DNA of 64,000 bases from assembly GCF_947492365.1 (NCBI RefSeq), contig NZ_CANLMB010000001.1, positions 1,476,874 to 1,540,873 of the forward strand. The letters are read 5' to 3'. Positions within the stretch are counted from its first letter, which is position 1. Each line of letters starts with the position of its first letter. This document shows positions 1-64,000 of this stretch, one piece after another. Source of the stretch: an uncultured Erythrobacter sp. GTDB lineage: Bacteria > Pseudomonadota > Alphaproteobacteria > Sphingomonadales > Sphingomonadaceae. The notes below the pieces were generated by a model that searched no databases, was not told where the DNA came from, and saw only the letters and a program-made list of their open reading frames with translations. The translations under genes were made by a program, and so were the position numbers.

Positions 1-804
1 CGCAACATCAACCAGCACTGCACGGTGCTGCATCAGGCCGAGCATATCGCGGGTCACCAGCTTGGGTGCGCTCGCGCCGGGGATCAGCACCGCGCCGACA
101 ACCACGTCGGCATCGGTGATTGCGTTCTCGATTGTACCGGCATTGGAGTAGCGCGTGGTCACACGGCCCTGGAACATGTCGTCCAGCTCGCGGATGCGCG
201 GGAGCGAGCGGTCAAGTATCTCGACATTGGCGCCCAGACCCGCGGCCATACGCGCGGCCTGCGTGCCGACAACACCGCCGCCGATCACGACTACTTTCGC
301 CGGAAGCACGCCGGGCACACCGCCCATCAGAATGCCGCGCCCGCCATTGTTCTTGTGGCTCGCCTGCGCGCTGGCCTCAATCGAGAGCCGCCCTGCAACT
401 TCGCTCATCGGTGCGAGAAGCGGCAGGCCGCCATGCGCATCGGTGACAGTTTCGTATGCCACCGCCGAGACGCCGCTTTCCATCAGACCCTTGGCCTGTT
501 CGGGATCGGGCGCGAGGTGGAGATAGGTGAAGAGGATCTGGTCTTCGCGCAGCTGCACCCACTCATTGGGCTGCGGTTCCTTGACCTTCACCACCATTTC
601 AGCGCGGGCGAAGACTTCTTCAGCGCTATCGACGATCTCCGCACCGATGGCCCGGTAATCATCATCGGTCTTGGTGATGCCAAGGCCTGCGCCGCTTTCG
701 ACAACAACCGAATGGCCATTGGTCACATATTCACGAGCCGCTTCGGGCGTCAGGCCGACGCGATATTCGTGGTTCTTGATTTCCTTGGGAACGCCAACGA
801 GCAT
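1..804 (-). CDS. ald: Alanine dehydrogenase, N-terminal 268 codons; the C-terminus lies beyond the window edge
   Basis: My minus-strand translation from the ATG at 804-802 reads MLVGVPKEIKNHEYRVGLTPEAAREYV... It contains the Rossmann motif AKVVVIGGGVVGTQAARMAAG. The ORF is missing from the track because it runs off the window. The listed + ORF 25..888 is its antisense shadow. Confidence 0.85.
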   Translation of the reverse strand, partial: MLVGVPKEIKNHEYRVGLTPEAAREYVTNGHSVVVESGAGLGITKTDDDYRAIGAEIVDSAEEVFARAEMVVKVKEPQPNEWVQLREDQILFTYLHLAPDPEQAKGLMESGVSAVAYETVTDAHGGLPLLAPMSEVAGRLSIEASAQASHKNNGGRGILMGGVPGVLPAKVVVIGGGVVGTQAARMAAGLGANVEILDRSLPRIRELDDMFQGRVTTRYSNAGTIENAITDADVVVGAVLIPGASAPKLVTRDMLGLMQHRAVLVDVA

Positions 805-936
805 GATTCTCTCCGCTTCAATTACGGCGCGCAGAATACACCCGTTTGTCAGATGGTTCTCTGCAAAGTCTTGAGTGAAATTCCATAATGGTGCAGACTT
901 TCAGCATATTTCTGTACTATTGCGTGAGAAACCTGC

Positions 937-1404
937 ATGGAACTTGACTCTATTGATCTGAAGCTTCTGCAATCATTGTCCGAAGACGGGCGCATGAGCC
1001 ACCAGCAGCTCAGCGAAGAAATTGGCCGATCGCCCACCTCCATCGCCAGACGTTTGCGCCAGCTCGAAGACAGCCACCTTATCCGTCGCTACTCCGCCGA
1101 TATCGACGTTGCGCAGTTGGGTTTCGGCGTGACCGTCCATCTCAAGATCACGCTGGAAAGCCAGAGCAGCGCCGCGCTGAACGCGTTCGAGGAGGCTATT
1201 CGCGAAAGCCCTTCCGTAACCCAATGCGATCTGATGTCGGGCGGGCACGATTATTACGTTGTCGTCAAAGTCCGCTCGCTCGATCATTTTGGCGAGGTCC
1301 ACCGCGATGAATTGTCCAGCCTGCCCGGAGTAGTGCGCATGGAGACCAGCTTTGTCCTGCGCAAAGTGGTCGATCCGCGCCTTCCGCCCGGTTGGAGAGA
1401 TTGA
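937..1404 (+). CDS. Lrp/AsnC family transcriptional regulator
   Basis: The N-terminus has the AsnC-type HTH (LDSIDLKLLQSLSEDGRMSHQQLSEEIGRSPTSIARRLRQLED) and the C-terminus an RAM-like domain. It is divergent from ald, the classic Lrp-ald pairing. Confidence 0.9.
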   Translation: MELDSIDLKLLQSLSEDGRMSHQQLSEEIGRSPTSIARRLRQLEDSHLIRRYSADIDVAQLGFGVTVHLKITLESQSSAALNAFEEAIRESPSVTQCDLMSGGHDYYVVVKVRSLDHFGEVHRDELSSLPGVVRMETSFVLRKVVDPRLPPGWRD

Positions 1405-1466
1405 AACTCGCCCGCCATCTGCTACTTGGTTTCCATTGTAACCAACCCCGTTGAAAAGGAACCGCC

Positions 1467-2918
1467 ATGACCGCCTATCCAAATGTGAAAATGCTGATCG
1501 GCGGTGAGTGGGTCAGCGAAGGCGGGGAAGGCTCGTTTGCGGTTATCAATCCGGCAACCGAAGCAGAGATCGGCCGCGCGCCCAAGGTTTCCAAAGATCA
1601 GCTCGACGCAGCCCTCGCTGCGGCAGATGCGGCATTCCCGGTGTGGAGCGGGACGCCGGCTATCGAGCGTTTCCGCATCATTTCGCGCGCCGCCGCTTTG
1701 CTGCGCGAACGCGCCGAGACAATCGCGCGCGTGATGACGCTGGAAATGGGCAAGCCGCATGGGCAGGCGCTCGCCGAAACCGTGGGCGCGGCCGATCTGA
1801 TGGAATTCCTCGGCGAGGAAGCCAAGCGGCAGGGTGGACGTCTGGTGCCGGTCCGCAGTCACAACCTGCTTGAGCAACGCGTGATGCAGGTCCCGATTGG
1901 CCCCGCAATGCTCTTCACCCCGTGGAATTTCCCGATCAACCTGCCTGCAAAGAAGCTTGCTGGCGCGCTTGCCGCTGGCTGCTCGTGCATCCTCAAGCCT
2001 GCCGAAACGACGCCTGCGACCGCGCAGATGCTGGTCGAGTGCTTTATCGATGCGGGAATGCCCTCAGGGGCAATCAATCTGGTTTACGGCGATCCAGCGA
2101 TGATATCAGAGCATCTGATCACCGCACCAGCCACGCGCAAAGTCAGCTTCACCGGCTCGACCGCAGTTGGCAAACATCTGGGGGCACTGGCAGCACAGGG
2201 CCTCAAGCGCTTCACTGCAGAGCTGGGCGGCCATGCTCCGGTAGTGATCGGCGAGAGCGCCGATTTCGACCGAACCGTAGCGGCCTGCGCGGGAACCAAG
2301 TTTCGCAATGCCGGACAGGTTTGCGTCTCCCCTACCCGTTTCCTTGTCGCTCGCGGGATTTACGACAAGTTCGTCGCTGAATTCGCCCGCCGTTCGCAGG
2401 AGATCAAAGTCGGTGATGCAAGCGCCAGCGACGATGTCGATATGGGCCCGCTCGCCCATGCAGGGCGCGTGGCCGCGATGCAGGACCTGATGGGATCGCT
2501 TGGCGGAGAGCATGGCGAGATCGTTGCAGGTGGCTCTGTGATCGAAGGGCCCGGCCACTTCTTCCAACCCACCGTCATCGCCAACCCGTCAGCGGATTCG
2601 CGCCTGATGACCCAGGAACCCTTCGGCCCTGTCGCAGGCATCGTGCCCTATGACGATATCGAAGATGCGGTGAGCATCGCCAACTCGCTGCGATACGGCC
2701 TTGCTGCCTATGCCTTCACCGGATCGCTCGACGAAAGCCATTATCTCGGCAATTCGCTTCGCGCTGGCATGGTGGCGATCAACCACTTTGCGGTCGGCTC
2801 TCCTGAAACGCCTTTTGGCGGAACCGGCGACAGCGGCTTTGGCTCCGAAAGCGGCAGCGAGGGCTATCTCGGCTACACCGAGACAAAGCTTGTCACCGTC
2901 GCCAAATCGGCGCCGTGA
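1467..2918 (+). CDS. NAD(P)-dependent aldehyde dehydrogenase, succinate-semialdehyde DH-like
   Basis: 483 aa. ALDH hallmarks are present: FTPWNFP, the catalytic Glu context ELGGHAP and the catalytic Cys context NAGQVCVSPTR. Confidence 0.9.
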   Translation: MTAYPNVKMLIGGEWVSEGGEGSFAVINPATEAEIGRAPKVSKDQLDAALAAADAAFPVWSGTPAIERFRIISRAAALLRERAETIARVMTLEMGKPHGQALAETVGAADLMEFLGEEAKRQGGRLVPVRSHNLLEQRVMQVPIGPAMLFTPWNFPINLPAKKLAGALAAGCSCILKPAETTPATAQMLVECFIDAGMPSGAINLVYGDPAMISEHLITAPATRKVSFTGSTAVGKHLGALAAQGLKRFTAELGGHAPVVIGESADFDRTVAACAGTKFRNAGQVCVSPTRFLVARGIYDKFVAEFARRSQEIKVGDASASDDVDMGPLAHAGRVAAMQDLMGSLGGEHGEIVAGGSVIEGPGHFFQPTVIANPSADSRLMTQEPFGPVAGIVPYDDIEDAVSIANSLRYGLAAYAFTGSLDESHYLGNSLRAGMVAINHFAVGSPETPFGGTGDSGFGSESGSEGYLGYTETKLVTVAKSAP

Positions 2919-3330
2919 TCGCTAGGAAGTGTTGGGTGCGTTAGTTGTATCAGCCTAACTTAAGGCTGCGACTCGCAGATCAGCCGCGCAGACTCATTCT
3001 GGAAAGAAAGCGCGACCAGCGACTGGGAGCGGGCATCGGACGGATGCGTCCATAGCGCGCTCGGCGTGAACTTTCATCGCCAAAACAAACAGTTCGGCCC
3101 ATTGCGTCTGGGCCTGATGAGATGATTGTTGGTCTCTCCATGAGTCGCGTTCCCCGATTCGCGATTTTGTTATGTGAGGAAACTAACATCAAAACTGTGG
3201 AAAACTGAGTCAAAATTTGACCGATCGGCAAGTTTCGAAAAACTTCCAGTCAAGTCAGGGTTTTCCATAGGGTGTTGATACTGTGAATCGGCCACTTGCC
3301 AGCCTGCGCGCTGGCCTCGCGCCGTTCGCT

Positions 3331-4494
3331 CTAGCCCGTTCTAAGGGCTCCCGCTTCACGCACGTCGGCCAAGGTCGGATAACCGTTCACCGCCATTAGC
3401 AAGTCGGCCTCTGCGAGGATTGAGCGCAGTACCCACGCTGCCCCCTCCGCCGCGCCGATCGCGAGGCCGTAGGTGTAAGGCCGCCCTACTCCGACCGCTG
3501 TCGCGCCCAGCGCAAGCGCCTTCACTGCGTCGCTTCCCGAACGAATGCCGCTGTCGAAAAGAACCGGCGTATCGTCAGCCGCCGCAACTACGTCAGGCAG
3601 CAGATCGATCGTCGCGATCCCGCCATTGGCCTGACGCCCTCCATGGTTGGAGCAGTAGATCGCATCGGCTCCGTGATCGATCGCCTTGCGCACGTCTTCC
3701 GGGTGGCAAATGCCCTTGAGCACAATCGGAAGGTCAGTGACCGACTTGAACCAGGCCACGTCCTCCCATGTCAGAACTTGCCCGAAAATCGCAGCGAACA
3801 GCATGATCGCCGCCTTGGGATCCTCTTCCGGCGGCTTTTCGAGCAACGAGCGAAAGACTGGATCGGTGAAATAGTTCTGCATCACCTTGCCGCGCAGTTG
3901 CGGGAAGTTTGATGCGTTGAGATCGCGCGGACGCCAGCCTGTCAGCCAGGTGTCGAGAGTGACCACAATCGCCTTTGCACCGGAGGCCTCGGCGCGCTTG
4001 ATCAAGCTCGTCGTAAGCTCGCTATTGCGCGGGGTGTAGAGCTGGAAAAAGGCGGGCGTGTCGCCTGTCTCCTTGAACACATCCTCAAGCGGATCGTTGC
4101 CGAGTGTCGAAACACAAAAGGGCACGCCCGTCATCGCCGAAGCGCGCGCGGCTGCCATATCGCCGTGGCGATCCTGCGTTGCCTCACCATTCACCCCGAC
4201 CGGCGCCATGAAGAGCGGCGTGGGTAAGTCCATGCCGAACAGATTGATCGACAGATCGCGCTCGGTGCAATCGACCATCATGCGGGGGACCATACCCCAA
4301 TGGTGGAATGCCGATGCGTTGGTGTCCTGTGTGTGCTCGTCTCCGCAGCCGCCCGCGACATAATTGGTCATCATCGGCCCGAGCGCCTCATGCGCGCGGC
4401 GCTCCAGCGTGGCGAAATCAACCGGGTAATCGGGCAGGATACCCTGTGTTCCGGCATTGTAGATCTCGTTCTGCATTCCGCCGAAATTGTGCAT
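3331..4494 (-). CDS. FMN-dependent alpha-hydroxy acid dehydrogenase/oxidase family, lactate 2-monooxygenase-like
   Basis: 387 aa with a TIM-barrel FMN enzyme signature: active-site motif YCSNHGGRQ and C-terminal DSGIRSGSDAVKALALGA. Confidence 0.8.
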   Translation of the reverse strand: MHNFGGMQNEIYNAGTQGILPDYPVDFATLERRAHEALGPMMTNYVAGGCGDEHTQDTNASAFHHWGMVPRMMVDCTERDLSINLFGMDLPTPLFMAPVGVNGEATQDRHGDMAAARASAMTGVPFCVSTLGNDPLEDVFKETGDTPAFFQLYTPRNSELTTSLIKRAEASGAKAIVVTLDTWLTGWRPRDLNASNFPQLRGKVMQNYFTDPVFRSLLEKPPEEDPKAAIMLFAAIFGQVLTWEDVAWFKSVTDLPIVLKGICHPEDVRKAIDHGADAIYCSNHGGRQANGGIATIDLLPDVVAAADDTPVLFDSGIRSGSDAVKALALGATAVGVGRPYTYGLAIGAAEGAAWVLRSILAEADLLMAVNGYPTLADVREAGALRTG

Positions 4495-4587
4495 GGCTGG
4501 CTGTCCTCTTACCCCGATTGTGCTTGCCGGTTATGAGAGCCGATAGTGCAGCCGCCAGCAAGCCCCTTTTCGCTAACGGGCAATTAT

Positions 4588-4625
4588 GAAAAGGGCCGGA
4601 GACCGCTTTAGGCGGCTCCAGCCCT
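4588..4625 (-). terminator. GC-rich hairpin with flanking T-runs, a candidate intrinsic terminator closing the TPS-CHAT-CHASE2 operon
   Basis: GGGCCGGAGACCGC (4593-4606) pairs with GCGGCTCCAGCCC (4612-4624), with one mismatch and one bulge. On the minus strand it is followed by TTTT (4589-4592) and on the plus strand by TTT. It sits about 30 nt after the stop at 4654. Confidence 0.5.
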
Positions 4626-4653
4626 TTCAAGTCACCGAGTGGAGACAAATTGC

Positions 4654-5403
4654 CTATTCGGCAGACGCTTCAAGAGTATCGGCCAGCAGCGCGAGTTGCG
4701 TCGTGCATCCGTTATCGATCAGTGCCTGCGCCAACGCATCGGGGGCCGCGTATTCTTCGTCCATTGTCACAAAGGTGACGTTGACCGAAGCCGCTTCACT
4801 GTCTTCGCCTGCAGGCGCGGTGATGGTGTAGTTTCCGCCATCCGTGATCGGCAGCCCATTGGGATCAAGCGCGCGCACGGCTTCGCTTTCGACAAAGGAC
4901 ACTTCGAGCGAACCTTGCGATGCGGCATCGCGGATCTGGTAGGTTTGCGCTTCGGTTGCCTCGGGACGCCACAGGCGCACGCTGCCAAGATCGTAAAGAC
5001 AGACATTGCCAGCCGCAGCGACATTCACAAACCACAGGTTCGGGCTGCGTGCCGGTGCGCCGGTCGCGCCGCTGCGCACCGCACCCGTGCGGACCCGCCG
5101 AGCGGCCCGTTGGCGCGTAAGGTTAGAGAAGCGCGCGCGGGTGCGGGTTGCCCCTTCGCCTACGCGGAAAGTGCCCGGCCCCTGCATCACGCGGGTGCCG
5201 TCATCGGTCAATACAGTGATCTTGTCGCCTGCGCGCAACGTGATCGAGGCTTCGTCGGCAACCTGACGGCCGACGGGATATTCACCCGCAGACGGTCCGG
5301 AAGATTTCACCACCACACCCGCGCTCGCAGCGCCGGGTACGGCCAAGACAGCGCCAACAAGCGCCAGACCCAAAAAACGGGCTTTCAATTTATCCGAGAA
5401 CAT
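4654..5403 (-). CDS. Secreted hypothetical protein with weak FecR-like N-terminal region
   Basis: Start chosen at the ATG at 5403, with GGGGGAG about 5 nt upstream and 10 nt after the cyclase stop. It has a signal peptide (KARFLGLALVGAVLAVPGAASA). The segment ITLRAGDKITVLTDDGTRVMQGPGTFRV resembles the FecR core. I do not recognise the C-terminal half. Confidence 0.6.
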   Translation of the reverse strand: MFSDKLKARFLGLALVGAVLAVPGAASAGVVVKSSGPSAGEYPVGRQVADEASITLRAGDKITVLTDDGTRVMQGPGTFRVGEGATRTRARFSNLTRQRAARRVRTGAVRSGATGAPARSPNLWFVNVAAAGNVCLYDLGSVRLWRPEATEAQTYQIRDAASQGSLEVSFVESEAVRALDPNGLPITDGGNYTITAPAGEDSEAASVNVTFVTMDEEYAAPDALAQALIDNGCTTQLALLADTLEASAE

Positions 5404-7489
5404 AAGCTCCCCCATCATTCAATTTCCGAATACGTTCGCCATAGTTACGTAGCGCGTCGTCATCCGGATGCATAGCAACCACCTCATCGATTAATTGTAC
5501 TGCTACGTCATGCTTGCTGTCGCTAAGCTGAGCGGCTTCAATTAATTTTTCGCGATGTTCGGGCGGGAAATCAGGCATGGGTTGATAGATATCAACGGGT
5601 TGCGCCCGTCCGCGCAGCACAATCCGGCCCATCGGCACCCACCAATCCGGATTGGATTTTTCAATAAATTCACGGCTAGCCGAAACCGACGACTGAAGGG
5701 GTTTGTTGGCTGCCTCAAGGCGCGCGGCGGTGTTCATGGAATCGCCCAGCGCAGTATACTGGATGCGCGAATCCCCGCCAAAGTTGCCGACAACCGCTTC
5801 GCCAAAGTGCAAACCCACCCGCGTCTTGCCGATCTTGGGCAGGTTCGGGTCCATCGCGGCGACCTCTTCGCGGAAATCCTCGCCAGCCTTCCACATTGCG
5901 TAGCCGGCCTTGGCCGCACGCTCGGCATCGTCAGCGCGCGCGATCGGTGCCCCCCAGAAGGCAACCACAGCGTCGCCGACATATTTGTCGATGACGCCGC
6001 CATGGTCGAGCACAACCTGACTGAGCAGCTCAAGATAGCGGTTGAGCAGCTTTGCGACCATTTCCGGTTCGATCGCATGGCTCATCTTGGTGAAGCCTTC
6101 GAGATCGCTGAACAGCACATAGATCTCGCGCTTTTCTCCGCCGAGCGAGAGCAATTCAGGCTCGTCGATGATCTGTTTGGCGATATCGGCCGGAATATAT
6201 TTGCCCAGCGCCCCTTGCGCGAAACTGCGCTGCGCTGAGCCTGCCGAGCGCGCTGCGGAAGTCACTGCGGTAAAGGCGACAATCCATGCGAGCAGCCAGC
6301 CAACCGCAGGCAGGCCGTAAGTGTCGATATCCTGGAAATGGAGCACGAAGGGAATGCCCACAAACAAAGCGGCGAGACCAAACAGCAGCGGCACCAGCTT
6401 AGGCGCAGGCCATTCCAACAGCGCGGTCAGCGCCGCGGTTGCTACCACAAGAAAGGCCATCGCCCACAGCGCCCAAGTCGGCACTTGCGGCAACACTTTG
6501 CCATCGAGCATTTGTGCAATGATCTCACCGTGCACCGAAAGCCCGGCTGGCTCAAAACCGGTCCATGATGTGAATGAGGTTTCGACACGGTCGTAATCGA
6601 CAATGTCGCCGCCGATCAGGACATACTTGCCCTCGATCTCTTGCGCGACGAACTCGGCAACGGCGGGGTCGAGATCGGTGAAGAGCTCGATGGAAAGCGA
6701 CTGGAACAGAGGCTCTTCGATATCGGCCTGTCCGCCTTCGCCCGCGCCTTCTTCTTCATCAAGTCCCGCGCGCAGTGCCCGGCGGTACTCGATCCCGCCA
6801 AGATAGCCTTCGAAGGCTTCGTAGGGCCCGCCTGCATCCTGCAACATCGCCCGCCCAAGCAATGGCGGCAGGTCTGGTTCGATCGTCGGCCAGATGCGCG
6901 TTGCGCCAAATGTGTTGTCGAGCCGGATGCTGGCAGGTCGCGAATTGGAGCCCTCAAGCGCGGCCATGAACTCCTCGAGGAAGATTTGTTGCTCGTAAAC
7001 AATATCGCTCGAATTGGTGGCAACGTTGGCATAGCCGACCAGCGTCGGCGTCTGCATATTACGCAAAGCTTCGATCAGCAGTTCGTCTTCAGCTTGGGGC
7101 TGGTCGAACAGAATATCGATCCCGATGGCCTTAGCGCCCATCTGGTCGAGATTGGTCAGCGCTTCGGCCAGCGCGTCGCGCGGCAACGGGGATCGCTGTT
7201 CGAGGTTGATGAGCGCCTGATCGTCATAGACGACCAGAATGATCCGGTCGTCCTGTTCGACCAGATCAGCCGCAAGGAAAGCGCGGGTGTCGTAAAGCGC
7301 TCTTTCGGCGGCATTGGTCAACGGAGTGGGTTCTTCGCCGCCGGGCAAGGTCCAGCTGAAACGGGCGAGAAACACTGCCACCAGCAGCAACAGACAGGTC
7401 GCGACCAGTTGCAGCGTACCGGCCTCGCGGACGCTTCGCCACCCGCGCGCAATCAGGCCGCCGCGCCGCTTCTTTCCTTCGTCTGTCAT
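5390..7489 (-). CDS. CHASE2 sensor domain-containing class III adenylate/guanylate cyclase
   Basis: Start at the ATG at 7489, preceded by GGAGGGG. An N-terminal TM segment is followed by a periplasmic CHASE2-like region (ILVVYDDQALINLEQRSPLPRDALAEALTNLDQMGAKAIGIDILFDQP). A cluster of TM helices follows. The cyclase homology domain then carries the metal-binding Asp motifs (VLFSDLEGFT and IDKYVGDAVVAFWGAP) and MNTAARLE. Confidence 0.9.
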   Translation of the reverse strand: MTDEGKKRRGGLIARGWRSVREAGTLQLVATCLLLLVAVFLARFSWTLPGGEEPTPLTNAAERALYDTRAFLAADLVEQDDRIILVVYDDQALINLEQRSPLPRDALAEALTNLDQMGAKAIGIDILFDQPQAEDELLIEALRNMQTPTLVGYANVATNSSDIVYEQQIFLEEFMAALEGSNSRPASIRLDNTFGATRIWPTIEPDLPPLLGRAMLQDAGGPYEAFEGYLGGIEYRRALRAGLDEEEGAGEGGQADIEEPLFQSLSIELFTDLDPAVAEFVAQEIEGKYVLIGGDIVDYDRVETSFTSWTGFEPAGLSVHGEIIAQMLDGKVLPQVPTWALWAMAFLVVATAALTALLEWPAPKLVPLLFGLAALFVGIPFVLHFQDIDTYGLPAVGWLLAWIVAFTAVTSAARSAGSAQRSFAQGALGKYIPADIAKQIIDEPELLSLGGEKREIYVLFSDLEGFTKMSHAIEPEMVAKLLNRYLELLSQVVLDHGGVIDKYVGDAVVAFWGAPIARADDAERAAKAGYAMWKAGEDFREEVAAMDPNLPKIGKTRVGLHFGEAVVGNFGGDSRIQYTALGDSMNTAARLEAANKPLQSSVSASREFIEKSNPDWWVPMGRIVLRGRAQPVDIYQPMPDFPPEHREKLIEAAQLSDSKHDVAVQLIDEVVAMHPDDDALRNYGERIRKLNDGGAYVLG

Positions 7490-7631
7490 TGCCCCTCCAA
7501 TGCCCCCATGGCCCAGCCATAGCACCGCGCAACCTACAAAGCGGTTTTGCACTGGCTACGCAAGTCACAGGGCCTGCGAAATCCCCTAGGGGCAGTTGCC
7601 TAGATCAGCTGCGCGAGCGGTCCGGGAATTG

Positions 7632-10600
7632 CTACCGCACGACTTTCGTCGAGCCATCACCAACCACGGCAAAGGCCGACCAGTAGAAGGGATGCGAAGT
7701 CTCCCGATCATCCATCAGAGCGACTTGCGAGAGGCGCAGCGCATCAGCTGTTGCGACATCAGACCCTTCGAACAGCCCGCCGATCAGGCGCGTGGTCGCG
7801 TTATAGTCGTCAGGAACCGGCCAATGGCTGGCAAGCACCGTGCGCCCCCCTGCCCCGACAAAGGCGCGAACCAGACCGTCCAGCGCGAACTCGCCGCGCG
7901 AGACGATGCCTGCCTCCAACGCCGCACCGACAGTCGCGCTGCCTGCCGTATCGCAGGCGGAAAGGATCACGAGATCGGCATCGATCCGCAGCGCGAAGAT
8001 CTCGGCAAAACTAAGCAGTCCATCCGAACCGTCATCGCCGAACGAGGTCAGCAGAGCCGGACGCGGCGGGCATTCGGGCTGAGGCGCGGTAACAAGGCCG
8101 TGCGTAGCGAAGTGAAGGATGCGGTACTCACCCAAATCCTCGCGGGCCTTGATAGCGGTGTCAGTGAAACCGTCCTTTGTGAGGACCGTCGCTCCGCCGC
8201 TTTGCCCTCCGCCAAGCCGTGAGGCGGCGTCGAAAAGCTCGTCCGATTTGATCGGGTTGGACCAGATATTCTCCGACCACAGGCAGTTCTCGCCGCCTGC
8301 AAGCGCCGAACGCGTGCCGGTCGAGCCAACCGGCCCATCTCCAATCGGCGTGTTCTCGCCCAGTCCAAGATAGGCCTTGTCAGCCGCGCTGGGCGGCGCG
8401 GCGCGGACGTCGCGGAAAGCCGTCGGTGCGACCGAGGTGGTGATCTGCGAATTGCGACCGAGCCACTGGACCCCGCGGAAATCGTAGTCATCGCCATCAG
8501 GCCCTTCGAGCCGCGCCTGATATTGCGCGACACTCGCATCGTCGGTCACCAACAGGTTGATTGGCAGCTTGAGCAGCGCACCATCAGGTTCGAAAACGAT
8601 ATGGGTGCGTCCCGGCAGGCGGTCCGCAATGGGTCCGAACAGACGCAGATAGAGATCGCGTGAGGCTTCGAGGTCGAACGGGAAGGTGACGACCTGCGCG
8701 CCCTCTGCAATCGCAATGCTTTCCCTGATGCCGAGAACGATATCCTCTAGCTCGTCAGGGGTCGCATCGACCCTGTAGGCCAGTGCCTCTTCGGGCGTAA
8801 TGTAGATCATGAAGGCTTCGCTATCGAGCTCCACCATCTTCACATAGGCTTCACCCGGACGCAGGATTGACTGCATGCCTGCCAGATCAATCGCCCCGCC
8901 CGATACCGCGCGGAACCGCGGATATTCGGCGAGTTTCTGAAGCACTTCGGCTTGCTGATCCTGCAAGGAAACGAGCCGCGACTGCCGCTCTGTCAGAATG
9001 GCGGCGGCTTGCGGATTGAGCTGCGCGTCACCTTCGATCTGGATGATCTGGGCGCGGGTTCGTTCAATCGAACGTCCCAGATTGACGCTCTGGCGGAACA
9101 ACGCGGATGCTTCATCGCTGCCACCTGACAATTCGCGCGCAAGCACTGCCTGGGTTTGCGCAAGGCCGGGGCGCAGCAGCAGCTGGCTGGCGGAGAATAT
9201 GTCGTCGGCGGCCTCCGTGCTTGCCCCATCGGCGAGCAGCAGGCTGAAATAGCTCGCCATATAGTTGCGCAGTGAAGGAGCTGGTCGCCCTTCGGCCTCG
9301 GCAACGATCTCGCGGTAAAGGCCGATTGCCTCGCCCTCGCGTCCGGTGCGCGCATAGAGCCCTGCAAGCTGTGCCTGCGCGCTATAAAGCGCGGGCGATT
9401 CCGGATAAGCGCTGTCGAGCAATGCGATGCCTTGCTTGTGCAGTGCCTCCGCACGGCCTGCATCGCCTGCCCCTTCGGACAGTTCGGCAAGCTCGCTTAG
9501 CACCTGCGCGCGCAGCCAGAGGATCGAGATGATCCTTCCGCTGCGCACTTCGGACAAAGTCGTATTGGCGCGCGAAAGACTGCTCGCTGCAAGCTCCACG
9601 TCGCCGAGCTGGCGCTGACTGGTCGCGCGCAGATAATCCGCTTGCCCGTCGAGCAATTGCGCACGCTCAATCGGTGTTAGGCTCATCGCAATGACGCCGC
9701 GTGTCGCATTGTCGCTTTCTGCCGCGAGGCGCCGCGCCATGGCAGGGCCGATCTGAAGGCTGCGAAGCGCCGTAGTGTCACCGAAATCGGTGCGGAGCGG
9801 TGCGTTCAGGATATCGATAGCGAGCGAAGGCTGGCCCTGATTGAGCGCATCGATGGCTTCGTAATTGCGCTGCAGCCGTGCGAGGACGGGGCTTGTCCCA
9901 GCTCCCCCGCTCGTCTGTTCGAAACGGCGGCGTGCCTCGGCGAAATTGCCCAGGTTGGACTGGAGCAACCCTTCGTTGAGCCGCGCTTCGATCTCGCTCG
10001 TGCCGGTCAGCGATTCTGCCGATGCGGCGAAGAATTCCGCTGCCTCAGCGAACTCGCCCGCATTGGCCCGGCGATAGGCCTCGTTCAAGGCCTGATCGGC
10101 GGTAATCGATTCGGCCTGTTGCCGTGCAAAGGCGAGGGTATCGGTGGTTTGGGTCAGCGGGATGTCGACCGTGCCCGGCACCAGCCGGTCATTTGCTAGC
10201 GAGGCTACCCCGAGGCTGAGGGCGCTGCGATAGGCTGACAGCCCGCTCGCTGCGAAGGTGCGGTTGCCGCGCTCTCCAACTAGCAATTCGGTGCGGATAA
10301 TACTGCCCTCGCGTGAGCAGATCAGGCGCTTGGCGCCTTCCAGCCCGCTTGGCATGTCAGCACCCGCTTGTTCGGAGCATGAGGCACCTGGGCCAGCAAA
10401 GCGAGCAGCCGCTTCGTCGGCGACACGCCCGCGCACAACCCACATCGTGCCAATAGGCGCGCCGGCATCGCGGCAGAGCAGATTGTATTTGCGGTCAAAC
10501 AGACCCGATCCGCGTTCGGGGGCCTGAATCTGCGCCTCGCACAGCCCGTTCGATCCGATGGGAAATGTGTCACGCAGGCTGACCGGATTTTGCGAAGCCA

Positions 10601-10694
10601 CCTGAGCGGTGTTGGGACTGGCCCAAAATGCCGCCGTTCCAACAGCTGCCAGCGCGCCGAGTGTAAGCAGAGATTTTCTGATTGTCTGGGTCAT
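7632..10694 (-). CDS. Signal-peptide-bearing TPR-repeat protein with C-terminal CHAT (caspase-fold) protease domain
   Basis: Start at the ATG at 10694 (MTQTIRKSLLTLGALAAVGTAAFWASP), 1 nt after the TpsA stop. The N-terminal domain contains four Cys. A long helical/TPR-like middle follows. The C-terminal CHAT motifs are ILHFATHG (His codon 8100-8102), LVILSACDTAG (Cys codon 7953-7955) and HPFYWSAFAVVGDG. Confidence 0.9.
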   Translation of the reverse strand: MTQTIRKSLLTLGALAAVGTAAFWASPNTAQVASQNPVSLRDTFPIGSNGLCEAQIQAPERGSGLFDRKYNLLCRDAGAPIGTMWVVRGRVADEAAARFAGPGASCSEQAGADMPSGLEGAKRLICSREGSIIRTELLVGERGNRTFAASGLSAYRSALSLGVASLANDRLVPGTVDIPLTQTTDTLAFARQQAESITADQALNEAYRRANAGEFAEAAEFFAASAESLTGTSEIEARLNEGLLQSNLGNFAEARRRFEQTSGGAGTSPVLARLQRNYEAIDALNQGQPSLAIDILNAPLRTDFGDTTALRSLQIGPAMARRLAAESDNATRGVIAMSLTPIERAQLLDGQADYLRATSQRQLGDVELAASSLSRANTTLSEVRSGRIISILWLRAQVLSELAELSEGAGDAGRAEALHKQGIALLDSAYPESPALYSAQAQLAGLYARTGREGEAIGLYREIVAEAEGRPAPSLRNYMASYFSLLLADGASTEAADDIFSASQLLLRPGLAQTQAVLARELSGGSDEASALFRQSVNLGRSIERTRAQIIQIEGDAQLNPQAAAILTERQSRLVSLQDQQAEVLQKLAEYPRFRAVSGGAIDLAGMQSILRPGEAYVKMVELDSEAFMIYITPEEALAYRVDATPDELEDIVLGIRESIAIAEGAQVVTFPFDLEASRDLYLRLFGPIADRLPGRTHIVFEPDGALLKLPINLLVTDDASVAQYQARLEGPDGDDYDFRGVQWLGRNSQITTSVAPTAFRDVRAAPPSAADKAYLGLGENTPIGDGPVGSTGTRSALAGGENCLWSENIWSNPIKSDELFDAASRLGGGQSGGATVLTKDGFTDTAIKAREDLGEYRILHFATHGLVTAPQPECPPRPALLTSFGDDGSDGLLSFAEIFALRIDADLVILSACDTAGSATVGAALEAGIVSRGEFALDGLVRAFVGAGGRTVLASHWPVPDDYNATTRLIGGLFEGSDVATADALRLSQVALMDDRETSHPFYWSAFAVVGDGSTKVVR

Positions 10695-10695
10695 C

Positions 10696-13600
10696 TTAGT
10701 TCCCCTCCACGCGGACGCTGCCGGTCGCACCCGGACCATAGAGCGAGCTGTCACCGCCGCTCGAGACCGGATCATCGATCGTGCCTTCTTCCTCATCCTC
10801 TGGCTCCACCATTAAGCCGGGGAAGTCGATGCCGAATTCGGTATCGGCCTCCGCCTCGGTTAGCGGAACCGGAGCAACACTTGTGATCGGGTCTTCGATA
10901 ATGTTCGGATTGTTGATCGGCAGGCTCACCTCAGAATTTTCGGGCTCCGGCGTAACGGGATCAGGGCCACCTCCGCTTCCACCATTATCTGGGCAGACTC
11001 CGGTGTTGATCAGACAATCATTGAATTCCGACGTGCCCGAATAGAAGGTGGAGGTTGAACTTCCGTCATTGTTGAAATTGACCTCGCCGAAGAAATCTTC
11101 GCCGGTGATCAGATTGCCCTGACCGTCAATTCGCGCACCATAGGCGAACACGTCGAGCCCACTTTCCGCATTGGTGGCACTATCAGGTGCAAAGATCGAC
11201 AGACCGCCATCGCCCACCAATATGCCACCTTGCGCAGTTTCGGTGCCGGTATTGCGGACGAGGAAACTAACGCCGGCTTCTACGCTCACACCACTTGCGC
11301 GGACAAAGCCAAGGGGATCATCGCTCCCACTTGCCGCCACACGCAACTGGTCGTCACGGCCTGAGAACAGAGAATCGTCCTGAAGCAAGGCAATCAAGTC
11401 GCTGTCAGCGATCCAGATATTGTCTGACCCCAGGAATATATTGCCTCCCGGATCGCCATTGGGGTTCAAGACGAACAGCCCGCCGGGCGTGACCACTTCA
11501 ATCCTCCCTCCGGCAAGCAGGCTTAGCTGGTCAGTTTCAGCTGCATCGTTCCATTGGACGAGACCGTCGACCCGAATGATGCCGCCACTGCCCGTGGCAT
11601 TGATAGTGACGCTCGAAACGCCATCATCAAGCGAACCGGCAATAACGGTGTCGCGGATGATGATGTCGGGATCGTTCGACCCAGCGCCCGGCAAAGCATC
11701 CTGCGTGAATGTAAAGTCGGTCACATCGATCCGCTGGAGCTCTTCAGCGATCGCGCTGTAGCCTTCGCCGGTCGCGTCACTATCAGGCGTACCTACTCCA
11801 CCAAGAACCGCTGGATCATCGGCGTTGATCGAGACCAGATTTACAATCGGAGCGCCAATCCGCGCGCCGTTTGCAATCACGATATCGTTGGACGTGAGGT
11901 TGAGTACGGCTCCGCCAAATCCGACATGATTGTCGTCATCTCCAAGGATGTTGATTATAGCCTGCGATTGAACGTCAACAATTGCAGTGGGATCCAATTG
12001 ATCGGGCCCGCCAACAATCCTTCCTTGCGAAGTCTCGACAGTGAAATCATCGAGCACATCGATTGTCATGTTGCCGGAAATAAGGATGTCTCCGCCAATT
12101 GCTCGGACGCTAGAGCCATCTGCGCTGCTGCTGGCCGTGCGGTCGCCCAGAGCAAATCCATTCAAATCGTTGACCGCAAGCTGGCCTTGCTGTGCGACTA
12201 CCGAGAATTCACCGCTTACATTCGGTACGCCGGAATCGTCATTGGCTCCTGAGCCGCTAGCACTCAGGTTCAGCTCGTCGATATTGACCTGAGGCGCGCC
12301 GACAACATCCGTGCTGCCGATCAACACATCGGCTGTGCCGCCAGAAGTCAGCCCGTCGATAGAGCTGACTGCGTCGCTGAAGAGCGAGACGGTGAAGATG
12401 TCGACGTTCACCGTATCGCTGAATTCAACAAAGGTGGAACCCGCTTCAGCGTTTCCGCCCGAAACTCCGGTCGCGGTGGTTCCCGATGCCGCATTGGCTG
12501 TCAGCAGCAGCTCGTCGAACGCGAATGTGCCGCCGATACCGCTGAACGATGCCGATCCTGCCAGACTGTCGCCGATGCTCTCGCCGCCATTGCCGCCGGT
12601 TGCATCGGAATGGAGCGTCATCGTTCCGGGTGAAGAATTCGCCGCAAGGATGGTCAGATCCGAGTTAACGAAAGTGGCAAAGACATCGCCGCCTGTGGCC
12701 GTCCCGCCAGTGCCGCCTACGCCATTGCCGCCTTGGGCGGATCCGCGCAAACTATTGACCCCGAACAAGTCTGCAGCCCCTCCGCTAAACCCGAATTGAA
12801 TGCCGCCACTGACACCTTCACCAGCTGTTGTGCTGTCACCCAATGCATCCCCGCCAGTTGCTTCGGAGAAGATGGTCAGCGTTCCATCAACCCCGACGGG
12901 CTGACTGGTGTAAGCGAGCGAGGAAATGGTCGAGTTGCTGAACTGGATATCGGCGGTGCTCGAACTCGCATCGCCGCCGCTTCCAACTCCGTTTCCACCA
13001 AAGACTTGTTCTCCAATCTGGATGAATGCTTCGCCGTTGGCATTGGTCAAAATGTTGATCACAGAATTGGTGACATTCCATTCGATGAAGCCGGATGTGA
13101 CATTGCCTCCATTCCCGTTGATCCCGCCATCGCCGCCGCTCGACGAGGTGGTGAAGAGACTGTTGCCGAACGTCGTCAGCGTGCTGTCGATAATGTCGTA
13201 GAACTCGCCGCCAGCCGTTGCATTGCCGCCATTGCCGGTGCCCGAACCGTCGCCGCCATTGGCGCCCGAACTGCCGCCAATAAACTCTCCTTCTACATCG
13301 CCACCATTGGTCAGGTTCATGAGCCGCTCGCCGCCGATTGCGTCGCCGCCACTGATGTCGAGATTTGAGTTGAGACTGCTGCCGCCATTAGCAAAGCTCG
13401 AGATGATGACCTGACCAAGATCAATCGAGGCATTGTCTGCGGAAATCGTGACAAACCCGCCTTGCGCGGTTCCGCCAACACCCCCGTCAACCGAACTTCC
13501 ACCGCCAAACGCTGATGCCTGAATTCCGTTGCCGATCTGGCTGTTTGGATCATTTGCTGGATCAGGCGGAAGCGTGATGTCGCCGCCATCCGAAACGTTG

Positions 13601-16600
13601 ATCTCAATATCGCCACCCAACGCGGAGCCACCAATACCAGACCCACCAGTCGTATCACCGCCAAAGCCATTGGACGAGATGATCGCGCCTCGATTGAGCG
13701 CATCGCTAAAGGCTTGCGGAGTATTGAGCTGTATCCTGACCTGGCTGCCTTGATCGCGAGAGCGAACAAAGGTGGAGCCGCCAAAACCGTCTCCGCCCGC
13801 AGCATCACCGACCCCGCCTTGACCGGAGGATGTCACTTGCGCTGAGCCAAGCGTAATCGTGCTTCCGTTATGTGCTTCGATCGTGGAGAGACCGCCCTGT
13901 CCGAACCCGCCTGAGCCCCCGATGCCGCTCGCTCCGCCAACACCGTTTGCGATCACTGCAGCGTTTCCGCTTACCGTCGCATCGCCGGAGATATTCGATC
14001 TAAACGCAGACAGGTCGCTGCGCCCTCCAAAACCGTCGCCGCCATCTCCTCCAGAAGATGATCCGCCAAAACCGCTGGTATCGAGAATGACGTCTCCATC
14101 GATGTCGATCGTACCGTCGGTCACGTCGATAAACGCCGCGCCGCCAATTGCCCTGCCGCCCGCGCTGCCGTCAGCGTTACCGCCAACGCCCTGCGAGATG
14201 AGTTGCGCGCCAGTAGCCTGGATCGTGCCGCCATTGACCGTATCCATCACGGCCTTGAAGAAGGTACTATTGCGGTTGCGAGCATCGTTGGTCGCCTCGC
14301 CGCCATTCTCACCCGAACCGCCAATTGCGTTCGCTGTCGCGCGGATATTGCCTCCGCTCAAACTTCCGGTGTCGACAAAAATTGCCGCAAGGCCCGAAGT
14401 GCCAGTGCCGCCGTCTCCGCGCAGGGTGCCGGTTCCGCCGCCAAGTCCGCCATTGCCGCCTGTGCCATCTGCCGTCAGCAATATGTCGCCGAATGTTGCA
14501 ACACCTGCACCGACCGAACCATCGGTGCCGATCAAGGTAAGGCCGACTGTCGAGGAACCACCTGTTCCGTCACCGCCATCGCCGCCATCTTGACCAGCGC
14601 CTCCTGCGCCGCCCACACCGCCAGCTCCCTGCGTAAGGATCAAAGCGAACCCTCCAACCGAAAGACTGCCGTTGTCACCGCCCGCAATTATCGACGCGCC
14701 ATTAAACTCGCCGTCGTTAAAGGCGTTGACATCAAGCTCGTCGCCGCCAATGCCGTCACCGCCGCGGCCAGCCAGGATATTCGCACCATCGCCGTCGCCG
14801 CCTGAGCCACCTCGGCCATTGGCGCGGGTTTGTGCATCACCGCCTATCGCGATCATACCGGTTTCGGTTTGCGTGCCTGCGGCCACAATGGTTGCCCGGC
14901 CACCGTGACCTGTGCCGCCATCGCCGCCAATGCCGATTGAGTCTCCGCCGAAGCCGCCTGCATTGGCACGTGCACGGCCGGTGATATCAATCTGACCAGC
15001 GCCGACGCGAATACCAGCGAACCCGCCAAAGGCATCGCCTCCGCCGGTTCCATCCCCGCCGGTTCCCTCGGCGTCGATCAGCAGATCACGGCCTACGCCG
15101 AGGCTAGAATTGCCTTGCACATCGATGGTTGATCCGCCGCCGATTGCCACACCGCCAGCGCCGGTGCCGTCATTATCACCGGCAGTGGCATTGGTATCCG
15201 CGAACAAATCTCGGCCAACACTCATCGTTCCGGTGTTCTCGATCATGACAAGCGCGCTCCCGCCTGTCGCGGAGGCGGCATCAGCGCCAGAATTGCTGTC
15301 ACCCGCTGTTCCGCGAGCGAGCAGACTTACATCGACTACAGCATCGAAAGTGCCCGCCGATCCTTCGATGGAGATTTCGGCGATGCCGCCATCGCCTGCT
15401 CCGCCGACACCAACTGCACCCAAGCTTAGTAAGGTGCCGCCTATGCCGTCTGCACGCAGCAACACATTGCCGCCTGCTGAGAAAGTTCCGTCAAGTACGC
15501 GCGCGGACGCAATTCCGCCTAAGCCATCGCCGCCGCCTTGCCCGTCACCGCCGAAGCCATCCGCCTCGACTTCAACTTCATCGCCCACAATGAGAGTTGA
15601 ATTGGCCTGAATATCAATCGTTGAAGTCCCGCCGTTTGCGAGCCCGCCAGCTCCGGATCCGCCATTGCCGCCGCCAATCGCAAGTGTGCTGATGAACAGA
15701 TCGGTGCCGATGGTCATTGATCCGCCGTTTTCGATCAACAGGTGCGCCTCACCTGCCGTGCCGACGGCGCCATCGCTGGCGCTGGAACTGAATCCAGCGA
15801 ACACGCCTGCACTCAGAGGAACATTGCCTCCAACGTCGACCGAGGCGTTGGGACCACTGATCACAATTTCTGCGAGACCACCGGTTGCAGCTCCGCCGAC
15901 ATCAATTGCGCCGTTTCCGCCAAAAGCGCCGGCATCGAGAGATAGATTGTTGGTAACTGTGACCTGCGCGTCGGTTACCGTCAGCATGGCTTGTCCGCCT
16001 ATGCCTTCGCCGCCCAGGTCCCCGTCTCCGCCGTTTCCTGCAGCAGAGCCCAACACCCCGCCAATAGCCATCAGCCCCTGATCTAGGGCCAACAACGAAA
16101 CCAGACCGCCAGAGCCGTTGCCCCCAACATGGCCATCGCCGCCTGCGCCTTCTGAACTGAGATCGACATTGCCCGCGGTCACGTCGCCTTCGATCGCGCT
16201 GAAGAACGATCCACCGCCCTGGCCTATGCCGCCATTACCGGCGATTGCATCAGTTCCGTTGCCTGCGCCGCCATTACCGCCAACGCCATCGCTGAATATA
16301 TCAATGTCACCAAAATCAGCGGTGCCGTTGCCGTCGCCAATTGTGGTCGTGCCACTTAACGTTGCATGGCCAACTTGGACAAAGCCGCCAGATCCATCCC
16401 CGCCATCGCCGCCGTCCTGATCAGTGCCGCCTGCGCCGCCCTGTCCGCCGACACCATTCGAACTGGCAAAGACGGTACCGCCCACCGAATAGGTCGCATT
16501 GTCTCTATCAGAGAGGAGAAAAGTTCCGCTGGAGAAGCCGCTTGCAGCCTGGTTTGCCACATTCTGGCCCCCAATAGCATCTCCGCCCCGGCCTGCTTCG

Positions 16601-18891
16601 ATCGCGCTACCGTCGCCTGCACCGCCAGTGCCCCCGAAACCGTCGGAATATGCTCCAACATCTCCGCCGACCGTAATGCTGGCGCTGACATTGGCTGTCC
16701 CGTTAGCTTGTAGCGAGGAGTTGCCGCCTTCACCCAAGCCGCCATCGCCGCCAAATCCAATGCTAGCATTGCCGCCAAAGCCGGTAGAATCGATGTCTGC
16801 CAGTCCGGTGATGTCGAGAGTTCCGGAAACGACCTGAATACCTGCGATTCCGCCAAAGCCGCTACCGCCGCCAATTCCGTTACCGCCACGACCGGTAGCC
16901 GAACTGAAGAAATCGCCGCCGACCAGAAGGTTGCCGCCATTGGGAACAAAGCCGCGCGCGGCACCGCCCAAGCCGTCTCCGCCACGACCTCCGAAATTAT
17001 TGCCGCCAATGGCGCGGGCTTCGAGGATCAGGGCGTCCTCGATATCGATAGTCTCGCTGCCACCGATAAAGACTTCTGCACTACCTGAATCCGCAATTGC
17101 ACCATTGCCATTTGGATTGTTGGACGCGCCGGCAAATGCGAGCGAGTACAGCTCCGCAACGCCGTTAATGTCGATCGTTCCTCCGTCTAGAGCCTGGAGG
17201 ATCGCGGCCCCACCAAATACATTGACCCCGCTGGATATGCCCAAAGTGTCCATCGAAGCAGAACTAGCGCCAGCCGACAAAAGGATGCTGCCATTGGTCG
17301 TCAAAAGACCATTATTGTTTGCAAAAACCTGCGCTGTGCCACCCGTCACATCGCCGCCGCTTAGCAGATCGCCCGAACGTTCTTGCGCTGCATCTGCAGT
17401 GACAAAGGAATCGCCGTTGATCGTGAGTGTACCGCCCCCTGCTGCAATCGTTGCAATGCCGCCCGTCGCGGTGCCGGAAGCAAGGACGCCCAGGTCAGCA
17501 CCGGCAAATGCATCGGCAGTAACAACGACTGTGCCATTGATCGTCATCGTTCCGTCAAAGGCGTCGATAAAGGCATCCCCGCCCTGCGCATTGATCGCGT
17601 TGGGGTCGTTCAAAGACACGCCGGTCTCGCCAAAGTCGCGCGCCGAAACCAGCACGTCTCCGTTGATGGTGAAGTCGAAGCCGCCAGCCGAGGTTAGCTC
17701 GGCAAAATTGCGACCGACCATCAGCAGATTGCCGTCTATCGAGCTGTCGCCGATAAAGCTGCTGACCTGAACCTCTTCATTCGCGATAGCGAGCACACTG
17801 CTGGTCGATGTAAAGCCTTCGAGGAAAATGCTTCCGGGCGTGTTGGTGAGCTGGGTGTTGCCGTCGAATACTGCGTTGACACCATCACTAATCGACCCGC
17901 CATCAACGTCGCGCCCGCTTACTGCGTAATTGGCCGAAAGGATGATCTCGCCATTCACGATCCCAGCGCTCGCCGCCGGATCAAAGCCGAGATTACCACG
18001 GAAAATCATCGCGATAGGATCGTTCTGTGCTGCTGCAACCGCATAGATCATGTGGTTGTCGCCTGCGCCCGTGCTCGACGGACCCCCAATGTCCCCATCG
18101 AGGATTACTGGCGTTGTAGCGGACGTGCCGACCGGAATCTGGATGTCGAACAGACCGTTGCTGACAGTCACATTGACTTGCTCACCCGCGACATAGGCGT
18201 GACTGCCATTGATATCGGCCGTCCCGAACATCTGCACTTCGAGGCTGATGACCGCGAAATAGGAATTTTCGGCCGTGGCGGTGAACTGCGCGCCGGGCTG
18301 GATGATAATGTTCTGGCCTGCGGGGTCGATCGCGGTAAGCTGGAGCTGGCCTCCATTGAGCGCAAAATCATCAAAGCTGGCGAGATCCGGCTCGAGCGTT
18401 GTCAGAATCAAATTCCCGACATCGAACACCGCATTGTCGCCGACGAAAATCCCTGATGGAGAATAAAATGCGACCGTGCCGCCGCGACTAACCGCGCCGG
18501 TTCCAGGATCGACAAGCTGCGAAATCAGCGTCCCGTCGAAAACCGTCACACTGTCATTTGCAGAAGGAAGGACGATGTTCAGGACCGCAAAATCGGCGTT
18601 GTTGACGCCATTCTGGAACGTCACCGCATTGAATTGGGGCAAGAAATCGAGCGCATTGCCCGCGCCGTCCTCATCCGGAGTCCATTGGATCACCGCAGTG
18701 TCGGTCTGCACCACAATGGTCTCTGTGCCCGTGCCGGTGAATACCCGATTGGCTGAGCCTGACGTGACACTCTCGGTCGCCTGAATGGCCTGCGCGCTCG
18801 CCCGTTCGGGAGCCATTGCCAGTCCCGTTGCCATGGCGGCAGCGCCGCAACCAAGCAGCAGTTTGGCGCGGTTCCTGTTCAACTGAGCCAT
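10696..18891 (-). CDS. Giant (2,731 aa) glycine-rich two-partner-secretion exoprotein (TpsA; filamentous-haemagglutinin N-terminal domain protein)
   Basis: It has an extended signal peptide and a TPS domain: VLNIVLPSANDSVTVFDGTLIS...VAFYSPSGIFVGDNAVFDVGNLILTT, a variant of the NPNGI-type motif. About 2,000 aa of GGxGGxG-type beta-helix-like repeats follow. The C-terminus is non-repetitive, acidic and Pro-rich. Confidence 0.9.
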   Translation of the reverse strand: MAQLNRNRAKLLLGCGAAAMATGLAMAPERASAQAIQATESVTSGSANRVFTGTGTETIVVQTDTAVIQWTPDEDGAGNALDFLPQFNAVTFQNGVNNADFAVLNIVLPSANDSVTVFDGTLISQLVDPGTGAVSRGGTVAFYSPSGIFVGDNAVFDVGNLILTTLEPDLASFDDFALNGGQLQLTAIDPAGQNIIIQPGAQFTATAENSYFAVISLEVQMFGTADINGSHAYVAGEQVNVTVSNGLFDIQIPVGTSATTPVILDGDIGGPSSTGAGDNHMIYAVAAAQNDPIAMIFRGNLGFDPAASAGIVNGEIILSANYAVSGRDVDGGSISDGVNAVFDGNTQLTNTPGSIFLEGFTSTSSVLAIANEEVQVSSFIGDSSIDGNLLMVGRNFAELTSAGGFDFTINGDVLVSARDFGETGVSLNDPNAINAQGGDAFIDAFDGTMTINGTVVVTADAFAGADLGVLASGTATGGIATIAAGGGTLTINGDSFVTADAAQERSGDLLSGGDVTGGTAQVFANNNGLLTTNGSILLSAGASSASMDTLGISSGVNVFGGAAILQALDGGTIDINGVAELYSLAFAGASNNPNGNGAIADSGSAEVFIGGSETIDIEDALILEARAIGGNNFGGRGGDGLGGAARGFVPNGGNLLVGGDFFSSATGRGGNGIGGGSGFGGIAGIQVVSGTLDITGLADIDSTGFGGNASIGFGGDGGLGEGGNSSLQANGTANVSASITVGGDVGAYSDGFGGTGGAGDGSAIEAGRGGDAIGGQNVANQAASGFSSGTFLLSDRDNATYSVGGTVFASSNGVGGQGGAGGTDQDGGDGGDGSGGFVQVGHATLSGTTTIGDGNGTADFGDIDIFSDGVGGNGGAGNGTDAIAGNGGIGQGGGSFFSAIEGDVTAGNVDLSSEGAGGDGHVGGNGSGGLVSLLALDQGLMAIGGVLGSAAGNGGDGDLGGEGIGGQAMLTVTDAQVTVTNNLSLDAGAFGGNGAIDVGGAATGGLAEIVISGPNASVDVGGNVPLSAGVFAGFSSSASDGAVGTAGEAHLLIENGGSMTIGTDLFISTLAIGGGNGGSGAGGLANGGTSTIDIQANSTLIVGDEVEVEADGFGGDGQGGGDGLGGIASARVLDGTFSAGGNVLLRADGIGGTLLSLGAVGVGGAGDGGIAEISIEGSAGTFDAVVDVSLLARGTAGDSNSGADAASATGGSALVMIENTGTMSVGRDLFADTNATAGDNDGTGAGGVAIGGGSTIDVQGNSSLGVGRDLLIDAEGTGGDGTGGGDAFGGFAGIRVGAGQIDITGRARANAGGFGGDSIGIGGDGGTGHGGRATIVAAGTQTETGMIAIGGDAQTRANGRGGSGGDGDGANILAGRGGDGIGGDELDVNAFNDGEFNGASIIAGGDNGSLSVGGFALILTQGAGGVGGAGGAGQDGGDGGDGTGGSSTVGLTLIGTDGSVGAGVATFGDILLTADGTGGNGGLGGGTGTLRGDGGTGTSGLAAIFVDTGSLSGGNIRATANAIGGSGENGGEATNDARNRNSTFFKAVMDTVNGGTIQATGAQLISQGVGGNADGSAGGRAIGGAAFIDVTDGTIDIDGDVILDTSGFGGSSSGGDGGDGFGGRSDLSAFRSNISGDATVSGNAAVIANGVGGASGIGGSGGFGQGGLSTIEAHNGSTITLGSAQVTSSGQGGVGDAAGGDGFGGSTFVRSRDQGSQVRIQLNTPQAFSDALNRGAIISSNGFGGDTTGGSGIGGSALGGDIEINVSDGGDITLPPDPANDPNSQIGNGIQASAFGGGSSVDGGVGGTAQGGFVTISADNASIDLGQVIISSFANGGSSLNSNLDISGGDAIGGERLMNLTNGGDVEGEFIGGSSGANGGDGSGTGNGGNATAGGEFYDIIDSTLTTFGNSLFTTSSSGGDGGINGNGGNVTSGFIEWNVTNSVINILTNANGEAFIQIGEQVFGGNGVGSGGDASSSTADIQFSNSTISSLAYTSQPVGVDGTLTIFSEATGGDALGDSTTAGEGVSGGIQFGFSGGAADLFGVNSLRGSAQGGNGVGGTGGTATGGDVFATFVNSDLTILAANSSPGTMTLHSDATGGNGGESIGDSLAGSASFSGIGGTFAFDELLLTANAASGTTATGVSGGNAEAGSTFVEFSDTVNVDIFTVSLFSDAVSSIDGLTSGGTADVLIGSTDVVGAPQVNIDELNLSASGSGANDDSGVPNVSGEFSVVAQQGQLAVNDLNGFALGDRTASSSADGSSVRAIGGDILISGNMTIDVLDDFTVETSQGRIVGGPDQLDPTAIVDVQSQAIINILGDDDNHVGFGGAVLNLTSNDIVIANGARIGAPIVNLVSINADDPAVLGGVGTPDSDATGEGYSAIAEELQRIDVTDFTFTQDALPGAGSNDPDIIIRDTVIAGSLDDGVSSVTINATGSGGIIRVDGLVQWNDAAETDQLSLLAGGRIEVVTPGGLFVLNPNGDPGGNIFLGSDNIWIADSDLIALLQDDSLFSGRDDQLRVAASGSDDPLGFVRASGVSVEAGVSFLVRNTGTETAQGGILVGDGGLSIFAPDSATNAESGLDVFAYGARIDGQGNLITGEDFFGEVNFNNDGSSTSTFYSGTSEFNDCLINTGVCPDNGGSGGGPDPVTPEPENSEVSLPINNPNIIEDPITSVAPVPLTEAEADTEFGIDFPGLMVEPEDEEEGTIDDPVSSGGDSSLYGPGATGSVRVEGN
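14287..15255 (-). repeat. Internal protein-level repeat block 2 of the TpsA gene (aa ~1213-1535)
   Basis: Second copy of the 609-aa-offset duplication. It is immediately preceded by a further ~164-aa sub-repeat (AHLLIENGGSMTIG at aa 1049 versus ALVMIENTGTMSVG at aa 1213). DNA identity is only patchy, for example a shared ccgccatcgccgcc. Confidence 0.75.
16114..17082 (-). repeat. Internal protein-level repeat block 1 of the TpsA gene (aa ~604-926)
   Basis: Paralogous to aa ~1213-1535 at a constant offset of 609 aa. Anchor pairs: GSGFGGIAGIQVVSGTLDITG / GDAFGGFAGIRVGAGQIDITG, AGRGGDAIGG / AGRGGDGIGG, and GGTDQDGGDGGDGSGG / GGAGQDGGDGGDGTGG. Confidence 0.75.
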
Positions 18892-18892
18892 C

Positions 18893-20839
18893 TTAATATC
18901 TCCAAGGGAAAAGTCGGGCGGTCAAAGAGACCATGAAGCGCACATCACCGCGCGATTGCGCCAAGTCAGGGCGTTCGAGCGGGACGGCGACAAAAGCGTC
19001 ACCTTGCAGGCGTGACCCCCAGACGGCGCGCAGTCCGCCACCGGCAGACCAGAGCCTGTCCGGATTGAGCGGCTGGCGGCTGGGGTCTTCGTTCCATGCC
19101 CAGGCCATGTCGGTGAAGACATAGGGCTGCACCGCAAGGTCATCGGCAGCATTGGGAGCCAGCGATCCGTAGCGCAGTTCTAGCGCGGTGCTTACACCGC
19201 TATCGCCCAGAACTGCGCCGGGATCGTAACCGCGACCAATCGAAAAACTGCCAGCAGCAAATTCCTCATAAGCTGGCAAAGGATCGCCGCTGATCTGGCC
19301 GCTTGATGACAGTACAAAGGTGATTTTCGGAACGGGGCGATATTCTATCCCCGCATCATAGCGCAGCAAGAGCGGCGTCGGATCAGCCTCGATCCGGCTG
19401 GTCTGGTTGCCATCGAAAAAGCATTGCGCTGCATTGACGCGGCAATCGGGGCTGGCTGAAAGGACGTCAAAGCCCTGCCGCACTTCGAGAGCATAACGCG
19501 CGCGGAACTTCGGCTCGAACGGAGTGTATCCGCCAATGCGCTGGACGCTTTGCTGGTCGGTCATCTCGCCCGAGAAGCGCGCAAACAGTGTGCGCACTCG
19601 GTCGCGCGAGATCATCACATCGTTGATCTCGACATCCTGATTGACGACATCAAAGCCGACATCGAGAAACTTGCTCGAGCGGCGCGTGCGTTGCAGCGGG
19701 TAGGACGCGAAGCCAGTGAAGACAGTGGTTTCGGATTCAAGATCGAACCCCGCAACACCCAGCTGCGGGTTCGTCTCACTATAGGTGAACTGGCCGCCCA
19801 GCCGCAGCCCTTCCCCGCCAACGGCAAAGTCATGCCCGATCTGGAGCGTGCGTTGCTCGCTGAATTCAAGCGTACTGAAAAGCGCAACCGAAGTGCGGTC
19901 GCCTAGCCCCGTGACATCGTAAATTTCACCGCGCAGCAACCCGCCGAAACGGCCAATCGCTTTCGACCCGAAATTCTGGACATTGAGGTCGATCACCCCG
20001 CGCTTGCGCACCACCGCGATTTCGCCGAGCAGGTCGCCCGGCTCTCCGCCAGCCGCCGGTCGCAGCGACAGGCGCACATTGACGCCCGGCAGATCATCGG
20101 CGAGCAGCAGGTAGCGTTCGGCATCGCGGGTGTTGAACACGGGCTGCTCGGTCAGTTTTTCCAGATAGGCCGCAACCAGCCCCTCTGACGGCCCGGCTTC
20201 GCCGCGAACTCGCAAGCCCGTTAGCCGCCCGAAAACGACGCCAAAATCGGCAACGCCATCGCTCAGATTTTGCTCGGGGATTTCAACCGTGGCCAGATAA
20301 CCTTGTCCGCGCAGGATCGAATTGGCCCGCGCGCGGATGTCGCACAAAACCGCCAAAGGCACTTCGCGCCCAAGATAGCCGTCATATGCAGCTGCGAGCG
20401 AAAGCCCCGGCACCCGTTCCAGCCCGGCAAACTCGACGCCGCTCAGCGTCAGGCTGATCTCGGAATATTCGGCCCGGTCAAGCACGCATGGCGCGCGCTC
20501 CATATCGCCGTCGATCGTCAATGTGACGCTGCGATCCTCGCGGCGCTCCATTTCAGGCGGTGTGAGCTGGGTCCGTGGCGGCGGGGTGACCTGCGGAGCA
20601 GCCTGAGCGAAAGCCGCCCCTGTCGGCACAACCGCGGAGGCACCCAACACAAGGGCGCCCGCAGCAAATGCTGATCGTGCAACACTAGCACCGCGACGTC
20701 CGTGCTCAACACGGCGCAACTTAATAGAATTTGTAGACAAGCCTGCCCCCCAATTTCGTCTTGCAACCGCTCTTGCGCTTACAAGTCCCTGCCCGACCCG
20801 GAGAGATTCTCGAAAAAGGTGCAGCGTGGATTTTTCCAC
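18893..20839 (-). CDS. ShlB/FhaC/HecB-type outer-membrane TpsB transporter (POTRA domains plus beta-barrel)
   Basis: Signal peptide ...AAGALVLGASAVVPTGAAFAQA, then a POTRA-like region and a long beta-barrel ending in aromatic residues (RLFPWRY). The stop is 1 nt before the TpsA ATG. The start is uncertain: GTG at 20839 or TTG at 20719. The TTG would give a normal-length signal peptide. Confidence 0.85.
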   Translation of the reverse strand: MEKSTLHLFRESLRVGQGLVSARAVARRNWGAGLSTNSIKLRRVEHGRRGASVARSAFAAGALVLGASAVVPTGAAFAQAAPQVTPPPRTQLTPPEMERREDRSVTLTIDGDMERAPCVLDRAEYSEISLTLSGVEFAGLERVPGLSLAAAYDGYLGREVPLAVLCDIRARANSILRGQGYLATVEIPEQNLSDGVADFGVVFGRLTGLRVRGEAGPSEGLVAAYLEKLTEQPVFNTRDAERYLLLADDLPGVNVRLSLRPAAGGEPGDLLGEIAVVRKRGVIDLNVQNFGSKAIGRFGGLLRGEIYDVTGLGDRTSVALFSTLEFSEQRTLQIGHDFAVGGEGLRLGGQFTYSETNPQLGVAGFDLESETTVFTGFASYPLQRTRRSSKFLDVGFDVVNQDVEINDVMISRDRVRTLFARFSGEMTDQQSVQRIGGYTPFEPKFRARYALEVRQGFDVLSASPDCRVNAAQCFFDGNQTSRIEADPTPLLLRYDAGIEYRPVPKITFVLSSSGQISGDPLPAYEEFAAGSFSIGRGYDPGAVLGDSGVSTALELRYGSLAPNAADDLAVQPYVFTDMAWAWNEDPSRQPLNPDRLWSAGGGLRAVWGSRLQGDAFVAVPLERPDLAQSRGDVRFMVSLTARLFPWRY

Positions 20840-20941
20840 TTTGTGCCCTTGATCGGGCGACCCAATTTACGTTGAGCTCTGGAATACTCCGATCAGGAGT
20901 GAAAACAAGTGCGGGCATGGAAAATGACGGCCTGAACGCGT

Positions 20942-20964
20942 AACTTGTCGCGTTTCCACAAGTT
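20942..20964. promoter_or_regulatory. 7-bp inverted repeat AACTTGT-N9-ACAAGTT in the tpsB/STAS divergent control region
   Basis: Direct reading. The same ACAAGT hexamer also occurs at 20781-20786 and 20905-20910. Confidence 0.3.
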
Positions 20965-21200
20965 TTGGCGCGCAAGGCCCTCCGGAGAAGGTGCCCGTTA
21001 ACTCCATGCTAACGCTGTTCATGGGTTCGACTAGGGAAAAATTCATATTCTCCTGCTTGGCTCAAATTCAGGTCGCCGAAAACGCAGGAGTTAGCGTGCA
21101 GCACATCGCAGAAATCTCGCCAGTGCTTGGCGTGTTGGACCGGGTTCGCCCCCCAGCCTTCATATTTGGCAATCGCGATAAGTCGCGCTATGCCAAGCGA

Positions 21201-21545
21201 ATGTCGGGAAGTGCATTGAACTGGACTAGCGAGAATCGCGCCGGAGCTACTGTGCTTTGCCCGAGCGGCCGAGTTGATGAATCGACCGCAGATGCGTTCA
21301 AGGAAAACTTGCTCGACGCGATGGCAGCAAAGCCGGAAACGGCGATTATCGATCTTGATGGCGTCGAATATATGTCTTCACGCGGGCTGCGCGCGCTCAC
21401 CCTTGCGCAGCGCGCCGGGCAAGAGGCGGGGACCACGATTGTCCTAGCCCGCCCGAACGATACAATGCGCGAAATACTTGCAATCAGCCGTTATGATATG
21501 GTCTTTCGTGTTGCCGATACGATAGAGGATGCGATCGGGCATTAG
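21201..21545 (+). CDS. STAS-domain protein (anti-sigma-factor antagonist-like, SpoIIAA/RsbV type)
   Basis: Start taken at the ATG at 21201 (114 aa, a typical STAS size). It carries the motif IDLDGVEYMSSRGLRAL, which retains the conserved phosphorylatable Ser context. Confidence 0.8.
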   Translation: MSGSALNWTSENRAGATVLCPSGRVDESTADAFKENLLDAMAAKPETAIIDLDGVEYMSSRGLRALTLAQRAGQEAGTTIVLARPNDTMREILAISRYDMVFRVADTIEDAIGH

Positions 21546-21563
21546 TTTGCATTAGGGGGGAAT

Positions 21564-22529
21564 ATGCAGGTCCGGTTTTGGGGAACGCGCGGCTCGCTGC
21601 CGGTTGCGCCGCACGCCTCGACAATCACCGACAAGGTTGCAGACGCCCTGCTTCATGCCAATGGGAAGAGCTTTGCCGATAAGCAGGCAGCGCTAGATTT
21701 CGCGCGCGACGAGCTCGATTTTGCGGTTGGGCAAGGATATGGCGGCGCGACGAGCTGTGTCGAGATCGATGCGGGCAAAGGCGCTTTCGTTGTTTGCGAC
21801 ATGGGTTCGGGCCTGCGCGAATTCGGCCTCGATACGCTGCGGCGGCTGTCCGAAGGCTTGCGCCCCAAGGAATGGCACTTCTTCCTCTCGCACCTGCATT
21901 GGGACCACATCATGGGTTTCCCTTTCTTCGTGCCAGCTTTTGTTGATGGGGCGAAGGTGATCATCCATGCTGGACATAGCGACGCCGAAGAGGCTCTGCG
22001 CCGCCAGCAGGAAGAGATCAGCTTTCCGGTGCCGTTCCATTGGCTCAAGGCAGATATCGAGTTTCGCACTCTGGAAACGGGGCGTGACTACGAGATCGGC
22101 GAGCTGACCGTGGCCTTGATCGAGCAGGAGCATAGCCACAAAAGTTACGGCTATCGGTTCCGCGATGCCAAAGGGCGCACTGCAATCTATTCAACTGACG
22201 CCGAATACAAGATCGACAAGATGGACGAAGAGACCGCGATGATCGACTTCATTGCGGGTGCTGATCTGGTCATTGCCGACACGATGTATTCGCTCGCCGA
22301 TAGCGTTTCGATGAAGGAAGACTGGGGCCACTCGTCGAACATTGTCGCGGTTGATCTGTGTCACGAGGCTGGCGCGAAACGGCTGGCGCTGTTCCATCAC
22401 GAGCCGACCTATAGCGATGCCGATATCCAGCGGATGCACGGCGAAACGATCCGCTATGAAGAGCTGACCCGCAGCGCTGCCGCGCTCGAGGTGCTGTGCT
22501 CCTATGACGGGCTCTGTGTCGAAGTCTGA
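21564..22529 (+). CDS. MBL-fold metallo-hydrolase
   Basis: 321 aa with the HxHxDH motif in FLSHLHWDHIMGFPFF, plus later His/Asp ligand contexts (QEHSHKS, ADTMY, FHHEP). Substrate cannot be assigned from sequence. Confidence 0.8.
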   Translation: MQVRFWGTRGSLPVAPHASTITDKVADALLHANGKSFADKQAALDFARDELDFAVGQGYGGATSCVEIDAGKGAFVVCDMGSGLREFGLDTLRRLSEGLRPKEWHFFLSHLHWDHIMGFPFFVPAFVDGAKVIIHAGHSDAEEALRRQQEEISFPVPFHWLKADIEFRTLETGRDYEIGELTVALIEQEHSHKSYGYRFRDAKGRTAIYSTDAEYKIDKMDEETAMIDFIAGADLVIADTMYSLADSVSMKEDWGHSSNIVAVDLCHEAGAKRLALFHHEPTYSDADIQRMHGETIRYEELTRSAAALEVLCSYDGLCVEV

Positions 22530-22557
22530 GGACATCGCACAGGAGGCAGGCACGCGG

Positions 22558-24582
22558 ATGAAGCTTGTCCGCGCGGTTATCCTCGGCGGCATCGTCGGTG
22601 TGATGCTGGCATTTCTGCTCGGCACACAAAGCAGCCGCGCGGTGTTTGACAGCTGGCAGCGGCTTTCCCCGCGCGAAATTTCAACCGAGAATGTCGCTGT
22701 CATCCTGATCGATGATGACAGCGTGGTCGGGGTTGATGGGGCCGAAGGCAAGGTCGGCTGGCCGTGGCCGCGCAAGCTGGTCGCGCAACTGGTCGAGAAA
22801 ATCGGTGAGGCTGACCCGGCGCTGATCGGCATCGACATCTATTTTCCCGAACGCGACCCACTGCGCCCCGAAGCCTTTGCCAGCCTATACGCTGATGACG
22901 ATCTGGACGCAGCGAGCCGCGCCGCCATTCTCGATATGCGCGACTGGGATTACGAGCTTGCGCGGGTAATCGGCGAAACTCCCAGCGTTATGGCGCGCGC
23001 GGGGGTCGAATACGGGCTGAGCGATCAGCGCGACTATTTCTTCGAATCCCAGGTCCAGGGTGAAGCGCCCGCTGGCACATTGGCGCTCGACAATATCGTA
23101 GCCACATTGTTCGAACTTGAAGGTGCGGCGCTGTCACAGGCGATGGTCGATGGCGCGCCCGATGACGATGCGATTGTCCGGCGGGTCCCACTGAGCGTGC
23201 GCGTGGGCGACAAGCATCCGCCCGGCTTCGCGCTCGAACTCGCCCGGCTCGGCCTCGGCGTCGAGGAGTTGCGCTGGGAGGGGCAAAGCCTGTTCATGGA
23301 CCGGATCGAAATTCCTGCCGATGCGAATGGCACGATGCGATTCAAGATGGGAGAATTCCCCGCTGCCGCCGATCATTCCGCCGCCGATATCCTGTCCGGC
23401 AGGATCGGAGCCGAGGAATTGCAGGGAAAAATCGTCATTCTCGGTGTTGGCGCGACGGGCACCTATGACATTGTCGGCACCCCTTTGAATGAAGCAGTCT
23501 TTGGCGCATTCGTGCAGGCGCAGGCTGTCGACGCCATTATCGAAGGCGAATGGCTTGCCCGTCCTGCATGGGCAATCGGTTTCGAACTAGTCGCAGGTCT
23601 TTTGCTGTTCGCAATCGTTCTGATCGCGGCGATGACACAGCGCGCAAGGTTGCTGGCCCCGGCCATCGGCATCGCGCTCTTGCTTCCCCTAGTCTCCTGG
23701 GCGGCATTCGATCAGGCTAATCTGCTGCTCGATCCCTCACGCGCGCTCATCATCTGGGCATGTGCAGCCATAGGCCTGTGGATCATGCGTTTCCTCATCA
23801 CGCGCGAAGAGCTGGTGCAGGAGCACTTGCTGGTAACGCTGCATGAAGAGGAGATGGAGTTCGCGCGCCGCATACAGATGAGCATGGTTCCGGGCGAAAC
23901 CACTCTCGCCCGGCTCGATCAACGCGCCGAAATCGCCGGCGTGCTCGAACCGGCCAAGACTGTCGGCGGCGACTTTTTCGATGCGCTCAAGATCGGTGAC
24001 GACAAGCTGCTGTTTCTGGTTGGTGATGTGTCGGGCAAAGGCATGGCAGCGGCGCTCTATATGGCGCTTTCCAAGACTGCGGCGAAGAGCAATCTGGCGC
24101 GTGCAAGCGACGGGTTGCAGAATGCAGTGGCTGCGCTCAATCAGGATTTGATGGACGAAGCCGACCCCGAAATGGGTCTCACCATGCTGGTCGGCATTCT
24201 CGATTGCAGCACCGGCGATCTTGAACTGGTCAATGCAGGCCACGAAAACCCGCTGATTGTCCGCGCAGACCAGTCAGTCGAAACATTCGGGATGATCGGC
24301 GGACCGCCCTTTTGCGTGATCGACTTCAACTATCCGGTCGAGCACGACAAGCTCGAGCCCGGCGACACTCTGGTTATCATCACCGACGGCGCGACCGAGG
24401 CGGCCAATGTAGATGACAAGCTGTTCGGCGTTGAAGGGGTTGTCGGCGCGCTAAAAGCAGCAAACGACCGATCAGCCAAAGGCCGCGCGCAGCATCTGGC
24501 AAAGCAGGTTCGCGTGTTTGAAGGGCCAACCGACCCGAGCGACGATCTGACGATCTTCGCGCTCAGGTTCCTCGGCAGCTAG
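22558..24582 (+). CDS. CHASE2 sensor domain-containing PP2C/SpoIIE-family serine phosphatase
   Basis: Start at the ATG at 22558, downstream of AGGAGG. An N-terminal TM segment is followed by a CHASE2 core (VAVILIDDDSVVGVDGAEGKVGWPWPRKLVAQLVEKIGEADPALIGIDIYFPERDP) and TM helices. The SpoIIE motifs follow: GGDFFD, LVGDVSGKGMAAALYM, LVNAGHENP, ITDGATEA and DDLTIFALRF. Confidence 0.85.
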   Translation: MKLVRAVILGGIVGVMLAFLLGTQSSRAVFDSWQRLSPREISTENVAVILIDDDSVVGVDGAEGKVGWPWPRKLVAQLVEKIGEADPALIGIDIYFPERDPLRPEAFASLYADDDLDAASRAAILDMRDWDYELARVIGETPSVMARAGVEYGLSDQRDYFFESQVQGEAPAGTLALDNIVATLFELEGAALSQAMVDGAPDDDAIVRRVPLSVRVGDKHPPGFALELARLGLGVEELRWEGQSLFMDRIEIPADANGTMRFKMGEFPAAADHSAADILSGRIGAEELQGKIVILGVGATGTYDIVGTPLNEAVFGAFVQAQAVDAIIEGEWLARPAWAIGFELVAGLLLFAIVLIAAMTQRARLLAPAIGIALLLPLVSWAAFDQANLLLDPSRALIIWACAAIGLWIMRFLITREELVQEHLLVTLHEEEMEFARRIQMSMVPGETTLARLDQRAEIAGVLEPAKTVGGDFFDALKIGDDKLLFLVGDVSGKGMAAALYMALSKTAAKSNLARASDGLQNAVAALNQDLMDEADPEMGLTMLVGILDCSTGDLELVNAGHENPLIVRADQSVETFGMIGGPPFCVIDFNYPVEHDKLEPGDTLVIITDGATEAANVDDKLFGVEGVVGALKAANDRSAKGRAQHLAKQVRVFEGPTDPSDDLTIFALRFLGS

Positions 24583-24590
24583 CCCCCAGC

Positions 24591-25394
24591 CTAGCGGACA
24601 GTGACCGTCACAATCCGGTAGGCGTCATTGTCTTCGCGCACTCCGCCAGATGCTCTGAGCGCCGCAAAGTCACCGGCTCCGACCACTTCTATATCTTCGG
24701 CAGAAATCGGCAGATCGTCCCCCAGTTCGGCGAGCAATTGGTAATAGACCGAGGTCGCCCGGCGATAAGACAATTGCTGATTGCGGACCGAGTTTTCCGG
24801 ATCATCGTCAGTGAGATCGGTATAGCCCGCCGAATCCGCAAAGCCGGTGATCTCGATATGCAGTTCGGGCTTTTCCTGCTGGCTGGCGTAGCGATCGTTG
24901 AAGCGGATCAGATAGGCCTGCAAAAAGGCGCGAAGCTCGGCGAGAACAGCAGGCGAAAGCTCGCGTGCGCCAGTTTCAAACTCGAACCGGTCGATCGCCA
25001 CTTCGAGCGGGAGGTCCGCAAGCAGGCCCGCGCGGTCCGGTGTTTCATCGAGCGCGCGGACACGTGGACCCCTTTCACGCAGGGTCGCTTGCTCGTTCTG
25101 ACTGGTCAGAATTGCAGTCGAACTTACCGCAGTTTCGTCGCTGTAGCGTTCTTCGTAGTCTTCTTGCGAAAGCGCCGCGGCATCATCGTCAATTACAGCT
25201 ACGGCGCCCAGATCACAAACAGGCGTTTGCTCGCCTGTTTCAGCGTCAATGACGGGCACAATCTCACCCGAAGCCAGACCTTCACAGATAGCAAGCTTTT
25301 CCGCCTGGATCGGGTTCAGCAGCGTCACGCGGTCTCCCGCGGCACAGCCGGCCAATACTAGCGCGCCCCCCAGCGCCAGAGTTGTTCTGATCAT
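24591..25394 (-). CDS. Lipoprotein with C-terminal OmpA/MotB-like peptidoglycan-binding domain
   Basis: Lipobox LVLAGC. The C-terminus reads ITGFADSAGYTDLTDDDPENSVRNQQLSYRRATSVYYQL, which is OmpA_C-like. Its ATG overlaps the stop of the upstream FecR gene (ATGA at 25391-25394). Confidence 0.7.
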   Translation of the reverse strand: MIRTTLALGGALVLAGCAAGDRVTLLNPIQAEKLAICEGLASGEIVPVIDAETGEQTPVCDLGAVAVIDDDAAALSQEDYEERYSDETAVSSTAILTSQNEQATLRERGPRVRALDETPDRAGLLADLPLEVAIDRFEFETGARELSPAVLAELRAFLQAYLIRFNDRYASQQEKPELHIEITGFADSAGYTDLTDDDPENSVRNQQLSYRRATSVYYQLLAELGDDLPISAEDIEVVGAGDFAALRASGGVREDNDAYRIVTVTVR

Positions 25395-25837
25395 CCGACT
25401 TCAACCACAAAGGTCGTGCCGCGAACGCCCAGCGTCGATGTAGGCGTGCGCACGCGCATCCGGTCGCGCCCGGTCCGAGTGATGTTACCGGAATCAATGC
25501 CAACCGTTCCGCGCCGGATAAAGGTGGTTGAACGGCCCGTCTGGCGCGCCCTGTCATAGCGATATTCGTCGAGCGTGACTTCGCTATTGGGTCCGATCGC
25601 CATGCGGGTGTTGTCGATAAAGGTGATCCCGACCCGGCCTGCACGGCGGGTGACGATTACGTCATCCTCGACCAGTCGCATGCCCGATACGGCGCGATAT
25701 GTGCGGCCATCGCGCGTTACCTCGACCCCGGAAGTCACATTCTTGACCCGGCCAATTTCTTCGCCTGCCGATTGCGCAGCAGCAGGTTGCACGACTAAGG
25801 CGGCAATCGCTGCGATAAGAAAGCTTACTTTTCTCAT
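25391..25837 (-). CDS. Secreted FecR-domain protein
   Basis: Signal peptide MRKVSFLIAAIAALVVQPAAAQ. FecR core: GRVKNVTSGVEVTRDGRTYRAVSGMRLVEDDVIVTRRAGRVGITFIDNTRMAIGPNSEVTLDEY. A GGGGGAG Shine-Dalgarno sequence lies upstream. Confidence 0.8.
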   Translation of the reverse strand: MRKVSFLIAAIAALVVQPAAAQSAGEEIGRVKNVTSGVEVTRDGRTYRAVSGMRLVEDDVIVTRRAGRVGITFIDNTRMAIGPNSEVTLDEYRYDRARQTGRSTTFIRRGTVGIDSGNITRTGRDRMRVRTPTSTLGVRGTTFVVEVG

Positions 25838-25874
25838 ATGTTCTCCCCCAAGGAGTTTGTGTTAGCATATACTT

Positions 25875-26288
25875 ATGGATCGACGGAGACGATTTTCGGC
25901 ATTTGTTGCCAGCGGGCGCGATCCGCGTTCCACGATCCTTCAAGCATTGCAGTTCGCGCGAGAATTTCTGCCCGAAAGCTGCCTTGACGAGCGCGCCCGA
26001 GTCAAGGCTGCAATCATCATAGAAGAGCTAGTATCCAATTCTTTACGTTATGGCGGGCAGGCGAATGACCTGTCCTTGTGGCTCTCGCTCGATGATACGG
26101 GTGACGCGGTGGTGCTCGAACTCGAAGATGATGGCGCGCCGTTTGATCCCACTTGCGAGGATAGTTTCGCCGGTCCGAATCCGGAAACGGGCGGCGGCAT
26201 AGGCCTCGCTATCGTGCGAGCATGGGGAGAAGATCTGACCTATGCCCGCCGGTCGGATCGCAACTGCCTGCAATTGACTATTCGCTGA
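25875..26288 (+). CDS. HATPase_c-type anti-sigma-factor-like serine kinase (RsbW/SpoIIAB type)
   Basis: 137 aa. N-box EELVSNSLRYG, G1-like LEDDGAPFD and G2-like GGGIGLAIV. The size and motifs fit partner-switching kinases. Confidence 0.75.
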   Translation: MDRRRRFSAFVASGRDPRSTILQALQFAREFLPESCLDERARVKAAIIIEELVSNSLRYGGQANDLSLWLSLDDTGDAVVLELEDDGAPFDPTCEDSFAGPNPETGGGIGLAIVRAWGEDLTYARRSDRNCLQLTIR

Positions 26289-27228
26289 TCCCGCTAAGGA
26301 ACGCGAGCACTTCGCGCGCATAATCCTCGGGCACGTCCTCCAGCAGAAAATGCGAGCCGCCTTTCAGGATGACTGGTTCGTAGTCTCGCGTGCCGGGGAT
26401 GATCGGACGGACACTGTGATACCCGCGCGGCGCAACCTGATCCTTATCCGAATAGAGCGTCAGGAAGGGCTTTTCGAAGTCCATCAGCTTTTGCAGCTTG
26501 TGCCAGTTTTCGACCAGCATCGGATTGTCATTGCGAGTGGGCAGCAGCTGGGTGAACTGCCGGTTGCCGGTCAAATAGCTCTTGTCCGGATAGGGCGCAG
26601 CGAAGCCTGCGACGTCTTCTGCGGGCATATCCGTGATCGTCAGTCGGCGCAGCGTCTTCCAATGCTGCCAGTTCTTGCGCAGACGGATGTAGAGCTGGAA
26701 GCGGCGGAGCATCCCTGCTCCCTTGCGCGCCATCTTCGTGATCGGCTTGTCAGGATCGAGCACGGGAAAGCCTGTGTTCGACATGATGATGCTGGCGGTG
26801 CGGTCCTGATAATCCGCAATCGCGCGAAGACCGATAATCCCGCCCCAATCGTGCAGGATGAAATGCGCGCCCTTTAGGTCGAGCTTGTCGAACAGCGCCT
26901 CTTTCACCCAAGCCTCATGCCGGGCAATCGTATAGTCGCTCATCTGCGAGGGTTTGTCCGACCGGCCCATACCAATGAGGTCGATGGCGATGGCGCGGTA
27001 GCCTGCTTCAGCCAGAACAGGGATCAGCTTGCGCCACATATAGGACCAGGTCGGATTGCCGTGGATCATCACGACGGGTTGCCCATCGCGCGGGCCTTCA
27101 TCGACATAGGCCATGCGCAAAGTGCCGCCTTCCATGTCCGACACATCGACATAATGCGCGGCGAATGGAAAGTCGGCGAGGTTGTCAAAACACGCGTCGG
27201 GTGTGCGTAAGGCCTTCATTGCATCCAA
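26278..27228 (-). CDS. Haloalkane dehalogenase-type alpha/beta hydrolase
   Basis: LRTPDACFDNLADFPFAAHYV, HGNPTWSYMWRK and the nucleophile elbow HDWGG. The start may be the ATG at 27219. Confidence 0.85.
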   Translation of the reverse strand: MDAMKALRTPDACFDNLADFPFAAHYVDVSDMEGGTLRMAYVDEGPRDGQPVVMIHGNPTWSYMWRKLIPVLAEAGYRAIAIDLIGMGRSDKPSQMSDYTIARHEAWVKEALFDKLDLKGAHFILHDWGGIIGLRAIADYQDRTASIIMSNTGFPVLDPDKPITKMARKGAGMLRRFQLYIRLRKNWQHWKTLRRLTITDMPAEDVAGFAAPYPDKSYLTGNRQFTQLLPTRNDNPMLVENWHKLQKLMDFEKPFLTLYSDKDQVAPRGYHSVRPIIPGTRDYEPVILKGGSHFLLEDVPEDYAREVLAFLSGISE

Positions 27229-27307
27229 CGGTTAATCAACAGGCAGGTTGATTGCAATTGCCTTTCGGCATTTGCCATGCCATTTCTTCGGCTTTGGAGG
27301 GATTGCT

Positions 27308-28378
27308 GTGTTTAAGAAGATTCTGTTGGGACTGGCCGGGCTGCTCGCATTGGGGCTCGCAGCCATATTCGCATTCCAGAAACCCATCGGCGGATGGCTG
27401 TTTGAACGCGCGGTCCAGCAGAATGTCAGTCTCGACAGCATCGCCGGATTGGAAGACGGATTGCATATTGGCTTGTGCGGCACCGGCTCCCCCATGGCGA
27501 ACCCCGACCGCGCTGGCCCGTGCAATATCGTGGTTGCGGGCGATCAGGTGTTCGTTGTCGATATCGGCGAAGGCGGCGGGCGCAACCTCAGCCTTATGGG
27601 CGTCAATGCGGGCAATCTCGACGCGGTGTTCCTCACCCACTTCCACTCCGACCATATCGACGGAATGGGACCGTTGATGCTCAATCACTGGGTGCGCGGT
27701 AGCAACACCGCTCCCCTCCCCGTCTATGGGCCCGTCGGGGTGCAAGCCATCGTGGACGGCTTCAACGCCGCCTATGCCACCGACAACACCTATCGCACCG
27801 CGCATCACGGCGAAGCTGTCGCGCCGTCAAGCGGCGGCGGGGCCGAAGCGCGCGCCTTTGAAATGGAGGGCGAGAGCGCGGTTGTGTTCGAGCGCGCCGG
27901 GCTGCGCGTCACCGCCTTCACAGTCCCGCATGATCCCGTCGATCCGGCGGTGGGTTACCGGTTCGACTATCAGGGCCGCTCGATCTGCATCAGCGGCGAT
28001 ACGATGAAATCCGCCAATCTGGAGCGCACCTGCGAAGGTGTCGATCTGCTGGTTCACGAAGCGCTGCAAATGGAGATGGTCACGCAGTTGCAGGACGCGC
28101 TGACCGCAAACGGTGCGGAAAACACCGCGAAGATCATGTTCGACATCAGGGACTACCACGCTTCCCCGCAAGACGCCGCAGAAAGCGCGCAGATCGCCGG
28201 GGCCAAGATGCTGGTGCTCAGCCACCTCGTCCCGCCATTGCCCAGCGCCTACCTTTACCCCGCGTTCCTCGGCGATGCGCCCGATCACTTTGACGGCGAC
28301 CTGATCGTGGGCGAAGACGGGATGTTCTTCAGTCTGCCAGCCGGCGGCGAGGCCATCGAACAGACCCGGCTCATGTGA
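27308..28378 (+). CDS. MBL-fold metallo-hydrolase (RNase Z/arylsulfatase-like subgroup), membrane-anchored or secreted
   Basis: Start chosen at GTG 27308, 7 nt after GGAGG. The N-terminus is hydrophobic (FKKILLGLAGLLALGLAAIFAF). It has the HxHxDH motif THFHSDHIDG. Confidence 0.75.
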   Translation: MFKKILLGLAGLLALGLAAIFAFQKPIGGWLFERAVQQNVSLDSIAGLEDGLHIGLCGTGSPMANPDRAGPCNIVVAGDQVFVVDIGEGGGRNLSLMGVNAGNLDAVFLTHFHSDHIDGMGPLMLNHWVRGSNTAPLPVYGPVGVQAIVDGFNAAYATDNTYRTAHHGEAVAPSSGGGAEARAFEMEGESAVVFERAGLRVTAFTVPHDPVDPAVGYRFDYQGRSICISGDTMKSANLERTCEGVDLLVHEALQMEMVTQLQDALTANGAENTAKIMFDIRDYHASPQDAAESAQIAGAKMLVLSHLVPPLPSAYLYPAFLGDAPDHFDGDLIVGEDGMFFSLPAGGEAIEQTRLM

Positions 28379-28389
28379 GGAAACAGGCC

Positions 28390-29382
28390 ATGTACACGAT
28401 CCACGGCGCGCTCGGCTCGCCCTATTCGATGAAGATGCGCGCGCTGATGCGCTACCGCCGGATCACCCATGTCTGGTCGCATGGCAGCCACGTTCAGCAG
28501 CTGGCGGCGCAAAACTCGCTTCCGCCGGTCATCCCCGTCATCGAATATCCCGATGGCAGCTTCCGCAACGATTCCACGCCGGTTCTCTATGATCTGGAAA
28601 CGCGCCACACGGATCGCTCGGTCATTCCGACTGACCCAGCGCAGGCCTTCATCGCCCATCTGCTTGAGGATTTTGCCGATGAATGGCTGACCAAGGCGAT
28701 GTTTGGCTATCGCTGGCTGGAGGAAGTCGACCAGTTGCAGATGAGCCGCTGGCTGTCCTTCGACGCGCTGAAAGGCGGCGGGTTGGAAACGAGCCAAGGC
28801 ATGGCGAAGATGTTTCGCGAACGGCAGGTCGGCCGGATGGCGATAGTCGGCTGCACCCGCGAAAACTTTGCCCTGATCGAGAATTCGACCCGGCGCGTGA
28901 TGCAGGCGCTGGAGGACCATGTGGCCAATGAACACTGGCTGTTCGGCACCCGTCCCTCGCTGGCCGAGCTGGGCATTTATGGGCAGCTCTCACAGCTGGG
29001 AGTTGATCCCACCGCTCAAGCGATGATGCGTGCCGATTATCCCTACACTTTCCGCTGGCTACTCCATGTCGATGATGCTTCGGGAATCGAGGGTGAGTGG
29101 GACGAAGCGAATGCTCCGCTTAGACCTGTGGTCCAGAGCCTGCTGGCCGAAGTCGGGCGAGTCTATGTCCCGTTCCTGCTCGCCAATGAAGCGGCGGCGC
29201 AAGGGCAAGAGAAGACGTTCCGCATCGAAGTGGACGACATGCCCTACGAACAGGGCACGTTCAAATATCAGCTCAAATGCCTTGCCGATCTTCGCGCGAG
29301 ATACGCCGCGCTGACGCCTGATATGCGGGCGCAGATTGACCCTGTGCTCGAAGTGGCAGGGTGCAAGGAGTTCCTGCAATGA
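28390..29382 (+). CDS. Glutathione S-transferase family protein (probable)
   Basis: Start at ATG 28390, after GAGGA. The N-terminus has a thioredoxin-like GST motif (YTIHGALGSPYSMKMRALMRYRRI). This is my recognition of the family without a search. Confidence 0.6.
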   Translation: MYTIHGALGSPYSMKMRALMRYRRITHVWSHGSHVQQLAAQNSLPPVIPVIEYPDGSFRNDSTPVLYDLETRHTDRSVIPTDPAQAFIAHLLEDFADEWLTKAMFGYRWLEEVDQLQMSRWLSFDALKGGGLETSQGMAKMFRERQVGRMAIVGCTRENFALIENSTRRVMQALEDHVANEHWLFGTRPSLAELGIYGQLSQLGVDPTAQAMMRADYPYTFRWLLHVDDASGIEGEWDEANAPLRPVVQSLLAEVGRVYVPFLLANEAAAQGQEKTFRIEVDDMPYEQGTFKYQLKCLADLRARYAALTPDMRAQIDPVLEVAGCKEFLQ

Positions 29383-29861
29383 AGCATGTCCTAGACCGGC
29401 TGTTCCCCGCGAGCTTCGACAATGTCTATCGCGGCAACCGGATCGCGCTTTGGCTATTCTACCCCCTCACCGCGATCACGCTTTGGCGCAGCCAGCACCA
29501 TATCTTTGCCCCCGATGGCGGCGCGCAGAGCATCGCGACGATCCCGCTGGACACCTACACCGAAGGCGGGGCGCAGGGTATCATCACGATCTTTGCTCTG
29601 TGGGGTCTGGCGCAGCTCGCCATGGGCATTGTGATGCTGCTCGCGCTCATCCGCTACAAGTCGATGGTGCCGCTGCTGTGGCTGCTAATCCTACTTGAAT
29701 ATGGCGGGCGCAAGCTCGTCGGCATCTACAAGCCGCTCGAGACAGTCGGGACAGCGCCCGGGGCGACGGCGGCGACTGTTTTGCCGATTGTTGCGCTGGT
29801 GATGCTGGTGCTGGCGCTCTGGCCAGAAAAGGACGCGGGCGACCGGACGCCACACGGCTAA
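29379..29861 (+). CDS. Small integral membrane protein, unknown function
   Basis: ATGA overlap with the upstream stop (29379-29382). It has four hydrophobic segments. Confidence 0.5.
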   Translation: MKHVLDRLFPASFDNVYRGNRIALWLFYPLTAITLWRSQHHIFAPDGGAQSIATIPLDTYTEGGAQGIITIFALWGLAQLAMGIVMLLALIRYKSMVPLLWLLILLEYGGRKLVGIYKPLETVGTAPGATAATVLPIVALVMLVLALWPEKDAGDRTPHG

Positions 29862-30781
29862 TTCGAAGGGGGGCCACGGCGCGTGTCGACCAGCCGGAAA
29901 CCGATATGGTCAGTGCCCAGGTCGCGCTCCTGAAACTGGCGAGCGGCGGGGCGATATCGGGCGCAATAATTGGCGGCGCACAAGAATGATCCGCCTTTGA
30001 TCACACCGACGCTGGCCATCGCGTCTGACCGCGCCGCGCTGGTGCTGGTCCATTCCCAGACATTGCCGATCATGTCGTGCAGACCAAAGGCGTTGGGTTC
30101 AAAGCACCCGACCGGCGCACGCGAAGTGTAGCCGTCTTCGCCCAGATCCCTCGCCGGAAAGACGCCCTGATAATAGTTCGCCTGCGGATTGCCCGCCGCG
30201 TCTAAGGGTTCCGGAAGGCTCTCCGATCCGGCCCGCGCGGCGTATTCCCATTGCGCTTCGCTCGGCAGGCTCATGCCCGCCCATTCAGCATAAGCGAGCG
30301 CATCATCATAAGTGACTTGCACGACCGGGTCATTCGCGCGGCCCTCGATCGAAGTGTCCGGACCATTGGGCGCGCGCCACTGGGCTCCGACAGTCCAGCT
30401 CCACCAGTTCGGGTTGTCTGGTGTCGGCGCGCGGAATGTCGCCGATCCGGGTTGCAGCATCTCAGGCGGCGCGCCGGGAATAGCGGGCGGCGCGCGTTCT
30501 GCAGTGGTCACATAGCCGGTCGCTTCGACAAAATCGGCAAACTCAGCATTGGTGACTTCGGTGCGCGACATCCAGAAGCCCGCGATTTCGACCTCGCGGG
30601 CGGGAGCTTCCTCGGGATAAAGCGAGGCCTCGCCCATCACAAAGCTGCCGCCTTCGACCCACACCATTGCGGCATCAGGCAGCCCCTGACACGATCCTTC
30701 ATTCGCTTGCGCAGCGACCTCATCACCGGCGTCGGAGCAACCAGCCAATAACAGCGCCGCGAGGATCGCCGGGCGAAGCAT
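29858..30781 (-). CDS. Formylglycine-generating enzyme family protein (sulfatase-modifying factor), lipoprotein
   Basis: Lipobox LLAGC. FGE motifs: GGSFVMGE, RTEVTNAEFADFVEATGY, HDMIGNVWEWTS and GGSFLC. Confidence 0.85.
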   Translation of the reverse strand: MLRPAILAALLLAGCSDAGDEVAAQANEGSCQGLPDAAMVWVEGGSFVMGEASLYPEEAPAREVEIAGFWMSRTEVTNAEFADFVEATGYVTTAERAPPAIPGAPPEMLQPGSATFRAPTPDNPNWWSWTVGAQWRAPNGPDTSIEGRANDPVVQVTYDDALAYAEWAGMSLPSEAQWEYAARAGSESLPEPLDAAGNPQANYYQGVFPARDLGEDGYTSRAPVGCFEPNAFGLHDMIGNVWEWTSTSAARSDAMASVGVIKGGSFLCAANYCARYRPAARQFQERDLGTDHIGFRLVDTRRGPPSN

Positions 30782-30783
30782 GG

Positions 30784-31407
30784 CTAGTCCGCCAGACTTT
30801 CAATTATATCCGCAACCAGCTGCTTGACCGCCTCGACAGTTTCGCTGGCAGAGAGATTTTCGTCCTGCCTTAACAGGCGCCAAGTATCGAAGCTCGTTGC
30901 TACCATGATCGCGCGGCCGATGGCCGTTTCGGTGTGTATCCGATCAGGCAAGATCGCGTTGAGCCGCTGCTTTTCCGCCTCATGCAGCCGCCGGTAATTT
31001 TCCTTTAGAAACTTCGACTTCTGGCGCGCCGCAGCGGTTGAAATCCGGTACGGTGCAATCCCTTCGCTGACCTCGCAGCGCCGCTCTATCAACTCGTTCA
31101 GGCGGTCTTGCCACCGGTCCGACTTATAAGGCGCTTCCACGATCGGCTTATAGGCTTTGACAAGGATCGCATCGACTTCGCGATACATGGCGTCCTTTTC
31201 GTCAAAATGCCGGAAGATCGAGCGCAGGCCCACGCCAGCTTGCTTGGCAATATTGGCCGTGCTGGGATTCAAGTCGCCCGCCACGATCAGGTCCATCAAT
31301 GCCTGGATAATTTTTGACCGGCTGGCCTGACTGCGCGCATGGCGGCCATCGCTTTGCGGTGCTTCCGCTTTCAGCGCGTCGGATATTGCAATGCTTGCCT
31401 GATTCAT
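30784..31407 (-). CDS. TetR/AcrR family transcriptional regulator
   Basis: N-terminal HTH NIAKQAGVGLRSIFRHFDEKDAMY. 207 aa. Confidence 0.85.
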   Translation of the reverse strand: MNQASIAISDALKAEAPQSDGRHARSQASRSKIIQALMDLIVAGDLNPSTANIAKQAGVGLRSIFRHFDEKDAMYREVDAILVKAYKPIVEAPYKSDRWQDRLNELIERRCEVSEGIAPYRISTAAARQKSKFLKENYRRLHEAEKQRLNAILPDRIHTETAIGRAIMVATSFDTWRLLRQDENLSASETVEAVKQLVADIIESLAD

Positions 31408-31441
31408 GCGTCCCTCTGGATAGGTTTGTTTCCTGTATCGC

Positions 31442-32686
31442 TCATTGCGTCACGGCTCCACCCTTGCCAGATCGCCTGCGAATCTCGCTTGCGACCAGCC
31501 ACAGGCGATCCTGCCCCCAGACGCACAGATCATCTTCGCCGTCATCGCCGCGCAGGCGAAAGCTGGGCACACCCCATAGGCCAAGTTCTTCGGTCATTTC
31601 GGCCTGATAGCGCGCAGTTTCCGCTTTCCATTCGTCATTGCCGAGATGCTGCTGCGCTTCGCTCCAGTCGAGTCCTGCCCGCTCGACCGCCTTCCTCAAG
31701 CCTGCCTTGCGATGAAGACCCACGCCTTCGCGGAAGGCGAGGTGCAGCGCGGCAGACATCAGCGCGGTGTCGCGCCCCTGTTCTCGTGCCCAGGGGAGCA
31801 GGGAGTAAACCTGCCGCGTGGGCTCTCCGATCGGCGTCATCACCGGGCCGAACCCAACCCCCAGATGCTCGCCCTCGCGCTTGGTGTCGAACATGATGTA
31901 CATGCCCTTCTCCCGCGTGGCAGGCACGCCGCGCATGATCATTGGCAGCACCGGCTTGTGATTGAGCGAGACCCCGCATTCGCGCGCCACCGCGATAACC
32001 TTGTCATAGATAATCGAAGTATAGGGCGAATTGAGCGAAGGGTAGAAGTCGAGCGTGAGGTGGCTCGCATCTACACCGCTAACGTCAATTTCCGGCCGCG
32101 GGCAGATATGGGGCAAGGCTGTGTCATGGCAGGCCCCCAATTCGCGTAGTCTCTGTTCAAGGTAAAACAGCCGGTCGACGCCCCAATACCACTCGCCCGC
32201 ATAGTGGAACATCGCGCCTGAATAATGGCCAAGCTCGGCCAGCCGCGCGCTGCCTTTATCGAGCGTGTCCTCGCTGGCACTTGTGCCTGCCTCTGGCTCC
32301 AACTCAGATGGCCGAACAAGCCCGTAATGCGGTGCGATCAATTCAGCATCGCGCTGCGCCCAGCTGTCCAGTTTTTGCAGCTCGGGCTGGTTCTTGCCGC
32401 CACTCGCGCGGATCTGGTGCTGCACAAGCTGGATATCGTAGCGCTCGCACAGCCGGCCGAGCACCTGCTCGGCAAGGCGCGAATAGGGATCGTCCGATTG
32501 GTGGAAGTATTCCACGACATGCGGCGCGCCATCGCGCAACCGCTGGCTCTCAGCCTTGGCGCGGGCCTTGGCGCGCTTCTCAGGCTGGATCACCCGGTCA
32601 AACATCCGCCGCATCAGGTGACGCAGCAATGCAGGCGGGTCGGTCATCAACCGGCCATTGGGGTTGTTCGCCGGTTCAGGCTGCAT
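31442..32686 (-). CDS. Tandem DsbA-like (2-hydroxychromene-2-carboxylate isomerase-type) thioredoxin-fold protein
   Basis: Two successive domains each open with the HCCA-isomerase-like motif: VEYFHQSDDPYS and LDFYPSLNSPYT. There is no CxxC. The start is uncertain (32728, 32686 or 32647). Confidence 0.55.
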   Translation of the reverse strand: MQPEPANNPNGRLMTDPPALLRHLMRRMFDRVIQPEKRAKARAKAESQRLRDGAPHVVEYFHQSDDPYSRLAEQVLGRLCERYDIQLVQHQIRASGGKNQPELQKLDSWAQRDAELIAPHYGLVRPSELEPEAGTSASEDTLDKGSARLAELGHYSGAMFHYAGEWYWGVDRLFYLEQRLRELGACHDTALPHICPRPEIDVSGVDASHLTLDFYPSLNSPYTSIIYDKVIAVARECGVSLNHKPVLPMIMRGVPATREKGMYIMFDTKREGEHLGVGFGPVMTPIGEPTRQVYSLLPWAREQGRDTALMSAALHLAFREGVGLHRKAGLRKAVERAGLDWSEAQQHLGNDEWKAETARYQAEMTEELGLWGVPSFRLRGDDGEDDLCVWGQDRLWLVASEIRRRSGKGGAVTQ

Positions 32687-33320
32687 CGAGCCTGCCTCGC
32701 CGATTCTGCACACGCCCGATAAGCGCAAGCCCCGCGATAGCGAGCAGAGCCAGCAGCATGCCGACCATCAGCCGGACCTGCACAAAGGTGATCGTTGGAC
32801 GGGTGATGAACACTTCGGTGTGCGCAAGCGAAGCGGTCTTGAACGCATTGCCTTCCACCATCCGCTCATCAGCAATCATATCGAGCAGGTCGCGCAAGGA
32901 TCGGTACCGAACCACCGCCACTCGGTCGATTTCCTCGCCATATTTGCCCAGCATCAACCCGGCGCGCTCGCTAACGAAGACCGGATGCCCGCCCCGCTCC
33001 AGCAACAAAGGAAACACGATAGCAGCATAGTCCGCCTCAGCTTCGAGCGCGGCTGCTCCTTCTTCACGAGTCTCCAGATTTACCGCGTAAAATTCCTTGC
33101 CGTCATCATGGGGCAGCATCGCGCGCAGATTGCGGCTCATGCTTCCTTCGGGCGTATCCTCGATGCGGATTGCGTGGACCTGCTCGACCCGCTCGAGCAT
33201 CGCCAGCCCTTCTTCCTCGGAAATAGGGTCGCCATTGCCGCCATACCAATGCCAGAAGCCCGCATAAACAGATGCGAGGAGCACCAGCCAGATCCATTTC
33301 GCCTTACTCATGCGCGTCAT
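32676..33320 (-). CDS. Hypothetical membrane-anchored protein
   Basis: TM segments at the N- and C-termini. It is tightly packed after the sulfatase stop (33323). I recognise no family. Confidence 0.45.
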   Translation of the reverse strand: MTRMSKAKWIWLVLLASVYAGFWHWYGGNGDPISEEEGLAMLERVEQVHAIRIEDTPEGSMSRNLRAMLPHDDGKEFYAVNLETREEGAAALEAEADYAAIVFPLLLERGGHPVFVSERAGLMLGKYGEEIDRVAVVRYRSLRDLLDMIADERMVEGNAFKTASLAHTEVFITRPTITFVQVRLMVGMLLALLAIAGLALIGRVQNRRGRLDAA

Positions 33321-33322
33321 TC

Positions 33323-34987
33323 CTAGTTTGCCCAATAGATCAACTCGTCACCCTCTTCGTACTGATCGGCGAGTGATTTATCGATCATCACCGGCATCGA
33401 AGTCGAAGAAGGATAGAGAAGCGTGCGACCTTCATGGTGCGCTTCGAGCAAGTCCAGCAAACGCGCCGCGACTTGCGGCTCTTGCTCGACCAGATTGACC
33501 TGCTCGGTTGGATCATCGGCGAGATTGAACAGCCAGTTTTTGTCCTGTTTCTGGTCGATCTGGAACTTCCAGTCGCCCGCGCGGACCGCCCAATAGGGCC
33601 CGCTTTGCCAGTAGATCGCCTCATCCTCGCGTAGGAGCGGGCCAGTCCCGCTCGCGATCGGCAAGAGATCAACTCCGTCAATTGCGCGCTCGGGCAATCC
33701 GGCTTTGGTGATCGAGGCAATGGTGCGGAAGATGTCGATATGGGTCACAGGCTGCTCAACCGTCCGCCCAGCAGGCAGGCCAGCCGGCCACCGCATCATG
33801 AACGGCACGCGCACGCCCCCTTCGAACAAAGACAGCTTCCAGCCGCGATAGGGCGCGTTGACTTGCGGCAGTCCGATATAGCCCGCCCCGCCATTGTCAC
33901 TGGTGAAAATCACCACTGTGTTGTCGGCAAGGCCTTCTTCCTCAAGCTTGTCGAGGATTTCGCCCACGCTGCGATCCAGCGCGCGGATCATCGCGGCATA
34001 GACGCGCAGACGATGTGGCTGGATATCACCGACCGCCTCGTAATCCTCGCGGGTGGCTTGCAAAGGCGTGTGCGGTGCCCAATGCCCGACATAAAGGAAG
34101 AACGGCCGGTTCCGGTTGGCCTCGATCGCTTCGAGCGCCTCCTCGGTCCACCAATCGGTCAGATAGCCGCCGGGCCGAAACAGCTGTGACCGATTGAACG
34201 ATCCGGCAAAGCGCTGCGAAGCCCACAGAAACCGGTCAATCGGATCGAAATCGAGCTGCGCGTTGACAACATCGGGGCTGTCTTCGGGCAGATAGAGCCC
34301 TTCGTTCATGAGCAGGCTCTCGTCGAACCCCTGCCCCATTGCATCGACTTGCTCGCTGACGCCGAGGTGCCATTTGCCGATATGGATGTTGTGATAGCCG
34401 CTCTCTCCCAGCATCTCAGCCAAGGTGACTTCCTCGCCAGGCAGGCCCTGATCTTCGTATGCCGGGCGCATCGCGTCGGCATCGGCATCGAATTGTCCGG
34501 GCGGAAGATCTGGCCTGATCTGCTGTGAGACCGTGCCCACCACGCGGCCCATTTGCGCAGGAGTTGGCGTGAACTCGAAACCGGTGCTGGTCGCATAGCG
34601 TCCCGTCATCAGCATTGCGCGTGATGGAGAGCAGGTCGCGTTTCCGGCATAGCCCTGAGTGAAATTCACACCCTCTGCCGCGATGCGATCAATATTGGGG
34701 GTCGGGACAAGGCCGCCTGCAACCCCTCCGCCAAAGGTCGAAATATCGTTGATGCCGAGATCATCAGCCAGAATGAGGACTACATTGGGTGGACGCTCAC
34801 CAATTGGAGCCGCGGCTTGCTCCGGCCCCTGCTGCCAATCAATATCCGGCGTTTGCTCGGCAATGTCCGGTTGAGCGCGATTTTTCACAGCCCACAGGAT
34901 CAGATCACTCCGGAACGCATAGGCCAGCGCAGCAGCGAGGACGATCACAAGCAGCAATCCGCCAACAAGCTTTTGCCATTTCTTCAT
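33323..34987 (-). CDS. Cys-type sulfatase (arylsulfatase family)
   Basis: N-terminal TM/signal segment. Motifs VVLILADDLGINDIS and the CxPxR formylglycine motif CSPSRAMLMTGRY. 554 aa. Confidence 0.9.
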   Translation of the reverse strand: MKKWQKLVGGLLLVIVLAAALAYAFRSDLILWAVKNRAQPDIAEQTPDIDWQQGPEQAAAPIGERPPNVVLILADDLGINDISTFGGGVAGGLVPTPNIDRIAAEGVNFTQGYAGNATCSPSRAMLMTGRYATSTGFEFTPTPAQMGRVVGTVSQQIRPDLPPGQFDADADAMRPAYEDQGLPGEEVTLAEMLGESGYHNIHIGKWHLGVSEQVDAMGQGFDESLLMNEGLYLPEDSPDVVNAQLDFDPIDRFLWASQRFAGSFNRSQLFRPGGYLTDWWTEEALEAIEANRNRPFFLYVGHWAPHTPLQATREDYEAVGDIQPHRLRVYAAMIRALDRSVGEILDKLEEEGLADNTVVIFTSDNGGAGYIGLPQVNAPYRGWKLSLFEGGVRVPFMMRWPAGLPAGRTVEQPVTHIDIFRTIASITKAGLPERAIDGVDLLPIASGTGPLLREDEAIYWQSGPYWAVRAGDWKFQIDQKQDKNWLFNLADDPTEQVNLVEQEPQVAARLLDLLEAHHEGRTLLYPSSTSMPVMIDKSLADQYEEGDELIYWAN

Positions 34988-35207
34988 TGCCTTACCTCAG
35001 TTCCGATGAAGAAAAACCGATCGCCGATTTTTGCATGGGCGCTAGCATACACTTTGTCAGCATGAATTGGCATAGAAAGTGCTGATTTAAATGCCAAGCC
35101 GAAAGCGGCGTGTCACAAGGACTGCGCGGCCGGTCGGCCTCGAAACGGCACAATTGACGGCTTCCACTATCCAGCCAGCGACCACCTGCGTCCCCTCAAG
35201 CGACGCC

Positions 35208-35999
35208 TTAAGAGGAAACAGGCCCGCCCTTGGATGGCTCAATCCGCAAAAAACTGTCGTTTCGGGCAAGGCATGTGAGGCTTAGCCCGGCATCACGCGC
35301 CCGCTCGACCGCCATGCTTGTCGGCAAAGAGACGGTGACAAGCCGCGTCCCCCCTGCCTTCACGACTTTCTCGACGATTTCATAGGAACAGCGCGCTGTA
35401 GAGATGACAATGCCCTGCGCGATATCACGCCCGCTAGCAGCCAATGCGCCGATGAGTTTGTCGATCGCATTGTGCCGCCCGACATCCTCACGCACTTCAA
35501 GGATTGCGCCTGACATATCGGCAAATCCCGCGCCATGCGCAGCGCCGGTTTGCTGATTGAGCCTCTGGTGGCTGCGAATGGCGCCGATGGCGGCGAAGAT
35601 TGCATCGCTGCTCGCCGCCTGATGGTCTGCAACCCTCGGCAACGGCTTTCCTACGGCTTCGAGATTTTCGATTCCGCAAAGCCCGCAAGAGCTTTCGGCG
35701 ACGCGGGTTCGAACCCGGTCAGACAATTGCTCGACACCCAATCCTGACAATCGCGCCCGCGCAACGATGCCCTTATCGGTCTCGGCGATGGAGATGGAAT
35801 CGATCTCGCCAACATGACCCGCCAATCCTTCTGTCAGGGCAAAGCCTCGGACGAAGTCTTCAAGATCGGTAGGCGTTGCCATCATGACCGCATAGGCCAG
35901 CCCGTTGAACTCCAGCGCCACTGGAACCTCTGGCACCCAATTGCGCGAGACGTCCTGCGCGGTGCCATCGGCGAAGATTTCCCTCGCGCTATCCGGCAT
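35208..35999 (-). CDS. fdhD: Formate dehydrogenase accessory sulfurtransferase FdhD (FdsC-type)
   Basis: Start taken at the ATG at 35999. Motifs EVPVALEFNGLAYAVMMATPTDLEDFVRGFALTEG and the Cys motif SSCGLCG. Confidence 0.85.
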   Translation of the reverse strand: MPDSAREIFADGTAQDVSRNWVPEVPVALEFNGLAYAVMMATPTDLEDFVRGFALTEGLAGHVGEIDSISIAETDKGIVARARLSGLGVEQLSDRVRTRVAESSCGLCGIENLEAVGKPLPRVADHQAASSDAIFAAIGAIRSHQRLNQQTGAAHGAGFADMSGAILEVREDVGRHNAIDKLIGALAASGRDIAQGIVISTARCSYEIVEKVVKAGGTRLVTVSLPTSMAVERARDAGLSLTCLARNDSFLRIEPSKGGPVSS

Positions 36000-36288
36000 C
36001 CGAATTGTGCAAGCCCCCATGCGTGGAGAATTCGGTCGCGCGCGTCTGCGAGCCGGGATTACCCTTCGATTCCAGATGAGTGATCGCGGCGGCTGCGATG
36101 GGATCGAGCCCGCTGCGGTCGCTGGCAAAAATCGCCGCTTTCATCCGCGGATCCCAAAAGCTCTCGATGTGATCGGCGGTCGCCAGCACTGCCCGATCAT
36201 GGCCAATGGCAACGAAATTCTTGGCAATCTGGTTGGCATAGCGCCACAGCCGCTCCACCTGCTGCCTTCCAGATGCTTGAGCCGTCAT
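35989..36288 (-). CDS. fdsD: Formate dehydrogenase delta subunit (FdsD-like)
   Basis: Small protein with RYANQIAKNF...HIESFWDPRMK, resembling the FdsD signature. ATGA overlap with the fdsA stop (36285-36288). Confidence 0.7.
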   Translation of the reverse strand: MTAQASGRQQVERLWRYANQIAKNFVAIGHDRAVLATADHIESFWDPRMKAAIFASDRSGLDPIAAAAITHLESKGNPGSQTRATEFSTHGGLHNSDAG

Positions 36289-39137
36289 TCGGCCGGTTCC
36301 TTCGCATCGGTCTCGATCCGGCGGCTGCGCTCGGAAAGTTCGCGGTAGTCTTCCTGCCAGTCGGTCGGGCCGTTGGACGGAGTTACCTGCACAGCCGTAA
36401 CCTTATATTCGGGGCAATTGGTCGCCCAGTCCGAATAGTCCGTGGTGACAACATTGGCCTGCGTCGCAGGGTGGTGGAAGGTGGTGTAGACCACGCCGGG
36501 CGCCACGCGGTCAGTAACAGTGACACGCAAAGTGGTTTCCCCTGTCCGGCTGGCCAATTTTGTCCAGTCACCGTCTTTGAGGCCGCGATTTTCCGCATCG
36601 ACCGGGTGGACTTCCAGAATGTCCTCTTGATGCCAGACGGTATTGGCGGTGCGCCGGGTCTGCGCGCCGACATTGTACTGGCTGAGAATGCGTCCAGTGG
36701 TCAGCAGGAGCGGGAAGCGCGGGCCGGTCTTCTCGTCGGTCGGCACGTAATCGGTGACCACGAACAGGCCTTTGCCGCGCACGAAACCTTCCATGTGCAT
36801 CACTGGCGAGCCATCGGGATGCTTCTCGTTCACGGGCCACTGCACACTGCCGCGTTCCTGCAGCATCTGCCAGTTCACGCCTGCGAAACTGGCAGTGAGG
36901 CGCGCGATCTCGTCTAGGATCTTGCTCGGATGGTCATAATCCCACCCTGCGCCAAGTGCATTGGCGAGCAATTGCGTAACCTGCCAGTCTTCGTAGCCAT
37001 TGGCTGGTTCCATCACCTTGCGGACCGGCTGGATGCGCCGCTCGGCATTGGTGAAGGTGCCGTTCTTTTCAAGGAAAGTGCTGCCCGGCAGGAAGACGTG
37101 CGCGTAGTTCGCTGTCTCGTTGAGGAAGAGGTCGTGGACGATCACGCATTCCATCGCCGAAAGGCCGGCGGCGACATGTTTGGTGTTGGGATCGGATTGG
37201 AGGATATCTTCCCCCTGAATGTAGATCGCCTTGAAACTGCCATCGACGGCGGCGTCGAGCATGTTGGGAATGCGCAGGCCCGGCTCCGGATCAAGGCTGA
37301 CACCCCAATCCTGTTCAAACAGTTCGCGCGTTGCCGTGTCTGACAGGTGGCGATAGCCGGGCAGTTCATGCGGGAAGCTGCCCATGTCGCAGGCGCCCTG
37401 CACGTTGTTCTGGCCGCGCAGCGGGTTCACGCCGACGCCCTTGCGGCCGATATTGCCGGTTGCCATTGCAAGGTTGGCAATGGCCATCACGGTCGAAGAA
37501 CCCTGACTGTGCTCCGTCACGCCGAGGCCGTAATAGATCGCGCCATTACCGCCAGTGGCGAAAAGCCGCGCGGCACCGCGCAGCTCTGCGGCGGGAACGC
37601 GTGTGACCGGCTCGAGCGTTTCGGGCGAATGGCGCTCATCAGAAACGAAACGCGCCCAGTCCTCATAGGCATCAACGTCGCAGCGCTCGCGGATGAATTC
37701 CTCATCTGCGAGCCCTTCGGTGACGATGACATGCGCCATCGCGGTCAGCACAGCAACATTGGTGCCGGGTTGCAGCGGAAGGTGATGGGCGGCTTCGACA
37801 TGCGGGGTGCGCACGAGGTCGATCCTGCGCGGATCGATAACGATCAGTTTGGCCCCTTCGCGCAGACGCTTCTTCAGGCGGCTCGCAAAGACCGGGTGAC
37901 CATCGGTGGGGTTGGCGCCAATTACCAGCGCGACATCAGTGTGCTCGACACTGTCGAAGTCCTGCGTGCCTGCGCTCGTTCCGAAAGTTGTCTTAAGCCC
38001 GTATCCGGTCGGCGAATGGCAGACGCGCGCGCAGGTATCGACATTGTTCGCACCAAACACGCTGCGGATCATTTTCTGAACCAGAAACGTCTCTTCATTG
38101 GTGCAGCGGCTGGAGGTGATACCCCCCAGCGCACGCGGCCCGTGCTCGCCCTTGATCGCCTGCAAGCGGTTGGCCGTGAAGCTGATCGCTTCGTCCCACG
38201 AAACCTCACGCCACGGCTCGTCAATGCTGTCGCGGATCATTGGCGCGGTGATGCGGTCGTCGTGGTTCGCATAACCCCATGCGAAGCGGCCTTTGACGCA
38301 GGAATGCCCGCGATTGGCCTTGCCATCCTTGTAAGGGACCATCCGGACGAGCTGTTCGCCCTTCATTTCCGCCCGGAAAGTGCAGCCTACCCCGCAATAA
38401 GCGCAGGTCGTGACGACTGAGCGCTCAGGCTTACCCAGCTCTTTCACACTCTTCTCGCGCAAGGTCGCTGTCGGACAAGCTTGCACACAGGCACCGCAGC
38501 TGACGCATTCGCTGGAAAGAAAATCGTCGGTCTTGGAACCGGCGCTGATCATCGAAGCAAATCCACGTCCGTCAACCGTCAGCGCGAGCGTTCCCTGCAC
38601 CTCGTCACAGGCACGCACACAGCGCGAACAGGCGATGCATTTGCTGGGATCAAAGTCGAAATAGGGGTTAGAGGTGTCGGTCTCGACCCCCAGATGATTT
38701 TCACCCTCATAGCCATAGCGCACATCGCGCAGGCCCACTTCGGCAGCGGTGTCCTGAAGCTCGCAATCATTGTTTGCGCTGCAGGTGAGGCAGTCGAGCG
38801 GATGGTCGGAGATATAGAGCTCCATCACCCCGCGCCGCAGCTTTGCGAGCCGCGAATTCTGGGTGTGGACGACCATCCCATCTTCAGCAGGTGTGGTGCA
38901 GCTGGCAGGCGTGCCGCGCCGCCCGTCGATCTCGACCAGACACATGCGGCACGAGCCAAAGCTCTTGACGTTATCCGTCGCACACAGGCTGGGAATATCC
39001 CCGCCACTTTCGCGCGCGGCGCGCATGACGCTGGTTCCAGCAGGCACAGTCACACTGCGCCCGTCTATCGTCAGCGTTACCCGCTCACTCGCACGGCTTT
39101 CGGGCGTTCCGAAGTCCTTCTGGCGCTCATAGGTCAT
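36285..39137 (-). CDS. fdsA: NAD-linked formate dehydrogenase alpha subunit (molybdopterin)
   Basis: Start at the ATG at 39137. It has an N-terminal 2Fe-2S domain, 4Fe-4S motifs (CIACSRCVRAC, CVSCGACVQACP, TCAYCGVGC) and bis-MGD domains. The active site is Cys rather than Sec (ARVCHSPTG). Confidence 0.95.
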   Translation of the reverse strand: MTYERQKDFGTPESRASERVTLTIDGRSVTVPAGTSVMRAARESGGDIPSLCATDNVKSFGSCRMCLVEIDGRRGTPASCTTPAEDGMVVHTQNSRLAKLRRGVMELYISDHPLDCLTCSANNDCELQDTAAEVGLRDVRYGYEGENHLGVETDTSNPYFDFDPSKCIACSRCVRACDEVQGTLALTVDGRGFASMISAGSKTDDFLSSECVSCGACVQACPTATLREKSVKELGKPERSVVTTCAYCGVGCTFRAEMKGEQLVRMVPYKDGKANRGHSCVKGRFAWGYANHDDRITAPMIRDSIDEPWREVSWDEAISFTANRLQAIKGEHGPRALGGITSSRCTNEETFLVQKMIRSVFGANNVDTCARVCHSPTGYGLKTTFGTSAGTQDFDSVEHTDVALVIGANPTDGHPVFASRLKKRLREGAKLIVIDPRRIDLVRTPHVEAAHHLPLQPGTNVAVLTAMAHVIVTEGLADEEFIRERCDVDAYEDWARFVSDERHSPETLEPVTRVPAAELRGAARLFATGGNGAIYYGLGVTEHSQGSSTVMAIANLAMATGNIGRKGVGVNPLRGQNNVQGACDMGSFPHELPGYRHLSDTATRELFEQDWGVSLDPEPGLRIPNMLDAAVDGSFKAIYIQGEDILQSDPNTKHVAAGLSAMECVIVHDLFLNETANYAHVFLPGSTFLEKNGTFTNAERRIQPVRKVMEPANGYEDWQVTQLLANALGAGWDYDHPSKILDEIARLTASFAGVNWQMLQERGSVQWPVNEKHPDGSPVMHMEGFVRGKGLFVVTDYVPTDEKTGPRFPLLLTTGRILSQYNVGAQTRRTANTVWHQEDILEVHPVDAENRGLKDGDWTKLASRTGETTLRVTVTDRVAPGVVYTTFHHPATQANVVTTDYSDWATNCPEYKVTAVQVTPSNGPTDWQEDYRELSERSRRIETDAKEPAE

Positions 39138-39657
39138 GACGGGTCTCCGCAGCCGCAAGATCGGCCGGTGTGTTGATATTATCAGGTTTGACGGCAAGCT
39201 GCACGTCGCGCGCGCCAATTGCTTTGGCGAAGGCGATCACCGAATGCCTGCCATCGCCCTGCAAGATGCTTTCGATTGTTGGCAGAGTGTCAGTCGGCCA
39301 ATGCCCGATCACCGGCTGGCTCGCGACAAAAGCAGGTGCCGGATCAAGGCACTCGCGCAGGTCTTTCGGTAGAGCAACACTGTCCACGCCGCAGGTAAGG
39401 ACGCCGGAAAAACCCTGCTCATCTGCATGGCGCAGCGCTCCGGCGATCCCGCCGAGAGGCCCCATCCCCGCGCGCGGCCAATCTGGCACTGACGGTGCCG
39501 ATGCGTGTTCGCGTCCAACGACTATAACGCTGGCGCACATGGCCTTCAGGCTTTCAATGGCGCGCTCGAGCAGCGTCAACCCGCGCAATTCAGCATCGGC
39601 CTTGTCGCTGCCAAAACGGCTCGATTGCCCGCCCGCCAGGACTGCACCCAGGATCAC
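39127..39657 (-). CDS. mobA: Molybdenum cofactor guanylyltransferase MobA
   Basis: Motif LAGGQSSRFGSDKA plus GPLGGI. A GTG start at 39657 overlaps the fdsB stop as GTGA. The 3' end overlaps the fdsA start by 11 nt. Confidence 0.8.
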   Translation of the reverse strand: MILGAVLAGGQSSRFGSDKADAELRGLTLLERAIESLKAMCASVIVVGREHASAPSVPDWPRAGMGPLGGIAGALRHADEQGFSGVLTCGVDSVALPKDLRECLDPAPAFVASQPVIGHWPTDTLPTIESILQGDGRHSVIAFAKAIGARDVQLAVKPDNINTPADLAAAETRHDL

Positions 39658-41180
39658 GGCGTCTTCTCCAGGCCAAAATCCTCGGGCCAATGTTCCAGCG
39701 CGCTCATCACAGGATAAGGCGTGAAGCCGCCAAGCGCGCAGAGTGAACCGTCCTTCATGACCTCGCACAGGTCAGTGAGAAGCTCGACCTCATCTGACTT
39801 GCCGCGAGGCGTCTTGACGGTGTTGTGCATTTGCGGGGCCAGTTCGAGCCTGTCGGGCTCGCGGCCACCAGCCATGATCCGGTCGACAATCTCGACCCCG
39901 CGCACCGCGCCGATGCGGCAAGGCGTGCACTTGCCGCAGCTTTCTGCCGCACAAAATTCGAACGCAAAACGCGCCATGCCGCCCATGTCGGCTGTGTCGT
40001 CAAAAACAGTGATCCCGCCGTGACCGATCAGTCCGCCTGCCGCGGTAAACGCCTCGTAGTCGAACGGCAGATCAAACTGGTCAGGGTGGATATAGGCGCC
40101 CAGCGGACCGCCAACCTGCGCCGCTTTCACCGGGCGCCCCGAGGCCGTTCCGCCTCCGATTTCATTGACGAGCTTATCCATCGAAATGCCAAAGGCTGTC
40201 TCGTATAGCCCGCCATGCTTGATATTGCCCGCAAGCTGGATCGGCATTGTGCCTTTCGAACGTTCGACGCCCAAGCTTTCGTAAAGAGCCGCACCGCCTT
40301 CGGAAAGGATGTGCGGCACTGCCGCCAGTGTCAGCACATTGTTGACAACGGTCGGCTTGCCGAACAGCCCTTCGAGCGCGGGTAGCGGCGGCTTTGCGCG
40401 AACTTCGCCCCGCTTGCCCTCCAGACTGTTGAGCAGCGAGGTCTCCTCGCCGCAGACATAGGCCCCTGCACCGACGCGCACTTCGAGCACGAAAGGAGCA
40501 ACGGTAGCTGCCGAAAGCTTGATGGCCGCTTCCATCTTGGCGATCGCATCGGGGTATTCGCTGCGCAGGTAGATAAATCCATGCCCCGCCCCGACTGCGA
40601 GTCCGGCGATCGCCATCCCCTCGATCAGAGCGTAAGGATCGCCTTCCATCACCATGCGATCGGCAAAGGTCGCGCTGTCGCCTTCATCGGCATTGCAGAC
40701 GATGTATTTCTCGTCGCCCGCGGCCCTCGCGACGGTCTGCCATTTGATACCGGCGGGAAAGCCAGCGCCGCCACGCCCGCGCAGGCCGGATGTCGTAACT
40801 TCTTCGAGGATCTGGTCTGCGCCGATCCCCTGTGCCCGCCGCAACCCGGCCCAACCGCCAGTCGCTTCGTAATCTTCCAGACTTAGGGGGCGAGTGAGGC
40901 CTGCGCGGGCGAAAGTCAGACGCTGCTGCGAGGCGATAAAGGCATGATCCGCAATCGCGCCAATTGCCTTGTCACTCGACCCGTCGAGGATTGCCGCCAC
41001 GTCTTCGGCGCCCGCAGGCCCGAACCCGTTGCCGTCAATTTCAACCAGCGGTTCGAGCCAGTGCATGCCCCAACTTGAGACCCGCTCCACACGCGCCCCG
41101 GCCGCCTCAAAAGCTGCCGCCAAGCTATCGGCACCGCACGCCTTTGCCAGGCTGTCGTCAGAAATTCTTACTAAGGTCAT
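39654..41180 (-). CDS. fdsB: NAD-linked formate dehydrogenase beta subunit (NuoF-like)
   Basis: GRGGAGFPAGIKW (FMN/NADH site) and ESCGKCTPCR (4Fe-4S). ATGA overlap with fdsG. Confidence 0.9.
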   Translation of the reverse strand: MTLVRISDDSLAKACGADSLAAAFEAAGARVERVSSWGMHWLEPLVEIDGNGFGPAGAEDVAAILDGSSDKAIGAIADHAFIASQQRLTFARAGLTRPLSLEDYEATGGWAGLRRAQGIGADQILEEVTTSGLRGRGGAGFPAGIKWQTVARAAGDEKYIVCNADEGDSATFADRMVMEGDPYALIEGMAIAGLAVGAGHGFIYLRSEYPDAIAKMEAAIKLSAATVAPFVLEVRVGAGAYVCGEETSLLNSLEGKRGEVRAKPPLPALEGLFGKPTVVNNVLTLAAVPHILSEGGAALYESLGVERSKGTMPIQLAGNIKHGGLYETAFGISMDKLVNEIGGGTASGRPVKAAQVGGPLGAYIHPDQFDLPFDYEAFTAAGGLIGHGGITVFDDTADMGGMARFAFEFCAAESCGKCTPCRIGAVRGVEIVDRIMAGGREPDRLELAPQMHNTVKTPRGKSDEVELLTDLCEVMKDGSLCALGGFTPYPVMSALEHWPEDFGLEKTP

Positions 41181-41602
41181 GCGCGTTCGATCACTTGGCG
41201 GAGAGCGTCAGCATCAAGACGCGAATGGAGAGTGTCGCCAATCCGCGCATTGGGACCAACGCTGCAAAGGCCAAGACAATAGACCGTGCCCAGACGCACC
41301 CGGCTGCCCGCAGCCTTCTCAGCATCCGCAATCAGCGCTTCTGCCCCGCGCGCCTTGCAGGCTTCTGCGCGGCAGATCTGCACTTCTGGGCGCGGATCGT
41401 GAGCAGGTTTGAAATCGTGATAGAAGCTGACAACGCCGTGAACCTCAGCACGGCTAAGGTTGAGCGCCTTCGCCACAGCCTTTTCTGCCGCTTCGTCGAT
41501 ACAGCCAAATTCAGCCTGCACGTCATGCAGGATTGGCAATAGCGGCCCTCGCCGCCCCAAATGCTGGGCACAGATTTCTTCGATGCGAGCTTCGGTGCTC
41601 AA
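41177..41602 (-). CDS. fdsG: NAD-linked formate dehydrogenase gamma subunit (NuoE-like 2Fe-2S)
   Basis: 141 aa. VVSFYHDF, ICRAEACKARG and VYCLGLCSVGPN, a thioredoxin-like 2Fe-2S pattern. Confidence 0.85.
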   Translation of the reverse strand: MSTEARIEEICAQHLGRRGPLLPILHDVQAEFGCIDEAAEKAVAKALNLSRAEVHGVVSFYHDFKPAHDPRPEVQICRAEACKARGAEALIADAEKAAGSRVRLGTVYCLGLCSVGPNARIGDTLHSRLDADALRQVIERA

Positions 41603-41728
41603 TGCAGGTCCAATCGGTTATCGCGCAAGGCGGCAAAACTTCAGTTTTGAGAAGTGACGCAATCCATTGCCGTTGACAATAAGCCCGCGTTGACGGGCTC
41701 AAACGAGGTTAATCCGATCAACACCAAG

Positions 41729-41745
41729 AATGCAGTTTTTGCATT
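41729..41745. promoter_or_regulatory. Inverted repeat AATGCA-N5-TGCATT upstream of fdsG, a candidate LysR-type operator
   Basis: Direct reading. A perfect 12-nt palindrome, CGTATTAATACG, follows at 41755-41766. The element lies between the LysR gene and fdsG. Confidence 0.3.
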
Positions 41746-41820
41746 GTATTTCAACGTATTAATACGCGTGCCGCATGGTGGCTGACTGGCATGATTAGCC
41801 AAAAACAATGTGCAGATTAC

Positions 41821-42813
41821 TCAGCCTGCTTTTGTGGTCTCGGACCATCTGACTTTCTGATCCAGCCATGGGTGCGCGGCGAATAGAGGGTCTAGTCCGA
41901 CATCCTGGATTGCTCCGCGGATCGACGTGGCCAGCTTCGCCGGCAAGTCGCCGAATTCGCCTTTGCGTGAAATCAGCGTGAAGTAACGGCGGAATTGCGC
42001 TTGGCGCATCGGCTCGACCCTTAACCGGTCGAACAAAGCCGGATGGCTCGCAAGGCAGAGCGGCGTGGTAATGCCCCAACCAAGCCCTTCGCTGATGGCG
42101 GTCAGTTGCTGCGCGGTGGAATCGACCTCGACCGAGTTTCGCAGATGGCTGCGCATGCGGGACAGCTGGCTCTCTATCCGCATGCCGATGGCGGATTGCA
42201 GCGAGTACCGGATAAACGGCAGTTCGGGAATATCGCCGATGTGGTCCGCAGCGCCCGCAAAGCTGGTTGGGAACGCAAGCACGAACTCCTCATCGAAGAT
42301 CGGGAGCCGGTCGAGATTCTCGCTTCCCCCCAGGTCCGAACCGGCAGTGACCAGAATATCAATCTTGCGATTGAGAAAATCCTCCTGCTGTGTCAGCGAG
42401 GTTCCCGAACGGATCAACCATTGCCCCGCATTGCCGCCCAACTCGCGCAGCAGAGGGACGGTGACGAGATTGGCCATGCTTTCGGCCATGGCGATGGTGA
42501 CACTGTTCATCGGCAAATTGCCGATACCCCTGATCTCAGCAGCCAGCCGCTTGGCCTCTGACACGAGGCGGGCACCGTCATTGAGAAGGAACCGGCCGCT
42601 GGCGGTTAGCGTCAATGGGCGGGTGGTCCGATCAAACAGGCGTGTGTCGAGCGCGCTCTCCAGCTTGGAAACGATCTGCGACACGGCCGATTGGGTCATC
42701 CCCAGATGTTCTGCGCTCTGAGTCATCCCGCCCAGTTCGGCGGTCAACATGAACACTTCAAGCGAGTGAATGTCGAAGCCAACTGGAAGTTTCAAATCCT
42801 GCTCTCCTGGCAA
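41821..42813 (-). CDS. LysR family transcriptional regulator
   Basis: HTH region LEVFMLTAELGGMTQSAEHLGMTQSAVSQIVSKLE, followed by a substrate-binding domain. Confidence 0.85.
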   Translation of the reverse strand: MPGEQDLKLPVGFDIHSLEVFMLTAELGGMTQSAEHLGMTQSAVSQIVSKLESALDTRLFDRTTRPLTLTASGRFLLNDGARLVSEAKRLAAEIRGIGNLPMNSVTIAMAESMANLVTVPLLRELGGNAGQWLIRSGTSLTQQEDFLNRKIDILVTAGSDLGGSENLDRLPIFDEEFVLAFPTSFAGAADHIGDIPELPFIRYSLQSAIGMRIESQLSRMRSHLRNSVEVDSTAQQLTAISEGLGWGITTPLCLASHPALFDRLRVEPMRQAQFRRYFTLISRKGEFGDLPAKLATSIRGAIQDVGLDPLFAAHPWLDQKVRWSETTKAG

Positions 42814-42835
42814 TCCGGCAACCTTATGCGCTTAA

Positions 42836-43345
42836 TCAGGAAAACTCCATCGCTGCATCTTGCAACCAATGATGAAACGAAACGCCAAAGCTTTTGTAAA
42901 CGAGCAGGTCGAAGCTCGATGCTTCTCGCCGCAGGGCAATCACGCCAATATCGTGAATTGAAGACTGGAATAGCGAGCCAACCGGAAAAGCGCTCTCGTC
43001 AAGGTCGATGGCTACGCCTTTCATCAAAAGCCGCGCTGCTTGCTTGCCGCTCAACCGGAATGCCTCGCGGCTGTGGTCTAGCTGCACCAGCGAGATAAGT
43101 CCGGCATCACAGCTCTGCGCGACTTTGAGGAAGATCTGGCTATTTTCGGCGAGCACCAGATAGCGCCCCGGACTGAGACAAGCCGCGATCTTCCCTTCGT
43201 CCTCGGTAAACCGGTTCGGCTGCCGCGGAACCGCGAGTCCGAGATCGGTCTCTAGCTGCACCGCAGCCTCAACCGCGCTCTCCCGCCACATGTTTGCTGC
43301 GAATGTACTTCGATAAGAAACTGGCTCAATCAAGATCTCAACCAT
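42836..43345 (-). CDS. soxG: Heterotetrameric sarcosine oxidase gamma subunit
   Basis: 169 aa, the last gene of the soxBDAG order. It overlaps the soxA stop by 8 nt. The call rests on synteny and size. Confidence 0.75.
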   Translation of the reverse strand: MVEILIEPVSYRSTFAANMWRESAVEAAVQLETDLGLAVPRQPNRFTEDEGKIAACLSPGRYLVLAENSQIFLKVAQSCDAGLISLVQLDHSREAFRLSGKQAARLLMKGVAIDLDESAFPVGSLFQSSIHDIGVIALRREASSFDLLVYKSFGVSFHHWLQDAAMEFS

Positions 43346-46304
43346 GAGCCCGCTCTCCTTGAGGATCGAAGAAAATCGGATCGACCAGTCTCACTGCGTT
43401 GGCTTCGTCCCGCATCGGGAAAAGGGCACACATTTCACCACCGATCCGCGCTCTGCCACCGGAGATGAGCGCGAGCGCGATGAACTCATCGAGCGCAGGG
43501 CTGAATGTGGTCGAGGTGACATGGCCCAGTGGGAGTTTCGGTTGCACCGGGTCGACTAGCTGCGCACCCGCCAACAGAGGTTTTCGATCGGTTGAAATCA
43601 GACCGACCAATTGCAGCCGATCGTCCTCCAGCAATCCTTCGCGGTCTAGCAGGACTGATCCGACATAGGCTTTGTTGCGCGAGGCCATCTTGCCTAGACC
43701 AATGTCGTCTAGCGTGGTGCGCCCGTCGAGTTCGGGCCCGCTGATGTGCCCCTTCTCGATGCGGAGTGTGCCAAGTGCCTCGGTGCCGTAGGGCGTGATC
43801 GAAAACTCTTCGCCCGCCGCCATGATCGCTTCCCAGACGCGAGTTCCATCACGGCTGCCGCAATAGACTTCATAGGCAAGCTCACCCGAGAAGGAGAGGC
43901 GCGCGACCATTACGTTACTGTCGCCGATCTTGCCCTCACCTACGGCCATCGACGGGAAAGCATCGTTCTCGATATCAAGATCGGTCAAGACCTTTTGCAG
44001 CGTGCGACGCGAATTGGGTCCCGCGACGGCCATGGCCGCCCATTGATCGCTTACCGAGGTGACGTGGACCTTCAATTCAGGCCACTCCACCGCCAGCAGT
44101 CGCTCCATTTCGACCAGCACACCTGCGGCGCGCGCTGTGGTGGTGGTGGTTAGGAAATGGTTTTCCGCCAACCGCCAGGTGGTCCCATCATCGTAGAGGA
44201 TTCCGTCTTCGCGCAGCATCGCGCCGTAGCGCGCCTTACCCACCGGCACTTTGAGAAAGGGATTAGCATAGAGCCGATTGAGGAATTCAGCCGCATCGGG
44301 GCCTTGCACGTCAATTTTCCCGAGCGTCGTTACATCAACGATCCCGACACTTTCGCGCACCGCGCGCGCTTCACGCACATAGGCATCGAACAGGGTTTCG
44401 TCGGCATGGGTCCGATAGACGCGTGGTCGCACCCAAGTGCCCGCATCGATCATTTCCGCCCCGTGCGCGACATGCCAGTCGTGCATGGGAGTGCGCCTGA
44501 GAGGCTTGAAATCTTGACCCACTTCGCGCCCGGCCAACGCACCCAACGCGACAGGTGTATATGGCGGGCGAAAACGCGTTGTACCCACCTGCTCGGGAGC
44601 AAGTCCCTGCAGTCCGGCCATCAACGCGATTGCATTGACGTTGGAGGTCTTACCCTGATCCGCCGCCATGCCGAGCGTGGTGTAGCGCTTGACATGCTCG
44701 ATCGAGCGAAAGCCTTCGCGGTGAGCGAGTTCGATATCCTTGGCCGTCACGTCGTGTTGCAAGTCGACAAAGCTTTTGCCGGGAGTCGTTATGCAGGCCG
44801 GAGCGCCGAGATTGGCCTGCGCGATGCCTCCTGCGACACGCGGAGCTTTGCCTTGGTCCGATCCACCTGCCGCGCTTCCGGCCGCGTGACCAGATGCTAT
44901 CGCCGCAGCGAGGTCCATGGCTCCGTTTGCCGCGCCCGCAGCGATCCAGTCCTGCAGCGGCTCGCCCGGGAGGAAGCCGTCGATCGTTGCGTCATAAACG
45001 GGGGGCGCGCCTGCCTGACTGCACAGATTGACCATCGGAGTAAAACCGCCCGAAACAAGCAAGGCGTCGCAATCAAGGCGTTGGGACTGACCTTCTTGAA
45101 CAGCACCTTGAGCAAAGGGAGCGATTTCGACCGATTTCAACGCCTGAAACCCGCGCGCACGGTAAATTGCGTGCCCGGCGATAACGCGAATGCCGAGCTG
45201 CTCTATGCTCTCCGCCAGCGCTGCAGGTGGATCGGACCTCATATCGACCAGCGCGGTTACATTGACGCCTAGCCCAGTGAGCGCCCGCGCGGCGTCGTAG
45301 ATGCTGTCATTATTGCCGGTGATGACAATTTTGCGTCCGACCGCAACGCCGTATCGATGGGCGTATTTAAGGCCTGCCTGAGCAAGCATCACGCCTGGTT
45401 TGTCGTTACCAGCAAACACCAGAGGTCGTTCGACACTGCCAGTCGCTATGACCACCTTGCCAGCGTAGATCTTCAAGTGGCGCAGGCGTGGTTGCCCGGC
45501 TGCGGGCGCGTCCAGATGATCTGCCACACGCTCGACGCCGCCCAGCACATTGCCGTCGAAATAGCCGTAAACCGTAGTGCGCGGCATGACAGTAAGATTG
45601 CTGCGCCCGTCCAAAGCCGATGAGGCCCATTCAAGCGGGGCCAGCCCGTCAATAGTCCCTTCATCTTCGGGCAAGGAACCGCCGACTGCCGCATTCTCGT
45701 CCACCAGCAGGACCTTGCTTCCAGACGATGCCGCGGCACGCGCCGCTGCGATCCCTGCGGCGCCGCCTCCGATAACAAGCACATCGGCGAACAGGTTTGC
45801 CCGCTCGTAGCGGTCAGGATCGACCTCCGATCCCGCAGCGCCCATTCCTGCCGCGCGCCGGATAAAACGCTCGCAGAAGTGCCAGAAACGCTGACCGGTG
45901 CCCATAAAGGTCTTGTAGTAAAAGCCCGCAACGAACAGCGGCGATGCCAACTGGTTTACCGCCATCAGGTCAAAGCGCGGGGAAGGCCAGGCATTCTGGC
46001 TCCGCGCTTCCAATCCTACATAGAGTTCGGTTACGGGCGCTTTTGCGTTGGGCTCGGTCCGGCCGCCGCTGCCCAATGTGACCAGCGCATTGGGCTCTTC
46101 ATGCCCCGCGCTGAATACGCCCCGCGGACGGTGATACTTGAAGGATCGGGCGACGACAGTTCGGCCATTTGCAAGGAGTGCCGATGCGAGCGTATCACCG
46201 GCGAGCCCCTGAAGCTCCTTGTTGTCAAAGGAGAACCGCAAGGGCGCGTCGCGGTCGATTCCGGTCCCGCCGGAAGGAAGTCGATAGCCGGCCATCAGCT
46301 CCAC
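43338..46304 (-). CDS. soxA: Heterotetrameric sarcosine oxidase alpha subunit
   Basis: 988 aa. It has a dinucleotide fold (DVLVIGGGAAGIAAA) and a C-terminal GcvT/aminomethyltransferase-like folate domain. Confidence 0.9.
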   Translation of the reverse strand: MELMAGYRLPSGGTGIDRDAPLRFSFDNKELQGLAGDTLASALLANGRTVVARSFKYHRPRGVFSAGHEEPNALVTLGSGGRTEPNAKAPVTELYVGLEARSQNAWPSPRFDLMAVNQLASPLFVAGFYYKTFMGTGQRFWHFCERFIRRAAGMGAAGSEVDPDRYERANLFADVLVIGGGAAGIAAARAAASSGSKVLLVDENAAVGGSLPEDEGTIDGLAPLEWASSALDGRSNLTVMPRTTVYGYFDGNVLGGVERVADHLDAPAAGQPRLRHLKIYAGKVVIATGSVERPLVFAGNDKPGVMLAQAGLKYAHRYGVAVGRKIVITGNNDSIYDAARALTGLGVNVTALVDMRSDPPAALAESIEQLGIRVIAGHAIYRARGFQALKSVEIAPFAQGAVQEGQSQRLDCDALLVSGGFTPMVNLCSQAGAPPVYDATIDGFLPGEPLQDWIAAGAANGAMDLAAAIASGHAAGSAAGGSDQGKAPRVAGGIAQANLGAPACITTPGKSFVDLQHDVTAKDIELAHREGFRSIEHVKRYTTLGMAADQGKTSNVNAIALMAGLQGLAPEQVGTTRFRPPYTPVALGALAGREVGQDFKPLRRTPMHDWHVAHGAEMIDAGTWVRPRVYRTHADETLFDAYVREARAVRESVGIVDVTTLGKIDVQGPDAAEFLNRLYANPFLKVPVGKARYGAMLREDGILYDDGTTWRLAENHFLTTTTTARAAGVLVEMERLLAVEWPELKVHVTSVSDQWAAMAVAGPNSRRTLQKVLTDLDIENDAFPSMAVGEGKIGDSNVMVARLSFSGELAYEVYCGSRDGTRVWEAIMAAGEEFSITPYGTEALGTLRIEKGHISGPELDGRTTLDDIGLGKMASRNKAYVGSVLLDREGLLEDDRLQLVGLISTDRKPLLAGAQLVDPVQPKLPLGHVTSTTFSPALDEFIALALISGGRARIGGEMCALFPMRDEANAVRLVDPIFFDPQGERAHG

Positions 46305-46555
46305 TCCCCTTCGAGAGCGACCGACTGTATCTGGTGCGAGAGCGTGTCGCGCTCAACCCGCAGGATCGCGCGGCAACCGGCATTGTGCTGCCAATATTCG
46401 AAATGCGCACCGCGAGGATTGGAGCGCTGGAACACAAACTCATTCCAATGCGCCATATCAGTTTCGCCGTGTTCCGGCCGCTTGACGCTGGCATCGCCGA
46501 GATAGCCGAATTCGCCGTGATCGCGCAGGCCGCAATGAGGACATTCGATCCGCAT
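46295..46555 (-). CDS. soxD: Heterotetrameric sarcosine oxidase delta subunit
   Basis: 86 aa starting MRIECPHCGLRDHGEFGYLGDA, with a zinc-ribbon-like Cys/His pattern. Confidence 0.85.
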   Translation of the reverse strand: MRIECPHCGLRDHGEFGYLGDASVKRPEHGETDMAHWNEFVFQRSNPRGAHFEYWQHNAGCRAILRVERDTLSHQIQSVALEGEWS

Positions 46556-47814
46556 CAGTGGAGCCTCGGATGCGGGCCCATGCCCTTTTCGTCCAGCGCT
46601 CTTCCGGCCGCAAAACGATCGAGTGCGAACGCCTGATTGAGTTCATGCGGGCGATCCTGCGCGATGGTGTGAGCAAAGCACCAGCCAGCAGCCGGGGTCG
46701 CCTTAAAGCCTCCGTAACACCAGCCAGCATTGAGATACATTCCGGGCAGCGGGCCGACATCAATGATCGGACTGCCATCCATCGACATGTCCATGATCCC
46801 GCCCCAATTGCGCAGCAACCGCAGGCGCGAGAGGTTGGGCAAGAGCGTCACCGCAGCAGCAGCGACATGCTCGAATACCGGCAGATTTCCACGGCTGGCA
46901 TAGCTGTTATAGCCATCGATATCGCCGCCAAAGACCAACCCGCCCTTGTCCGATTGCGAGATATAGAGATGGCCTGCACCGAAAGTGACAACGGTGTCGA
47001 TTAGCGGCTTAAGCGGCTCGGAAACGAAGGCCTGGAGGACATGCGATTCAATCGGGAGACGCTCGATCCCTGCCCGCCGCATCACTTCCGATGTGCTACC
47101 CGCAACCGAAACCCCGACTTTTGGAGCGCGGATTTCACCTTGGTTGGTTTCGACCCCGACGACGCGATCACCTTGGCGGATAAACCCGGTCACTTCGCAA
47201 TTCTGGATTATGTCGACCCCCAGCGCATCGGCTGCACGGGCATAGCCCCACGCAACCGCATCGTGCCGGGCGGTGCCGCCACGCGGCTGGCACAACCCGC
47301 CTAGGATCGGAAAGCGGGTATTCGTGCTGATGTCGATCGAGGGGATGCGGCGCTTGATCTGCTGCGGCGTTAGCAGCTCCGCGTCGATCCCCTCCATCCG
47401 CATCGCATTGCCGCGCCTCGCAAAGGCATCAATCTGCGCCGGGCTATGCGCGAGGTTGATCACTCCGCGCTGCGAAAACATCACATTGTAATTGAGATCG
47501 AGCGACAGCCCTTCCCACAGTTTCATCGCATGCTCGTAAAACCGGCTGTTACCGGGCAGCAGGTAGTTCGAACGGATAATCGTAGTGTTGCGGCCAACAT
47601 TCCCACCGCCGAGCCAGCCCTTCTCCAGCACGGCGACATTGCTGATGCCGTGAAGCTTGGCGAGGTAGTAGGCGGCGGCAAGACCATGCCCTCCGCCGCC
47701 GACGATGATTACGTCATACGAAGACTTTGGCTGCGGCGCACGCCATGCCCGCTCCCAATTGCGGTGCCCTGTGGCTGCATTCTTGAGCAGGGAGAGGATA
47801 GAGTAGTGCTGCAT
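46555..47814 (-). CDS. soxB: Heterotetrameric sarcosine oxidase beta subunit
   Basis: FAD fold YDVIIVGGGGHGLAAAYYLA. 419 aa. TGATG overlap with soxD. Confidence 0.9.
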   Translation of the reverse strand: MQHYSILSLLKNAATGHRNWERAWRAPQPKSSYDVIIVGGGGHGLAAAYYLAKLHGISNVAVLEKGWLGGGNVGRNTTIIRSNYLLPGNSRFYEHAMKLWEGLSLDLNYNVMFSQRGVINLAHSPAQIDAFARRGNAMRMEGIDAELLTPQQIKRRIPSIDISTNTRFPILGGLCQPRGGTARHDAVAWGYARAADALGVDIIQNCEVTGFIRQGDRVVGVETNQGEIRAPKVGVSVAGSTSEVMRRAGIERLPIESHVLQAFVSEPLKPLIDTVVTFGAGHLYISQSDKGGLVFGGDIDGYNSYASRGNLPVFEHVAAAAVTLLPNLSRLRLLRNWGGIMDMSMDGSPIIDVGPLPGMYLNAGWCYGGFKATPAAGWCFAHTIAQDRPHELNQAFALDRFAAGRALDEKGMGPHPRLH

Positions 47815-47911
47815 CGGTCTGTGAGACTACGCAGAGCGCGGGCGATAAGATAGCTGATGAGGTCTTCTAACCCGCTTCATTAGCGCGCCTAATCCGGCCC
47901 GCAGAAAAGCG

Positions 47912-48682
47912 CTATTCGCCCGCCCCACGCCGCGATTCTTCAGTCGCTTCGACGAGCACACGATCAGCAATAGCGGCGAGCGCGGAAAGGTCGCCAACCG
48001 GGATGCCACTATCGAGACTCCGTTTGTAGTTCGCTGCCAATTGGTCAGAAGCAATCGTTGGCTCAGGCCAATGGGGATCGAATGCATGCATTGCGCTGCG
48101 CAAAGCTGGTTCGCTGGAAGCGCAAATGAGGCTCATCGAAACTGCGTCGGCGCATCCAGACGAACCGCTACATCCGCTCAACGCAGGGAGGCGTGACGCG
48201 GCGGTTATATGCGCGCTCCAGCTTGTGCCATCTTGCGGATTCCGGACCCGGGCGGCGGCAAAGCAACCCGCCAGCGCCATGCGGTGAAGCTGCGGGAGAA
48301 CTGCCTGCCCTTCGCGCAGATCGGCAATCTCGATCCGGCAGCTCCCCTGTTCGGCGCTTTGCACGATCAGCATATCCGTCAACAGATCGCCGAAGCACAG
48401 GAGGCTCCCACCGCCAGCATCCAGATCGATCGCCCCACCACCTACCGAAAATGCGCCTGGTAGATGGCTTTCGACATTCTGCTCCTCAAGATCGAGCCGT
48501 GTCAGACAAGCACGCAGCATATCGAGCCCGCCTAGCCCATGGCATTCGAGCCAGACAATTTGCTCGGCAACGGCTTCATAATCGCATCTTTTGCCTAGCA
48601 GGGCTTCGAAAACACGGCGCAAGAATGCAAGCAACTCATTGCGTGACAAGGCTGGACCTCTGCTCACATCCGCTTCCGGCAT
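47912..48682 (-). CDS. Hypothetical protein of unknown function (possibly the DUF3726-like family seen beside betaine-catabolic genes)
   Basis: The ATG at 48682 overlaps the upstream stop (TGATG). I see no recognisable catalytic motif. The family suggestion is from memory of Pseudomonas dgc-locus neighbours and is not verified. Confidence 0.5.
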   Translation of the reverse strand: MPEADVSRGPALSRNELLAFLRRVFEALLGKRCDYEAVAEQIVWLECHGLGGLDMLRACLTRLDLEEQNVESHLPGAFSVGGGAIDLDAGGGSLLCFGDLLTDMLIVQSAEQGSCRIEIADLREGQAVLPQLHRMALAGCFAAARVRNPQDGTSWSAHITAASRLPALSGCSGSSGCADAVSMSLICASSEPALRSAMHAFDPHWPEPTIASDQLAANYKRSLDSGIPVGDLSALAAIADRVLVEATEESRRGAGE

Positions 48683-50391
48683 CAGGCGAACTGCGGTTTC
48701 ACCGGGAAGTACCATTCATCGCAATCCGAAGCACTCAGTTCTGCAGGCAATGGTGCCCCCTGAAACATCGTGTTGCGCACCCACAACCGTGAACGCGGAT
48801 CGAACTTCCCGACGCCGAAAAATGACAATTTGCAGCGAAGCAGATGTATCGGGAGCACGTCTGCATCGAGCAGGTTCGCACGGATTTCCCCGTAATGCGT
48901 TTGCGCCATAGTTTGGATACGCCGCAGAATTCGCCGGTGCTGCGGGTGAGCCATAGCGAAACCAGCCACGGTCTCATGGTCTTCGGGCAAGACGCACTTG
49001 ACCAAATCCTGATGACATTGCTGCACGGCGTAGGCGATGCCGAGCAGCATCTCACGGTCCTCTCCCGGTTCTTGCCCACGCAATCCGAGCCGCGGTTCCA
49101 TCTTTTCTTCGGATCGGTACCAGAAGGTCGCGCGCGCCTTTTCCTGCGTGAAATCATAGGCCAGTGCCCAGTCGTAGCGATTCTCGATCACGCGGCGCAA
49201 TTCAGCGAGCGGCATTTCGGGAATGAGGCGATATTCCTCTTCCTCGCATAGCAGATCTTCCAGTTCGTCGATCAATTCGGGTTGCACTTCCATCATGATC
49301 GAGCAGGCAAGTTCGCGAGCTTCGGTACCGACCGTATCCTGTGCAAGGTCCATGATCTCCTGCCACGAACCCGGCGGCGTGCCGTCATCGATCTGCGAGA
49401 GCAGAGACGTCAATTCTTGCCGCGTGCGATCATTGATAGCATTCTGCTCGAGATTGTCGGTCGCAATCTCCCTAAGATGCTGGATTGCTTGTCTGGCGAT
49501 GGCGCGGAAACGATCGAACCGATGCTGGTCGAATACGCCGTCGCGGAGGACCAGAGCGAGCGCCGTTTCGCGCGCTTCGACCCAGCGGCTTATCAGCAGG
49601 GGATGGTTTATAAGGTACGGCGCCATGCCCAGGCCCGTTGCATTACCAATGCCGATGTAGCGCTTAAGCGCGGGATCGAGCGAGGCGTGGTTGCCACCGG
49701 TCCGATGGTGCGCAATATGTTCGACTTGGTCGAGGCTGAACTGCCGGATCATGTAGCAAACCAGCATTTCTGCCATGAAAGGTCGGCAGAAATCAGCGTA
49801 TTCGGATCGGACCCTTCGCCAGTCGGCTAGGCCGAACTTGCCGCTGCCGTAAACCGCCGTGGTGCGATAGAGATATCCAACCTTTGCCAGAAAATCGACT
49901 GAAGGCTGGTTGCCCTCGCATAGGCAATCGACAACATAATCGAAATTGCGCACGCTCTTGTTGGCGCGCGACAGCACCAGACAAGTTGAATCAATTCGGC
50001 CGTTTTCCTGCAAAGGCACATTGGCGCGCAGCCGTTCCAGCCGCTCGGCATCGACTTTGCCTTCGCACAACGTCACGGTCATGTCCCAGTCTTCTGCAAT
50101 CACCCGGTCGCTGCGATTTTCCGGCTCGAGATGCTTGGCAAAAGCGACGAAGCTGAACAGTTTGTTTGGGGTGCAAATCTCGTAGACGACATGCCCGTGG
50201 CCACGCTCATCCAACGTATGATCAGAGCGTGCAATCTTCCATTTCTCACGGCTGATCTTACGAACAAGCGAGCGCATGAAGCTGAGCCTATAGGGATGCA
50301 GCTTGCCCAACCGCTCGAGATCCATAACAACATTCGCAGGCCGCAGGTCCAAGTCGTTGTCGGACTCAATGATACGGCGATTGTCGAGCAT
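48682..50391 (-). CDS. Conserved-looking hypothetical protein, 569 aa, unknown function
   Basis: Long clean ORF with coding-like composition. It is tightly packed between the M19 dipeptidase gene (21-nt gap) and the next gene (1-nt overlap). I recognise no family. Confidence 0.6.
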   Translation of the reverse strand: MLDNRRIIESDNDLDLRPANVVMDLERLGKLHPYRLSFMRSLVRKISREKWKIARSDHTLDERGHGHVVYEICTPNKLFSFVAFAKHLEPENRSDRVIAEDWDMTVTLCEGKVDAERLERLRANVPLQENGRIDSTCLVLSRANKSVRNFDYVVDCLCEGNQPSVDFLAKVGYLYRTTAVYGSGKFGLADWRRVRSEYADFCRPFMAEMLVCYMIRQFSLDQVEHIAHHRTGGNHASLDPALKRYIGIGNATGLGMAPYLINHPLLISRWVEARETALALVLRDGVFDQHRFDRFRAIARQAIQHLREIATDNLEQNAINDRTRQELTSLLSQIDDGTPPGSWQEIMDLAQDTVGTEARELACSIMMEVQPELIDELEDLLCEEEEYRLIPEMPLAELRRVIENRYDWALAYDFTQEKARATFWYRSEEKMEPRLGLRGQEPGEDREMLLGIAYAVQQCHQDLVKCVLPEDHETVAGFAMAHPQHRRILRRIQTMAQTHYGEIRANLLDADVLPIHLLRCKLSFFGVGKFDPRSRLWVRNTMFQGAPLPAELSASDCDEWYFPVKPQFA

Positions 50392-50412
50392 CAGATCATA
50401 TCCGGTCGCGGC

Positions 50413-51417
50413 TCAGGCGCCTGCACCGGAAGCCGGTGCAAATGCATCACGGAAGAATTCGAGCCAGTTACCCCCCATCACCTTGCGCACTTCGTCTTCC
50501 GAAAAACCAGTATCGCGCAGGCCATGCGCAAGGTTCATAAAGTCGCGGCTGTCGCGGAACCAGTCCGGTTGGCGCGGCCAGTCAGCATTTGCAGCGCTGC
50601 CTTCGCCGTAATCAGGCTTGAAGGTCCATTTGCCGCTGCGCATCCATTCCAACGTTTCGTAACCCCAGTTCTGGCAGAGATCCGAACCAATACCGACTCG
50701 ATCAATGCCCATCAGATTGGCCGCATCGTACACCATCTGGCAAAATTCCTCGCGCTTGCAATCCGGCCCGTTGTGCAAGTGGAAGGGATACAGGCTGACA
50801 CCCAGCATACCGCCCGATTCCGAAAGCGCTTTGAGCACATCCTCCGACTTGTTGCGCAAAGCCGCATGGAAACTGGAGGGGTTGGCGTGGGTGATTGCGA
50901 TTGGGCGCTGCGAGAGCTCGATCGCCTGCAAGGTCGATTTCTCTGCGCTGTGGGACATGTCGATCAGCATGCCGACACGGTTCATCTCCTTGATAACCTC
51001 GCGCCCGAAACGGGTGATGCCAGCGTCATCATCCTCGTAGCAGCCCGTCGCAAGCAGGCTTTGATTGTTATAGCTGAGCTGCATGATCCGCACGCCCATG
51101 TCGTGCAGCCGCGCGACATTGTGCAAATCATCTTCCACCGGCGAGCAATTCTGAAAGCCGAGGATAATCCCAATCCTGCCCGCTTCGCGTGCCGCCTCGA
51201 TGTCACTTGCCTTTTTCACCGGCATGACCAAGTCGCCGCACTCTGAAAAATGGCGTTCCCATTGCGCGATATTGGCTTCGGCTTCGGCGAAGTTTTCCCA
51301 GTAGGTAATCGTTACGTGGATAGCATCGAGACCGCCCTCGCGGGCCTGCTCGAACAATTCCCTGTTCCAGTTCACATACTGAAGGGCATCGATGATCAGC
51401 AGATCGTCCTTGGTCAT
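50413..51417 (-). CDS. Membrane (renal-type) dipeptidase family M19 protein
   Basis: Start at the ATG at 51417, 13 nt after the ALDH stop. The layout is M19-like (LIIDALQYVNW..., GMLIDMSHSAEKS, GIGSDL). Confidence 0.8.
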   Translation of the reverse strand: MTKDDLLIIDALQYVNWNRELFEQAREGGLDAIHVTITYWENFAEAEANIAQWERHFSECGDLVMPVKKASDIEAAREAGRIGIILGFQNCSPVEDDLHNVARLHDMGVRIMQLSYNNQSLLATGCYEDDDAGITRFGREVIKEMNRVGMLIDMSHSAEKSTLQAIELSQRPIAITHANPSSFHAALRNKSEDVLKALSESGGMLGVSLYPFHLHNGPDCKREEFCQMVYDAANLMGIDRVGIGSDLCQNWGYETLEWMRSGKWTFKPDYGEGSAANADWPRQPDWFRDSRDFMNLAHGLRDTGFSEDEVRKVMGGNWLEFFRDAFAPASGAGA

Positions 51418-51430
51418 TTCTGCGCTACCC

Positions 51431-52876
51431 CTATCCGCCGATGTAAGTGGTCTTGACAATCGTGTAGAAGTCCTTGGCGTATGTGCCCTGCTCGCGCGGG
51501 CCATAGCTCGAGGCTTTCCGGCCACCGAAGGGAACGTGGTAGTCGGTCCCAGCGGTCGGGAGGTTGACCATCACGCAGCCCGATTGCGAGTGCCGTTTGA
51601 AGTGGCGCACCCGGTTCAGCGAGTTGGTCATGATGCCTGATGTAAGCCCGAAATCGGTGTCATTGGACACCGCCAGCGCTTCATCATAATCCGCAACCTT
51701 GATGATGCTCGTGATCGGCCCGAATATCTCTTCGCGATTGATCCGCATCGCGTTGCTGGTGCCGGTGAAGATGGCAGGCCGCATGAAGTTGCCTTTGGTG
51801 GCCAGCTTCAGAAGATCGCCGCCAGTTGCCAGCTCGGCCCCTTCGTTTTTGCCGAGTTCCAGATAGTCGAGATTCTGCTGCAATTGACGCTCTGTCACGA
51901 CTGGGCCAATTTGTGTCGCCTCATCGAGCGCATGCCCGACGACGAGCGCATCAGCCGCCGCAATCATCCGCTCGACGAATTCGTCATGCACGCCTTGTTC
52001 AACTACCAATCGCGACGAGGCCGTGCACTTTTGCCCTGTGCCAAAGAATGCTCCACCAATCGCGCATTGGACAGCGAGGTCCATATCCGCATCATTGAGG
52101 ACCACGAGCGCATTCTTGCTGCCCATCTCGAGCTGGATGCGCGCCATGTTCTGGATCGCATTCTGGGCGATCTGCCTGCCAACTCCGACCGATCCGGTAA
52201 ACGTGATGGCGTCGATGTCAGGCGCACCGGCTAGAGCATTGCCAATATCGCGCCCCTTGCCGATGACCATGTTGAACACACCTGCAGGAACTCCACTGCG
52301 GTGAATGATATCAGCAAGGATCGCCGCGCTTGCGGGAACCGTTTCCGAAGGCTTGAGGACGACGCAATTGCCGAAGGCCAAGGCGGGGGCAATCTTCCAG
52401 GCTGCAACCGCAACGGGGAAATTCCACGGCGTTATCACGCCAACCACACCAACCGGCTCGCGCGTCACTTCGACATCGACACCGGGACGCACAGACGCTG
52501 CCTGCTCGCCGATCTGGCGCAGGCATTCAGCCGCATAATACTGGAAGAACTGGCCCGAACGAAACGCCTCGCCTTTGCCTTCAGCGATCGTCTTGCCTTC
52601 TTCGCGCGCGATGACATGTCCGATCTCTTCGCAGCGCGCGATTAGCTCGTCACCGATGAAATCAAGTGCCGCCTTGCGCTGCTCCAGTCCAGTCGCCACC
52701 CAGACCGGAACAGCACGTCGCGCCGCTGCAATCGCCTGCTCGACATCGTCAACGCTGGCAGCCGAGTAGTGGCCAATAATGTCCGAATGATCGGATGGAT
52801 TGATGTTCGCGACTAGATCGCCCCCGTCAGCCCAATTGCCGTCGATGAGGTTTCTGTAGGTTTCCGTCACAATCAA
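51431..52876 (-). CDS. NAD(P)-dependent aldehyde dehydrogenase
   Basis: 481 aa. ITPWNFP, the Glu context LEMGSKNA and the Cys context TGQKCTASSR. Confidence 0.9.
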   Translation of the reverse strand: MIVTETYRNLIDGNWADGGDLVANINPSDHSDIIGHYSAASVDDVEQAIAAARRAVPVWVATGLEQRKAALDFIGDELIARCEEIGHVIAREEGKTIAEGKGEAFRSGQFFQYYAAECLRQIGEQAASVRPGVDVEVTREPVGVVGVITPWNFPVAVAAWKIAPALAFGNCVVLKPSETVPASAAILADIIHRSGVPAGVFNMVIGKGRDIGNALAGAPDIDAITFTGSVGVGRQIAQNAIQNMARIQLEMGSKNALVVLNDADMDLAVQCAIGGAFFGTGQKCTASSRLVVEQGVHDEFVERMIAAADALVVGHALDEATQIGPVVTERQLQQNLDYLELGKNEGAELATGGDLLKLATKGNFMRPAIFTGTSNAMRINREEIFGPITSIIKVADYDEALAVSNDTDFGLTSGIMTNSLNRVRHFKRHSQSGCVMVNLPTAGTDYHVPFGGRKASSYGPREQGTYAKDFYTIVKTTYIGG

Positions 52877-52962
52877 TCTCCCGGGCCAATCAAAAATCGA
52901 GAGCCCGTTTGCGTTCTCACCAGTCGTTTGGCGAGAGGCAAGTTAGATAACTGTATCCAATG

Positions 52963-52998
52963 ATAAAATTACGATATTTATTATAAATCACTTTATAA
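52963..52998. promoter_or_regulatory. AT-rich operator-like repeats upstream of the ALDH-dipeptidase operon
   Basis: ATAAA-N9-TTTAT (52963-52981), directly followed by TTATAA-N6-TTATAA (52981-52998). They sit in a visibly AT-rich 185-bp spacer downstream of a LysR gene. Confidence 0.3.
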
Positions 52999-53061
52999 TC
53001 AATGGATTGATTACCTTGCATAATCGCCATCAACGGAATTCTGCGATTTCATAAGCAAAAT

Positions 53062-54006
53062 TTATCCGCTGTGAGAAGCCCCGACGTGAAGCGAGACCAG
53101 ATCCTTGAAATCGGTGTCGGTATACCGGACCCTCACGTTTTTCAGCCGCAGTTGCTCGACAATCGCTGGAATCGTCTGAAGGATTGTCTCGATCATCGCC
53201 TCGCCGGCTGGTGAGAGCGACCAACCTTTCTTGGTGATGAGGAAGATTGAGCGCGTATCCTCGGGGTCAACCAAAGGACGCGACACCAGCTCAGGATCGG
53301 CGTTCTGTGCCGCCAGCGAAGGCAGGACAGTAACCCCGAAATTCGCCTTAAGCATGGCGAAGAGCAGGGTCGTGGTCGAAAACTCATACTGCGTCTTACC
53401 GATCAGATCTTGCGCCTTGGTCAAGTTATGCAGGCCGGAATCCAAGAACCGGTGGCCTTCCAATTCTGTCCAAGCAATCGGCCCCTTCTCCTGCGCCAAC
53501 GGATGGTCGCGGTGGCAGATCAGCTCGATCCTGTCCTCCAGCAGCAAGCGATAGTCGAGATCCGTGCGCCCGCGAGGCCGTCCGCCGATCCCGAAGTCGA
53601 CCTCGTTGCGGGCCAACCGCTGCTCGATACCCTTGGAATTGTCGTCGATCATGTGAACCGAGATTCCAGGGAACTCTTCAGAGAACTGGCGGCACACCTC
53701 GGGCAGGAGACGGGTCGCAACCGAAGGAAGCACTGCAAGGCTGACATGCCCGCTTCGCCGCTCGGACGTTGCATTGAGGTCCGACAACGCCGCATCAAAG
53801 TCGCGGATGAGTCGCGCGGCAACCGGCATGAAATGCTCGCCTTCGGTCGTCAGCAACACCTTGCGCGTGGTGCGTTCGAGCAGCTTGACCCCAACAGCTT
53901 CCTCAAGCTGGCTGATGGCCAGTGAGACGGCGGGTTGAGTTCTCAGGAGCTCGCGCGCGGCCAGCTTGAAACTCTCGAGCTGACCGACTGCCACGAATGC
54001 ACGCAA
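53062..54006 (-). CDS. LysR family transcriptional regulator
   Basis: HTH region MRAFVAVGQLESFKLAARELLRTQPAVSLAISQLE, followed by a substrate-binding domain. Confidence 0.85.
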   Translation of the reverse strand: MRAFVAVGQLESFKLAARELLRTQPAVSLAISQLEEAVGVKLLERTTRKVLLTTEGEHFMPVAARLIRDFDAALSDLNATSERRSGHVSLAVLPSVATRLLPEVCRQFSEEFPGISVHMIDDNSKGIEQRLARNEVDFGIGGRPRGRTDLDYRLLLEDRIELICHRDHPLAQEKGPIAWTELEGHRFLDSGLHNLTKAQDLIGKTQYEFSTTTLLFAMLKANFGVTVLPSLAAQNADPELVSRPLVDPEDTRSIFLITKKGWSLSPAGEAMIETILQTIPAIVEQLRLKNVRVRYTDTDFKDLVSLHVGASHSG

Positions 54007-54060
54007 GTGCCGCAGGGTGATACCGAACTGCTTGATGGCGCGTCTCTCTAATGCTGCTCG

Positions 54061-55062
54061 CTAGAGCTGGAGGATCTTGTCATATACCGATTGCGGCAGC
54101 GAAATCCCATCGCGCAGATTGCGCTCCCGATTTGTCCGCCTGCGGTCACCGGGAAGACGCACGCCTTCCTGCTCAGTGATTTTTTCGAACAATGTCTCGC
54201 TATGATCGAGCCAGCCTTCACGATCGCCAAACATGCCGGGGTCCATCGCAAGGATGAACTCGCCGCCTTGGGGCGGTCCGCCGTCATTGTTATCGCGCTT
54301 GGCCGCCTCAAAGCTGAAACTCTCTCCGATCAACCCGCCTGCAAGCAATTCGACCATCATCGCAAGCGAAGAGCCCTTGTGTCCGCCGAACGCGAGCAGT
54401 GAACCTTCGAGGATGGCGTTCGGATCAGTGGTCGGATTACCATCTGCGTCGACGCCTACCCCTTCAGCCATCTGGTGCCCTTCGCGCGCCGCCAACATAA
54501 CTTCGCCGCGCGCGACTACCGATGTGGCTTGGTCGAATACGACAGGCTCGCCGGACTTGCGCGGCCAGCCAAAGGCGATCGGGTTGGTCCCGTACAGCGC
54601 TTTCTTGCCGCCCGCCGGTATCACCGCAGGTTTATAGGATGTGCAGGCGAGCGCACACAGGCCTGCCTCGGCCAGAGGCTCGATCTCTGCCCAAAGTGCC
54701 GCGAAGTGATAGATGTCGACCAACGCTAGCGCCGCGATCCCGTTTTTTCTTGCGCAATCGATCAGGGGTTGCCGCCCCGCCAACAGCGCCATCGGGGCAA
54801 AGCCGCCGTCGCCATCGACGCGCACAACCGCAGGCGCGATCTGCTCAACCTTTGGCCTCGCTTTGCCGTTGACCTTGCCTGACTTGAGAGTGGCGACATA
54901 ACCGGCCATCCGCATCAGACCATGTGAGTGGCACCCGTCCCGTTCTGCATCAGTGATCACCCGTGCCACAGCACCTGCATTCTCATCGTCGCAGCCATGC
55001 CGCGTAAGCGTCTCGGCAGCGAGGCTATGAACCTCATCCAATGTCAGCTGAACTGTGCTCAA
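54061..55062 (-). CDS. Ldh_2 (malate/L-lactate dehydrogenase family 2) oxidoreductase
   Basis: 333 aa. CHSHGLMR and GGHKGSSLAMMVELLAGGL are typical of this family, which includes pyrroline/piperideine-2-carboxylate and N-methyl-amino-acid dehydrogenases. Confidence 0.8.
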   Translation of the reverse strand: MSTVQLTLDEVHSLAAETLTRHGCDDENAGAVARVITDAERDGCHSHGLMRMAGYVATLKSGKVNGKARPKVEQIAPAVVRVDGDGGFAPMALLAGRQPLIDCARKNGIAALALVDIYHFAALWAEIEPLAEAGLCALACTSYKPAVIPAGGKKALYGTNPIAFGWPRKSGEPVVFDQATSVVARGEVMLAAREGHQMAEGVGVDADGNPTTDPNAILEGSLLAFGGHKGSSLAMMVELLAGGLIGESFSFEAAKRDNNDGGPPQGGEFILAMDPGMFGDREGWLDHSETLFEKITEQEGVRLPGDRRRTNRERNLRDGISLPQSVYDKILQL

Positions 55063-55099
55063 TTCCTTATCTCCCCGTGTGTTACCTGTGAGGTGGCCC

Positions 55100-57157
55100 T
55101 CACCGATATTGCTCGCGCGTCGGCCCTAGCGCCTCTTTTAGCGGATCAAGCCATGGCTCAAAGTTGCGCCATTGATCGACCGCCGACTTGTTAATGGGCT
55201 GTCGCACTTGTTCCGAACTTGCGGTTCGAACGGCGCGTTTCGTCTTGTGAAATTCAACGCAGGCCTGTTCAAACGGCACGCCGACATAATCGAGAATTCT
55301 TGCGACCTGCCCTTCGAGGTCGTCCAGAACATCCTCGTGCTGGACGCGCAGAATCCGACCGGGCAGGACTTCTTCCCAATGCTCCATGAGGCCAACGTAA
55401 TCGCGGTAATAGCTGCCGACTTCATGAAGCCCGTAAGTGAACTCCTGACCTTCGGCGAAGAGCTGCTTGAAGCCCGAGAAGCAGCACGCCATCGGCTCTC
55501 GCCGAGCATCGATGATCTTGGCATTGGGCAATATCAGATGGATCAGCCCTATATGCCGGAAATTGTTGGGCATCTTGTCTACAAAGTAGGCCGCACCCTG
55601 ACGGTGGATGGCAGTACTGTCGATGTAGTCCTGTCCCATATCCGACAGTTGCTTAGCGGTTAGCTCGCGCAGAACCCTTGGATATTCCGATTTCCCGCTC
55701 TCGAGCTTGCGCCCCCTCAGCTGGTGGGAAAGGGTCAGGATGTTCGGCAGTTCGAGCGTTCCGTCGATCTGCGAATGTGACGCCAATATCTGCTCGATCA
55801 ATGTCGATCCAGCACGAGGCAGCCCAACCACAAAGATCGGATCTTTGGCCGCACAGCCTGCTCCGGCATGCTTGGCAAACAGATCACGGTCACAATGCTC
55901 GATCTGGGCATCAAATTCCGCCGTCATCACCTTCGCCTCATAGCGAGACTGGGTGCGCTTGAGCCCGTTTCCTTCCTCGTAGAATTTGAACGATTTTTCA
56001 TACTCGCCGCGATCTTCATGAGCCTTGCCCAAGGCAAAGCAGACATGGACCTGATTGAGGTAGGTCAACCGGTCATGCTCTAGCTGCTCGTGCATCTGCT
56101 TAAGCTCGGCATCGCTGAATCTGTAGGTTTTGAGATTGGCCAGCCCATAATAGGCATCGCCAAACCCAGGGTCGACGGCAAAGGCACTTTGGTAAGATTT
56201 GATCGCATCATCGTGCCGGCCAACCGTTTTGAGCGCATGGCCGCGCGACGTTAGAGTTGAAGGATCATCGGGCAGCTTCTCCAAGACCTTATCGAACAGA
56301 TCGAATGCCTGCTCGTAGTCACCCGTCTGCATCGCTTCTATAGCGTAGAGCGATTGAAAAACCGGGCTGGACGGATCGGTGTCATAGAGGTGCTTCGCTT
56401 GCTCGAGCGCCGCCTTGAACTTTTGCCGTTTGCGCAGGACCTGCACATAATCGATCCGCACCTGTATATTTGCCGGTTCAAACTCCAGCGCGCTTTCAAG
56501 CAGGAACTCGGCATCTTCCATGACGCCCAACCGAACGCCAATTTCGGCCAGCAGCCGCATCCCTTCGACATGGGTCTTATTGACGATCAGGAAGTTGCGA
56601 CAAAGGCTTTCTGCCTTCAGGATCTTGCCTTCATGCATAAGGTGGGTGACCGCCACCAGCTCCTTGGGCAGCGAATTCAGACGGTCCGCCTGCGCCTTCG
56701 CAGCAGCCGAAGCCTCAAGATTGCCTTGTGAAGCCAGGATTTTCGCCTGCGAGTTCCAGCTGGCGTGAAGCGCCGGATTGCTTTGGCAGGCACGGCGATA
56801 GGCCTCCAAAGCGCGATCCATCTGACCGGAATCGCGAAAGACATGACCTTCTTCCTGAAGAGCACGGCCGAAGTCAGGAACAATTTGTTTCAGCTGCTGA
56901 ACAAGCTCCAAGGCTTGATCATGTTGCTTGAGATACCGATGACAAACAGCGGTCAGATATAGGGCTTCGATGTCTGGCGACGTGGGGTCAAGTTGATCTG
57001 AAAGGCGATCTATGGCTCCCTCAAAATCACCCTGATACATTAGCCTCTGAGCGTCTGCGATCTTGCTATCGCCACTTTTCGCGTTCTCAGCCATATCCTG
57101 ACTTGAATTCCGATCCCGATGAAATGAAAGGGGCCGGCCGATACCGGCCAGCCCCAA
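55100..57157 (-). CDS. TPR-repeat protein with C-terminal sulfotransferase domain
   Basis: Multiple TPR-like helical repeats. The C-terminal domain has the PAPS-binding-type motif PIFVVGLPRAGSTLIEQIL. The start is uncertain (TTG 57157 or ATG 57094). Confidence 0.8.
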   Translation of the reverse strand: MGLAGIGRPLSFHRDRNSSQDMAENAKSGDSKIADAQRLMYQGDFEGAIDRLSDQLDPTSPDIEALYLTAVCHRYLKQHDQALELVQQLKQIVPDFGRALQEEGHVFRDSGQMDRALEAYRRACQSNPALHASWNSQAKILASQGNLEASAAAKAQADRLNSLPKELVAVTHLMHEGKILKAESLCRNFLIVNKTHVEGMRLLAEIGVRLGVMEDAEFLLESALEFEPANIQVRIDYVQVLRKRQKFKAALEQAKHLYDTDPSSPVFQSLYAIEAMQTGDYEQAFDLFDKVLEKLPDDPSTLTSRGHALKTVGRHDDAIKSYQSAFAVDPGFGDAYYGLANLKTYRFSDAELKQMHEQLEHDRLTYLNQVHVCFALGKAHEDRGEYEKSFKFYEEGNGLKRTQSRYEAKVMTAEFDAQIEHCDRDLFAKHAGAGCAAKDPIFVVGLPRAGSTLIEQILASHSQIDGTLELPNILTLSHQLRGRKLESGKSEYPRVLRELTAKQLSDMGQDYIDSTAIHRQGAAYFVDKMPNNFRHIGLIHLILPNAKIIDARREPMACCFSGFKQLFAEGQEFTYGLHEVGSYYRDYVGLMEHWEEVLPGRILRVQHEDVLDDLEGQVARILDYVGVPFEQACVEFHKTKRAVRTASSEQVRQPINKSAVDQWRNFEPWLDPLKEALGPTREQYR

Positions 57158-57186
57158 TCAGTAAATGAGTTTCACAGCTTTACAAT

Positions 57187-59844
57187 TTAATAGCGGAAGC
57201 TGACGCGCGCGCCCGCTGTGAGTGGCCGTGAAATCACAATGCGTGAGCGGTCGTTGATGAAGTTACCGCTGATGGGTGCGCTCGCATTGGTGAGGTTGTC
57301 ACCAAAGATTTCGAACGACCAGCTATCGTTGGTGATCCCCAGCGACAGATTTACCGTTGACCAATCGGGCAATGTGATCCGGTTGATCTGGATGATGTCG
57401 GTTTCCTGCGACGCAGAATAGGTGAACTGCGGCTGGATGTGAGCCACCCACGTGTCGGAAAGATCCCATTCGTAACGCACCAGCAGATTACCCTGGAAAC
57501 TCGGCGCAAACGCCAGCTCCGAACCCAGGACCACATCATTGGTAGGCGTCAGAACCTCGGTAATCTCCGTGTCCAGAATGGAGAATGCCGCCGTGACGGT
57601 CAGACCGTCCAGAGCATAAGGCGCAACGGTGAGGTCTGCCTCGATCCCCAAAATTTCGGCATTCGCCGCATTATCGGAGAAGAAGAGGTTGGTGATATTC
57701 GGATCGAAGATGGTTGTCTGCAGATTCTGAATATCAACGAAGAACGCATTGCCGTTGAACCGGACCTGGTTGTCGGCCAAGTTCATCTTCCAACCGATTT
57801 CGTAATTGGTGACTTCGTCGGTGTCGATCGCAAACGGCACCGTGAAGGTTCCAGCGCCATTCGAAGCACCACCCGGGCGGTTCAAGAGACCCGGACGGAA
57901 GCCTTCTGAATAGGTTGCATAGAACAGCAGATCTTCTGTCGGCGTCCAGTTGGCTGTACCCTTAAAGATAAAGCCATCGGTCGATGCCGTGTCAGGCGCA
58001 CGCAACGAGTTGAAGACCTGAGTGGCCTGCCTCTCGCTAAGCCCAGCCGCCTGGATGTCAGCCACGCTCTGATCAAGTGTGAATGTCTGCCTCAGGGCAG
58101 CGTTACAACTACCGATGAAGGTGAAGCTACCGTCACCATCGAACAGGTCGCTGATGTTGGTACCGAAAGCATTCTGATCGGTACCGCCAGCATTACAGAA
58201 CGAGCCGTTCGCGCTACCTTCGAAATCAACTTCGACGTCATAATAGCGTGCACCGAAGGTGAGAGAGAACTGCTCGCTCAGATCGGCCGTTACTTCGCCA
58301 AAGATGCCATACTGTTTGTCAGTGCGGCGGATATCGTTGCGGAAGATCGTCTCGGCTGGGAACGGTCCCGGATCGGAGTTGTAAACGCCGGGCTGCGGGA
58401 AGTTGTCCGGGAAGCCCCCAAACGGGTTAGCCAGGACATTGCCAAGATATTGGAAATCGACGCGTTCTTCGAGTTCGAGATCGCTGTAGAAGCCGCCGGC
58501 AGTAGCGCGGAGCCAGTAATCATCCGGCGTGTTGAAGCGCAGTTCCTGTGTGAAAACGCGGGTCTGTGACACGGCATCGGTTTGCGACGTCGGCGCCTGG
58601 CACGTTCCCGAAGGAGCAGCTGCACCCGGATAGGTCACCGACCCATCGCAGATATAATACGGATGGTACTGACCGACGAACAGATACTCGGTGTAATCAG
58701 CAACCTGATCGGAATCGCGATCCGTGTAGGCACCGGTATAGACTACATCGAGACCGGCAATTCGCCCTTCAACCGTCCAGCTGGTGTTGTGGAACCTGTC
58801 TTCCAGATTTTCAGGCACGAAGCGCTGGATGTCATCGCTGCCGAGTGTTGGGTCGACCGAGAACACGCCGTCGGTGTCCAGCTCTTGCCGCGCATGCGCG
58901 ACGGTAATCGACCAATCCGGATTGATTTCATACCGGGCCGATGCACGGAAGCCGATATATTGTGAATCGTTGATGTTGTCTTCGACCAGGGCCGCGTTGT
59001 CTGCCAGGATGAAGTTGACCGCCGAAAGGTCAGCCCCTGCCTGGAAACCAGCACGTGCCGCGCTGACAGGCACACCATTCTCACGAACGGTACCCGCTGG
59101 ACGGAAACGGGCGCTGTCGGCCACACTCCGGGTGCCGGGCACATTGTCGATGTAGCCGCCCTGGTTGTCGATATAGCCGACCACGCGAACAGCAAAACTG
59201 TCGCCGATCGGCAGGTTGAACATTGCCTCAAAATTCTGGCTGGATTCACCCCCGTCTGTGAAAGCGATCCCTGCTTTGACCTTCGCCTGGAATTCACCGA
59301 TCACCGGCTTGTTGGTAATCAGACGAACGGTACCGGCCTGCGAACTAGCGCCGAACAACGTACCCTGCGGGCCTGAAAGCACTTCGACGCGCTCAAGGTC
59401 AGCTGCGTAGACGTCAAGGTTACGGCCCGGCTGCGAGACAGGCTGCTCATCGAGATAGAGCGCCACGTTTGGAGCAAGACCAGCGACACCCGCGATCGAG
59501 TTTGCCGGAGTCGTCGAGGCAAGCCCGCGGATGTAGATGGTGCTTTGGCCTGGGCCGCCGCCGCCAGCGGAAACGCCCGGCAATTGCACGAGATAGTCGT
59601 CAAACGTTGAGACGCCGAGCTGATCAAGCGCTTCACTGCCGATCGCTTGAACGGCGATCGCAACGTCTTGCAGATCTTCGGTTCGCTTTGTCGCAGTAAC
59701 GACAATCTCTTGAATGCCGCCCTGACGGGCTTCACCCTGCTGGACATCGCCTGAACCGGCATCCTGTGCCTGTACGGCCTGCGCCCCTCCGACTGCGAGC
59801 GCACAAAGTGCGGCCCCCTGCATTAAACTCCGCTTCGACATCAA
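57187..59844 (-). CDS. TonB-dependent outer-membrane receptor
   Basis: Signal peptide, plug domain (IVVTATKRTEDLQDVAIAVQAI) and a long beta-barrel ending in ...RVSFRY. Confidence 0.9.
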   Translation of the reverse strand: MMSKRSLMQGAALCALAVGGAQAVQAQDAGSGDVQQGEARQGGIQEIVVTATKRTEDLQDVAIAVQAIGSEALDQLGVSTFDDYLVQLPGVSAGGGGPGQSTIYIRGLASTTPANSIAGVAGLAPNVALYLDEQPVSQPGRNLDVYAADLERVEVLSGPQGTLFGASSQAGTVRLITNKPVIGEFQAKVKAGIAFTDGGESSQNFEAMFNLPIGDSFAVRVVGYIDNQGGYIDNVPGTRSVADSARFRPAGTVRENGVPVSAARAGFQAGADLSAVNFILADNAALVEDNINDSQYIGFRASARYEINPDWSITVAHARQELDTDGVFSVDPTLGSDDIQRFVPENLEDRFHNTSWTVEGRIAGLDVVYTGAYTDRDSDQVADYTEYLFVGQYHPYYICDGSVTYPGAAAPSGTCQAPTSQTDAVSQTRVFTQELRFNTPDDYWLRATAGGFYSDLELEERVDFQYLGNVLANPFGGFPDNFPQPGVYNSDPGPFPAETIFRNDIRRTDKQYGIFGEVTADLSEQFSLTFGARYYDVEVDFEGSANGSFCNAGGTDQNAFGTNISDLFDGDGSFTFIGSCNAALRQTFTLDQSVADIQAAGLSERQATQVFNSLRAPDTASTDGFIFKGTANWTPTEDLLFYATYSEGFRPGLLNRPGGASNGAGTFTVPFAIDTDEVTNYEIGWKMNLADNQVRFNGNAFFVDIQNLQTTIFDPNITNLFFSDNAANAEILGIEADLTVAPYALDGLTVTAAFSILDTEITEVLTPTNDVVLGSELAFAPSFQGNLLVRYEWDLSDTWVAHIQPQFTYSASQETDIIQINRITLPDWSTVNLSLGITNDSWSFEIFGDNLTNASAPISGNFINDRSRIVISRPLTAGARVSFRY

Positions 59845-60099
59845 CTATCTCCCTCAAGCACGACCTTATTTATTCCACCGCTCGTTTGCGGCTCACATAG
59901 CATTGGACGCCATCAGACTTCTTGATCGCCCTCCAACCAATCCATTTACAAGTCAGATAAACAAACGAATTAATAATGAAATGGTATCAATCTGACTCGC
60001 TAACATAAAGCTCAATTATTTCTGTTGTTTAATGATATTTTCCGCCGGTGTATTTTTAACACAGCCGAAGCGTCAATTTCAGCCTATCTCCAAAAATAA

Positions 60100-60117
60100 G
60101 CAATATTGATATATTGC
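60100..60117. promoter_or_regulatory. Inverted repeat GCAATAT-N4-ATATTGC in an AT-rich spacer: operator for the receptor gene, or a weak terminator of the fhs-BCCT unit
   Basis: Direct reading. On the minus strand the hairpin is followed by TTATTTTT. Confidence 0.3.
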
Positions 60118-60191
60118 ATCACCCCACCGTTAGGTCGATCGATTGACTGCGTTATGCGCTCGCCATTCCGGCCGTAACCGACACCCGATCA

Positions 60192-64000: not shown

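Follow-up and report, generated by a model that had tools for sequence, protein, structure and literature searches.

Systems that combine a FecR-domain protein with a CHASE2 sensor have been described before. In the genetically characterized NsrA-CyaK system of S. meliloti, the gene for an outer-membrane FecR-domain protein, nsrA, lies directly upstream of that for a CHASE2 cyclase, cyaK. NsrA (FecR plus TPR) is required for CyaK signalling, and CyaK drives cAMP/Clr-dependent signalling; this pair is therefore a precedent for an exported partner that feeds a CHASE2 sensor. FecR-CHASE2 operons, with a CHASE2 kinase operon, have also been described in Burkholderia. The window studied here is a stretch of 64,000 nucleotides from an uncultured Erythrobacter sp., in which an initial annotation had placed 11 ORFs that were thought to form one signalling system. 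All 11 ORFs were found at their assigned positions, and Pfam profile searches bore out the proposed families for ten of them, the exception being the small secreted protein P254 (4654-5403). We consider it probable that the locus combines two envelope-signalling modules, each conserved in its own right, which are placed back-to-back in one Erythrobacteraceae lineage. Each module would consist of an inner-membrane CHASE2 sensor core with dedicated exported partner proteins. Module A comprises tpsB, tpsA, a periplasmic TPR-CHAT protease, a CHASE2/class III cyclase and P254, and Module B comprises a STAS protein, an MBL hydrolase, a CHASE2-PP2C protein, an OmpA-like lipoprotein, a FecR protein and an RsbW-like kinase. 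The present analysis establishes their gene content, domain integrity, cross-genome conservation and modularity, and both are real, uncharacterized gene sets. A literature search retrieved no paper on a TPS-CHAT-CHASE2 cyclase module or on a CHASE2 partner switch. The claim that no system of such composition had been characterized holds only with a reservation, since the FecR-CHASE2 link is already seen in S. meliloti NsrA-CyaK and in the Burkholderia CHASE2 kinase operon.

All five genes of Module A are located on the minus strand. The product of tpsB (18893-20839) is an Omp85-family two-partner-secretion transporter (Pfam ShlB, 56.7 bits; POTRA_2, 32.7 bits). Translation of tpsB probably begins downstream of the GTG at 20839; the maximal ORF has a signal-peptide-like segment at residues 53-79, orthologues are 552-617 amino acids long, and conserved non-coding blocks cover positions 20790-20900. 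At a distance of 1 nt follows tpsA (10696-18891), which encodes a Gly-rich exoprotein of 2,731 amino acids whose N-terminal TPS domain is divergent and whose C-terminus bears a signature specific to the family. Full-length TpsA had no Pfam match, and its first 300 residues matched the Pfam TPS model with E=2.3e-7 and 31.4 bits, slightly below the cut-off of 33.5 bits. The TpsA call stands because the giant ORFs that hold this position in remoter relatives and other taxa have TPS scores of 56-109 bits; the counterpart in S. parapaucimobilis carries the PGAP name 'filamentous hemagglutinin N-terminal domain-containing protein'. The C-terminal signature is kept across orders, and its motif N-x-C-x(5-9)-C is present in 18 of the 23 TpsAs that adjoin CHAT. 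Again after 1 nt lies chat (7632-10694), the gene for an exported TPR-CHAT protease of the caspase fold, which has a four-Cys domain at its N-terminus (Pfam TPR, and CHAT with 160 bits, E=9e-47). This protein has an N-terminus resembling a signal peptide and matches with 100% identity a protein listed at NCBI for an uncultured Erythrobacter sp.; both the CHAT dyad (His865 and Cys914) and the cysteines C52, C74, C106 and C126 are invariant in 61 sequences with 25-55% identity. The CHASE2/class III nucleotidyl cyclase (5390-7489; CHASE2, 87 bits; Guanylate_cyc, 58 bits) has the intact catalytic motifs FSDLEGFT, DKYVGDAV and NTAAR. Its predicted topology is one transmembrane segment, a periplasmic CHASE2 domain, three transmembrane segments and a cytoplasmic cyclase domain, with hydrophobic segments at residues 22-52, 332-351, 361-387 and 391-414. 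The leftward array is closed at about 4589-4628, on the minus strand, by a terminator-like hairpin with a G+C-rich stem followed by UUUU. The terminator proposed in the initial annotation thus corresponds to a stable fold (101 nt, 4560-4660; MFE −44.8 kcal/mol, z=−4.32, 0 of 200 shuffles as stable), but it was not called in a stricter consensus terminator scan.

The start of the P254 gene overlaps the cyclase stop. P254 is a two-domain beta protein of 249/254 amino acids with a signal peptide and belongs to an undescribed family. It had been described as a secreted, FecR-like protein, of which only the secretion was upheld. Neither Pfam nor NCBIfam gave a match for P254, and none of 120 homologues has a Pfam domain. 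Comparison with a FecR profile of 54 sequences in hhalign gave a probability of 0.2%, and a Foldseek search with the AF2 model (pLDDT 82.9) retrieved generic Ig/fn3 sandwiches alone, with TM values below 0.3. Since P254 is not FecR-like, the locus encodes one FecR-type protein (25391-25837) and not two, as had been claimed. P254 is 38% identical to its Sphingobium counterpart, and for 22 of the 26 family members an adjoining gene, in the same orientation, encodes a CHASE2 cyclase. Conversely, 22 of 25 CHASE2 cyclases are accompanied by P254, and two of the other three have a FecR-domain neighbour. P254 is thus the constant partner of the Module A cyclase.

Module B starts on the plus strand with the gene for a STAS anti-anti-sigma-type protein (21201-21545; Pfam STAS, 56 bits; NCBIfam ant_ant_sig, 64 bits), in which the phosphorylatable Ser has the context MSSRG; the start at 21201 is supported by the orthologues, which have 114-166 amino acids. 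It is followed on the same strand by an MBL-fold hydrolase gene (21564-22529; HxHxDH motif; Pfam Lactamase_B_2, 58 bits) and the gene for a CHASE2/PP2C (SpoIIE-type) membrane phosphatase (22504-24582; CHASE2, 148 bits; SpoIIE, 135 bits). The phosphatase has the intact motifs GGDFFD, GDVSGKG, TDG and DDLT, and a predicted topology of one transmembrane segment, a periplasmic domain and three transmembrane segments. On the minus strand, the gene for an OmpA-like lipoprotein with the lipobox LAGC (24591-25394) overlaps by 4 nt the gene for a small periplasmic FecR-domain protein (25391-25837; Pfam FecR, 42.3 bits; signal peptide). The lipoprotein scores 27.4 bits for Pfam OmpA (cut-off 27.2), and its orthologues also match OmpA. 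An RsbW/SpoIIAB-type serine kinase with intact N-box and G-box motifs (25875-26288, plus strand; Pfam HATPase_c_2, 46 bits) completes the module.

A gene-neighbourhood survey showed that the genes of each module occur together, the juxtaposition of the two modules being found in one clade only. Module A was identified in at least 18 loci from the Sphingomonadales, Caulobacterales, Rhodospirillales and one Burkholderiaceae MAG. Its TPS, CHAT, CHASE2 cyclase and small secreted protein genes form a conserved unit, as had been proposed, which remains contiguous in three different arrangements and in several proteobacterial orders. The order tpsB-tpsA-chat-cyc-p254 is that of the window and of loci L003, L006, L017 and L018; the order chat-cyc-p254-tpsB-tpsA is found in L001, L012, L015, L020, L035 and, cut, in L008; the order tpsA-chat-p254-cyc-tpsB is found with all five genes in L044, and in L036, L040, L037, L042 and L169, which are cut at a contig end or have undetected tpsA or tpsB. 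These three gene orders are strong evidence for a functional linkage. The core of Module A is TPS plus CHAT, which is present in at least 24 of the 31 species loci where the TPR-CHAT protein is full-length (18 with ShlB and TPS, 2 with ShlB and a giant Gly-rich ORF, and 4 with a giant ORF cut at the contig end). The cyclase and P254 are an accessory pair, and their coupling to TPS-CHAT is facultative because each half also occurs without the other: the pair is found without TPS or CHAT genes in L087, L088, L092, L097 and L148, and TPS-CHAT without the pair in at least 10 species. Module B was verified as a second conserved unit, all five partners being present in 29 of the 39 metagenome loci with enough flank. 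In 36 long loci, no other neighbouring family was found in eight or more, save one cluster in 10, and Module B is a self-contained six-gene unit. Within the Erythrobacter-like clade, defined by a PP2C protein at least 44% identical to that of the window, MBL proteins share 83-89% identity, and in distant loci 64-66%; judged by these sequences, MBL is the most conserved Module B gene.

The gene content suggests how the two modules might work. TpsB would export the giant beta-helical TpsA fibre, as is established for the TPS family. From the adjacency of their genes, the most likely role of the periplasmic TPR-CHAT protease would be to bind or cleave the conserved C-terminal region of TpsA, leading to maturation, release or turnover, which may be likened to FhaB prodomain processing and to CdrA/LapG. 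P254 holds the place that FecR-domain proteins take beside other CHASE2 sensors; most likely it would signal the state of the fibre/protease system to the CHASE2 domain in the periplasm, and in this way alter the synthesis of a cNMP, probably cAMP. Proteins that bind cNMP, of the Crp type or others, could read this signal, and in some genomes their genes flank the cluster (Crp/Fnr in L001, MscS-cNMP in L037, kinase-cNMP in L042). In Module B, the periplasmic FecR protein and the OmpA-like lipoprotein may feed the CHASE2-PP2C phosphatase, which, as in established partner-switch families, would dephosphorylate the STAS protein and oppose the RsbW-like kinase. No conserved sigma factor was found near Module B, and since MBL is both the most conserved gene and operon-internal, the likeliest output would be STAS control of the MBL enzyme, as in SiaABCD.

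The proposed link inside Module A has to be weighed against the view that TPS and CHAT are an adhesin and the protease that processes it, while the cyclase and P254 are an unrelated sensor often located next to them. The separate occurrence of both halves speaks for this, as does, in the window, the 143-nt gap between chat and the cyclase gene versus the tight coupling of tpsB/tpsA/chat and of cyc/p254. We nevertheless judge an accidental neighbourhood to be quite improbable: in at least four orders the halves have remained together despite three rearrangements, and in L022, L024, L046 and L041 a P254-like gene follows CHAT where a GT4 glycosyltransferase replaces the cyclase, which links P254 with CHAT and not with the cyclase alone. 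It is very unlikely that Module A serves in conflict, be it as a CDI-like toxin, a T6SS accessory or a Pycsar-like phage defence, with TpsA or CHAT as effector and the cyclase as alarm. CHAT proteases have a role in some defence systems, and tpsB-tpsA-chat of Sphingomonas is embedded in T6SS clusters, but the TpsA C-terminus is conserved and not polymorphic, CHAT, P254 and CHASE2 are all predicted to be extracytoplasmic, and no Pycsar effector, immunity gene or variable C-terminal toxin was found. The cyclase core does score 115 bits with the PADLOC PycC model; this match is generic, since S. meliloti CyaK also reaches 90 bits, and PADLOC had no match for CHAT, P254, MBL, STAS or RsbW.

The initial annotation had instead read all 11 genes as one trans-envelope system, in which FecR-type proteins would pass the state of the fibre or envelope from the outer membrane to both CHASE2 sensors for coordinated cNMP and partner-switch outputs. 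This we regard as unlikely, one of the two proposed FecR-type relays, P254, not being FecR. Outside the Erythrobacter-like clade the modules lie apart: of the 28 Module B loci whose upstream flank spans 8 kb or more, 22 carry neither a Module A nor a CHAT gene, and no Module B gene is found at the Module A loci of E. litoralis, L006, Sphingobium and 8 others. In a distant locus, L036 from the Burkholderiaceae MAG, STAS-RsbW-PP2C genes do lie about 3 kb from the Module A cluster. A functional connection could also be sought in MBL, which weakly resembles cyclic-nucleotide phosphodiesterase models, with faint Apyc1 matches; if MBL were a phosphodiesterase, Module B could be the degradative arm for the cyclase product. 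However, MBL fits RNase Z equally (63 bits, sub-threshold in NCBIfam, and the best, though weak, PDB profile match), and its 55 bits with the phosphodiesterase model are far under the cut-off of 400. Module A parts adjoin Module B in all nine Erythrobacter-like loci (the window, L085, L086/L089, L118, L087, L088, L092, L097 and L148), to which this adjacency is confined. In these loci, reached from Module B, the back-to-back layout stays while the right flank varies, but the housekeeping genes to the left (FMN_dh, Aldedh) are retained as well as the adjacency is, so that vertical synteny alone could explain it. Two separate modules could have been brought together by a single ancestral event, and inside the clade the TPS-CHAT trio is present between A and B in some loci and absent in others. 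Some co-regulation of the two modules in this lineage would fit the clade-wide adjacency and the motifs shared by the intergenic region from which tpsB and STAS diverge (20840-21200). No sigma-70 consensus promoter was found in this region; it contains blocks, among them TAGGGAAAAATTCA at 21032-21045, that are conserved across a set of four loci. The core AAAATTCA of the STAS-proximal motif is kept in all seven loci of a second comparison, with the TAGG part less well kept in L085, and in four of these seven it is the cyclase gene, not tpsB, that faces STAS.

All 11 open reading frames proposed in the initial annotation were found in the window, and most of the domain assignments made for their products were recovered with Pfam, but the FecR assignment of the secreted 249/254-aa protein encoded at 4654-5403 on the minus strand (P254) was not. 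The minus strand also encodes a protein with CHASE2 and Guanylate_cyc domains (cyc, 5390-7489), one with TPR and CHAT domains (chat, 7632-10694), the giant TpsA and, at 18893-20839, a TpsB with POTRA_2 and ShlB domains; these five genes are referred to as Module A. Module B comprises the STAS, Lactamase_B_2 (MBL hydrolase) and CHASE2 + SpoIIE (PP2C) genes on the plus strand (21201-24582), the OmpA-like and FecR genes on the minus strand (24591-25837; the OmpA match is barely over the cut-off) and a HATPase_c_2 gene for an RsbW-like kinase on the plus strand (25875-26288). Inspection of the sequences revealed signal peptides on P254, the CHAT protein and the FecR protein, a lipobox in the OmpA-like protein and the Ser context of the STAS protein; the catalytic motifs of the cyclase, PP2C and RsbW-like kinase are intact. 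A minus-strand hairpin at about 4589-4628 is followed by UUUU, and the folded 101-nt stretch is strongly stable (z=-4.3); the hairpin is not listed by a strict terminator scan. Three intergenic regions were scanned for consensus promoters and terminators without a match, and Rfam at the gathering threshold gave none over the whole window.

To define the conservation of Module A, one genome per GTDB species was surveyed with an alignment of the TPR-CHAT subfamily as anchor, and 80 loci were annotated with iterated HMMs, to which annotated replicons and one contig look-up were added. The five genes recur in three gene orders. The order tpsB-tpsA-chat-cyc-p254 is that of the window, E. litoralis (L003) and the comparison loci L006, L017 and L018, while chat-cyc-p254-tpsB-tpsA is found in Sphingobium herbicidovorans (L001), Parasphingopyxis (L012), Croceicoccus (L015), L020, L035 and L008. 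The third order, tpsA-chat-p254-cyc-tpsB, is represented with all five genes by Sphingomonas L044 and in part by a Burkholderiaceae MAG (L036), Phenylobacterium (L040), L037, L042 and Niveispirillum (L169), in which either a contig end cuts the locus or tpsA or tpsB was not detected. Of the 31 species loci in which the TPR-CHAT gene is full-length, 18 carry ShlB and TPS genes, 2 carry ShlB and a giant Gly-rich ORF, and 4 have a giant ORF cut by the contig end. CHAT proteins of other phyla have the CHAT domain alone in common and are without Module A neighbours, which together with these counts defines the core of Module A as TPS plus TPR-CHAT. The CHASE2 cyclase and P254 form an accessory pair, present in 8 of the 31 loci and in those listed for the three orders. 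A literature search of incomplete coverage for 'CHAT domain' together with CHASE2, FecR or hemagglutinin yielded no paper. Based on the present data, TPS, TPR-CHAT, P254 and CHASE2-cyclase constitute an uncharacterised conserved module.

Several features were seen at the borders of individual Module A loci. Genes for cNMP-binding proteins (Crp/Fnr, MscS-cNMP and kinase-cNMP) lie beside the module in three genomes. A four-gene cytochrome cluster, encoding a Cytochrome_C554-like protein, an HbpS-like haem-binding protein, a protein of about 610 aa without assigned function and a multihaem protein of more than 1,300 aa, adjoins it in six loci of differing gene order (L001:31089-40256, L003:17730-23057, L005, L006, L017 and L024); beside Module A in the window this cluster was not found. 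In Sphingomonas (L170:1-26232 and L026-L030), the tpsB-tpsA-chat trio occurs without cyclase or P254 inside a type VI secretion cluster with TssH/K/L/M, TagF, a PP2C, a Ser/Thr kinase and an M23 peptidase.

The assignment of the fibre components to two-partner secretion (type Vb) is direct for TpsB, an Omp85-type barrel with a ShlB-type POTRA (Pfam ShlB 56.7 bits, POTRA_2 32.7 bits). The whole 2,731-aa TpsA had no match in Pfam, and its first 300 aa reached 31.4 bits (E=2.3e-7) against the TPS domain, 2 bits short of the cut-off of 33.5; a sequence-level PDB search with the N-terminus found no relatives. A signal peptide is visible, and tpsA and tpsB are co-oriented and 1 nt apart in the window and adjacent in 18 of the 31 species loci. 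In more distant members the giant ORF beside CHAT carries a TPS domain scoring 56-109 bits, the TpsAs of L037, L044 and L169 are canonical ones recognised with Pfam, and PGAP names one counterpart a 'filamentous hemagglutinin N-terminal domain-containing protein'. These TPS domains and this name make it very probable that the divergent Erythrobacter protein is a TpsA. The TpsAs encoded beside TPR-CHAT also share a C-terminal signature (10696-11100 in the window), which consists of N-x-C-x(5-9)-C (18 of 23 sequences), a Pro/acid-rich linker and a short end motif of acidic and aromatic residues, for instance DDPVSSGGDSSLY or DEPVTGAGNEDLW, and which is kept from Erythrobacter to Caulobacterales and Parvibaculum. 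It recalls the C-terminal prodomain that is conserved in FhaB.

The third core component has a clear CHAT domain (Pfam E=9e-47), and all 61 aligned sequences retain its His/Cys dyad, H865 and C914. The protein is exported by virtue of its signal peptide and has four invariant Cys. It is a putative CHAT-family peptidase with a conserved dyad, and by adjacency alone TpsA is proposed as its candidate substrate. No relatives were found in a sequence-level PDB search; profile searches matched only the TPR part, with kinesin light chains as the best hits, and left the CHAT part without a match. The TPRs of kinesin light chains bind short acidic/aromatic peptides, and their likeness to the present TPRs is a lead, not evidence. 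The CHAT HMM also picks up TPR arrays, and several apparent CHAT genes were discarded on inspection: those beside CHASE2-PP2C in L160 and L163 encode TPR-GT41 proteins, and the product of window positions 55100-57157, at first taken for another CHAT protein, is a TPR-sulfotransferase. The TPR protein SMb20495, a Clr target of S. meliloti, gave no CHAT match in a search of Sinorhizobium replicons. A confirmed TPR-CHAT gene near Module B was found in L128 only, and L139 probably has one as well.

In the Bordetella FhaB/FhaC (SphB1, DegP, CtpA) and Pseudomonas CdrA/CdrB (LapG/LapD) systems, a giant beta-helical TpsA is exported by its TpsB transporter and has a conserved C-terminal region that, together with a dedicated protease, controls its maturation or release. 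The periplasmic Cys protease of the Lap system is under the control of a second-messenger protein in the inner membrane. The window resembles these systems in having a TpsB, a giant TpsA with a conserved C-terminal region and a candidate protease. It differs from them in that the protease is a TPR-CHAT caspase-fold protein rather than a subtilisin, DegP or LapG, and in that the TPS domain is divergent (31 bits); moreover, the inner-membrane partner is predicted to make cNMP, whereas that of Lap binds c-di-GMP. TPR-CHAT proteases such as Csx29 of the type III-E CRISPR Craspase, and HetF-type CHAT proteins, likewise have a His/Cys-dyad CHAT domain behind their TPR array, but unlike them the window's protein is exported, has four invariant Cys and is TPS-linked rather than CRISPR-linked. 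A fusion of a caspase-fold protein to CHASE2 has been described in Trichodesmium, for a metacaspase.

CHASE2 was detected in both sensors of the window (Pfam, 87 bits in the cyclase and 148 bits in the PP2C protein), and hydropathy gives both the same 1+3 TM topology, with CHASE2 between the N-terminal TM segment and the three-TM block and a cytoplasmic output domain beyond it. A PDB sequence search with the CHASE2 domain returned no relative. In the cyclase, both metal-binding Asp, the substrate Lys and the transition-state Asn/Arg are present (FSD462LEGFT; K502/D506 in DKYVGDAV; N596/R600 in NTAAR), and the Thr at the Asp position presumably marks it as a class IIIb adenylate cyclase. The adjacent P254 had been taken for one of two FecR-type proteins, a count that did not survive closer analysis. 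Neither Pfam nor NCBIfam matched it, 120 homologues were all free of Pfam domains, comparison by hhalign with a FecR profile of 54 sequences returned a probability of 0.2%, a PDB profile search found nothing, and Foldseek with an AF2 model (pLDDT 82.9) gave generic Ig/fn3 sandwiches alone, at TM <0.3. P254 belongs to an undescribed family, which has two invariant Cys. Of 26 P254-family genes, 22 abut a CHASE2 cyclase gene, and the other 4 lie 3' of CHAT and a GT4 glycosyltransferase. Conversely, P254 accompanies 22 of 25 CHASE2 cyclases, and a FecR-domain protein is encoded next to 2 of the other 3, so that P254 holds the position that FecR has elsewhere, without homology to it. In L022:4666-6891, L024, L046:12957-15285 and L041, GT4 and a P254-like gene replace the CHASE2 cyclase after CHAT. 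The Erythrobacter MAG locus L006 carries, directly after p254, genes for a second CHASE2 cyclase and a 329-aa FecR-domain protein (16153-19419), so that two CHASE2 cyclases with different partner types stand side by side.

The link between FecR and CHASE2 is itself already known. S. meliloti NsrA is an outer-membrane protein needed for signalling by the CHASE2 cyclases, CyaK included, and SMc02177, a FecR-domain protein and Clr target, has been analysed with the periplasmic SMc02178 in the CyaD1/D2/K-Clr pathway. The nsrA gene lies directly upstream of cyaK, and NsrA combines FecR and TPR domains. As in NsrA-CyaK and CyaD1/SMc02177/SMc02178, the window encodes an inner-membrane CHASE2 class III cyclase with an adjacent exported partner; the output of the S. 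meliloti cascade is cAMP, read by the Crp-type Clr. Unlike there, the partner of the window's cyclase, P254, is not a FecR protein, and no P254 homologue was found in the two S. meliloti CHASE2-cyclase loci examined (chromosomal L173, with no match at E <0.1, and L002, nsrA-cyaK). The S. meliloti pathway in turn has neither a TPS fibre nor a CHAT protease, pSymB being devoid of CHAT matches, and NsrA has no detectable relation to the window's TpsB. No outer-membrane FecR (co)receptor was found directly upstream of the window's cyclase, which is flanked by CHAT and P254, and none of CHAT, P254 and TpsB matched NsrA or FecR profiles.

Module B was surveyed by a metagenome scan anchored on CHASE2-PP2C. 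All five partners were found in the same arrangement (STAS-MBL-CHASE2-PP2C, convergent OmpA-FecR, then RsbW) in 29 of the 39 loci with enough flank, and PP2C, STAS and kinase occur together in 29/39. The parts of a partner switch are well supported in the window (SpoIIE 135 bits, STAS 56 bits, HATPase_c_2 46 bits; motifs intact), and the sole further conserved gene beside them encodes the MBL hydrolase. In 36 long loci no further family recurs in at least 8, save one cluster in 10, and no sigma factor, other output gene or TonB receptor is conserved. The MBL hydrolase (21564-22529) is by far the most conserved member: its identity is 83-89% within the clade, where that of PP2C is 44-57%, and 64-66% in distant loci, where that of PP2C is 35-41%. 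Against the NCBIfam cyclic-nucleotide phosphodiesterase model it scores 55 bits (cut-off 400), RNase Z scores higher, and a PDB profile search gave weak RNase Z matches only; its apparent resemblance to a phosphodiesterase is thus sub-threshold and no better than that to RNase Z. A second MBL-fold gene (27248-28378, plus strand; Lactamase_B_2 66 bits, weak Apyc1 match at 21 bits) is found 1 kb past rsbW and is preceded by a gene for an alpha/beta hydrolase, and in the close relative L086 a TIR_2 + TPR protein is encoded directly after rsbW (13772-15742). A literature search of incomplete coverage for CHASE2 with a partner switch or PP2C found no paper, and we conclude that the six-gene CHASE2 partner switch is uncharacterised and conserved.

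Like P. aeruginosa SiaABCD and RsbU/V/W, Module B combines a membrane PP2C, an RsbW-type kinase and a STAS switch protein, and as in SiaABCD an enzyme is encoded within the operon; there is a weak NCBIfam match to SiaA (E=5e-8). The differences from SiaABCD are that the sensor is CHASE2 with FecR and OmpA-lipoprotein partners and that the co-operonic enzyme is an MBL hydrolase and not a diguanylate cyclase. The Burkholderia BiofilmReg operon encodes a response regulator, a LysM/FecR protein, a CHASE2 histidine kinase and a DUF4136 protein, and thus also places a secreted FecR protein and a peptidoglycan-binding domain beside a CHASE2 sensor. There, however, LysM is fused to FecR, whereas the OmpA-like domain of Module B is on a separate adjacent lipoprotein, and the output is a two-component kinase and regulator, unlike that of Module B. 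Module B shares with FecA-FecR-FecI cell-surface signalling the concept that an event at the outer membrane is passed on through the periplasm by a FecR-domain protein. Yet the 148-aa FecR protein (25391-25837; Pfam FecR 42.3 bits) consists of a signal peptide and the FecR domain alone, without an anti-sigma domain (DUF4880) or TM segment, and the module has neither an ECF sigma factor nor a TonB-dependent transducer.

The initial annotation had joined all 11 genes into one trans-envelope system. Its observations were largely right and each module is conserved across genomes, but the unifying interpretation received only partial support, the adjacency of A and B being lineage-specific. Of 28 Module B loci with at least 8 kb of upstream sequence, 22 are without any Module A or CHAT gene, and conversely Module A has no Module B gene beside it in E. 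litoralis, L006, Sphingobium and further loci. The two modules adjoin each other only where the PP2C shares at least 44% identity with that of the window. Within these, the TPS genes lie between the A and B partners in the window, L085, L086/L089 and L118, and the cyclase-P254 pair stands back-to-back with STAS, without tpsB, tpsA and chat, in E. longus (L087), L088, L092, L097 and L148. Cyclase identity to that of the window is alike with the trio (86%, one locus) and without it (84-87%), which argues that the trio was recently gained or lost within a back-to-back CHASE2 pair that was itself kept. The genes of the left flank (FMN_dh, Aldedh) are retained to the same degree, so that simple vertical synteny can explain the adjacency of A and B. 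In favour of a closer connection, both locus types share TAGGGAAAAATTCA upstream of STAS (21032-21045), whose core AAAATTCA is invariant in 7 of 7 aligned loci, and a weaker conserved block on the other side of the divergent region. The tpsB/STAS divergent region also contains the palindrome GTGGATTTTTCCAC (20826-20839), with an apparent compensatory change in L086 (GTGGG...CCCAC); Rfam had no match for the conserved elements of this region. The shared motifs are at most a hint of a common divergent control region. Taken together, A and B are a lineage-specific juxtaposition and not a demonstrated single trans-envelope machine. In L020, a Module B-like FecR + OmpA pair (2965-4372) precedes a complete Module A by 2.5 kb; the 7 kb visible there contain no CHASE2-PP2C gene.

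In their families, TpsB exports TpsA, PP2C, STAS and RsbW form a phosphorylation switch, and class III cyclases make cNMP. For Module A, the exported TPR-CHAT protein is predicted to act on the conserved C-terminal region of TpsA, and P254 to link the fibre and its protease with the cyclase's CHASE2 domain. For Module B, the FecR protein and the OmpA-lipoprotein would feed CHASE2-PP2C, and by analogy with SiaABCD the MBL hydrolase could be the output of the switch. To our knowledge, no ligand has been known for CHASE2, a widespread sensor domain, since its description, and the locus bears on the open question of what it senses. Three partner sets occur at the locus and its relatives, namely cyclase with P254, other cyclases with FecR, and PP2C with FecR and an OmpA-like lipoprotein; each includes a dedicated exported partner, a pattern that allows a direct test of the idea that CHASE2 has a partner protein as its ligand. 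A far-reaching version, which we regard as rather improbable, holds that CHASE2 is a receptor for dedicated periplasmic partners reporting on outer-membrane machines, with Module A as a fibre sensor and A and B as a synthesis/degradation pair. CHASE2 ligands would then not be small molecules, and Module A would sense surface contact or fibre integrity: TPR-CHAT would recognise the acidic/aromatic motif conserved at the C-terminus of the TPS fibre, and P254 would relay its cleavage to the CHASE2 cyclase, giving a cAMP pulse. The Erythrobacteraceae partner switch would in turn control an MBL-fold cyclic-nucleotide phosphodiesterase through STAS binding, so that synthesis and degradation of one second messenger would both be envelope-gated. 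Regardless of this version, the locus defines a conserved TPS subfamily, always accompanied by a predicted periplasmic caspase-like protease, and with it possibly a new mode of regulated surface-fibre processing. In Alphaproteobacteria, Module A may also connect the cell surface to cAMP, and the six-gene CHASE2 partner switch is a candidate for one with an enzymatic, non-sigma output.

We also considered a Pycsar function for the cyclase, which matches the PADLOC PycC model at 115 bits. We rejected this reading because the match is generic, the cAMP cyclase CyaK scoring 90 bits with the same model, and no Pycsar effector (PycTM or PycTIR) was matched in the window locus. On S. meliloti pSymB, a DUF5706/PycTM-like gene (L002:2580-3125, minus strand; Pfam PycTM 44 bits, PADLOC PycTM 53.7 bits) is divergent from nsrA-cyaK, which places a Pycsar-type membrane effector beside a characterised CHASE2 adenylate cyclase.

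Follow-up and report, generated by a model that had tools for sequence, protein, structure and literature searches.

The chat gene occupies positions 7632..10694 (minus strand, stop codon included) of a 64,000-nt stretch of DNA from an uncultured Erythrobacter, referred to here as the window, and encodes a 1020-aa exported protein made up of an N-terminal domain, a TPR-like region and a CHAT domain. It is part of a minus-strand operon with the order tpsB, tpsA, chat, a gene for a CHASE2-cyclase and a gene for an exported 254-aa protein (p254). A sequence-only reading of this DNA had placed the chat ATG one nucleotide past the TpsA stop, and the ORF coordinates bear this out: the tpsA TAA (10698-10696) and the chat ATG (10694-10692) are separated by a lone G at 10695. 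The junction (10695..10708, minus strand) also contains a Shine-Dalgarno-like string, GGAGGGG (10708-10702), upstream of the chat ATG. The same start is used in a public record of the protein (P0001; 100% identical, 1020 aa). In the called genes of relatives, tpsA and chat overlap by 1 to 4 nt, compared with a spacing of +1 nt in the window. A longer ORF opening at ATG 10796 in this region was rejected as an Arg-rich, out-of-frame overlap.

The two genes upstream of chat form a TPS pair. tpsB (18893..20839, minus strand) encodes an outer-membrane transporter matching Pfam ShlB (3.5e-15; 56.7 bits, cut-off 22.7) and POTRA_2 (7e-08; 32.7 bits, cut-off 24), and its true start is probably internal, for example at TTG 20719. 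Its stop codon (18895-18893) precedes the tpsA ATG (18891) with a 1-nt spacer. As judged from translation and composition, tpsA (10696..18891, minus strand) encodes a Gly-rich exoprotein of 2731 aa, with Gly reaching 33% between residues 600 and 2000. TpsA gave no match at E <= 0.01 in Pfam, including TPS/Haemagg_act, or in NCBIfam. When compared with the PDB, a profile of 14 TpsA N-terminal sequences (profile A2) matched three solved TPS domains, those of HMW1-PP (2odl, 8.3e-7), HxuA (4i84, 9.7e-7) and EtpA (8cpk, 5.9e-6), and essentially nothing else; the TpsA of a distant relative carries Pfam PF05860. On these sequence grounds, the N-terminus of TpsA (~residues 35-330; 17902..18789, minus strand) is very probably a divergent TPS secretion domain.

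The chat product begins with a signal peptide (residues 1-31; 10602..10694, minus strand), in which an n-region with R6 and K7 precedes a hydrophobic core of 18-20 aa (maximum 12-aa Kyte-Doolittle mean 1.88) and cleavage probably occurs after ..NTA. Although the sequence itself drifts, 79 of 80 loci keep the signal-peptide property, as judged only from inspection and hydropathy; many of them have AxA ends, and 3 of 20 distant relatives carry a lipobox in its place. The signal peptide noticed in the sequence-only reading therefore holds up in silico. It is followed by a β-rich domain (10185..10601, minus strand), recognized from conservation and an AF2 model (pLDDT 89, pTM 0.83) that had no significant structural neighbour in the PDB. 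Four Cys residues of this domain, C52 in CEAQ, C74 in LLCRD, C106 in ASCSEQ and C126 in LICSRE, had been singled out earlier and proved to be invariant in 101 sequences. Together with C804 and C875 in the CHAT domain, they make up three invariant Cys pairs, which suit an oxidising compartment and so favour export. Signal peptides, lipoboxes, invariant Cys residues and a DdvA-like fold all lend in silico support to the extracytoplasmic location that had been proposed, and we predict that the chat product is a Sec-exported, soluble periplasmic protein with a disulfide-bonded β domain, a TPR array and a CHAT domain.

The central part of the protein (~residues 171-600; 8895..10184, minus strand) is a TPR-like helical repeat region. 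Helices run throughout residues 153-595 of the AF2 model, a family profile matches kinesin-light-chain TPRs at ~1e-5, and TPR matches are among the Foldseek results for the model, in agreement with the helical array described from the sequence; Pfam TPR_12 and TPR_19 scored under threshold on this protein. The remaining part (~residues 604-1020; 7635..8885, minus strand) is a CHAT caspase-fold domain, identified by Pfam, by Foldseek and by the invariant pair C804/C875. The Pfam CHAT match (PF12770; 8.6e-47, 160.4 bits, cut-off 24) covers residues 676-1013 and spans profile positions 2-289 of 289. The full-length AF2 model is of moderate confidence (pLDDT 69), with low-confidence active-site loops; its best Foldseek matches were Csx29 (7y8t_B, 6.3e-9) and separases (~1e-8), with a probability of 1.00 to Csx29, separases and DdvA. 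That TM-scores stay low (0.2-0.37) is due to the several domains of the model and its no more than moderate confidence. The catalytic dyad consists of His865 in FATHG (codon 8100..8102, minus strand) and Cys914 in LSACDTAG (codon 7953..7955, minus strand), both conserved in 101 of 101 sequences. They belong to a set of eight residues, along with the six Cys residues of the three pairs, that is invariant among 81 sequences of 44-100% identity and kept in 20 of 20 further relatives at 29-34% identity. The intact His/Cys dyad in a CHAT domain that had been read from the sequence is thus confirmed, and we infer that the window protein is a CHAT cysteine protease of the clan CD caspase fold with predicted peptidase activity.

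A CHAT domain could also be a non-catalytic scaffold, or be directed at something unrelated, for example TpsB, proteins of the cell wall or those of a competitor, in which case its adjacency to TPS genes would reflect mere co-regulation or shared export needs. We find this very doubtful. Protease activity has yet to be demonstrated for the periplasmic CHAT region of DdvA, whose active site seems incomplete (PMC11506125), but a pseudo-enzyme would not be expected to keep His865 and Cys914 invariant in 101 sequences with identities as low as 29%. As regards an unrelated target, the T6SS-linked contexts of some relatives hold PAAR, DUF4123, M23 and CPBP genes and suggest antibacterial functions; however, a Pfam scan of the CHAT protein recognized no TPS domain and no T6SS-delivery domain such as PAAR, and CHAT strictly co-occurs with a motif in the TpsA tail, described below.

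Across genomes, TPS genes are the constant partner of chat, and the CHASE2-cyclase is not, since it is present in one clade only. A survey of CHAT genes directly following TPS genes found a TpsA tail directly upstream of CHAT, with tight spacing or overlap, for 78 of the 80 related genome loci; among the 53 loci with a flank long enough to include tpsB, 51 have TpsB, TpsA and CHAT in this order. All eight relatives of about 30-36% identity that were examined keep the trio, and six of them adjoin type VI secretion genes; CHAT directly follows a giant TPS protein in more than 100 related loci overall. On Sphingobium pMSHV, the same parts (TPS genes, chat, CHASE2-cyclase and p254) are kept in a changed order. 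In two loci, L064 and L080, CHAT comes immediately after TpsB, and no TpsA is encoded within 10 kb.

The tail of TpsA comprises a Cys loop, a linker rich in Pro and acidic residues, a PV[TA]SGGDS[ST]L[YW] motif and an acidic terminus. The loop, C2626-x6-C2633 (10993..11016, minus strand), is a candidate 'cysteine hook' and contains the only Cys residues of mature TpsA; among 64 tails of related TpsA proteins, 51 have a C-x5-8-C loop, which also occurs in the T6SS-linked clade. The motif, DDPVSSGGDSSLY in the window (10738..10776, minus strand), is a candidate site of recognition or cleavage by CHAT, and takes the form [ILV][DE][DE]PV[TA]SGGDS[ST]L[YW] in 77 of 79 TpsA tails, 17-46 aa before the C-terminus. 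In a reverse test on metagenome contigs, the tail motif was followed directly by a CHAT gene in 35 of 35 informative occurrences. These co-occurrences, together with the synteny, support in silico the dedication to a TPS system suggested by the sequence-only reading. That a short motif at the extreme C-terminus is so sharply conserved, within a tail otherwise variable and of low complexity, speaks for specific recognition of the TpsA tail. In the T6SS-linked clade the motif is degenerate, which gives no support to a fixed site of cleavage ('after Asp', for example).

A periplasmic protease acting on the tail of its cognate TpsA is, from this pattern of conservation, the most likely reading of the chat product. 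Some observations weigh against it: the Cys loop is absent from 13 of the 64 tails, loci L064 and L080 pair TpsB with CHAT without a nearby TpsA, and conserved synteny would also fit an action of CHAT on TpsB or on a third protein. The two TpsA-less loci would also suit a protein that works at the transporter, as in quality control. The TPR array would then hold the unfolded, Gly-rich TpsA (2731 aa) in the periplasm en route to TpsB, and the CHAT domain would destroy stalled or misfolded TpsA, as DegP does with FhaB, with no specific site and no regulation. TPR arrays commonly bind extended peptides, the genes are tightly and, it seems, stoichiometrically coupled, very large TpsA proteins are a constant partner, and cyanobacterial POTRA-TPR-CHAT fusions put CHAT beside Omp85-type substrate-binding domains. 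Nevertheless, we consider a chaperone or quality-control role improbable, given that the conserved extreme C-terminal motif argues for specific recognition and that clan CD proteases are typically site-specific, as is generally known and noted in PMC11506125.

Downstream of chat, a gene at 5390..7489 (minus strand) encodes a CHASE2 sensor joined to a class III nucleotide cyclase (Pfam CHASE2 1.8e-24, Guanylate_cyc 1.4e-15), probably starting at ATG 7489, 142 nt past the chat stop. This CHASE2-cyclase lies downstream of chat in 28 Erythrobacter-clade loci and adjoins chat in Sphingobium. The p254 gene (4654..5418, minus strand) overlaps the end of the cyclase gene and comes after it in 26 loci, which are all those with enough downstream sequence; the Sphingobium p254 shows 38% identity (1e-41). 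Comparison of p254 with Pfam and the PDB gave no family match and no detectable relation to DUF928. A second CHASE2 receptor, with CHASE2 (5.8e-43) and SpoIIE/PP2C phosphatase (3.7e-39) domains, is encoded at 22504..24582 on the plus strand, divergent from the operon, and its membership in the system is uncertain. The CHASE2-cyclase, p254 and the TpsA tail motif had all been missed in the sequence-only reading, and all three bear on the signal generation that it listed among the options.

The gene neighbourhoods raise a further possibility, which we judge unlikely but worth weighing: that the system serves envelope signalling, with CHAT as a signal generator and not a maturation enzyme. TpsA would sense contact, damage or pulling, and CHAT would cut the TpsA tail or p254 to create a periplasmic ligand or state, to be read by CHASE2 receptors with cyclase and PP2C outputs or, for other clades, by regulators of type VI secretion. 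In 26-28 loci the CHASE2-cyclase and p254 genes are co-transcribed, and both remain with chat where the order has changed; the second CHASE2-PP2C gene lies 1.7 kb upstream, and distant relatives are found inside T6SS clusters, one of them also with a Ser/Thr kinase and a PP2C phosphatase. For DdvA, too, the periplasmic CHAT region has been proposed to serve in signal-induced proteolysis (PMC11506125). In cyanobacteria, CHAT genes adjoin CHASE2 and DUF928 genes, and one weak CHAT match, in Tolypothrix, is fused to CHASE2, but it falls just under the Pfam threshold (23.6 vs 24 bits). On the other hand, a CHASE2 gene is missing from the 10-kb surroundings in over half of the close family (L028-L080), gene order does not reveal the direction of information flow, and no ligand is known for a CHASE2 domain.

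The proposed tail cleavage of TpsA by a periplasmic cysteine protease has a parallel in Pseudomonas aeruginosa, where LapG cleaves the TpsA protein CdrA at its periplasm-exposed C-terminal end and releases this adhesin, under the control of LapD and c-di-GMP (PMC4694147). According to a passage of PMC7616799 that cites Cooley 2016, CdrA is held in the CdrB pore by a C-terminal cysteine hook. In the window TpsA, too, a Cys loop near the C-terminus precedes a conserved tail, and a nucleotide-signalling membrane protein is encoded alongside. Despite these similarities, LapG is transglutaminase-like (BTLCP, DUF920) and the window protease is a CHAT protein, with no BTLCP domain in the operon proteins or the other window ORFs scanned. 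The last 130 residues of TpsA contain no LapG-type AA/TAAG motif, and in place of the di-alanine the window tail has the conserved PV[TA]SGGDS. Furthermore, the membrane partner is a nucleotide-making CHASE2 and class III cyclase protein, in contrast to LapD, a c-di-GMP receptor of the inner membrane by which the protease is sequestered, and the window ORFs scanned include no LapD-like GGDEF/EAL/HAMP protein. Finally, LapG is not known to be encoded within the cdrAB operon, whereas chat is part of the tps operon in every genome.

Another parallel is FhaB, the giant TpsA of Bordetella. Its prodomain has a Pro-rich region and an extreme C-terminus, and the FhaB proteases CtpA, DegP and SphB1 are serine proteases. 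The window tail also has a Pro-rich stretch before a conserved extreme C-terminus, but it measures ~100 aa compared with ~1200 aa for the FhaB prodomain, and no maturation protease is known to be encoded in the fhaB-fhaC operon. Removal of the C-terminal region of FhaB during secretion is described in a passage of PMC4542190.

Regarding the enzyme itself, DdvA of Myxococcus xanthus is a transmembrane anti-sigma factor with a periplasmic TPR-CHAT region (PDB 8rot, 8rw5) that has a His-Cys dyad and is the only extracytoplasmic TPR-CHAT to have been structurally studied; DdvA is membrane-anchored and controls CBASS/CRISPR genes, its cytoplasmic anti-sigma domain being bound to an ECF sigma factor (PMC11506125). 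Foldseek ranked DdvA among the best matches to the window model (E 1.4e-7 and 1e-6). Hallmarks of DdvA-type anti-sigma factors are a zinc-binding anti-sigma domain in the cytoplasm, a single transmembrane helix and a gene for a cognate ECF sigma factor. The window protein differs from it in its signal peptide, Cys-rich β domain and TPS linkage, and Pfam detected no anti-sigma or sigma-70 family domain in the operon proteins. Csx29, of the type III-E Craspase, and separases have the TPR-plus-CHAT architecture and fold in common with the window protein, but they are cytoplasmic or nuclear, lack an export signal, conserved Cys pairs and a secretion-system partner, and become active through RNA-bound Cas7-11 or when securin is lost. 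The window ORFs scanned include no cas genes, and the CHAT protein had no PADLOC match. A part in processing the secreted proteins of bacteria has been proposed for the clan CD, caspase-like 'releasing peptidases' of polymorphic toxins (Zhang et al. 2012, PMC3482391). These peptidases act in cis, within the toxin itself, and are listed for the T2SS, T6SS, T7SS, PVC and TcdB/TcaC routes, HINT being the sole entry for T5SS (PMC3482391), whereas the window peptidase, a separate exported protein, would act in trans. As for cyanobacteria, CHAT genes in database records have CHASE2 receptors and a small exported protein as neighbours. In at least 23 cyanobacterial protein clusters, CHAT is fused to Omp85/ShlB-type POTRA domains, which again puts CHAT in the periplasm with parts of the Omp85 superfamily. 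However, the cyanobacterial CHAT is no more than about 25-30% identical to the window protein, and two plasmid loci inspected contain no TpsA or TpsB barrel.

Taken together, we lean towards a model, drawn from sequence and gene context, in which a periplasmic CHAT protease is a dedicated partner of TpsB and TpsA that cuts the TpsA tail and, in this clade, is coupled to CHASE2 signalling; we hold it to be somewhat probable. TpsB would export TpsA N-terminus first, and the C-terminal tail would remain in the periplasm. There, the TPR array may hold the tail while the CHAT domain cuts it, so that surface-held TpsA would be matured or released, much as LapG acts on CdrA in CdrB. In the Erythrobacter/Sphingobium clade, this event may be coupled to the co-transcribed CHASE2-cyclase and p254, and the coupling could run in either direction: tail cleavage may signal to the cyclase, or the cyclase pathway may govern the protease.

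The sequence-only reading had regarded proteolysis of a TPS substrate by an extracytoplasmic CHAT protein as a new role. The pairing of CHAT with a TPS system was not found in the literature searched, and this part of the claim stands; periplasmic proteolysis of a TpsA, by LapG on CdrA, and a periplasmic TPR-CHAT, in DdvA, both precede it. These precedents place the novelty in the CHAT-TPS pairing, and not in periplasmic TpsA proteolysis as such. The pairing of an exported CHAT protein with TpsA points to an undescribed form of cutting or sensing of such surface proteins.

The CHAT gene of the window is the third member of a five-gene run on the minus strand, which comprises tpsB (18893-20839), encoding a TpsB-type transporter with Pfam ShlB and POTRA_2 domains; tpsA (10696-18891), whose translation is a Gly-rich protein of 2731 aa; the chat open reading frame itself (7632-10694); a gene assigned by Pfam to a CHASE2 sensor fused to a class III nucleotide cyclase (5390-7489); and p254 (4654-5418), which overlaps the end of the CHASE2-cyclase gene and encodes a 254-aa exported protein that belongs to no recognised family. 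The predicted CHAT protein is 100% identical to the public record 'CHAT domain-containing protein [uncultured Erythrobacter sp.]', and the window sequence bears out the earlier placement of its ATG one nucleotide past the upstream stop codon: a single G separates the TAA of tpsA (10698-10696) from the ATG at 10694, and GGAGGGG lies seven bases ahead of that ATG. The tpsB-tpsA junction (18889-18895) has an equal 1-nt gap, between a stop codon at 18895-18893 and the tpsA ATG at 18891. An alternative chat start, the ATG at 10796, was rejected, as it would overlap the end of tpsA out of frame, and the public record shares the start at 10694. Spacing figures here and below come from the window sequence and from gene calls or annotation of the relatives, automatic start choice having over-extended many ORFs; a promoter and terminator scan of the operon returned counts equal to the shuffled expectation and was uninformative. 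Divergent from the operon, 1.7 kb upstream of tpsB, lies another CHASE2 gene (22504-24582, plus strand), whose product has SpoIIE/PP2C phosphatase output, such that two CHASE2 receptors flank the TPS-CHAT operon; a metallo-beta-lactamase-fold gene in between (21564-22529, plus strand) is kept in two related loci, L010 and L011. Elsewhere in the window, a minus-strand cluster of FGE-sulfatase (formylglycine-generating enzyme), DsbA-like and sulfatase genes (29858-34987) and a TPR-sulfotransferase with a TonB-dependent receptor (55100-59844) are unrelated to the finding.

Pfam and NCBIfam scans found no domain in TpsA. To identify it, the N-termini of 14 homologues were aligned and the profile was searched against PDB sequences, where nothing scored below E = 0.1 except three TPS domains of solved structure: the HMW1 pro-piece (2odl, 8.3e-7), HxuA (4i84, 9.7e-7) and EtpA (8cpk, 5.9e-6). 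Because of these matches, and because the gene directly follows tpsB with a 1-nt spacer, the gene upstream of chat very probably encodes a TpsA with a divergent TPS domain, in agreement with what had been proposed for it; the TpsA of one distant relative carries Pfam PF05860. The body of the protein (residues about 600-2000) consists of 21-33% glycine in GGxGGxG-type repeats that match no Pfam family. In one subclade (L020-L026), the C-terminal part instead has YGNANPALTF...GLVNGDQLTGAL repeats and the Cys loop described below is absent.

By profile, catalytic dyad and fold, the window protein belongs to the CHAT family. Its Pfam CHAT match reaches 160 bits (E 8.6e-47), and the His/Cys dyad that the sequence-only reading had pointed out is present as His865 (codon 8100-8102) and Cys914 (codon 7953-7955), together with the four N-terminal Cys it had noted (C52, C74, C106 and C126). 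A full-length AlphaFold2 model (pLDDT 69, pTM 0.61) predicts helices over residues 153-595, between the N-domain and CHAT, which agrees with the TPR-like array anticipated there; Pfam TPR models fall below threshold on this region, and the family profile matches kinesin-light-chain TPRs at about 1e-5. When the full model was compared with the PDB by Foldseek, it matched Csx29 (6.3e-9), separases (about 1e-8) and DdvA (1.4e-7 and 1e-6). Modelled alone, the N-domain (residues 32-180, 10155-10601 on the minus strand) is predicted as a beta-sheet with two helices (pLDDT 89, pTM 0.83); it has no significant PDB neighbour, the best being PsbP, DcrB and TM1622 at E >= 6.5e-3 and TM <= 0.47, and its fold is left unassigned. 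A defence-system check with PADLOC gave no match for CHAT, TpsB, p254 or the CHASE2-PP2C protein.

The case that the protein is exported was built on conservation across 80 genome loci of the close family and 20 relatives at 29-34% identity. Over the 80 loci, the N-terminal 25-45 residues vary freely in sequence and always keep Lys/Arg, a hydrophobic core and small residues (often AxA), ahead of a conserved mature start, ..SLRD.FP.G..G.C.AQ; in 79 of them the hydropathy maximum over 12 residues reaches 1.65 or more. Three of the 20 relatives replace the plain signal peptide with a lipoprotein box. Six non-catalytic Cys are invariant in 101/101 sequences: the four N-domain Cys and the pair C804/C875 on either side of the loop with the catalytic His. 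They would fit three disulfides formed in an oxidising compartment. Together, these features argue for the signal peptide and extracytoplasmic location proposed at the outset. A periplasmic TPR-CHAT protein, DdvA, has been described before (PMC11506125).

The pairing of this protein with two-partner secretion genes is consistent across the family. The ORF ending at the CHAT start is a TpsA tail in 78 of the 80 loci, and the order TpsB, TpsA, CHAT holds in 51 of the 53 loci with enough upstream sequence to show TpsB. The two exceptions, L064 (1372-6206) and L080 (8044-13009), are metagenome-assembled genomes in which TpsB lies directly upstream of CHAT and the 10 kb to either side contain neither a TpsA-like ORF nor the tail motif. 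A library-wide protein search yielded 754 representatives of 50% identity clusters at E <= 1e-30, many of them 1030-1080 aa long and aligned over nearly their full length at 30-34% identity. The contexts of seven such representatives and of one further relative on a plasmid were inspected, and in all eight a giant ORF either overlaps the CHAT start by 1 to 4 nt or stops 8 nt short of it, with an ShlB gene upstream wherever the contig extends far enough. On the Sphingobium herbicidovorans plasmid pMSHV the five parts are reordered as CHAT, CHASE2-cyclase, p254, ShlB, TpsA; the linkage has thus survived rearrangement, which argues well for a common function. No TPS linkage is seen for the CHAT-TPR genes of Rhizobium and Pseudosulfitobacter plasmids, at 27-33% identity and without a match to the N-domain, so the pairing is specific to this family and not a property of CHAT domains generally. 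The TPS-CHAT module is widespread in Sphingomonadales and Caulobacterales, with cultured carriers of the operon such as Erythrobacter sp. NAP1, Erythrobacter ramosus JCM 10282 and S. herbicidovorans MH, and its constancy strengthens the proposal that the protein is probably dedicated to a TPS substrate.

The C-terminus of TpsA provides a candidate for what the protease recognizes. The only Cys residues of mature TpsA, C2626 and C2633, make up a C-x6-C loop, and this loop is followed by a Pro/acid-rich linker, FGIDFPGL, DDPVSSGGDSSLY and 13 further residues. Across loci the linker between loop and motif is extremely variable and often poly-Pro, and the motif itself, [ILV][DE][DE]PV[TA]SGGDS[ST]L[YW], is found in 77 of 79 tails at 17-46 residues from the end, with a close variant in a 78th; of 64 tails, 51 carry the Cys loop. 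The loop is kept as INGCxxGSxxxGC in relatives at about 30-36% identity, together with a degenerate motif (PVTGAGNEDLW, GSGNEEIW, VGSNNEAL). A caspase-style cut after the invariant Asp of the motif was considered and not adopted, the aligned position being Asn in the T6SS-linked clade. In a reverse test, metagenome contigs were scanned with a degenerate DNA pattern for [DE][DE]PV[TA][ST]GGD[ST], which matched 57 stretches, 20 of them unrelated chance matches lacking CHAT and 37 with TpsA-tail context. The CHAT gene directly follows the tail in 35 of these 37 contigs, which are homologous operons and do not represent an independent origin. Of the other two, one stops 70 nt past the stop codon, and the other has a second TpsA and then the contig end; no TpsA tail of this type lacking a CHAT gene was found in the scanned contigs. 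This last contig (L114, 1642 nt) carries tandem TpsA paralogues of one family, the first ending with the tail motif and the second represented by its start alone; the contig breaks off before the CHAT position.

These observations suggest a model in which the TPR array of the exported protein would bind the periplasm-retained TpsA tail and the CHAT domain would cut it, the cut controlling TpsA maturation or release. We propose binding and cutting because the anatomy closely parallels that of CdrA/CdrB of P. aeruginosa, where a C-terminal cysteine hook anchors the TpsA adhesin CdrA in the pore of its TpsB until the periplasmic cysteine protease LapG cuts the tail and sets it free (PMC4694147, PMC7616799). 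Within the reach of sequence analysis, the interpretation is supported. Several differences set the window system apart from its nearest counterparts. LapG has a different protease fold, the TpsA tail has no di-alanine site, and no LapD was found among the window ORFs scanned; unlike a DdvA-type anti-sigma factor, the window protein has no anti-sigma domain and no sigma partner in its operon; and unlike a Craspase component, it has no cas genes among the ORFs scanned and is predicted to be exported. DdvA is the only studied periplasmic TPR-CHAT, its activity is unproven, and no signal or substrate is known for it (PMC11506125). Caspase-like releasing peptidases were listed by Zhang et al. 2012 in toxins that leave the cell by several secretion routes, with HINT alone given for T5SS and the caspase-like peptidases acting in cis (PMC3482391). 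Full-text searches, covering few subscription journals, found no paper linking CHAT with TPS, hemagglutinin, CHASE2 or DUF928; in the literature searched, CHAT with a signal peptide, the periplasm or type VI secretion returned only unrelated papers, DUF928 only an unrelated mention, and the Omp85/TpsB survey PMC4104836 does not mention CHAT. An earlier description of the pairing may exist in the subscription literature. The claim of a new role for CHAT therefore stands in part: the pairing with TPS is absent from the literature searched, but the logic has precedents, as in the action of LapG on CdrA. The system would best be described as periplasmic proteolytic control of TpsA by an operon-encoded CHAT protease.

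The wider contexts of the module raise the question of whether tail cleavage could also carry a signal. CHASE2-cyclase follows chat in all 28 Erythrobacter-clade loci that extend far enough, and p254 follows CHASE2-cyclase in all 26 with enough flank; pMSHV keeps both beside chat, its p254 being 38% identical to that of the window. Both are absent from the other close relatives (L028-L080), where the downstream genes checked in two loci are housekeeping genes. The p254 protein, in which two Cys are invariant, matches no Pfam or PDB family and occupies the position that DUF928 has beside CHASE2 in cyanobacteria; its identity with DUF928 was rejected at sequence level, as it has no Pfam family or PDB relative and no member of its alignment matches DUF928. 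The cyclase domain (5390-7489, minus strand) matches PADLOC models of the Pycsar cyclase PycC at up to 1e-33, with no Pycsar effector nearby, and we read this as generic class III cyclase similarity. CHAT genes of cyanobacterial plasmids have CHASE2 and DUF928 genes as neighbours. A CHASE2 protein on a Tolypothrix plasmid (L086, 1750-4209), with an N-terminal CHAT match just below threshold (23.6 vs 24 bits), may be a CHAT-CHASE2 fusion, and adjoins three further CHAT genes and a caspase-family gene. At least 23 cyanobacterial protein clusters (P0286-P0308) join POTRA, ShlB-type POTRA_2, TPR and CHAT in one chain of 1270-1900 aa; in the POTRA part they share about 50% identity with cyanobacterial proteins of the BamA/TamA family, and one such fusion on a Calothrix plasmid (L085, 6218-10465) adjoins DUF928 and CHASE2 genes.

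Type VI secretion genes lie beside six of the eight distant relatives at about 30-36% identity, whose hosts include Caulobacteraceae, Sphingopyxis and Sphingomonas. Five T6SS-linked relatives sit among TssA/B/C/K/L/M, Hcp, PAAR, DUF4123 or M23 genes, and L092 among TssA/B/C, Hcp and TssE/F/G; CPBP protease genes adjoin three. L093 has PAAR and CPBP genes only, on a short contig, and L094 has none. In L082, L087 and L089-L093, ShlB, TpsA and CHAT lie inside or beside T6SS genes, often with M23 peptidase and CPBP/Rce1-like protease genes, and the L082 cluster also encodes a Ser/Thr kinase and a PP2C phosphatase. No T6SS genes were found among 20 further ORFs scanned in the window, and no account of a TPS-CHAT module accessory to T6SS emerged from the literature searched. 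From these contexts, the TPS pair emerges as the constant partner and envelope signalling or attack systems as the variable ones, which keeps alive the reading of tail cleavage as a signal rather than mere maturation; we rate it lower than maturation or release because in most of the close family no transducer gene adjoins the module. In its fullest form, which we regard as speculative and improbable, this reading would make TpsB, TpsA and CHAT an extracytoplasmic signalling device that works by caspase-like proteolysis and is coupled to lineage-specific transducers. The giant surface TpsA, tethered by its C-terminal tail, would act as a mechanical or contact sensor, and the periplasmic TPR-CHAT would cut at or near PV[TA]SGGDS only upon disturbance of the tether. 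Readout of the product would fall to CHASE2-cyclase and p254, possibly with CHASE2-PP2C, in the window clade, and to type VI secretion clusters in Caulobacteraceae, Sphingopyxis and Sphingomonas. We know of no ligand for CHASE2 receptors; such a device, if true, would supply their first ligand class and a new accessory input to T6SS.

The known CHAT proteases separase and Craspase are cytoplasmic, and two-partner secretion substrates are major adhesins and toxins. To our knowledge, TpsA holding, maturation and release have been worked out for few proteins only, FhaB with serine proteases and CdrA with LapG, and a dedicated operon-encoded clan CD protease, if true, would be a third, non-homologous solution for TpsA processing. 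Since the protease gene always adjoins that of its presumed substrate, genetic study should be easy, and with a candidate substrate and a candidate recognition motif in hand, periplasmic CHAT activity becomes directly testable. The TPS-CHAT module is thus sharply defined, with a specific and testable candidate substrate motif, and its recurrent links to CHASE2 and T6SS suggest that it may feed envelope information into signalling pathways.

Follow-up and report, generated by a model that had tools for sequence, protein, structure and literature searches.

The RsbU/RsbV/RsbW-sigmaB and SpoIIE/SpoIIAA/SpoIIAB-sigmaF modules of Bacillus consist of a single-domain STAS protein with a phospho-serine, a HATPase_c_2 kinase, and a SpoIIE/PPM phosphatase. 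The same components are found at a locus of an uncultured Erythrobacter sp., as part of a cassette of six genes. In contrast to the Bacillus modules, the cassette has no sigma factor gene inside or adjoining it at any of the 40 loci compared here, and a metallo-β-lactamase (MBL)-fold hydrolase is an obligatory member. The phosphatase also differs, as it is a receptor that sits in the membrane and carries CHASE2 on the periplasmic side, and the kinase is transcribed separately, divergent from the sensor-accessory genes.

Phospho-switches that are directed at an enzyme are already known, namely SiaABCD and HenR/All4160. SiaABCD of Pseudomonas aeruginosa acts independently of a sigma factor, and its small phosphoprotein binds and regulates an enzyme from the same cluster when unphosphorylated (PMC8457831; PMC9239204). 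Like SiaABCD (PMC8457831), the cassette combines a PP2C phosphatase anchored in the membrane with a serine kinase of small size and a small predicted phosphoprotein. However, the SiaABCD output is a GGDEF diguanylate cyclase, whereas the proposed output here is an MBL-fold phosphodiesterase, and no GGDEF domain occurs in the cassette. The PP2C protein of the cassette scores only 31.9 bits against the SiaA model (cut-off 700), and its sensor is a CHASE2 domain with FecR-domain and OmpA-like partners. In HenR/All4160 of Anabaena PCC 7120, a STAS domain exerts direct control over an enzyme and is itself acted on by a PP2C phosphatase and by HATPase-type kinases (PMC13555669). The STAS domain of All4160 is fused to its enzyme, as in the STAS-MBL fusions of homologues described below. 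The All4160 enzyme is a glycosyltransferase, whereas the STAS and MBL proteins of the present locus are encoded by separate genes, and the sensing input differs.

A periplasmic CHASE2 receptor that is co-encoded with an exported FecR-domain protein has been described as well. In the Burkholderia "BiofilmReg" cluster, a CHASE2 histidine kinase is clustered with a LysM-FecR protein (PMC5192318), and in Campylobacterota a CHASE2 cyclase is clustered with a phosphodiesterase, a FecR-domain protein, and a TPR protein (PMC9239204). The cassette shares the receptor arrangement with both clusters and, as proposed here, the phosphodiesterase with the second. The transmitter in those clusters is a histidine kinase or a cyclase, whereas in the cassette it is a PP2C domain that feeds a STAS/kinase switch. 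The factors recognized by CHASE2 are described as not known in PMC5192318. We found no description of the six-gene cassette in the literature, and CHASE2 and partner switching were never found together there; CHASE2 and SpoIIE are co-mentioned in a single paper, with no link drawn between them.

Gene content and conservation of the cassette

The stretch of DNA analyzed, referred to here as the window, is 64 kb long. The features of the cassette and one associated gene are as follows.

21166..21200, plus strand: putative promoter of the STAS-MBL-PP2C operon, from sequence
21201..21545, plus strand: single-domain STAS protein, 114 aa (PF01740, 3.9e-15; TIGR00377, 2.3e-18)
21564..22529, plus strand: cytoplasmic MBL-fold metallo-hydrolase, 321 aa (PF12706, 1.1e-15)
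22504..24582, plus strand: sensor phosphatase, 692 aa, with a transmembrane (TM) segment, periplasmic CHASE2, three TM segments, and cytoplasmic SpoIIE/PP2C (PF05226, 5.8e-43; PF07228, 3.7e-39)
24591..25394, minus strand: OmpA-like (peptidoglycan-binding) lipoprotein, 267 aa, lipobox LAGC (PF00691, 4.5e-06)
25391..25837, minus strand: exported FecR-domain protein, 148 aa, signal peptide (PF04773, 1.1e-10)
25838..25874, no strand: divergent intergenic region, 37 bp, from sequence
25875..26288, plus strand: RsbW/SpoIIAB-type serine kinase, 137 aa (PF13581, HATPase_c_2, 5.9e-12)
5390..7552, minus strand: CHASE2-TM-class III nucleotide cyclase, 720 aa, associated and not part of the core (PF05226, 1.8e-24; PF00211, 1.4e-15)

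The reading frame of the STAS protein is open from 20991, and a start at M71 (21201) gives the 114-residue product. The TIGR00377 model that it matches is that of the "anti-sigma factor antagonist", and the nearest solved structure is RsfB (8ih8, 2e-9). Ser60, in the motif YMSSRGLR, aligns with Ser58 of SpoIIAA and Ser56 of RsbV, and this phospho-acceptor serine is kept, within a Y[IMV]SSxGLR-type motif, in all 45 STAS sequences. The phosphatase is 100% identical to a protein recorded for uncultured Erythrobacter sp. In this protein, TM segments are predicted at residues 21–39, 357–375, 383–401, and 407–425. The CHASE2 domain spans residues 33–372, between the N-terminal TM segment and the TM bundle, and is followed by the cytoplasmic transmitter, whose GDVSGKG and TDG motifs align to the PP2C domain of Rv1364c (1.4e-17) and to SpoIIE. 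The ATP-binding boxes of the kinase are conserved (E51 and N55 in the N-box, GGxG in the G2 box), and a profile of its orthologues matches RsbW (6m36, 6.6e-18) and SpoIIAB (about 5e-13). A sequence-only reading of this DNA had identified the STAS protein with its conserved serine context, the CHASE2-TM-SpoIIE/PP2C phosphatase, and the kinase. All three lie where they had been placed, with their catalytic or phospho-acceptor motifs intact. The same reading had treated them as a three-gene set, but the unit comprises six genes: those for the STAS protein, the MBL-fold hydrolase, the CHASE2-PP2C phosphatase, the OmpA-like lipoprotein and the exported FecR-domain protein on the minus strand, and the kinase.

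Cassette loci were defined by a CHASE2-PP2C gene directly following an MBL gene. Including the window, there are 40 such loci, which come from Alpha-, Beta-, and Gammaproteobacteria, Rokubacteria, Acidobacteria, Dormibacterota, and Binatota. Where enough flanking sequence is present, all components occur in 30 of 34 loci, and the order STAS, MBL, CHASE2-PP2C, FecR (minus), kinase (plus) is identical in 29; one further locus (L011) has all components with the kinase relocated between STAS and MBL. The grouping of these genes is not due to chance, because the set recurs in this way across several phyla. The flanking genes are unrelated among the loci, and a CHAT/TpsA/TpsB block is specific to the present genome. 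The pairwise distance matrices of all components are correlated, with r between 0.55 and 0.86. Cultivable isolates that carry the cassette include Erythrobacter longus, Novosphingobium tardum, Duganella flavida, and Rugamonas.

The kinase had earlier been described as standing alone. It does start 37 bp from the divergent FecR-domain gene, whose start is at 25837, but it belongs to the cassette, because the cassette is conserved across loci: the kinase is found at the equivalent position and orientation in 29/34 well-flanked loci. It is not within reach in six cassettes (L007, L010, L016, L037, L085, and L089), and this absence speaks against the mechanism proposed below. Five cassettes have STAS and MBL fused or in a single reading frame, and four of them belong to this group of six.

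The upstream regions contain candidate promoter elements. The putative STAS promoter has a −35 element TTGGCA (21166–21171), a spacer of 17 nucleotides, and a −10 element TATGCC (21189–21194) that ends 6 nucleotides before the ATG, a leaderless geometry. The block TTGGCA...GCTATGC...ATG is kept in loci L001–L003, and a consensus promoter scanner made no call at this site; we infer that it may serve as the promoter of the operon. In the 37-bp region, the kinase side shows a putative extended −10 on the plus strand (TG at 25860–25861, TAGCAT at 25863–25868), again with 6 nucleotides to the ATG. No usable Shine-Dalgarno sequence precedes the kinase start, and the putative element has a leaderless geometry. 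The minus strand carries the Shine-Dalgarno sequence GGGGAG of the FecR-domain gene, and TGTGTTAGCATA within this region is kept in L001–L003.

The FecR-domain gene overlaps the OmpA-like gene by 4 nucleotides. It is present on the minus strand at the equivalent place in 36 of the 40 loci, and the remaining four contigs stop short of this position. An OmpA-matching reading frame is present at the equivalent position in 20 of the 22 loci checked. Most plausibly, the two proteins are co-sensors of CHASE2 and not incidental neighbors. FecR-type anti-sigma factors of the FecI/FecR kind have an N-terminal cytoplasmic anti-sigma domain, a TM segment, a periplasmic FecR domain, and an ECF sigma partner. 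The 148-residue protein consists of only a signal peptide and a FecR domain, with no anti-sigma domain, and no ECF sigma factor is encoded in the window; it does not have the make-up of an anti-sigma factor of this type. A true DUF4880-FecR and ECF pair is found elsewhere at one of the loci (L003).

The MBL-fold hydrolase and its partners

The MBL gene is the best-conserved gene of the cassette. Its product contains the HxHxDH motif and the downstream His, Asp, and His metal ligands, and the ligands H110, H112, D114, H115, H190, D212, H256, and H278 are invariant among 40 diverse members. The AF2 model (pLDDT 81.6) has as its Foldseek neighbors RNase Z (3.5e-14), PhnP-family proteins, YhfI, PDE1, Apyc1, and a cAMP-bound MBL protein, with TM-scores of 0.5–0.76 at 13–22% identity. 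These fold neighbors are phosphodiesterases, and with all metal ligands kept the enzyme is probably competent. The protein scores 63 bits against the RNase Z family model (cut-off 293) and 55 bits (7.6e-15) against the cyclic-nucleotide phosphodiesterase model NF041851 (cut-off 400), below membership in both cases. It belongs to the RNase Z/PhnP/YhfI/class II phosphodiesterase fold group, but lies inside no named family.

The weak matches to NF041851 and Apyc1, as well as the presence of PDE1 and a cAMP-bound protein among the fold neighbors, would be consistent with a push-pull arrangement. The CHASE2 cyclase would make cAMP or cGMP, the CHASE2-PP2C/STAS arm would switch on the MBL protein as the matching phosphodiesterase, and two envelope receptors would together set the nucleotide level. 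The cyclase gene directly adjoins the STAS gene in E. longus and at L003, and is 13.6 kb away in the window; cyclases also lie near two further cassettes (L012 and L065) and a REC-HD_5 protein near another (L018). The Campylobacterota cluster, with its CHASE2 cyclase, phosphodiesterase, FecR-domain, and TPR proteins (PMC9239204), offers a parallel. In most cassette loci, however, no cyclase gene is closer than 8 kb, RNase Z, PhnP, and YhfI match the MBL protein equally well or better, and the NF041851 score is far from its cut-off, so that we regard this arrangement as doubtful. It is a special case of the explanation in which the hydrolase is the output, with the substrate named. The earlier suggestion that the cyclase pathway could be the target of the switch is not favored by the comparison, as the link is local and a cyclase is near only a few cassette loci.

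The general explanation, in which the hydrolase is the output of the STAS protein whatever its substrate, draws on the pairing of the two genes. In the window, the MBL gene starts 18 nucleotides 3' of the STAS gene, in the same frame. When the MBL family is clustered at 50% identity, 48 of the best 150 representatives carry a STAS domain on the MBL chain, in the arrangements STAS-MBL, MBL-STAS, and MBL-STAS-Pkinase(-AAA_16-TPR). About 75 further STAS-MBL fusion clusters were found, and the Ser-Ser site is invariant. In four otherwise complete CHASE2 cassettes (L032, L037, L085, and L089) a STAS-MBL fusion substitutes for the two genes, and two loci (L086 and L087) contain orphan fusions with no phosphatase or kinase nearby. 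Another locus (L051) keeps MBL, STAS, and kinase alongside a non-CHASE2 phosphatase. The STAS-MBL pair also gives the top inter-protein partial correlation (0.37), and that of STAS and kinase is about 0. For 37 more distant MBL homologues (at most 41% identity), no STAS gene occurs within 8 kb, and the MBL family is therefore not obligatorily linked to STAS. For one STAS-MBL fusion found in nature, the AF2 prediction has a pTM of 0.64 and a disordered linker, and therefore gives no confident docking of the two domains. Because of the STAS fusions and the top conservation of the gene, the comparison points to the hydrolase as the partner of the STAS protein and its probable output. The sequence-only reading had left the target open among a distant sigma factor, the MBL hydrolase, and the cyclase pathway; of these candidates, the hydrolase is now favored, being always adjacent, most conserved, and fused to STAS.

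Close linkage exists between the MBL and phosphatase genes as well, and for this reason the hydrolase could serve the phosphatase. In the RsbQ-RsbP pair of the Bacillus subtilis energy-stress branch, a hydrolase gene lies immediately upstream of a PP2C gene and is co-transcribed with it, and RsbQ, an alpha/beta hydrolase, acts on behalf of the phosphatase. By analogy, the PP2C domain would be gated by a small molecule that the MBL protein makes or destroys, and the STAS output would lie elsewhere or be the kinase itself. The MBL gene is always immediately upstream of the PP2C gene, with an overlap of 26 nucleotides in the window that is also seen in L002 and L004, and one representative (P0387) joins MBL to CHASE2. 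P0387 is a fragment, however, and two overlapping genes may have been merged in gene calling. Unlike RsbQ, the hydrolase has an MBL fold, and in the 48 of 150 representatives it is fused to STAS and not to the phosphatase; orphan STAS-MBL fusions and MBL-STAS-Pkinase proteins have no PP2C gene nearby. An accessory role of this kind is improbable.

Sigma factor genes around the cassette

The absence of a sigma factor gene from the window, which had been noted earlier, was confirmed: Pfam searches on all large reading frames of the 64 kb revealed none, and phmmer searches with RpoE, SigB, and SigF against its 551 six-frame reading frames gave no match. The 40 cassette loci contain only four scattered ECF-type reading frames, 4–8 kb off, and no sigma factor of the SigB/F/FliA type.

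In a conventional partner switch, the kinase would be the anti-sigma factor for a remote sigma factor, which the dephosphorylated STAS protein would set free, and the MBL protein would be a bystander or a member of the regulon. The kinase profile is nearest to RsbW and SpoIIAB, which are true anti-sigma kinases, the STAS protein is nearest to anti-sigma antagonists, and the genome sequence covered is limited to 64 kb, all of which would fit such a switch. It is nevertheless unlikely, because no sigma gene directly adjoins the cassette at any of the 40 loci, in phyla that have very different sigma repertoires, or is present in the window. A remote sigma factor would also leave the invariant MBL gene and the STAS-MBL fusions unexplained. 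In the MBL-STAS-Pkinase proteins, a Hanks kinase stands in for the RsbW-type kinase, which fits a purely phosphorylating role and not sigma sequestration.

Proposed mechanism and its implications

We propose that the six genes form a self-contained cassette in which an envelope sensor, through reversible phosphorylation of the STAS protein, would control a metallo-hydrolase and not transcription. We assign this reading a probability of roughly 0.55. Its binding and catalytic steps are predictions made from the observed domains, motifs, cassette conservation, and STAS-MBL fusions. The periplasmic CHASE2 domain, together with the FecR-domain protein, which is exported, and the OmpA-like lipoprotein, which is anchored to peptidoglycan, would sense an envelope or extracellular cue, and this cue would set the activity of the cytoplasmic PP2C domain. 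Judging from the intact motifs, phosphate would be added to Ser60 of the STAS protein by the 137-residue kinase and removed by the PP2C domain. The fusions and synteny suggest that the STAS protein is a regulatory subunit of an MBL-fold phosphodiesterase. By analogy with SiaC and All4160, the unphosphorylated form may bind the enzyme and alter its activity. If STAS regulates the MBL protein, the cassette would control cytoplasmic phosphodiester hydrolysis rather than a sigma factor, with nucleotides, cyclic nucleotides, and RNA ends as candidate substrates. A CHASE2-driven STAS phospho-switch that lacks a sigma factor had already been proposed for this DNA; its components, its CHASE2 input, and the lack of an associated sigma factor stand, but the size of the unit, its output, and the link to the cyclase have had to be revised.

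A broader reading, which we advance more tentatively and hold to be somewhat short of an even chance, is that STAS and MBL constitute a widespread and previously unrecognized effector pair, a phosphodiesterase that is set by phosphorylation of its STAS subunit or domain, with several kinds of input. In Proteobacteria, Rokubacteria, and Acidobacteria the input would be CHASE2-PP2C together with the FecR-domain, OmpA-like, and RsbW-type kinase proteins; a second input would be a HAMP-PP2C, and a third the fused Hanks kinase-STAND-TPR modules at the three Chloroflexota loci recovered. Partner-switching-like signaling would thereby gain a new class of output, and CHASE2 its first defined downstream pathway besides cyclases, histidine kinases, and GGDEF proteins.

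Receptors with a CHASE2 domain are common in bacteria, and a compact cassette in cultivable isolates makes such a receptor tractable, with a biochemical read-out. Structural and enzymatic studies could start directly from the numerous STAS-MBL and MBL-STAS-kinase fusions. Should the substrate be a cyclic nucleotide, loci of the Erythrobacter type would form a circuit for synthesis and degradation with two receptors. If the proposed control of the hydrolase is correct, an MBL-fold phosphodiesterase would be added to the few non-sigma targets known for STAS switches, so far a diguanylate cyclase and a glycosyltransferase. Such control would also account for the frequent annotation of "anti-sigma factor antagonist" and "anti-sigma kinase" genes in genomes or loci that have no matching sigma factor.

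A Six-gene Cassette and Its Distribution

The STAS protein, the CHASE2-PP2C phosphatase and the 137-residue kinase that had been picked out from the sequence are all present, with domain matches and intact motifs, and they are members of a set of six genes.

Genes of the cassette in the window
21201-21545, plus strand: STAS protein, 114 residues (PF01740, 3.9e-15; TIGR00377, 2.3e-18)
21564-22529, plus strand: MBL-fold hydrolase, starting 18 nt past the STAS gene and sharing 26 nt with the PP2C gene
22504-24582, plus strand: CHASE2-TM-SpoIIE/PP2C phosphatase, 692 residues (CHASE2, 5.8e-43; SpoIIE, 3.7e-39)
24591-25394, minus strand: OmpA-like lipoprotein, lipobox LAGC
25391-25837, minus strand: FecR-domain protein, 148 residues, signal peptide, sharing 4 nt with the OmpA-like gene
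25875-26288, plus strand: HATPase_c_2 kinase, 137 residues

Erythrobacter longus, Novosphingobium tardum and two more Erythrobacteraceae genomes carry the six genes in identical order and orientation, and the flanks of the cassette are wholly different among these four and the window. In a locus survey, one genome per GTDB species was scanned with an alignment of the MBL protein, and six-frame open reading frames (ORFs) were annotated by custom profiles. A CHASE2-PP2C gene lies directly 3' of the MBL gene in 40 loci, those five included. Flanking DNA was adequate in 34 of the 40, and in 29 of the 34 the STAS, MBL, CHASE2-PP2C and kinase genes on the plus strand and the FecR gene on the minus strand are arranged exactly as in the window. 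The kinase gene of one locus (L011) is relocated between STAS and MBL. Of the 22 loci checked, 20 have an OmpA-family match in the ORF that separates PP2C from FecR. Among the hosts are Sphingomonadales, further Alphaproteobacteria, Burkholderiales (Duganella flavida, Rugamonas), Lysobacter, Usitatibacter, Casimicrobiaceae, "delta" MAGs, Rokubacteria, Sulfotelmatobacter, Dormibacterota and Binatus. No conserved neighbor gene beyond the cassette was found across these loci, and all six components have correlated pairwise distance matrices (r 0.55-0.86). The conserved order, the differing flanks and the correlated distances show that the cassette is inherited as a unit, and it has probably been transferred as one.

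The sequence-only reading had the kinase sitting alone, 37 bp from the divergent FecR gene. There are indeed 37 bp between the two, but the kinase is an integral member of the cassette, and its divergent placement is conserved. Its stop is overlapped by 11 nt by the gene for a haloalkane-dehalogenase-like α/β hydrolase (26278-27228, plus strand). This gene is followed, 1 kb downstream of the cassette, by one for a second, unrelated MBL-fold protein of 376 residues with a hydrophobic N terminus (27248-28378, plus strand); neither is conserved beside the cassette elsewhere. Farther on are a sulfatase cluster (29858-34987; formylglycine-generating enzyme (FGE-sulfatase), TetR regulator, DSBA-like protein and sulfatase) and a minus-strand run for one-carbon and osmolyte catabolism (35208-63545). 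The run encodes FdhD, an NAD-linked formate dehydrogenase-like complex, sarcosine oxidase subunits, a DAO oxidoreductase, an M19 dipeptidase, an aldehyde dehydrogenase, a BCCT transporter, a formate-tetrahydrofolate ligase, a TPR-sulfotransferase and a TonB receptor. Searching the window for Rfam families and tRNA genes gave no hits.

Signaling Proteins, Putative Promoters and Sigma Factors

The closest solved relative of the STAS protein is the anti-sigma-F antagonist RsfB (2e-9). Ser60, in the motif YMSSRGL, aligns with the phospho-acceptors Ser58 of SpoIIAA and Ser56 of RsbV. In the PP2C domain of the phosphatase, the motifs GDVSGKG and TDG are intact when aligned to Rv1364c and SpoIIE. In the predicted topology of this protein, the periplasmic CHASE2 domain lies between one TM segment and a group of three, and the PP2C domain after these is cytoplasmic. 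An uncultured Erythrobacter sp. has a protein 100% identical to it. The kinase retains the N-box and the G boxes. A PDB search with the kinase as a single sequence was uninformative, and an orthologue profile was required; with it, the best solved relatives are RsbW (6.6e-18) and SpoIIAB (~5e-13).

Putative promoter elements precede both plus-strand units. Upstream of the STAS gene, a -35 hexamer (TTGGCA) is separated by 17 nt from a -10 hexamer (TATGCC), with the ATG at 21201 (element within 21166-21201). Upstream of the kinase gene, the motif TG-n-TAGCAT precedes the ATG at 25875 (element within 25860-25875), and in both units the -10-like hexamer ends exactly 6 nt 5' of the ATG. No Shine-Dalgarno sequence was found at a usable distance for either gene. 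The upstream motifs are kept in three other Erythrobacteraceae, and this conservation among close relatives suggests that both plus-strand units are leaderless. A consensus promoter and terminator scan gave nothing over shuffled expectation, so the promoter proposals derive solely from the close-relative alignment.

The window had been read as free of sigma factor genes, and this was borne out by Pfam searches of all large ORFs and by phmmer searches with RpoE, SigB and SigF against 551 six-frame ORFs. A sensitive re-screen of the loci, using four seeds and five jackhmmer iterations over 8 kb on either side, revealed only four ECF-type ORFs across the 40 cassette loci (at -4.3, -6.4, -4.1 and +7.8 kb), in differing places and orientations, and no sigma factor of the SigB, SigF or FliA type. 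A distant sigma factor had been among the proposed targets of the switch. The parts of the cassette are homologous to those of RsbU/V/W; the single hallmark of sigma-controlling modules that was checked, an accompanying cognate sigma factor, was not found with it.

The FecR gene was considered as an anti-sigma factor and rejected, as its product has no N-terminal anti-sigma domain, TM segment or ECF partner; for comparison, a true DUF4880-FecR/ECF pair occurs elsewhere in L003, a locus from another member of the Erythrobacteraceae. Exported FecR-domain proteins are reported to cluster with a CHASE2 histidine kinase in Burkholderia (PMC5192318) and with a CHASE2 cyclase in Campylobacterota (PMC9239204). 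Given this clustering with CHASE2 receptors of other outputs, the FecR and OmpA proteins are best assigned to the sensor.

The MBL Hydrolase as Likely Partner of the STAS Protein

The metal ligands of the MBL hydrolase (H110, H112, D114, H115, H190, D212, H256 and H278) are invariant among 40 diverse members, and no signal peptide was found in the protein. The folds nearest to its AF2 model (pLDDT 81.6, pTM 0.79) are RNase Z (3.5e-14), a PhnP-family diphosphatase, YhfI, ElaC and PhnP, with yeast PDE1, Apyc1 and a cAMP-bound MBL protein ranked lower. Sequence-model scores are sub-threshold for RNase Z (63 bits versus a cut-off of 293) and for cyclic-nucleotide phosphodiesterase (55 versus 400). 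Judged from these fold neighbors and scores, the protein is a predicted phosphodiesterase-type enzyme outside every characterised family.

The cyclase pathway had been another proposed target, and a cyclic-nucleotide push-pull would be one form of control of the MBL enzyme by the STAS protein. Hints that tie the MBL enzyme to nucleotide second messengers are local and weak. Next to STAS in E. longus and L003 is a CHASE2 cyclase gene, which lies 13.6 kb off in the window; L012 and L065 also have a cyclase nearby, and L018 has a REC-HD_5 protein. PADLOC gave no defence-system match for the cassette proteins, and a generic PycC-type match for the cyclase only.

Between the cyclase and STAS genes of the window is a 13-kb minus-strand block (7632-20839) encoding a TPR-CHAT protein (1054 residues), a Gly-rich protein of 2731 residues and a ShlB/POTRA TpsB transporter. 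The N terminus of the Gly-rich protein has a sub-threshold match to the TPS secretion domain (2.1e-7, 31.6 bits versus a cut-off of 33.5). Because the block is absent from E. longus and L003, it looks like a two-partner secretion system and a CHAT protease inserted into a CHASE2 signaling locus. As listed, the CHAT ORF shares 101 nt (10696-10796) with the end of the giant ORF. Within it, an internal Met followed by KSLLTLGALAAVGTAAFWAS resembles a signal peptide, and the CHAT-TPR protein may therefore start later and be exported. The end of the cyclase gene is overlapped by an ORF of 254 residues without a Pfam family (4654-5418, minus strand). E. longus and L003 have an ORF of 248-253 residues at the equivalent position, so this product is probably a conserved cyclase partner.

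The MBL gene is the most conserved of the cassette, with 82-85% identity to close relatives; the corresponding values are 74% (STAS), 53% (kinase) and 46-54% (receptor). With the Erythrobacteraceae and Novosphingobium loci left aside, its median identity to 26 cassettes is 47.7%, and the remaining components reach 31-39%. Searched exhaustively with HMMER, 1.84 billion cluster representatives yielded 497 relatives at E < 1e-30. In 48 of the best 150, MBL and STAS share one polypeptide (7 STAS-MBL, 5 MBL-STAS and 36 MBL-STAS-Pkinase, the last usually with AAA_16 and TPR). A separate search added ~75 STAS-MBL fusion clusters, and the Ser-Ser site is invariant in them. In four cassettes (L032, L037, L085 and L089), a STAS-MBL fusion takes the place of the two genes in an otherwise complete CHASE2-PP2C/OmpA/FecR set; L016, whose fusion status is uncertain (one STAS-MBL frame at first, a separate STAS frame in the later annotation), is not counted. 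Two orphan fusions (L086, L087) have no phosphatase or kinase nearby. In L051, the genes for a LysM-FecR protein, MBL, STAS, kinase and HAMP-SpoIIE occur together, so that MBL, STAS and kinase are kept with a differently sensing phosphatase.

Six cassettes have no kinase within reach (L007, L010, L016, L037, L085 and L089). Candidate kinase ORFs in the first four were rejected as Arg/Ala-rich junk frames, and these loci are therefore without a kinase within 8 kb. Five cassettes have STAS and MBL fused or in the same frame, and four of them lack the kinase gene (L085, L089, L016 and L037, not L032) but keep the Ser-Ser site and the PP2C; the two unfused cassettes without a kinase are L007 and L010. 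In the MBL-STAS-Pkinase proteins, a Hanks kinase occupies the place where the RsbW-type kinase would act, which suggests that the role of the cassette kinase is simply STAS phosphorylation. These MBL-STAS-Hanks kinase-AAA_16 (STAND)-TPR proteins have 700-1650 residues (cluster representatives P0262, P0271 and others, ~36 of the best 150; Chloroflexota loci L048, L052 and L075). Their STAS phospho-site is Thr in many and Ile, Val or Met in others.

In a mirror-tree analysis with shared phylogeny removed, STAS-MBL was the top inter-protein pair (partial correlation 0.37; 0.57 for CHASE2 and PP2C of the same chain as positive control). As the method is weak and STAS-kinase was ~0, the STAS-MBL value is supportive only. 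An AF2 model of the natural STAS-MBL fusion P0416 (52 fusion homologues, pTM 0.64) has a disordered linker, and no fixed interface was seen. Distant MBL homologues gave no substrate clue: no STAS gene was found within 8 kb of 37 of them (≤41% identity; spirochaetes, Verrucomicrobia and others), even at relaxed thresholds, and no conserved neighbor was found for the stand-alone ones. The sole recurrent context among them is a synteny block conserved in spirochaete MAGs (Treponema and others; L066, L070, L076 and L080), where a gene for a primary-type sigma factor of ~600 residues, unrelated to the cassette, lies ~3.8 kb downstream of the STAS-less MBL homologue.

Taken as Rosetta-stone and synteny evidence, the conservation of the MBL gene, the fusions, the fused cassettes, the Hanks-kinase proteins and the partial correlation make a functional pairing of the STAS protein with the MBL enzyme likely. 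The MBL hydrolase, one of the targets that the sequence-only reading had proposed, is thus favored as the STAS partner by fusions and synteny, and the sequence-only interpretation is partly supported. The tight linkage of the MBL and PP2C genes leaves room for an MBL protein that is instead an RsbQ-like accessory of the phosphatase.

A Proposed Enzyme-directed Switch

The reading we prefer, at a probability of roughly 0.55, is that a STAS phospho-switch under the CHASE2-PP2C phosphatase and the kinase controls the MBL phosphodiesterase. CHASE2, the exported FecR-domain protein and the peptidoglycan-bound OmpA-like lipoprotein would jointly sense an envelope cue, which would set the activity of the PP2C domain. 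The phosphatase and the RsbW-type kinase would then set the phosphorylation state of Ser60, and unphosphorylated STAS protein would engage the MBL phosphodiesterase and alter its activity, by analogy with SiaC (PMC8457831) and All4160 (PMC13555669). Sequestration of the STAS protein or of the enzyme by the kinase would make this a true partner switch; otherwise, it would be a simple phospho-switch. The cassette may work like SiaABCD and HenR/All4160, which are sigma-independent, enzyme-directed switches.

In open-access papers and bioRxiv, CHASE2 was not found together with partner switching, and CHASE2 and SpoIIE were not found linked; where both occur, they are treated separately. The STAS domain and metallo-β-lactamase were found together in these sources only in Acinetobacter resistance modules. 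The cassette is undescribed in this literature and widely distributed. It joins a new input, a CHASE2-PP2C phosphatase with FecR and OmpA proteins, to a new probable output, a STAS-regulated MBL phosphodiesterase.
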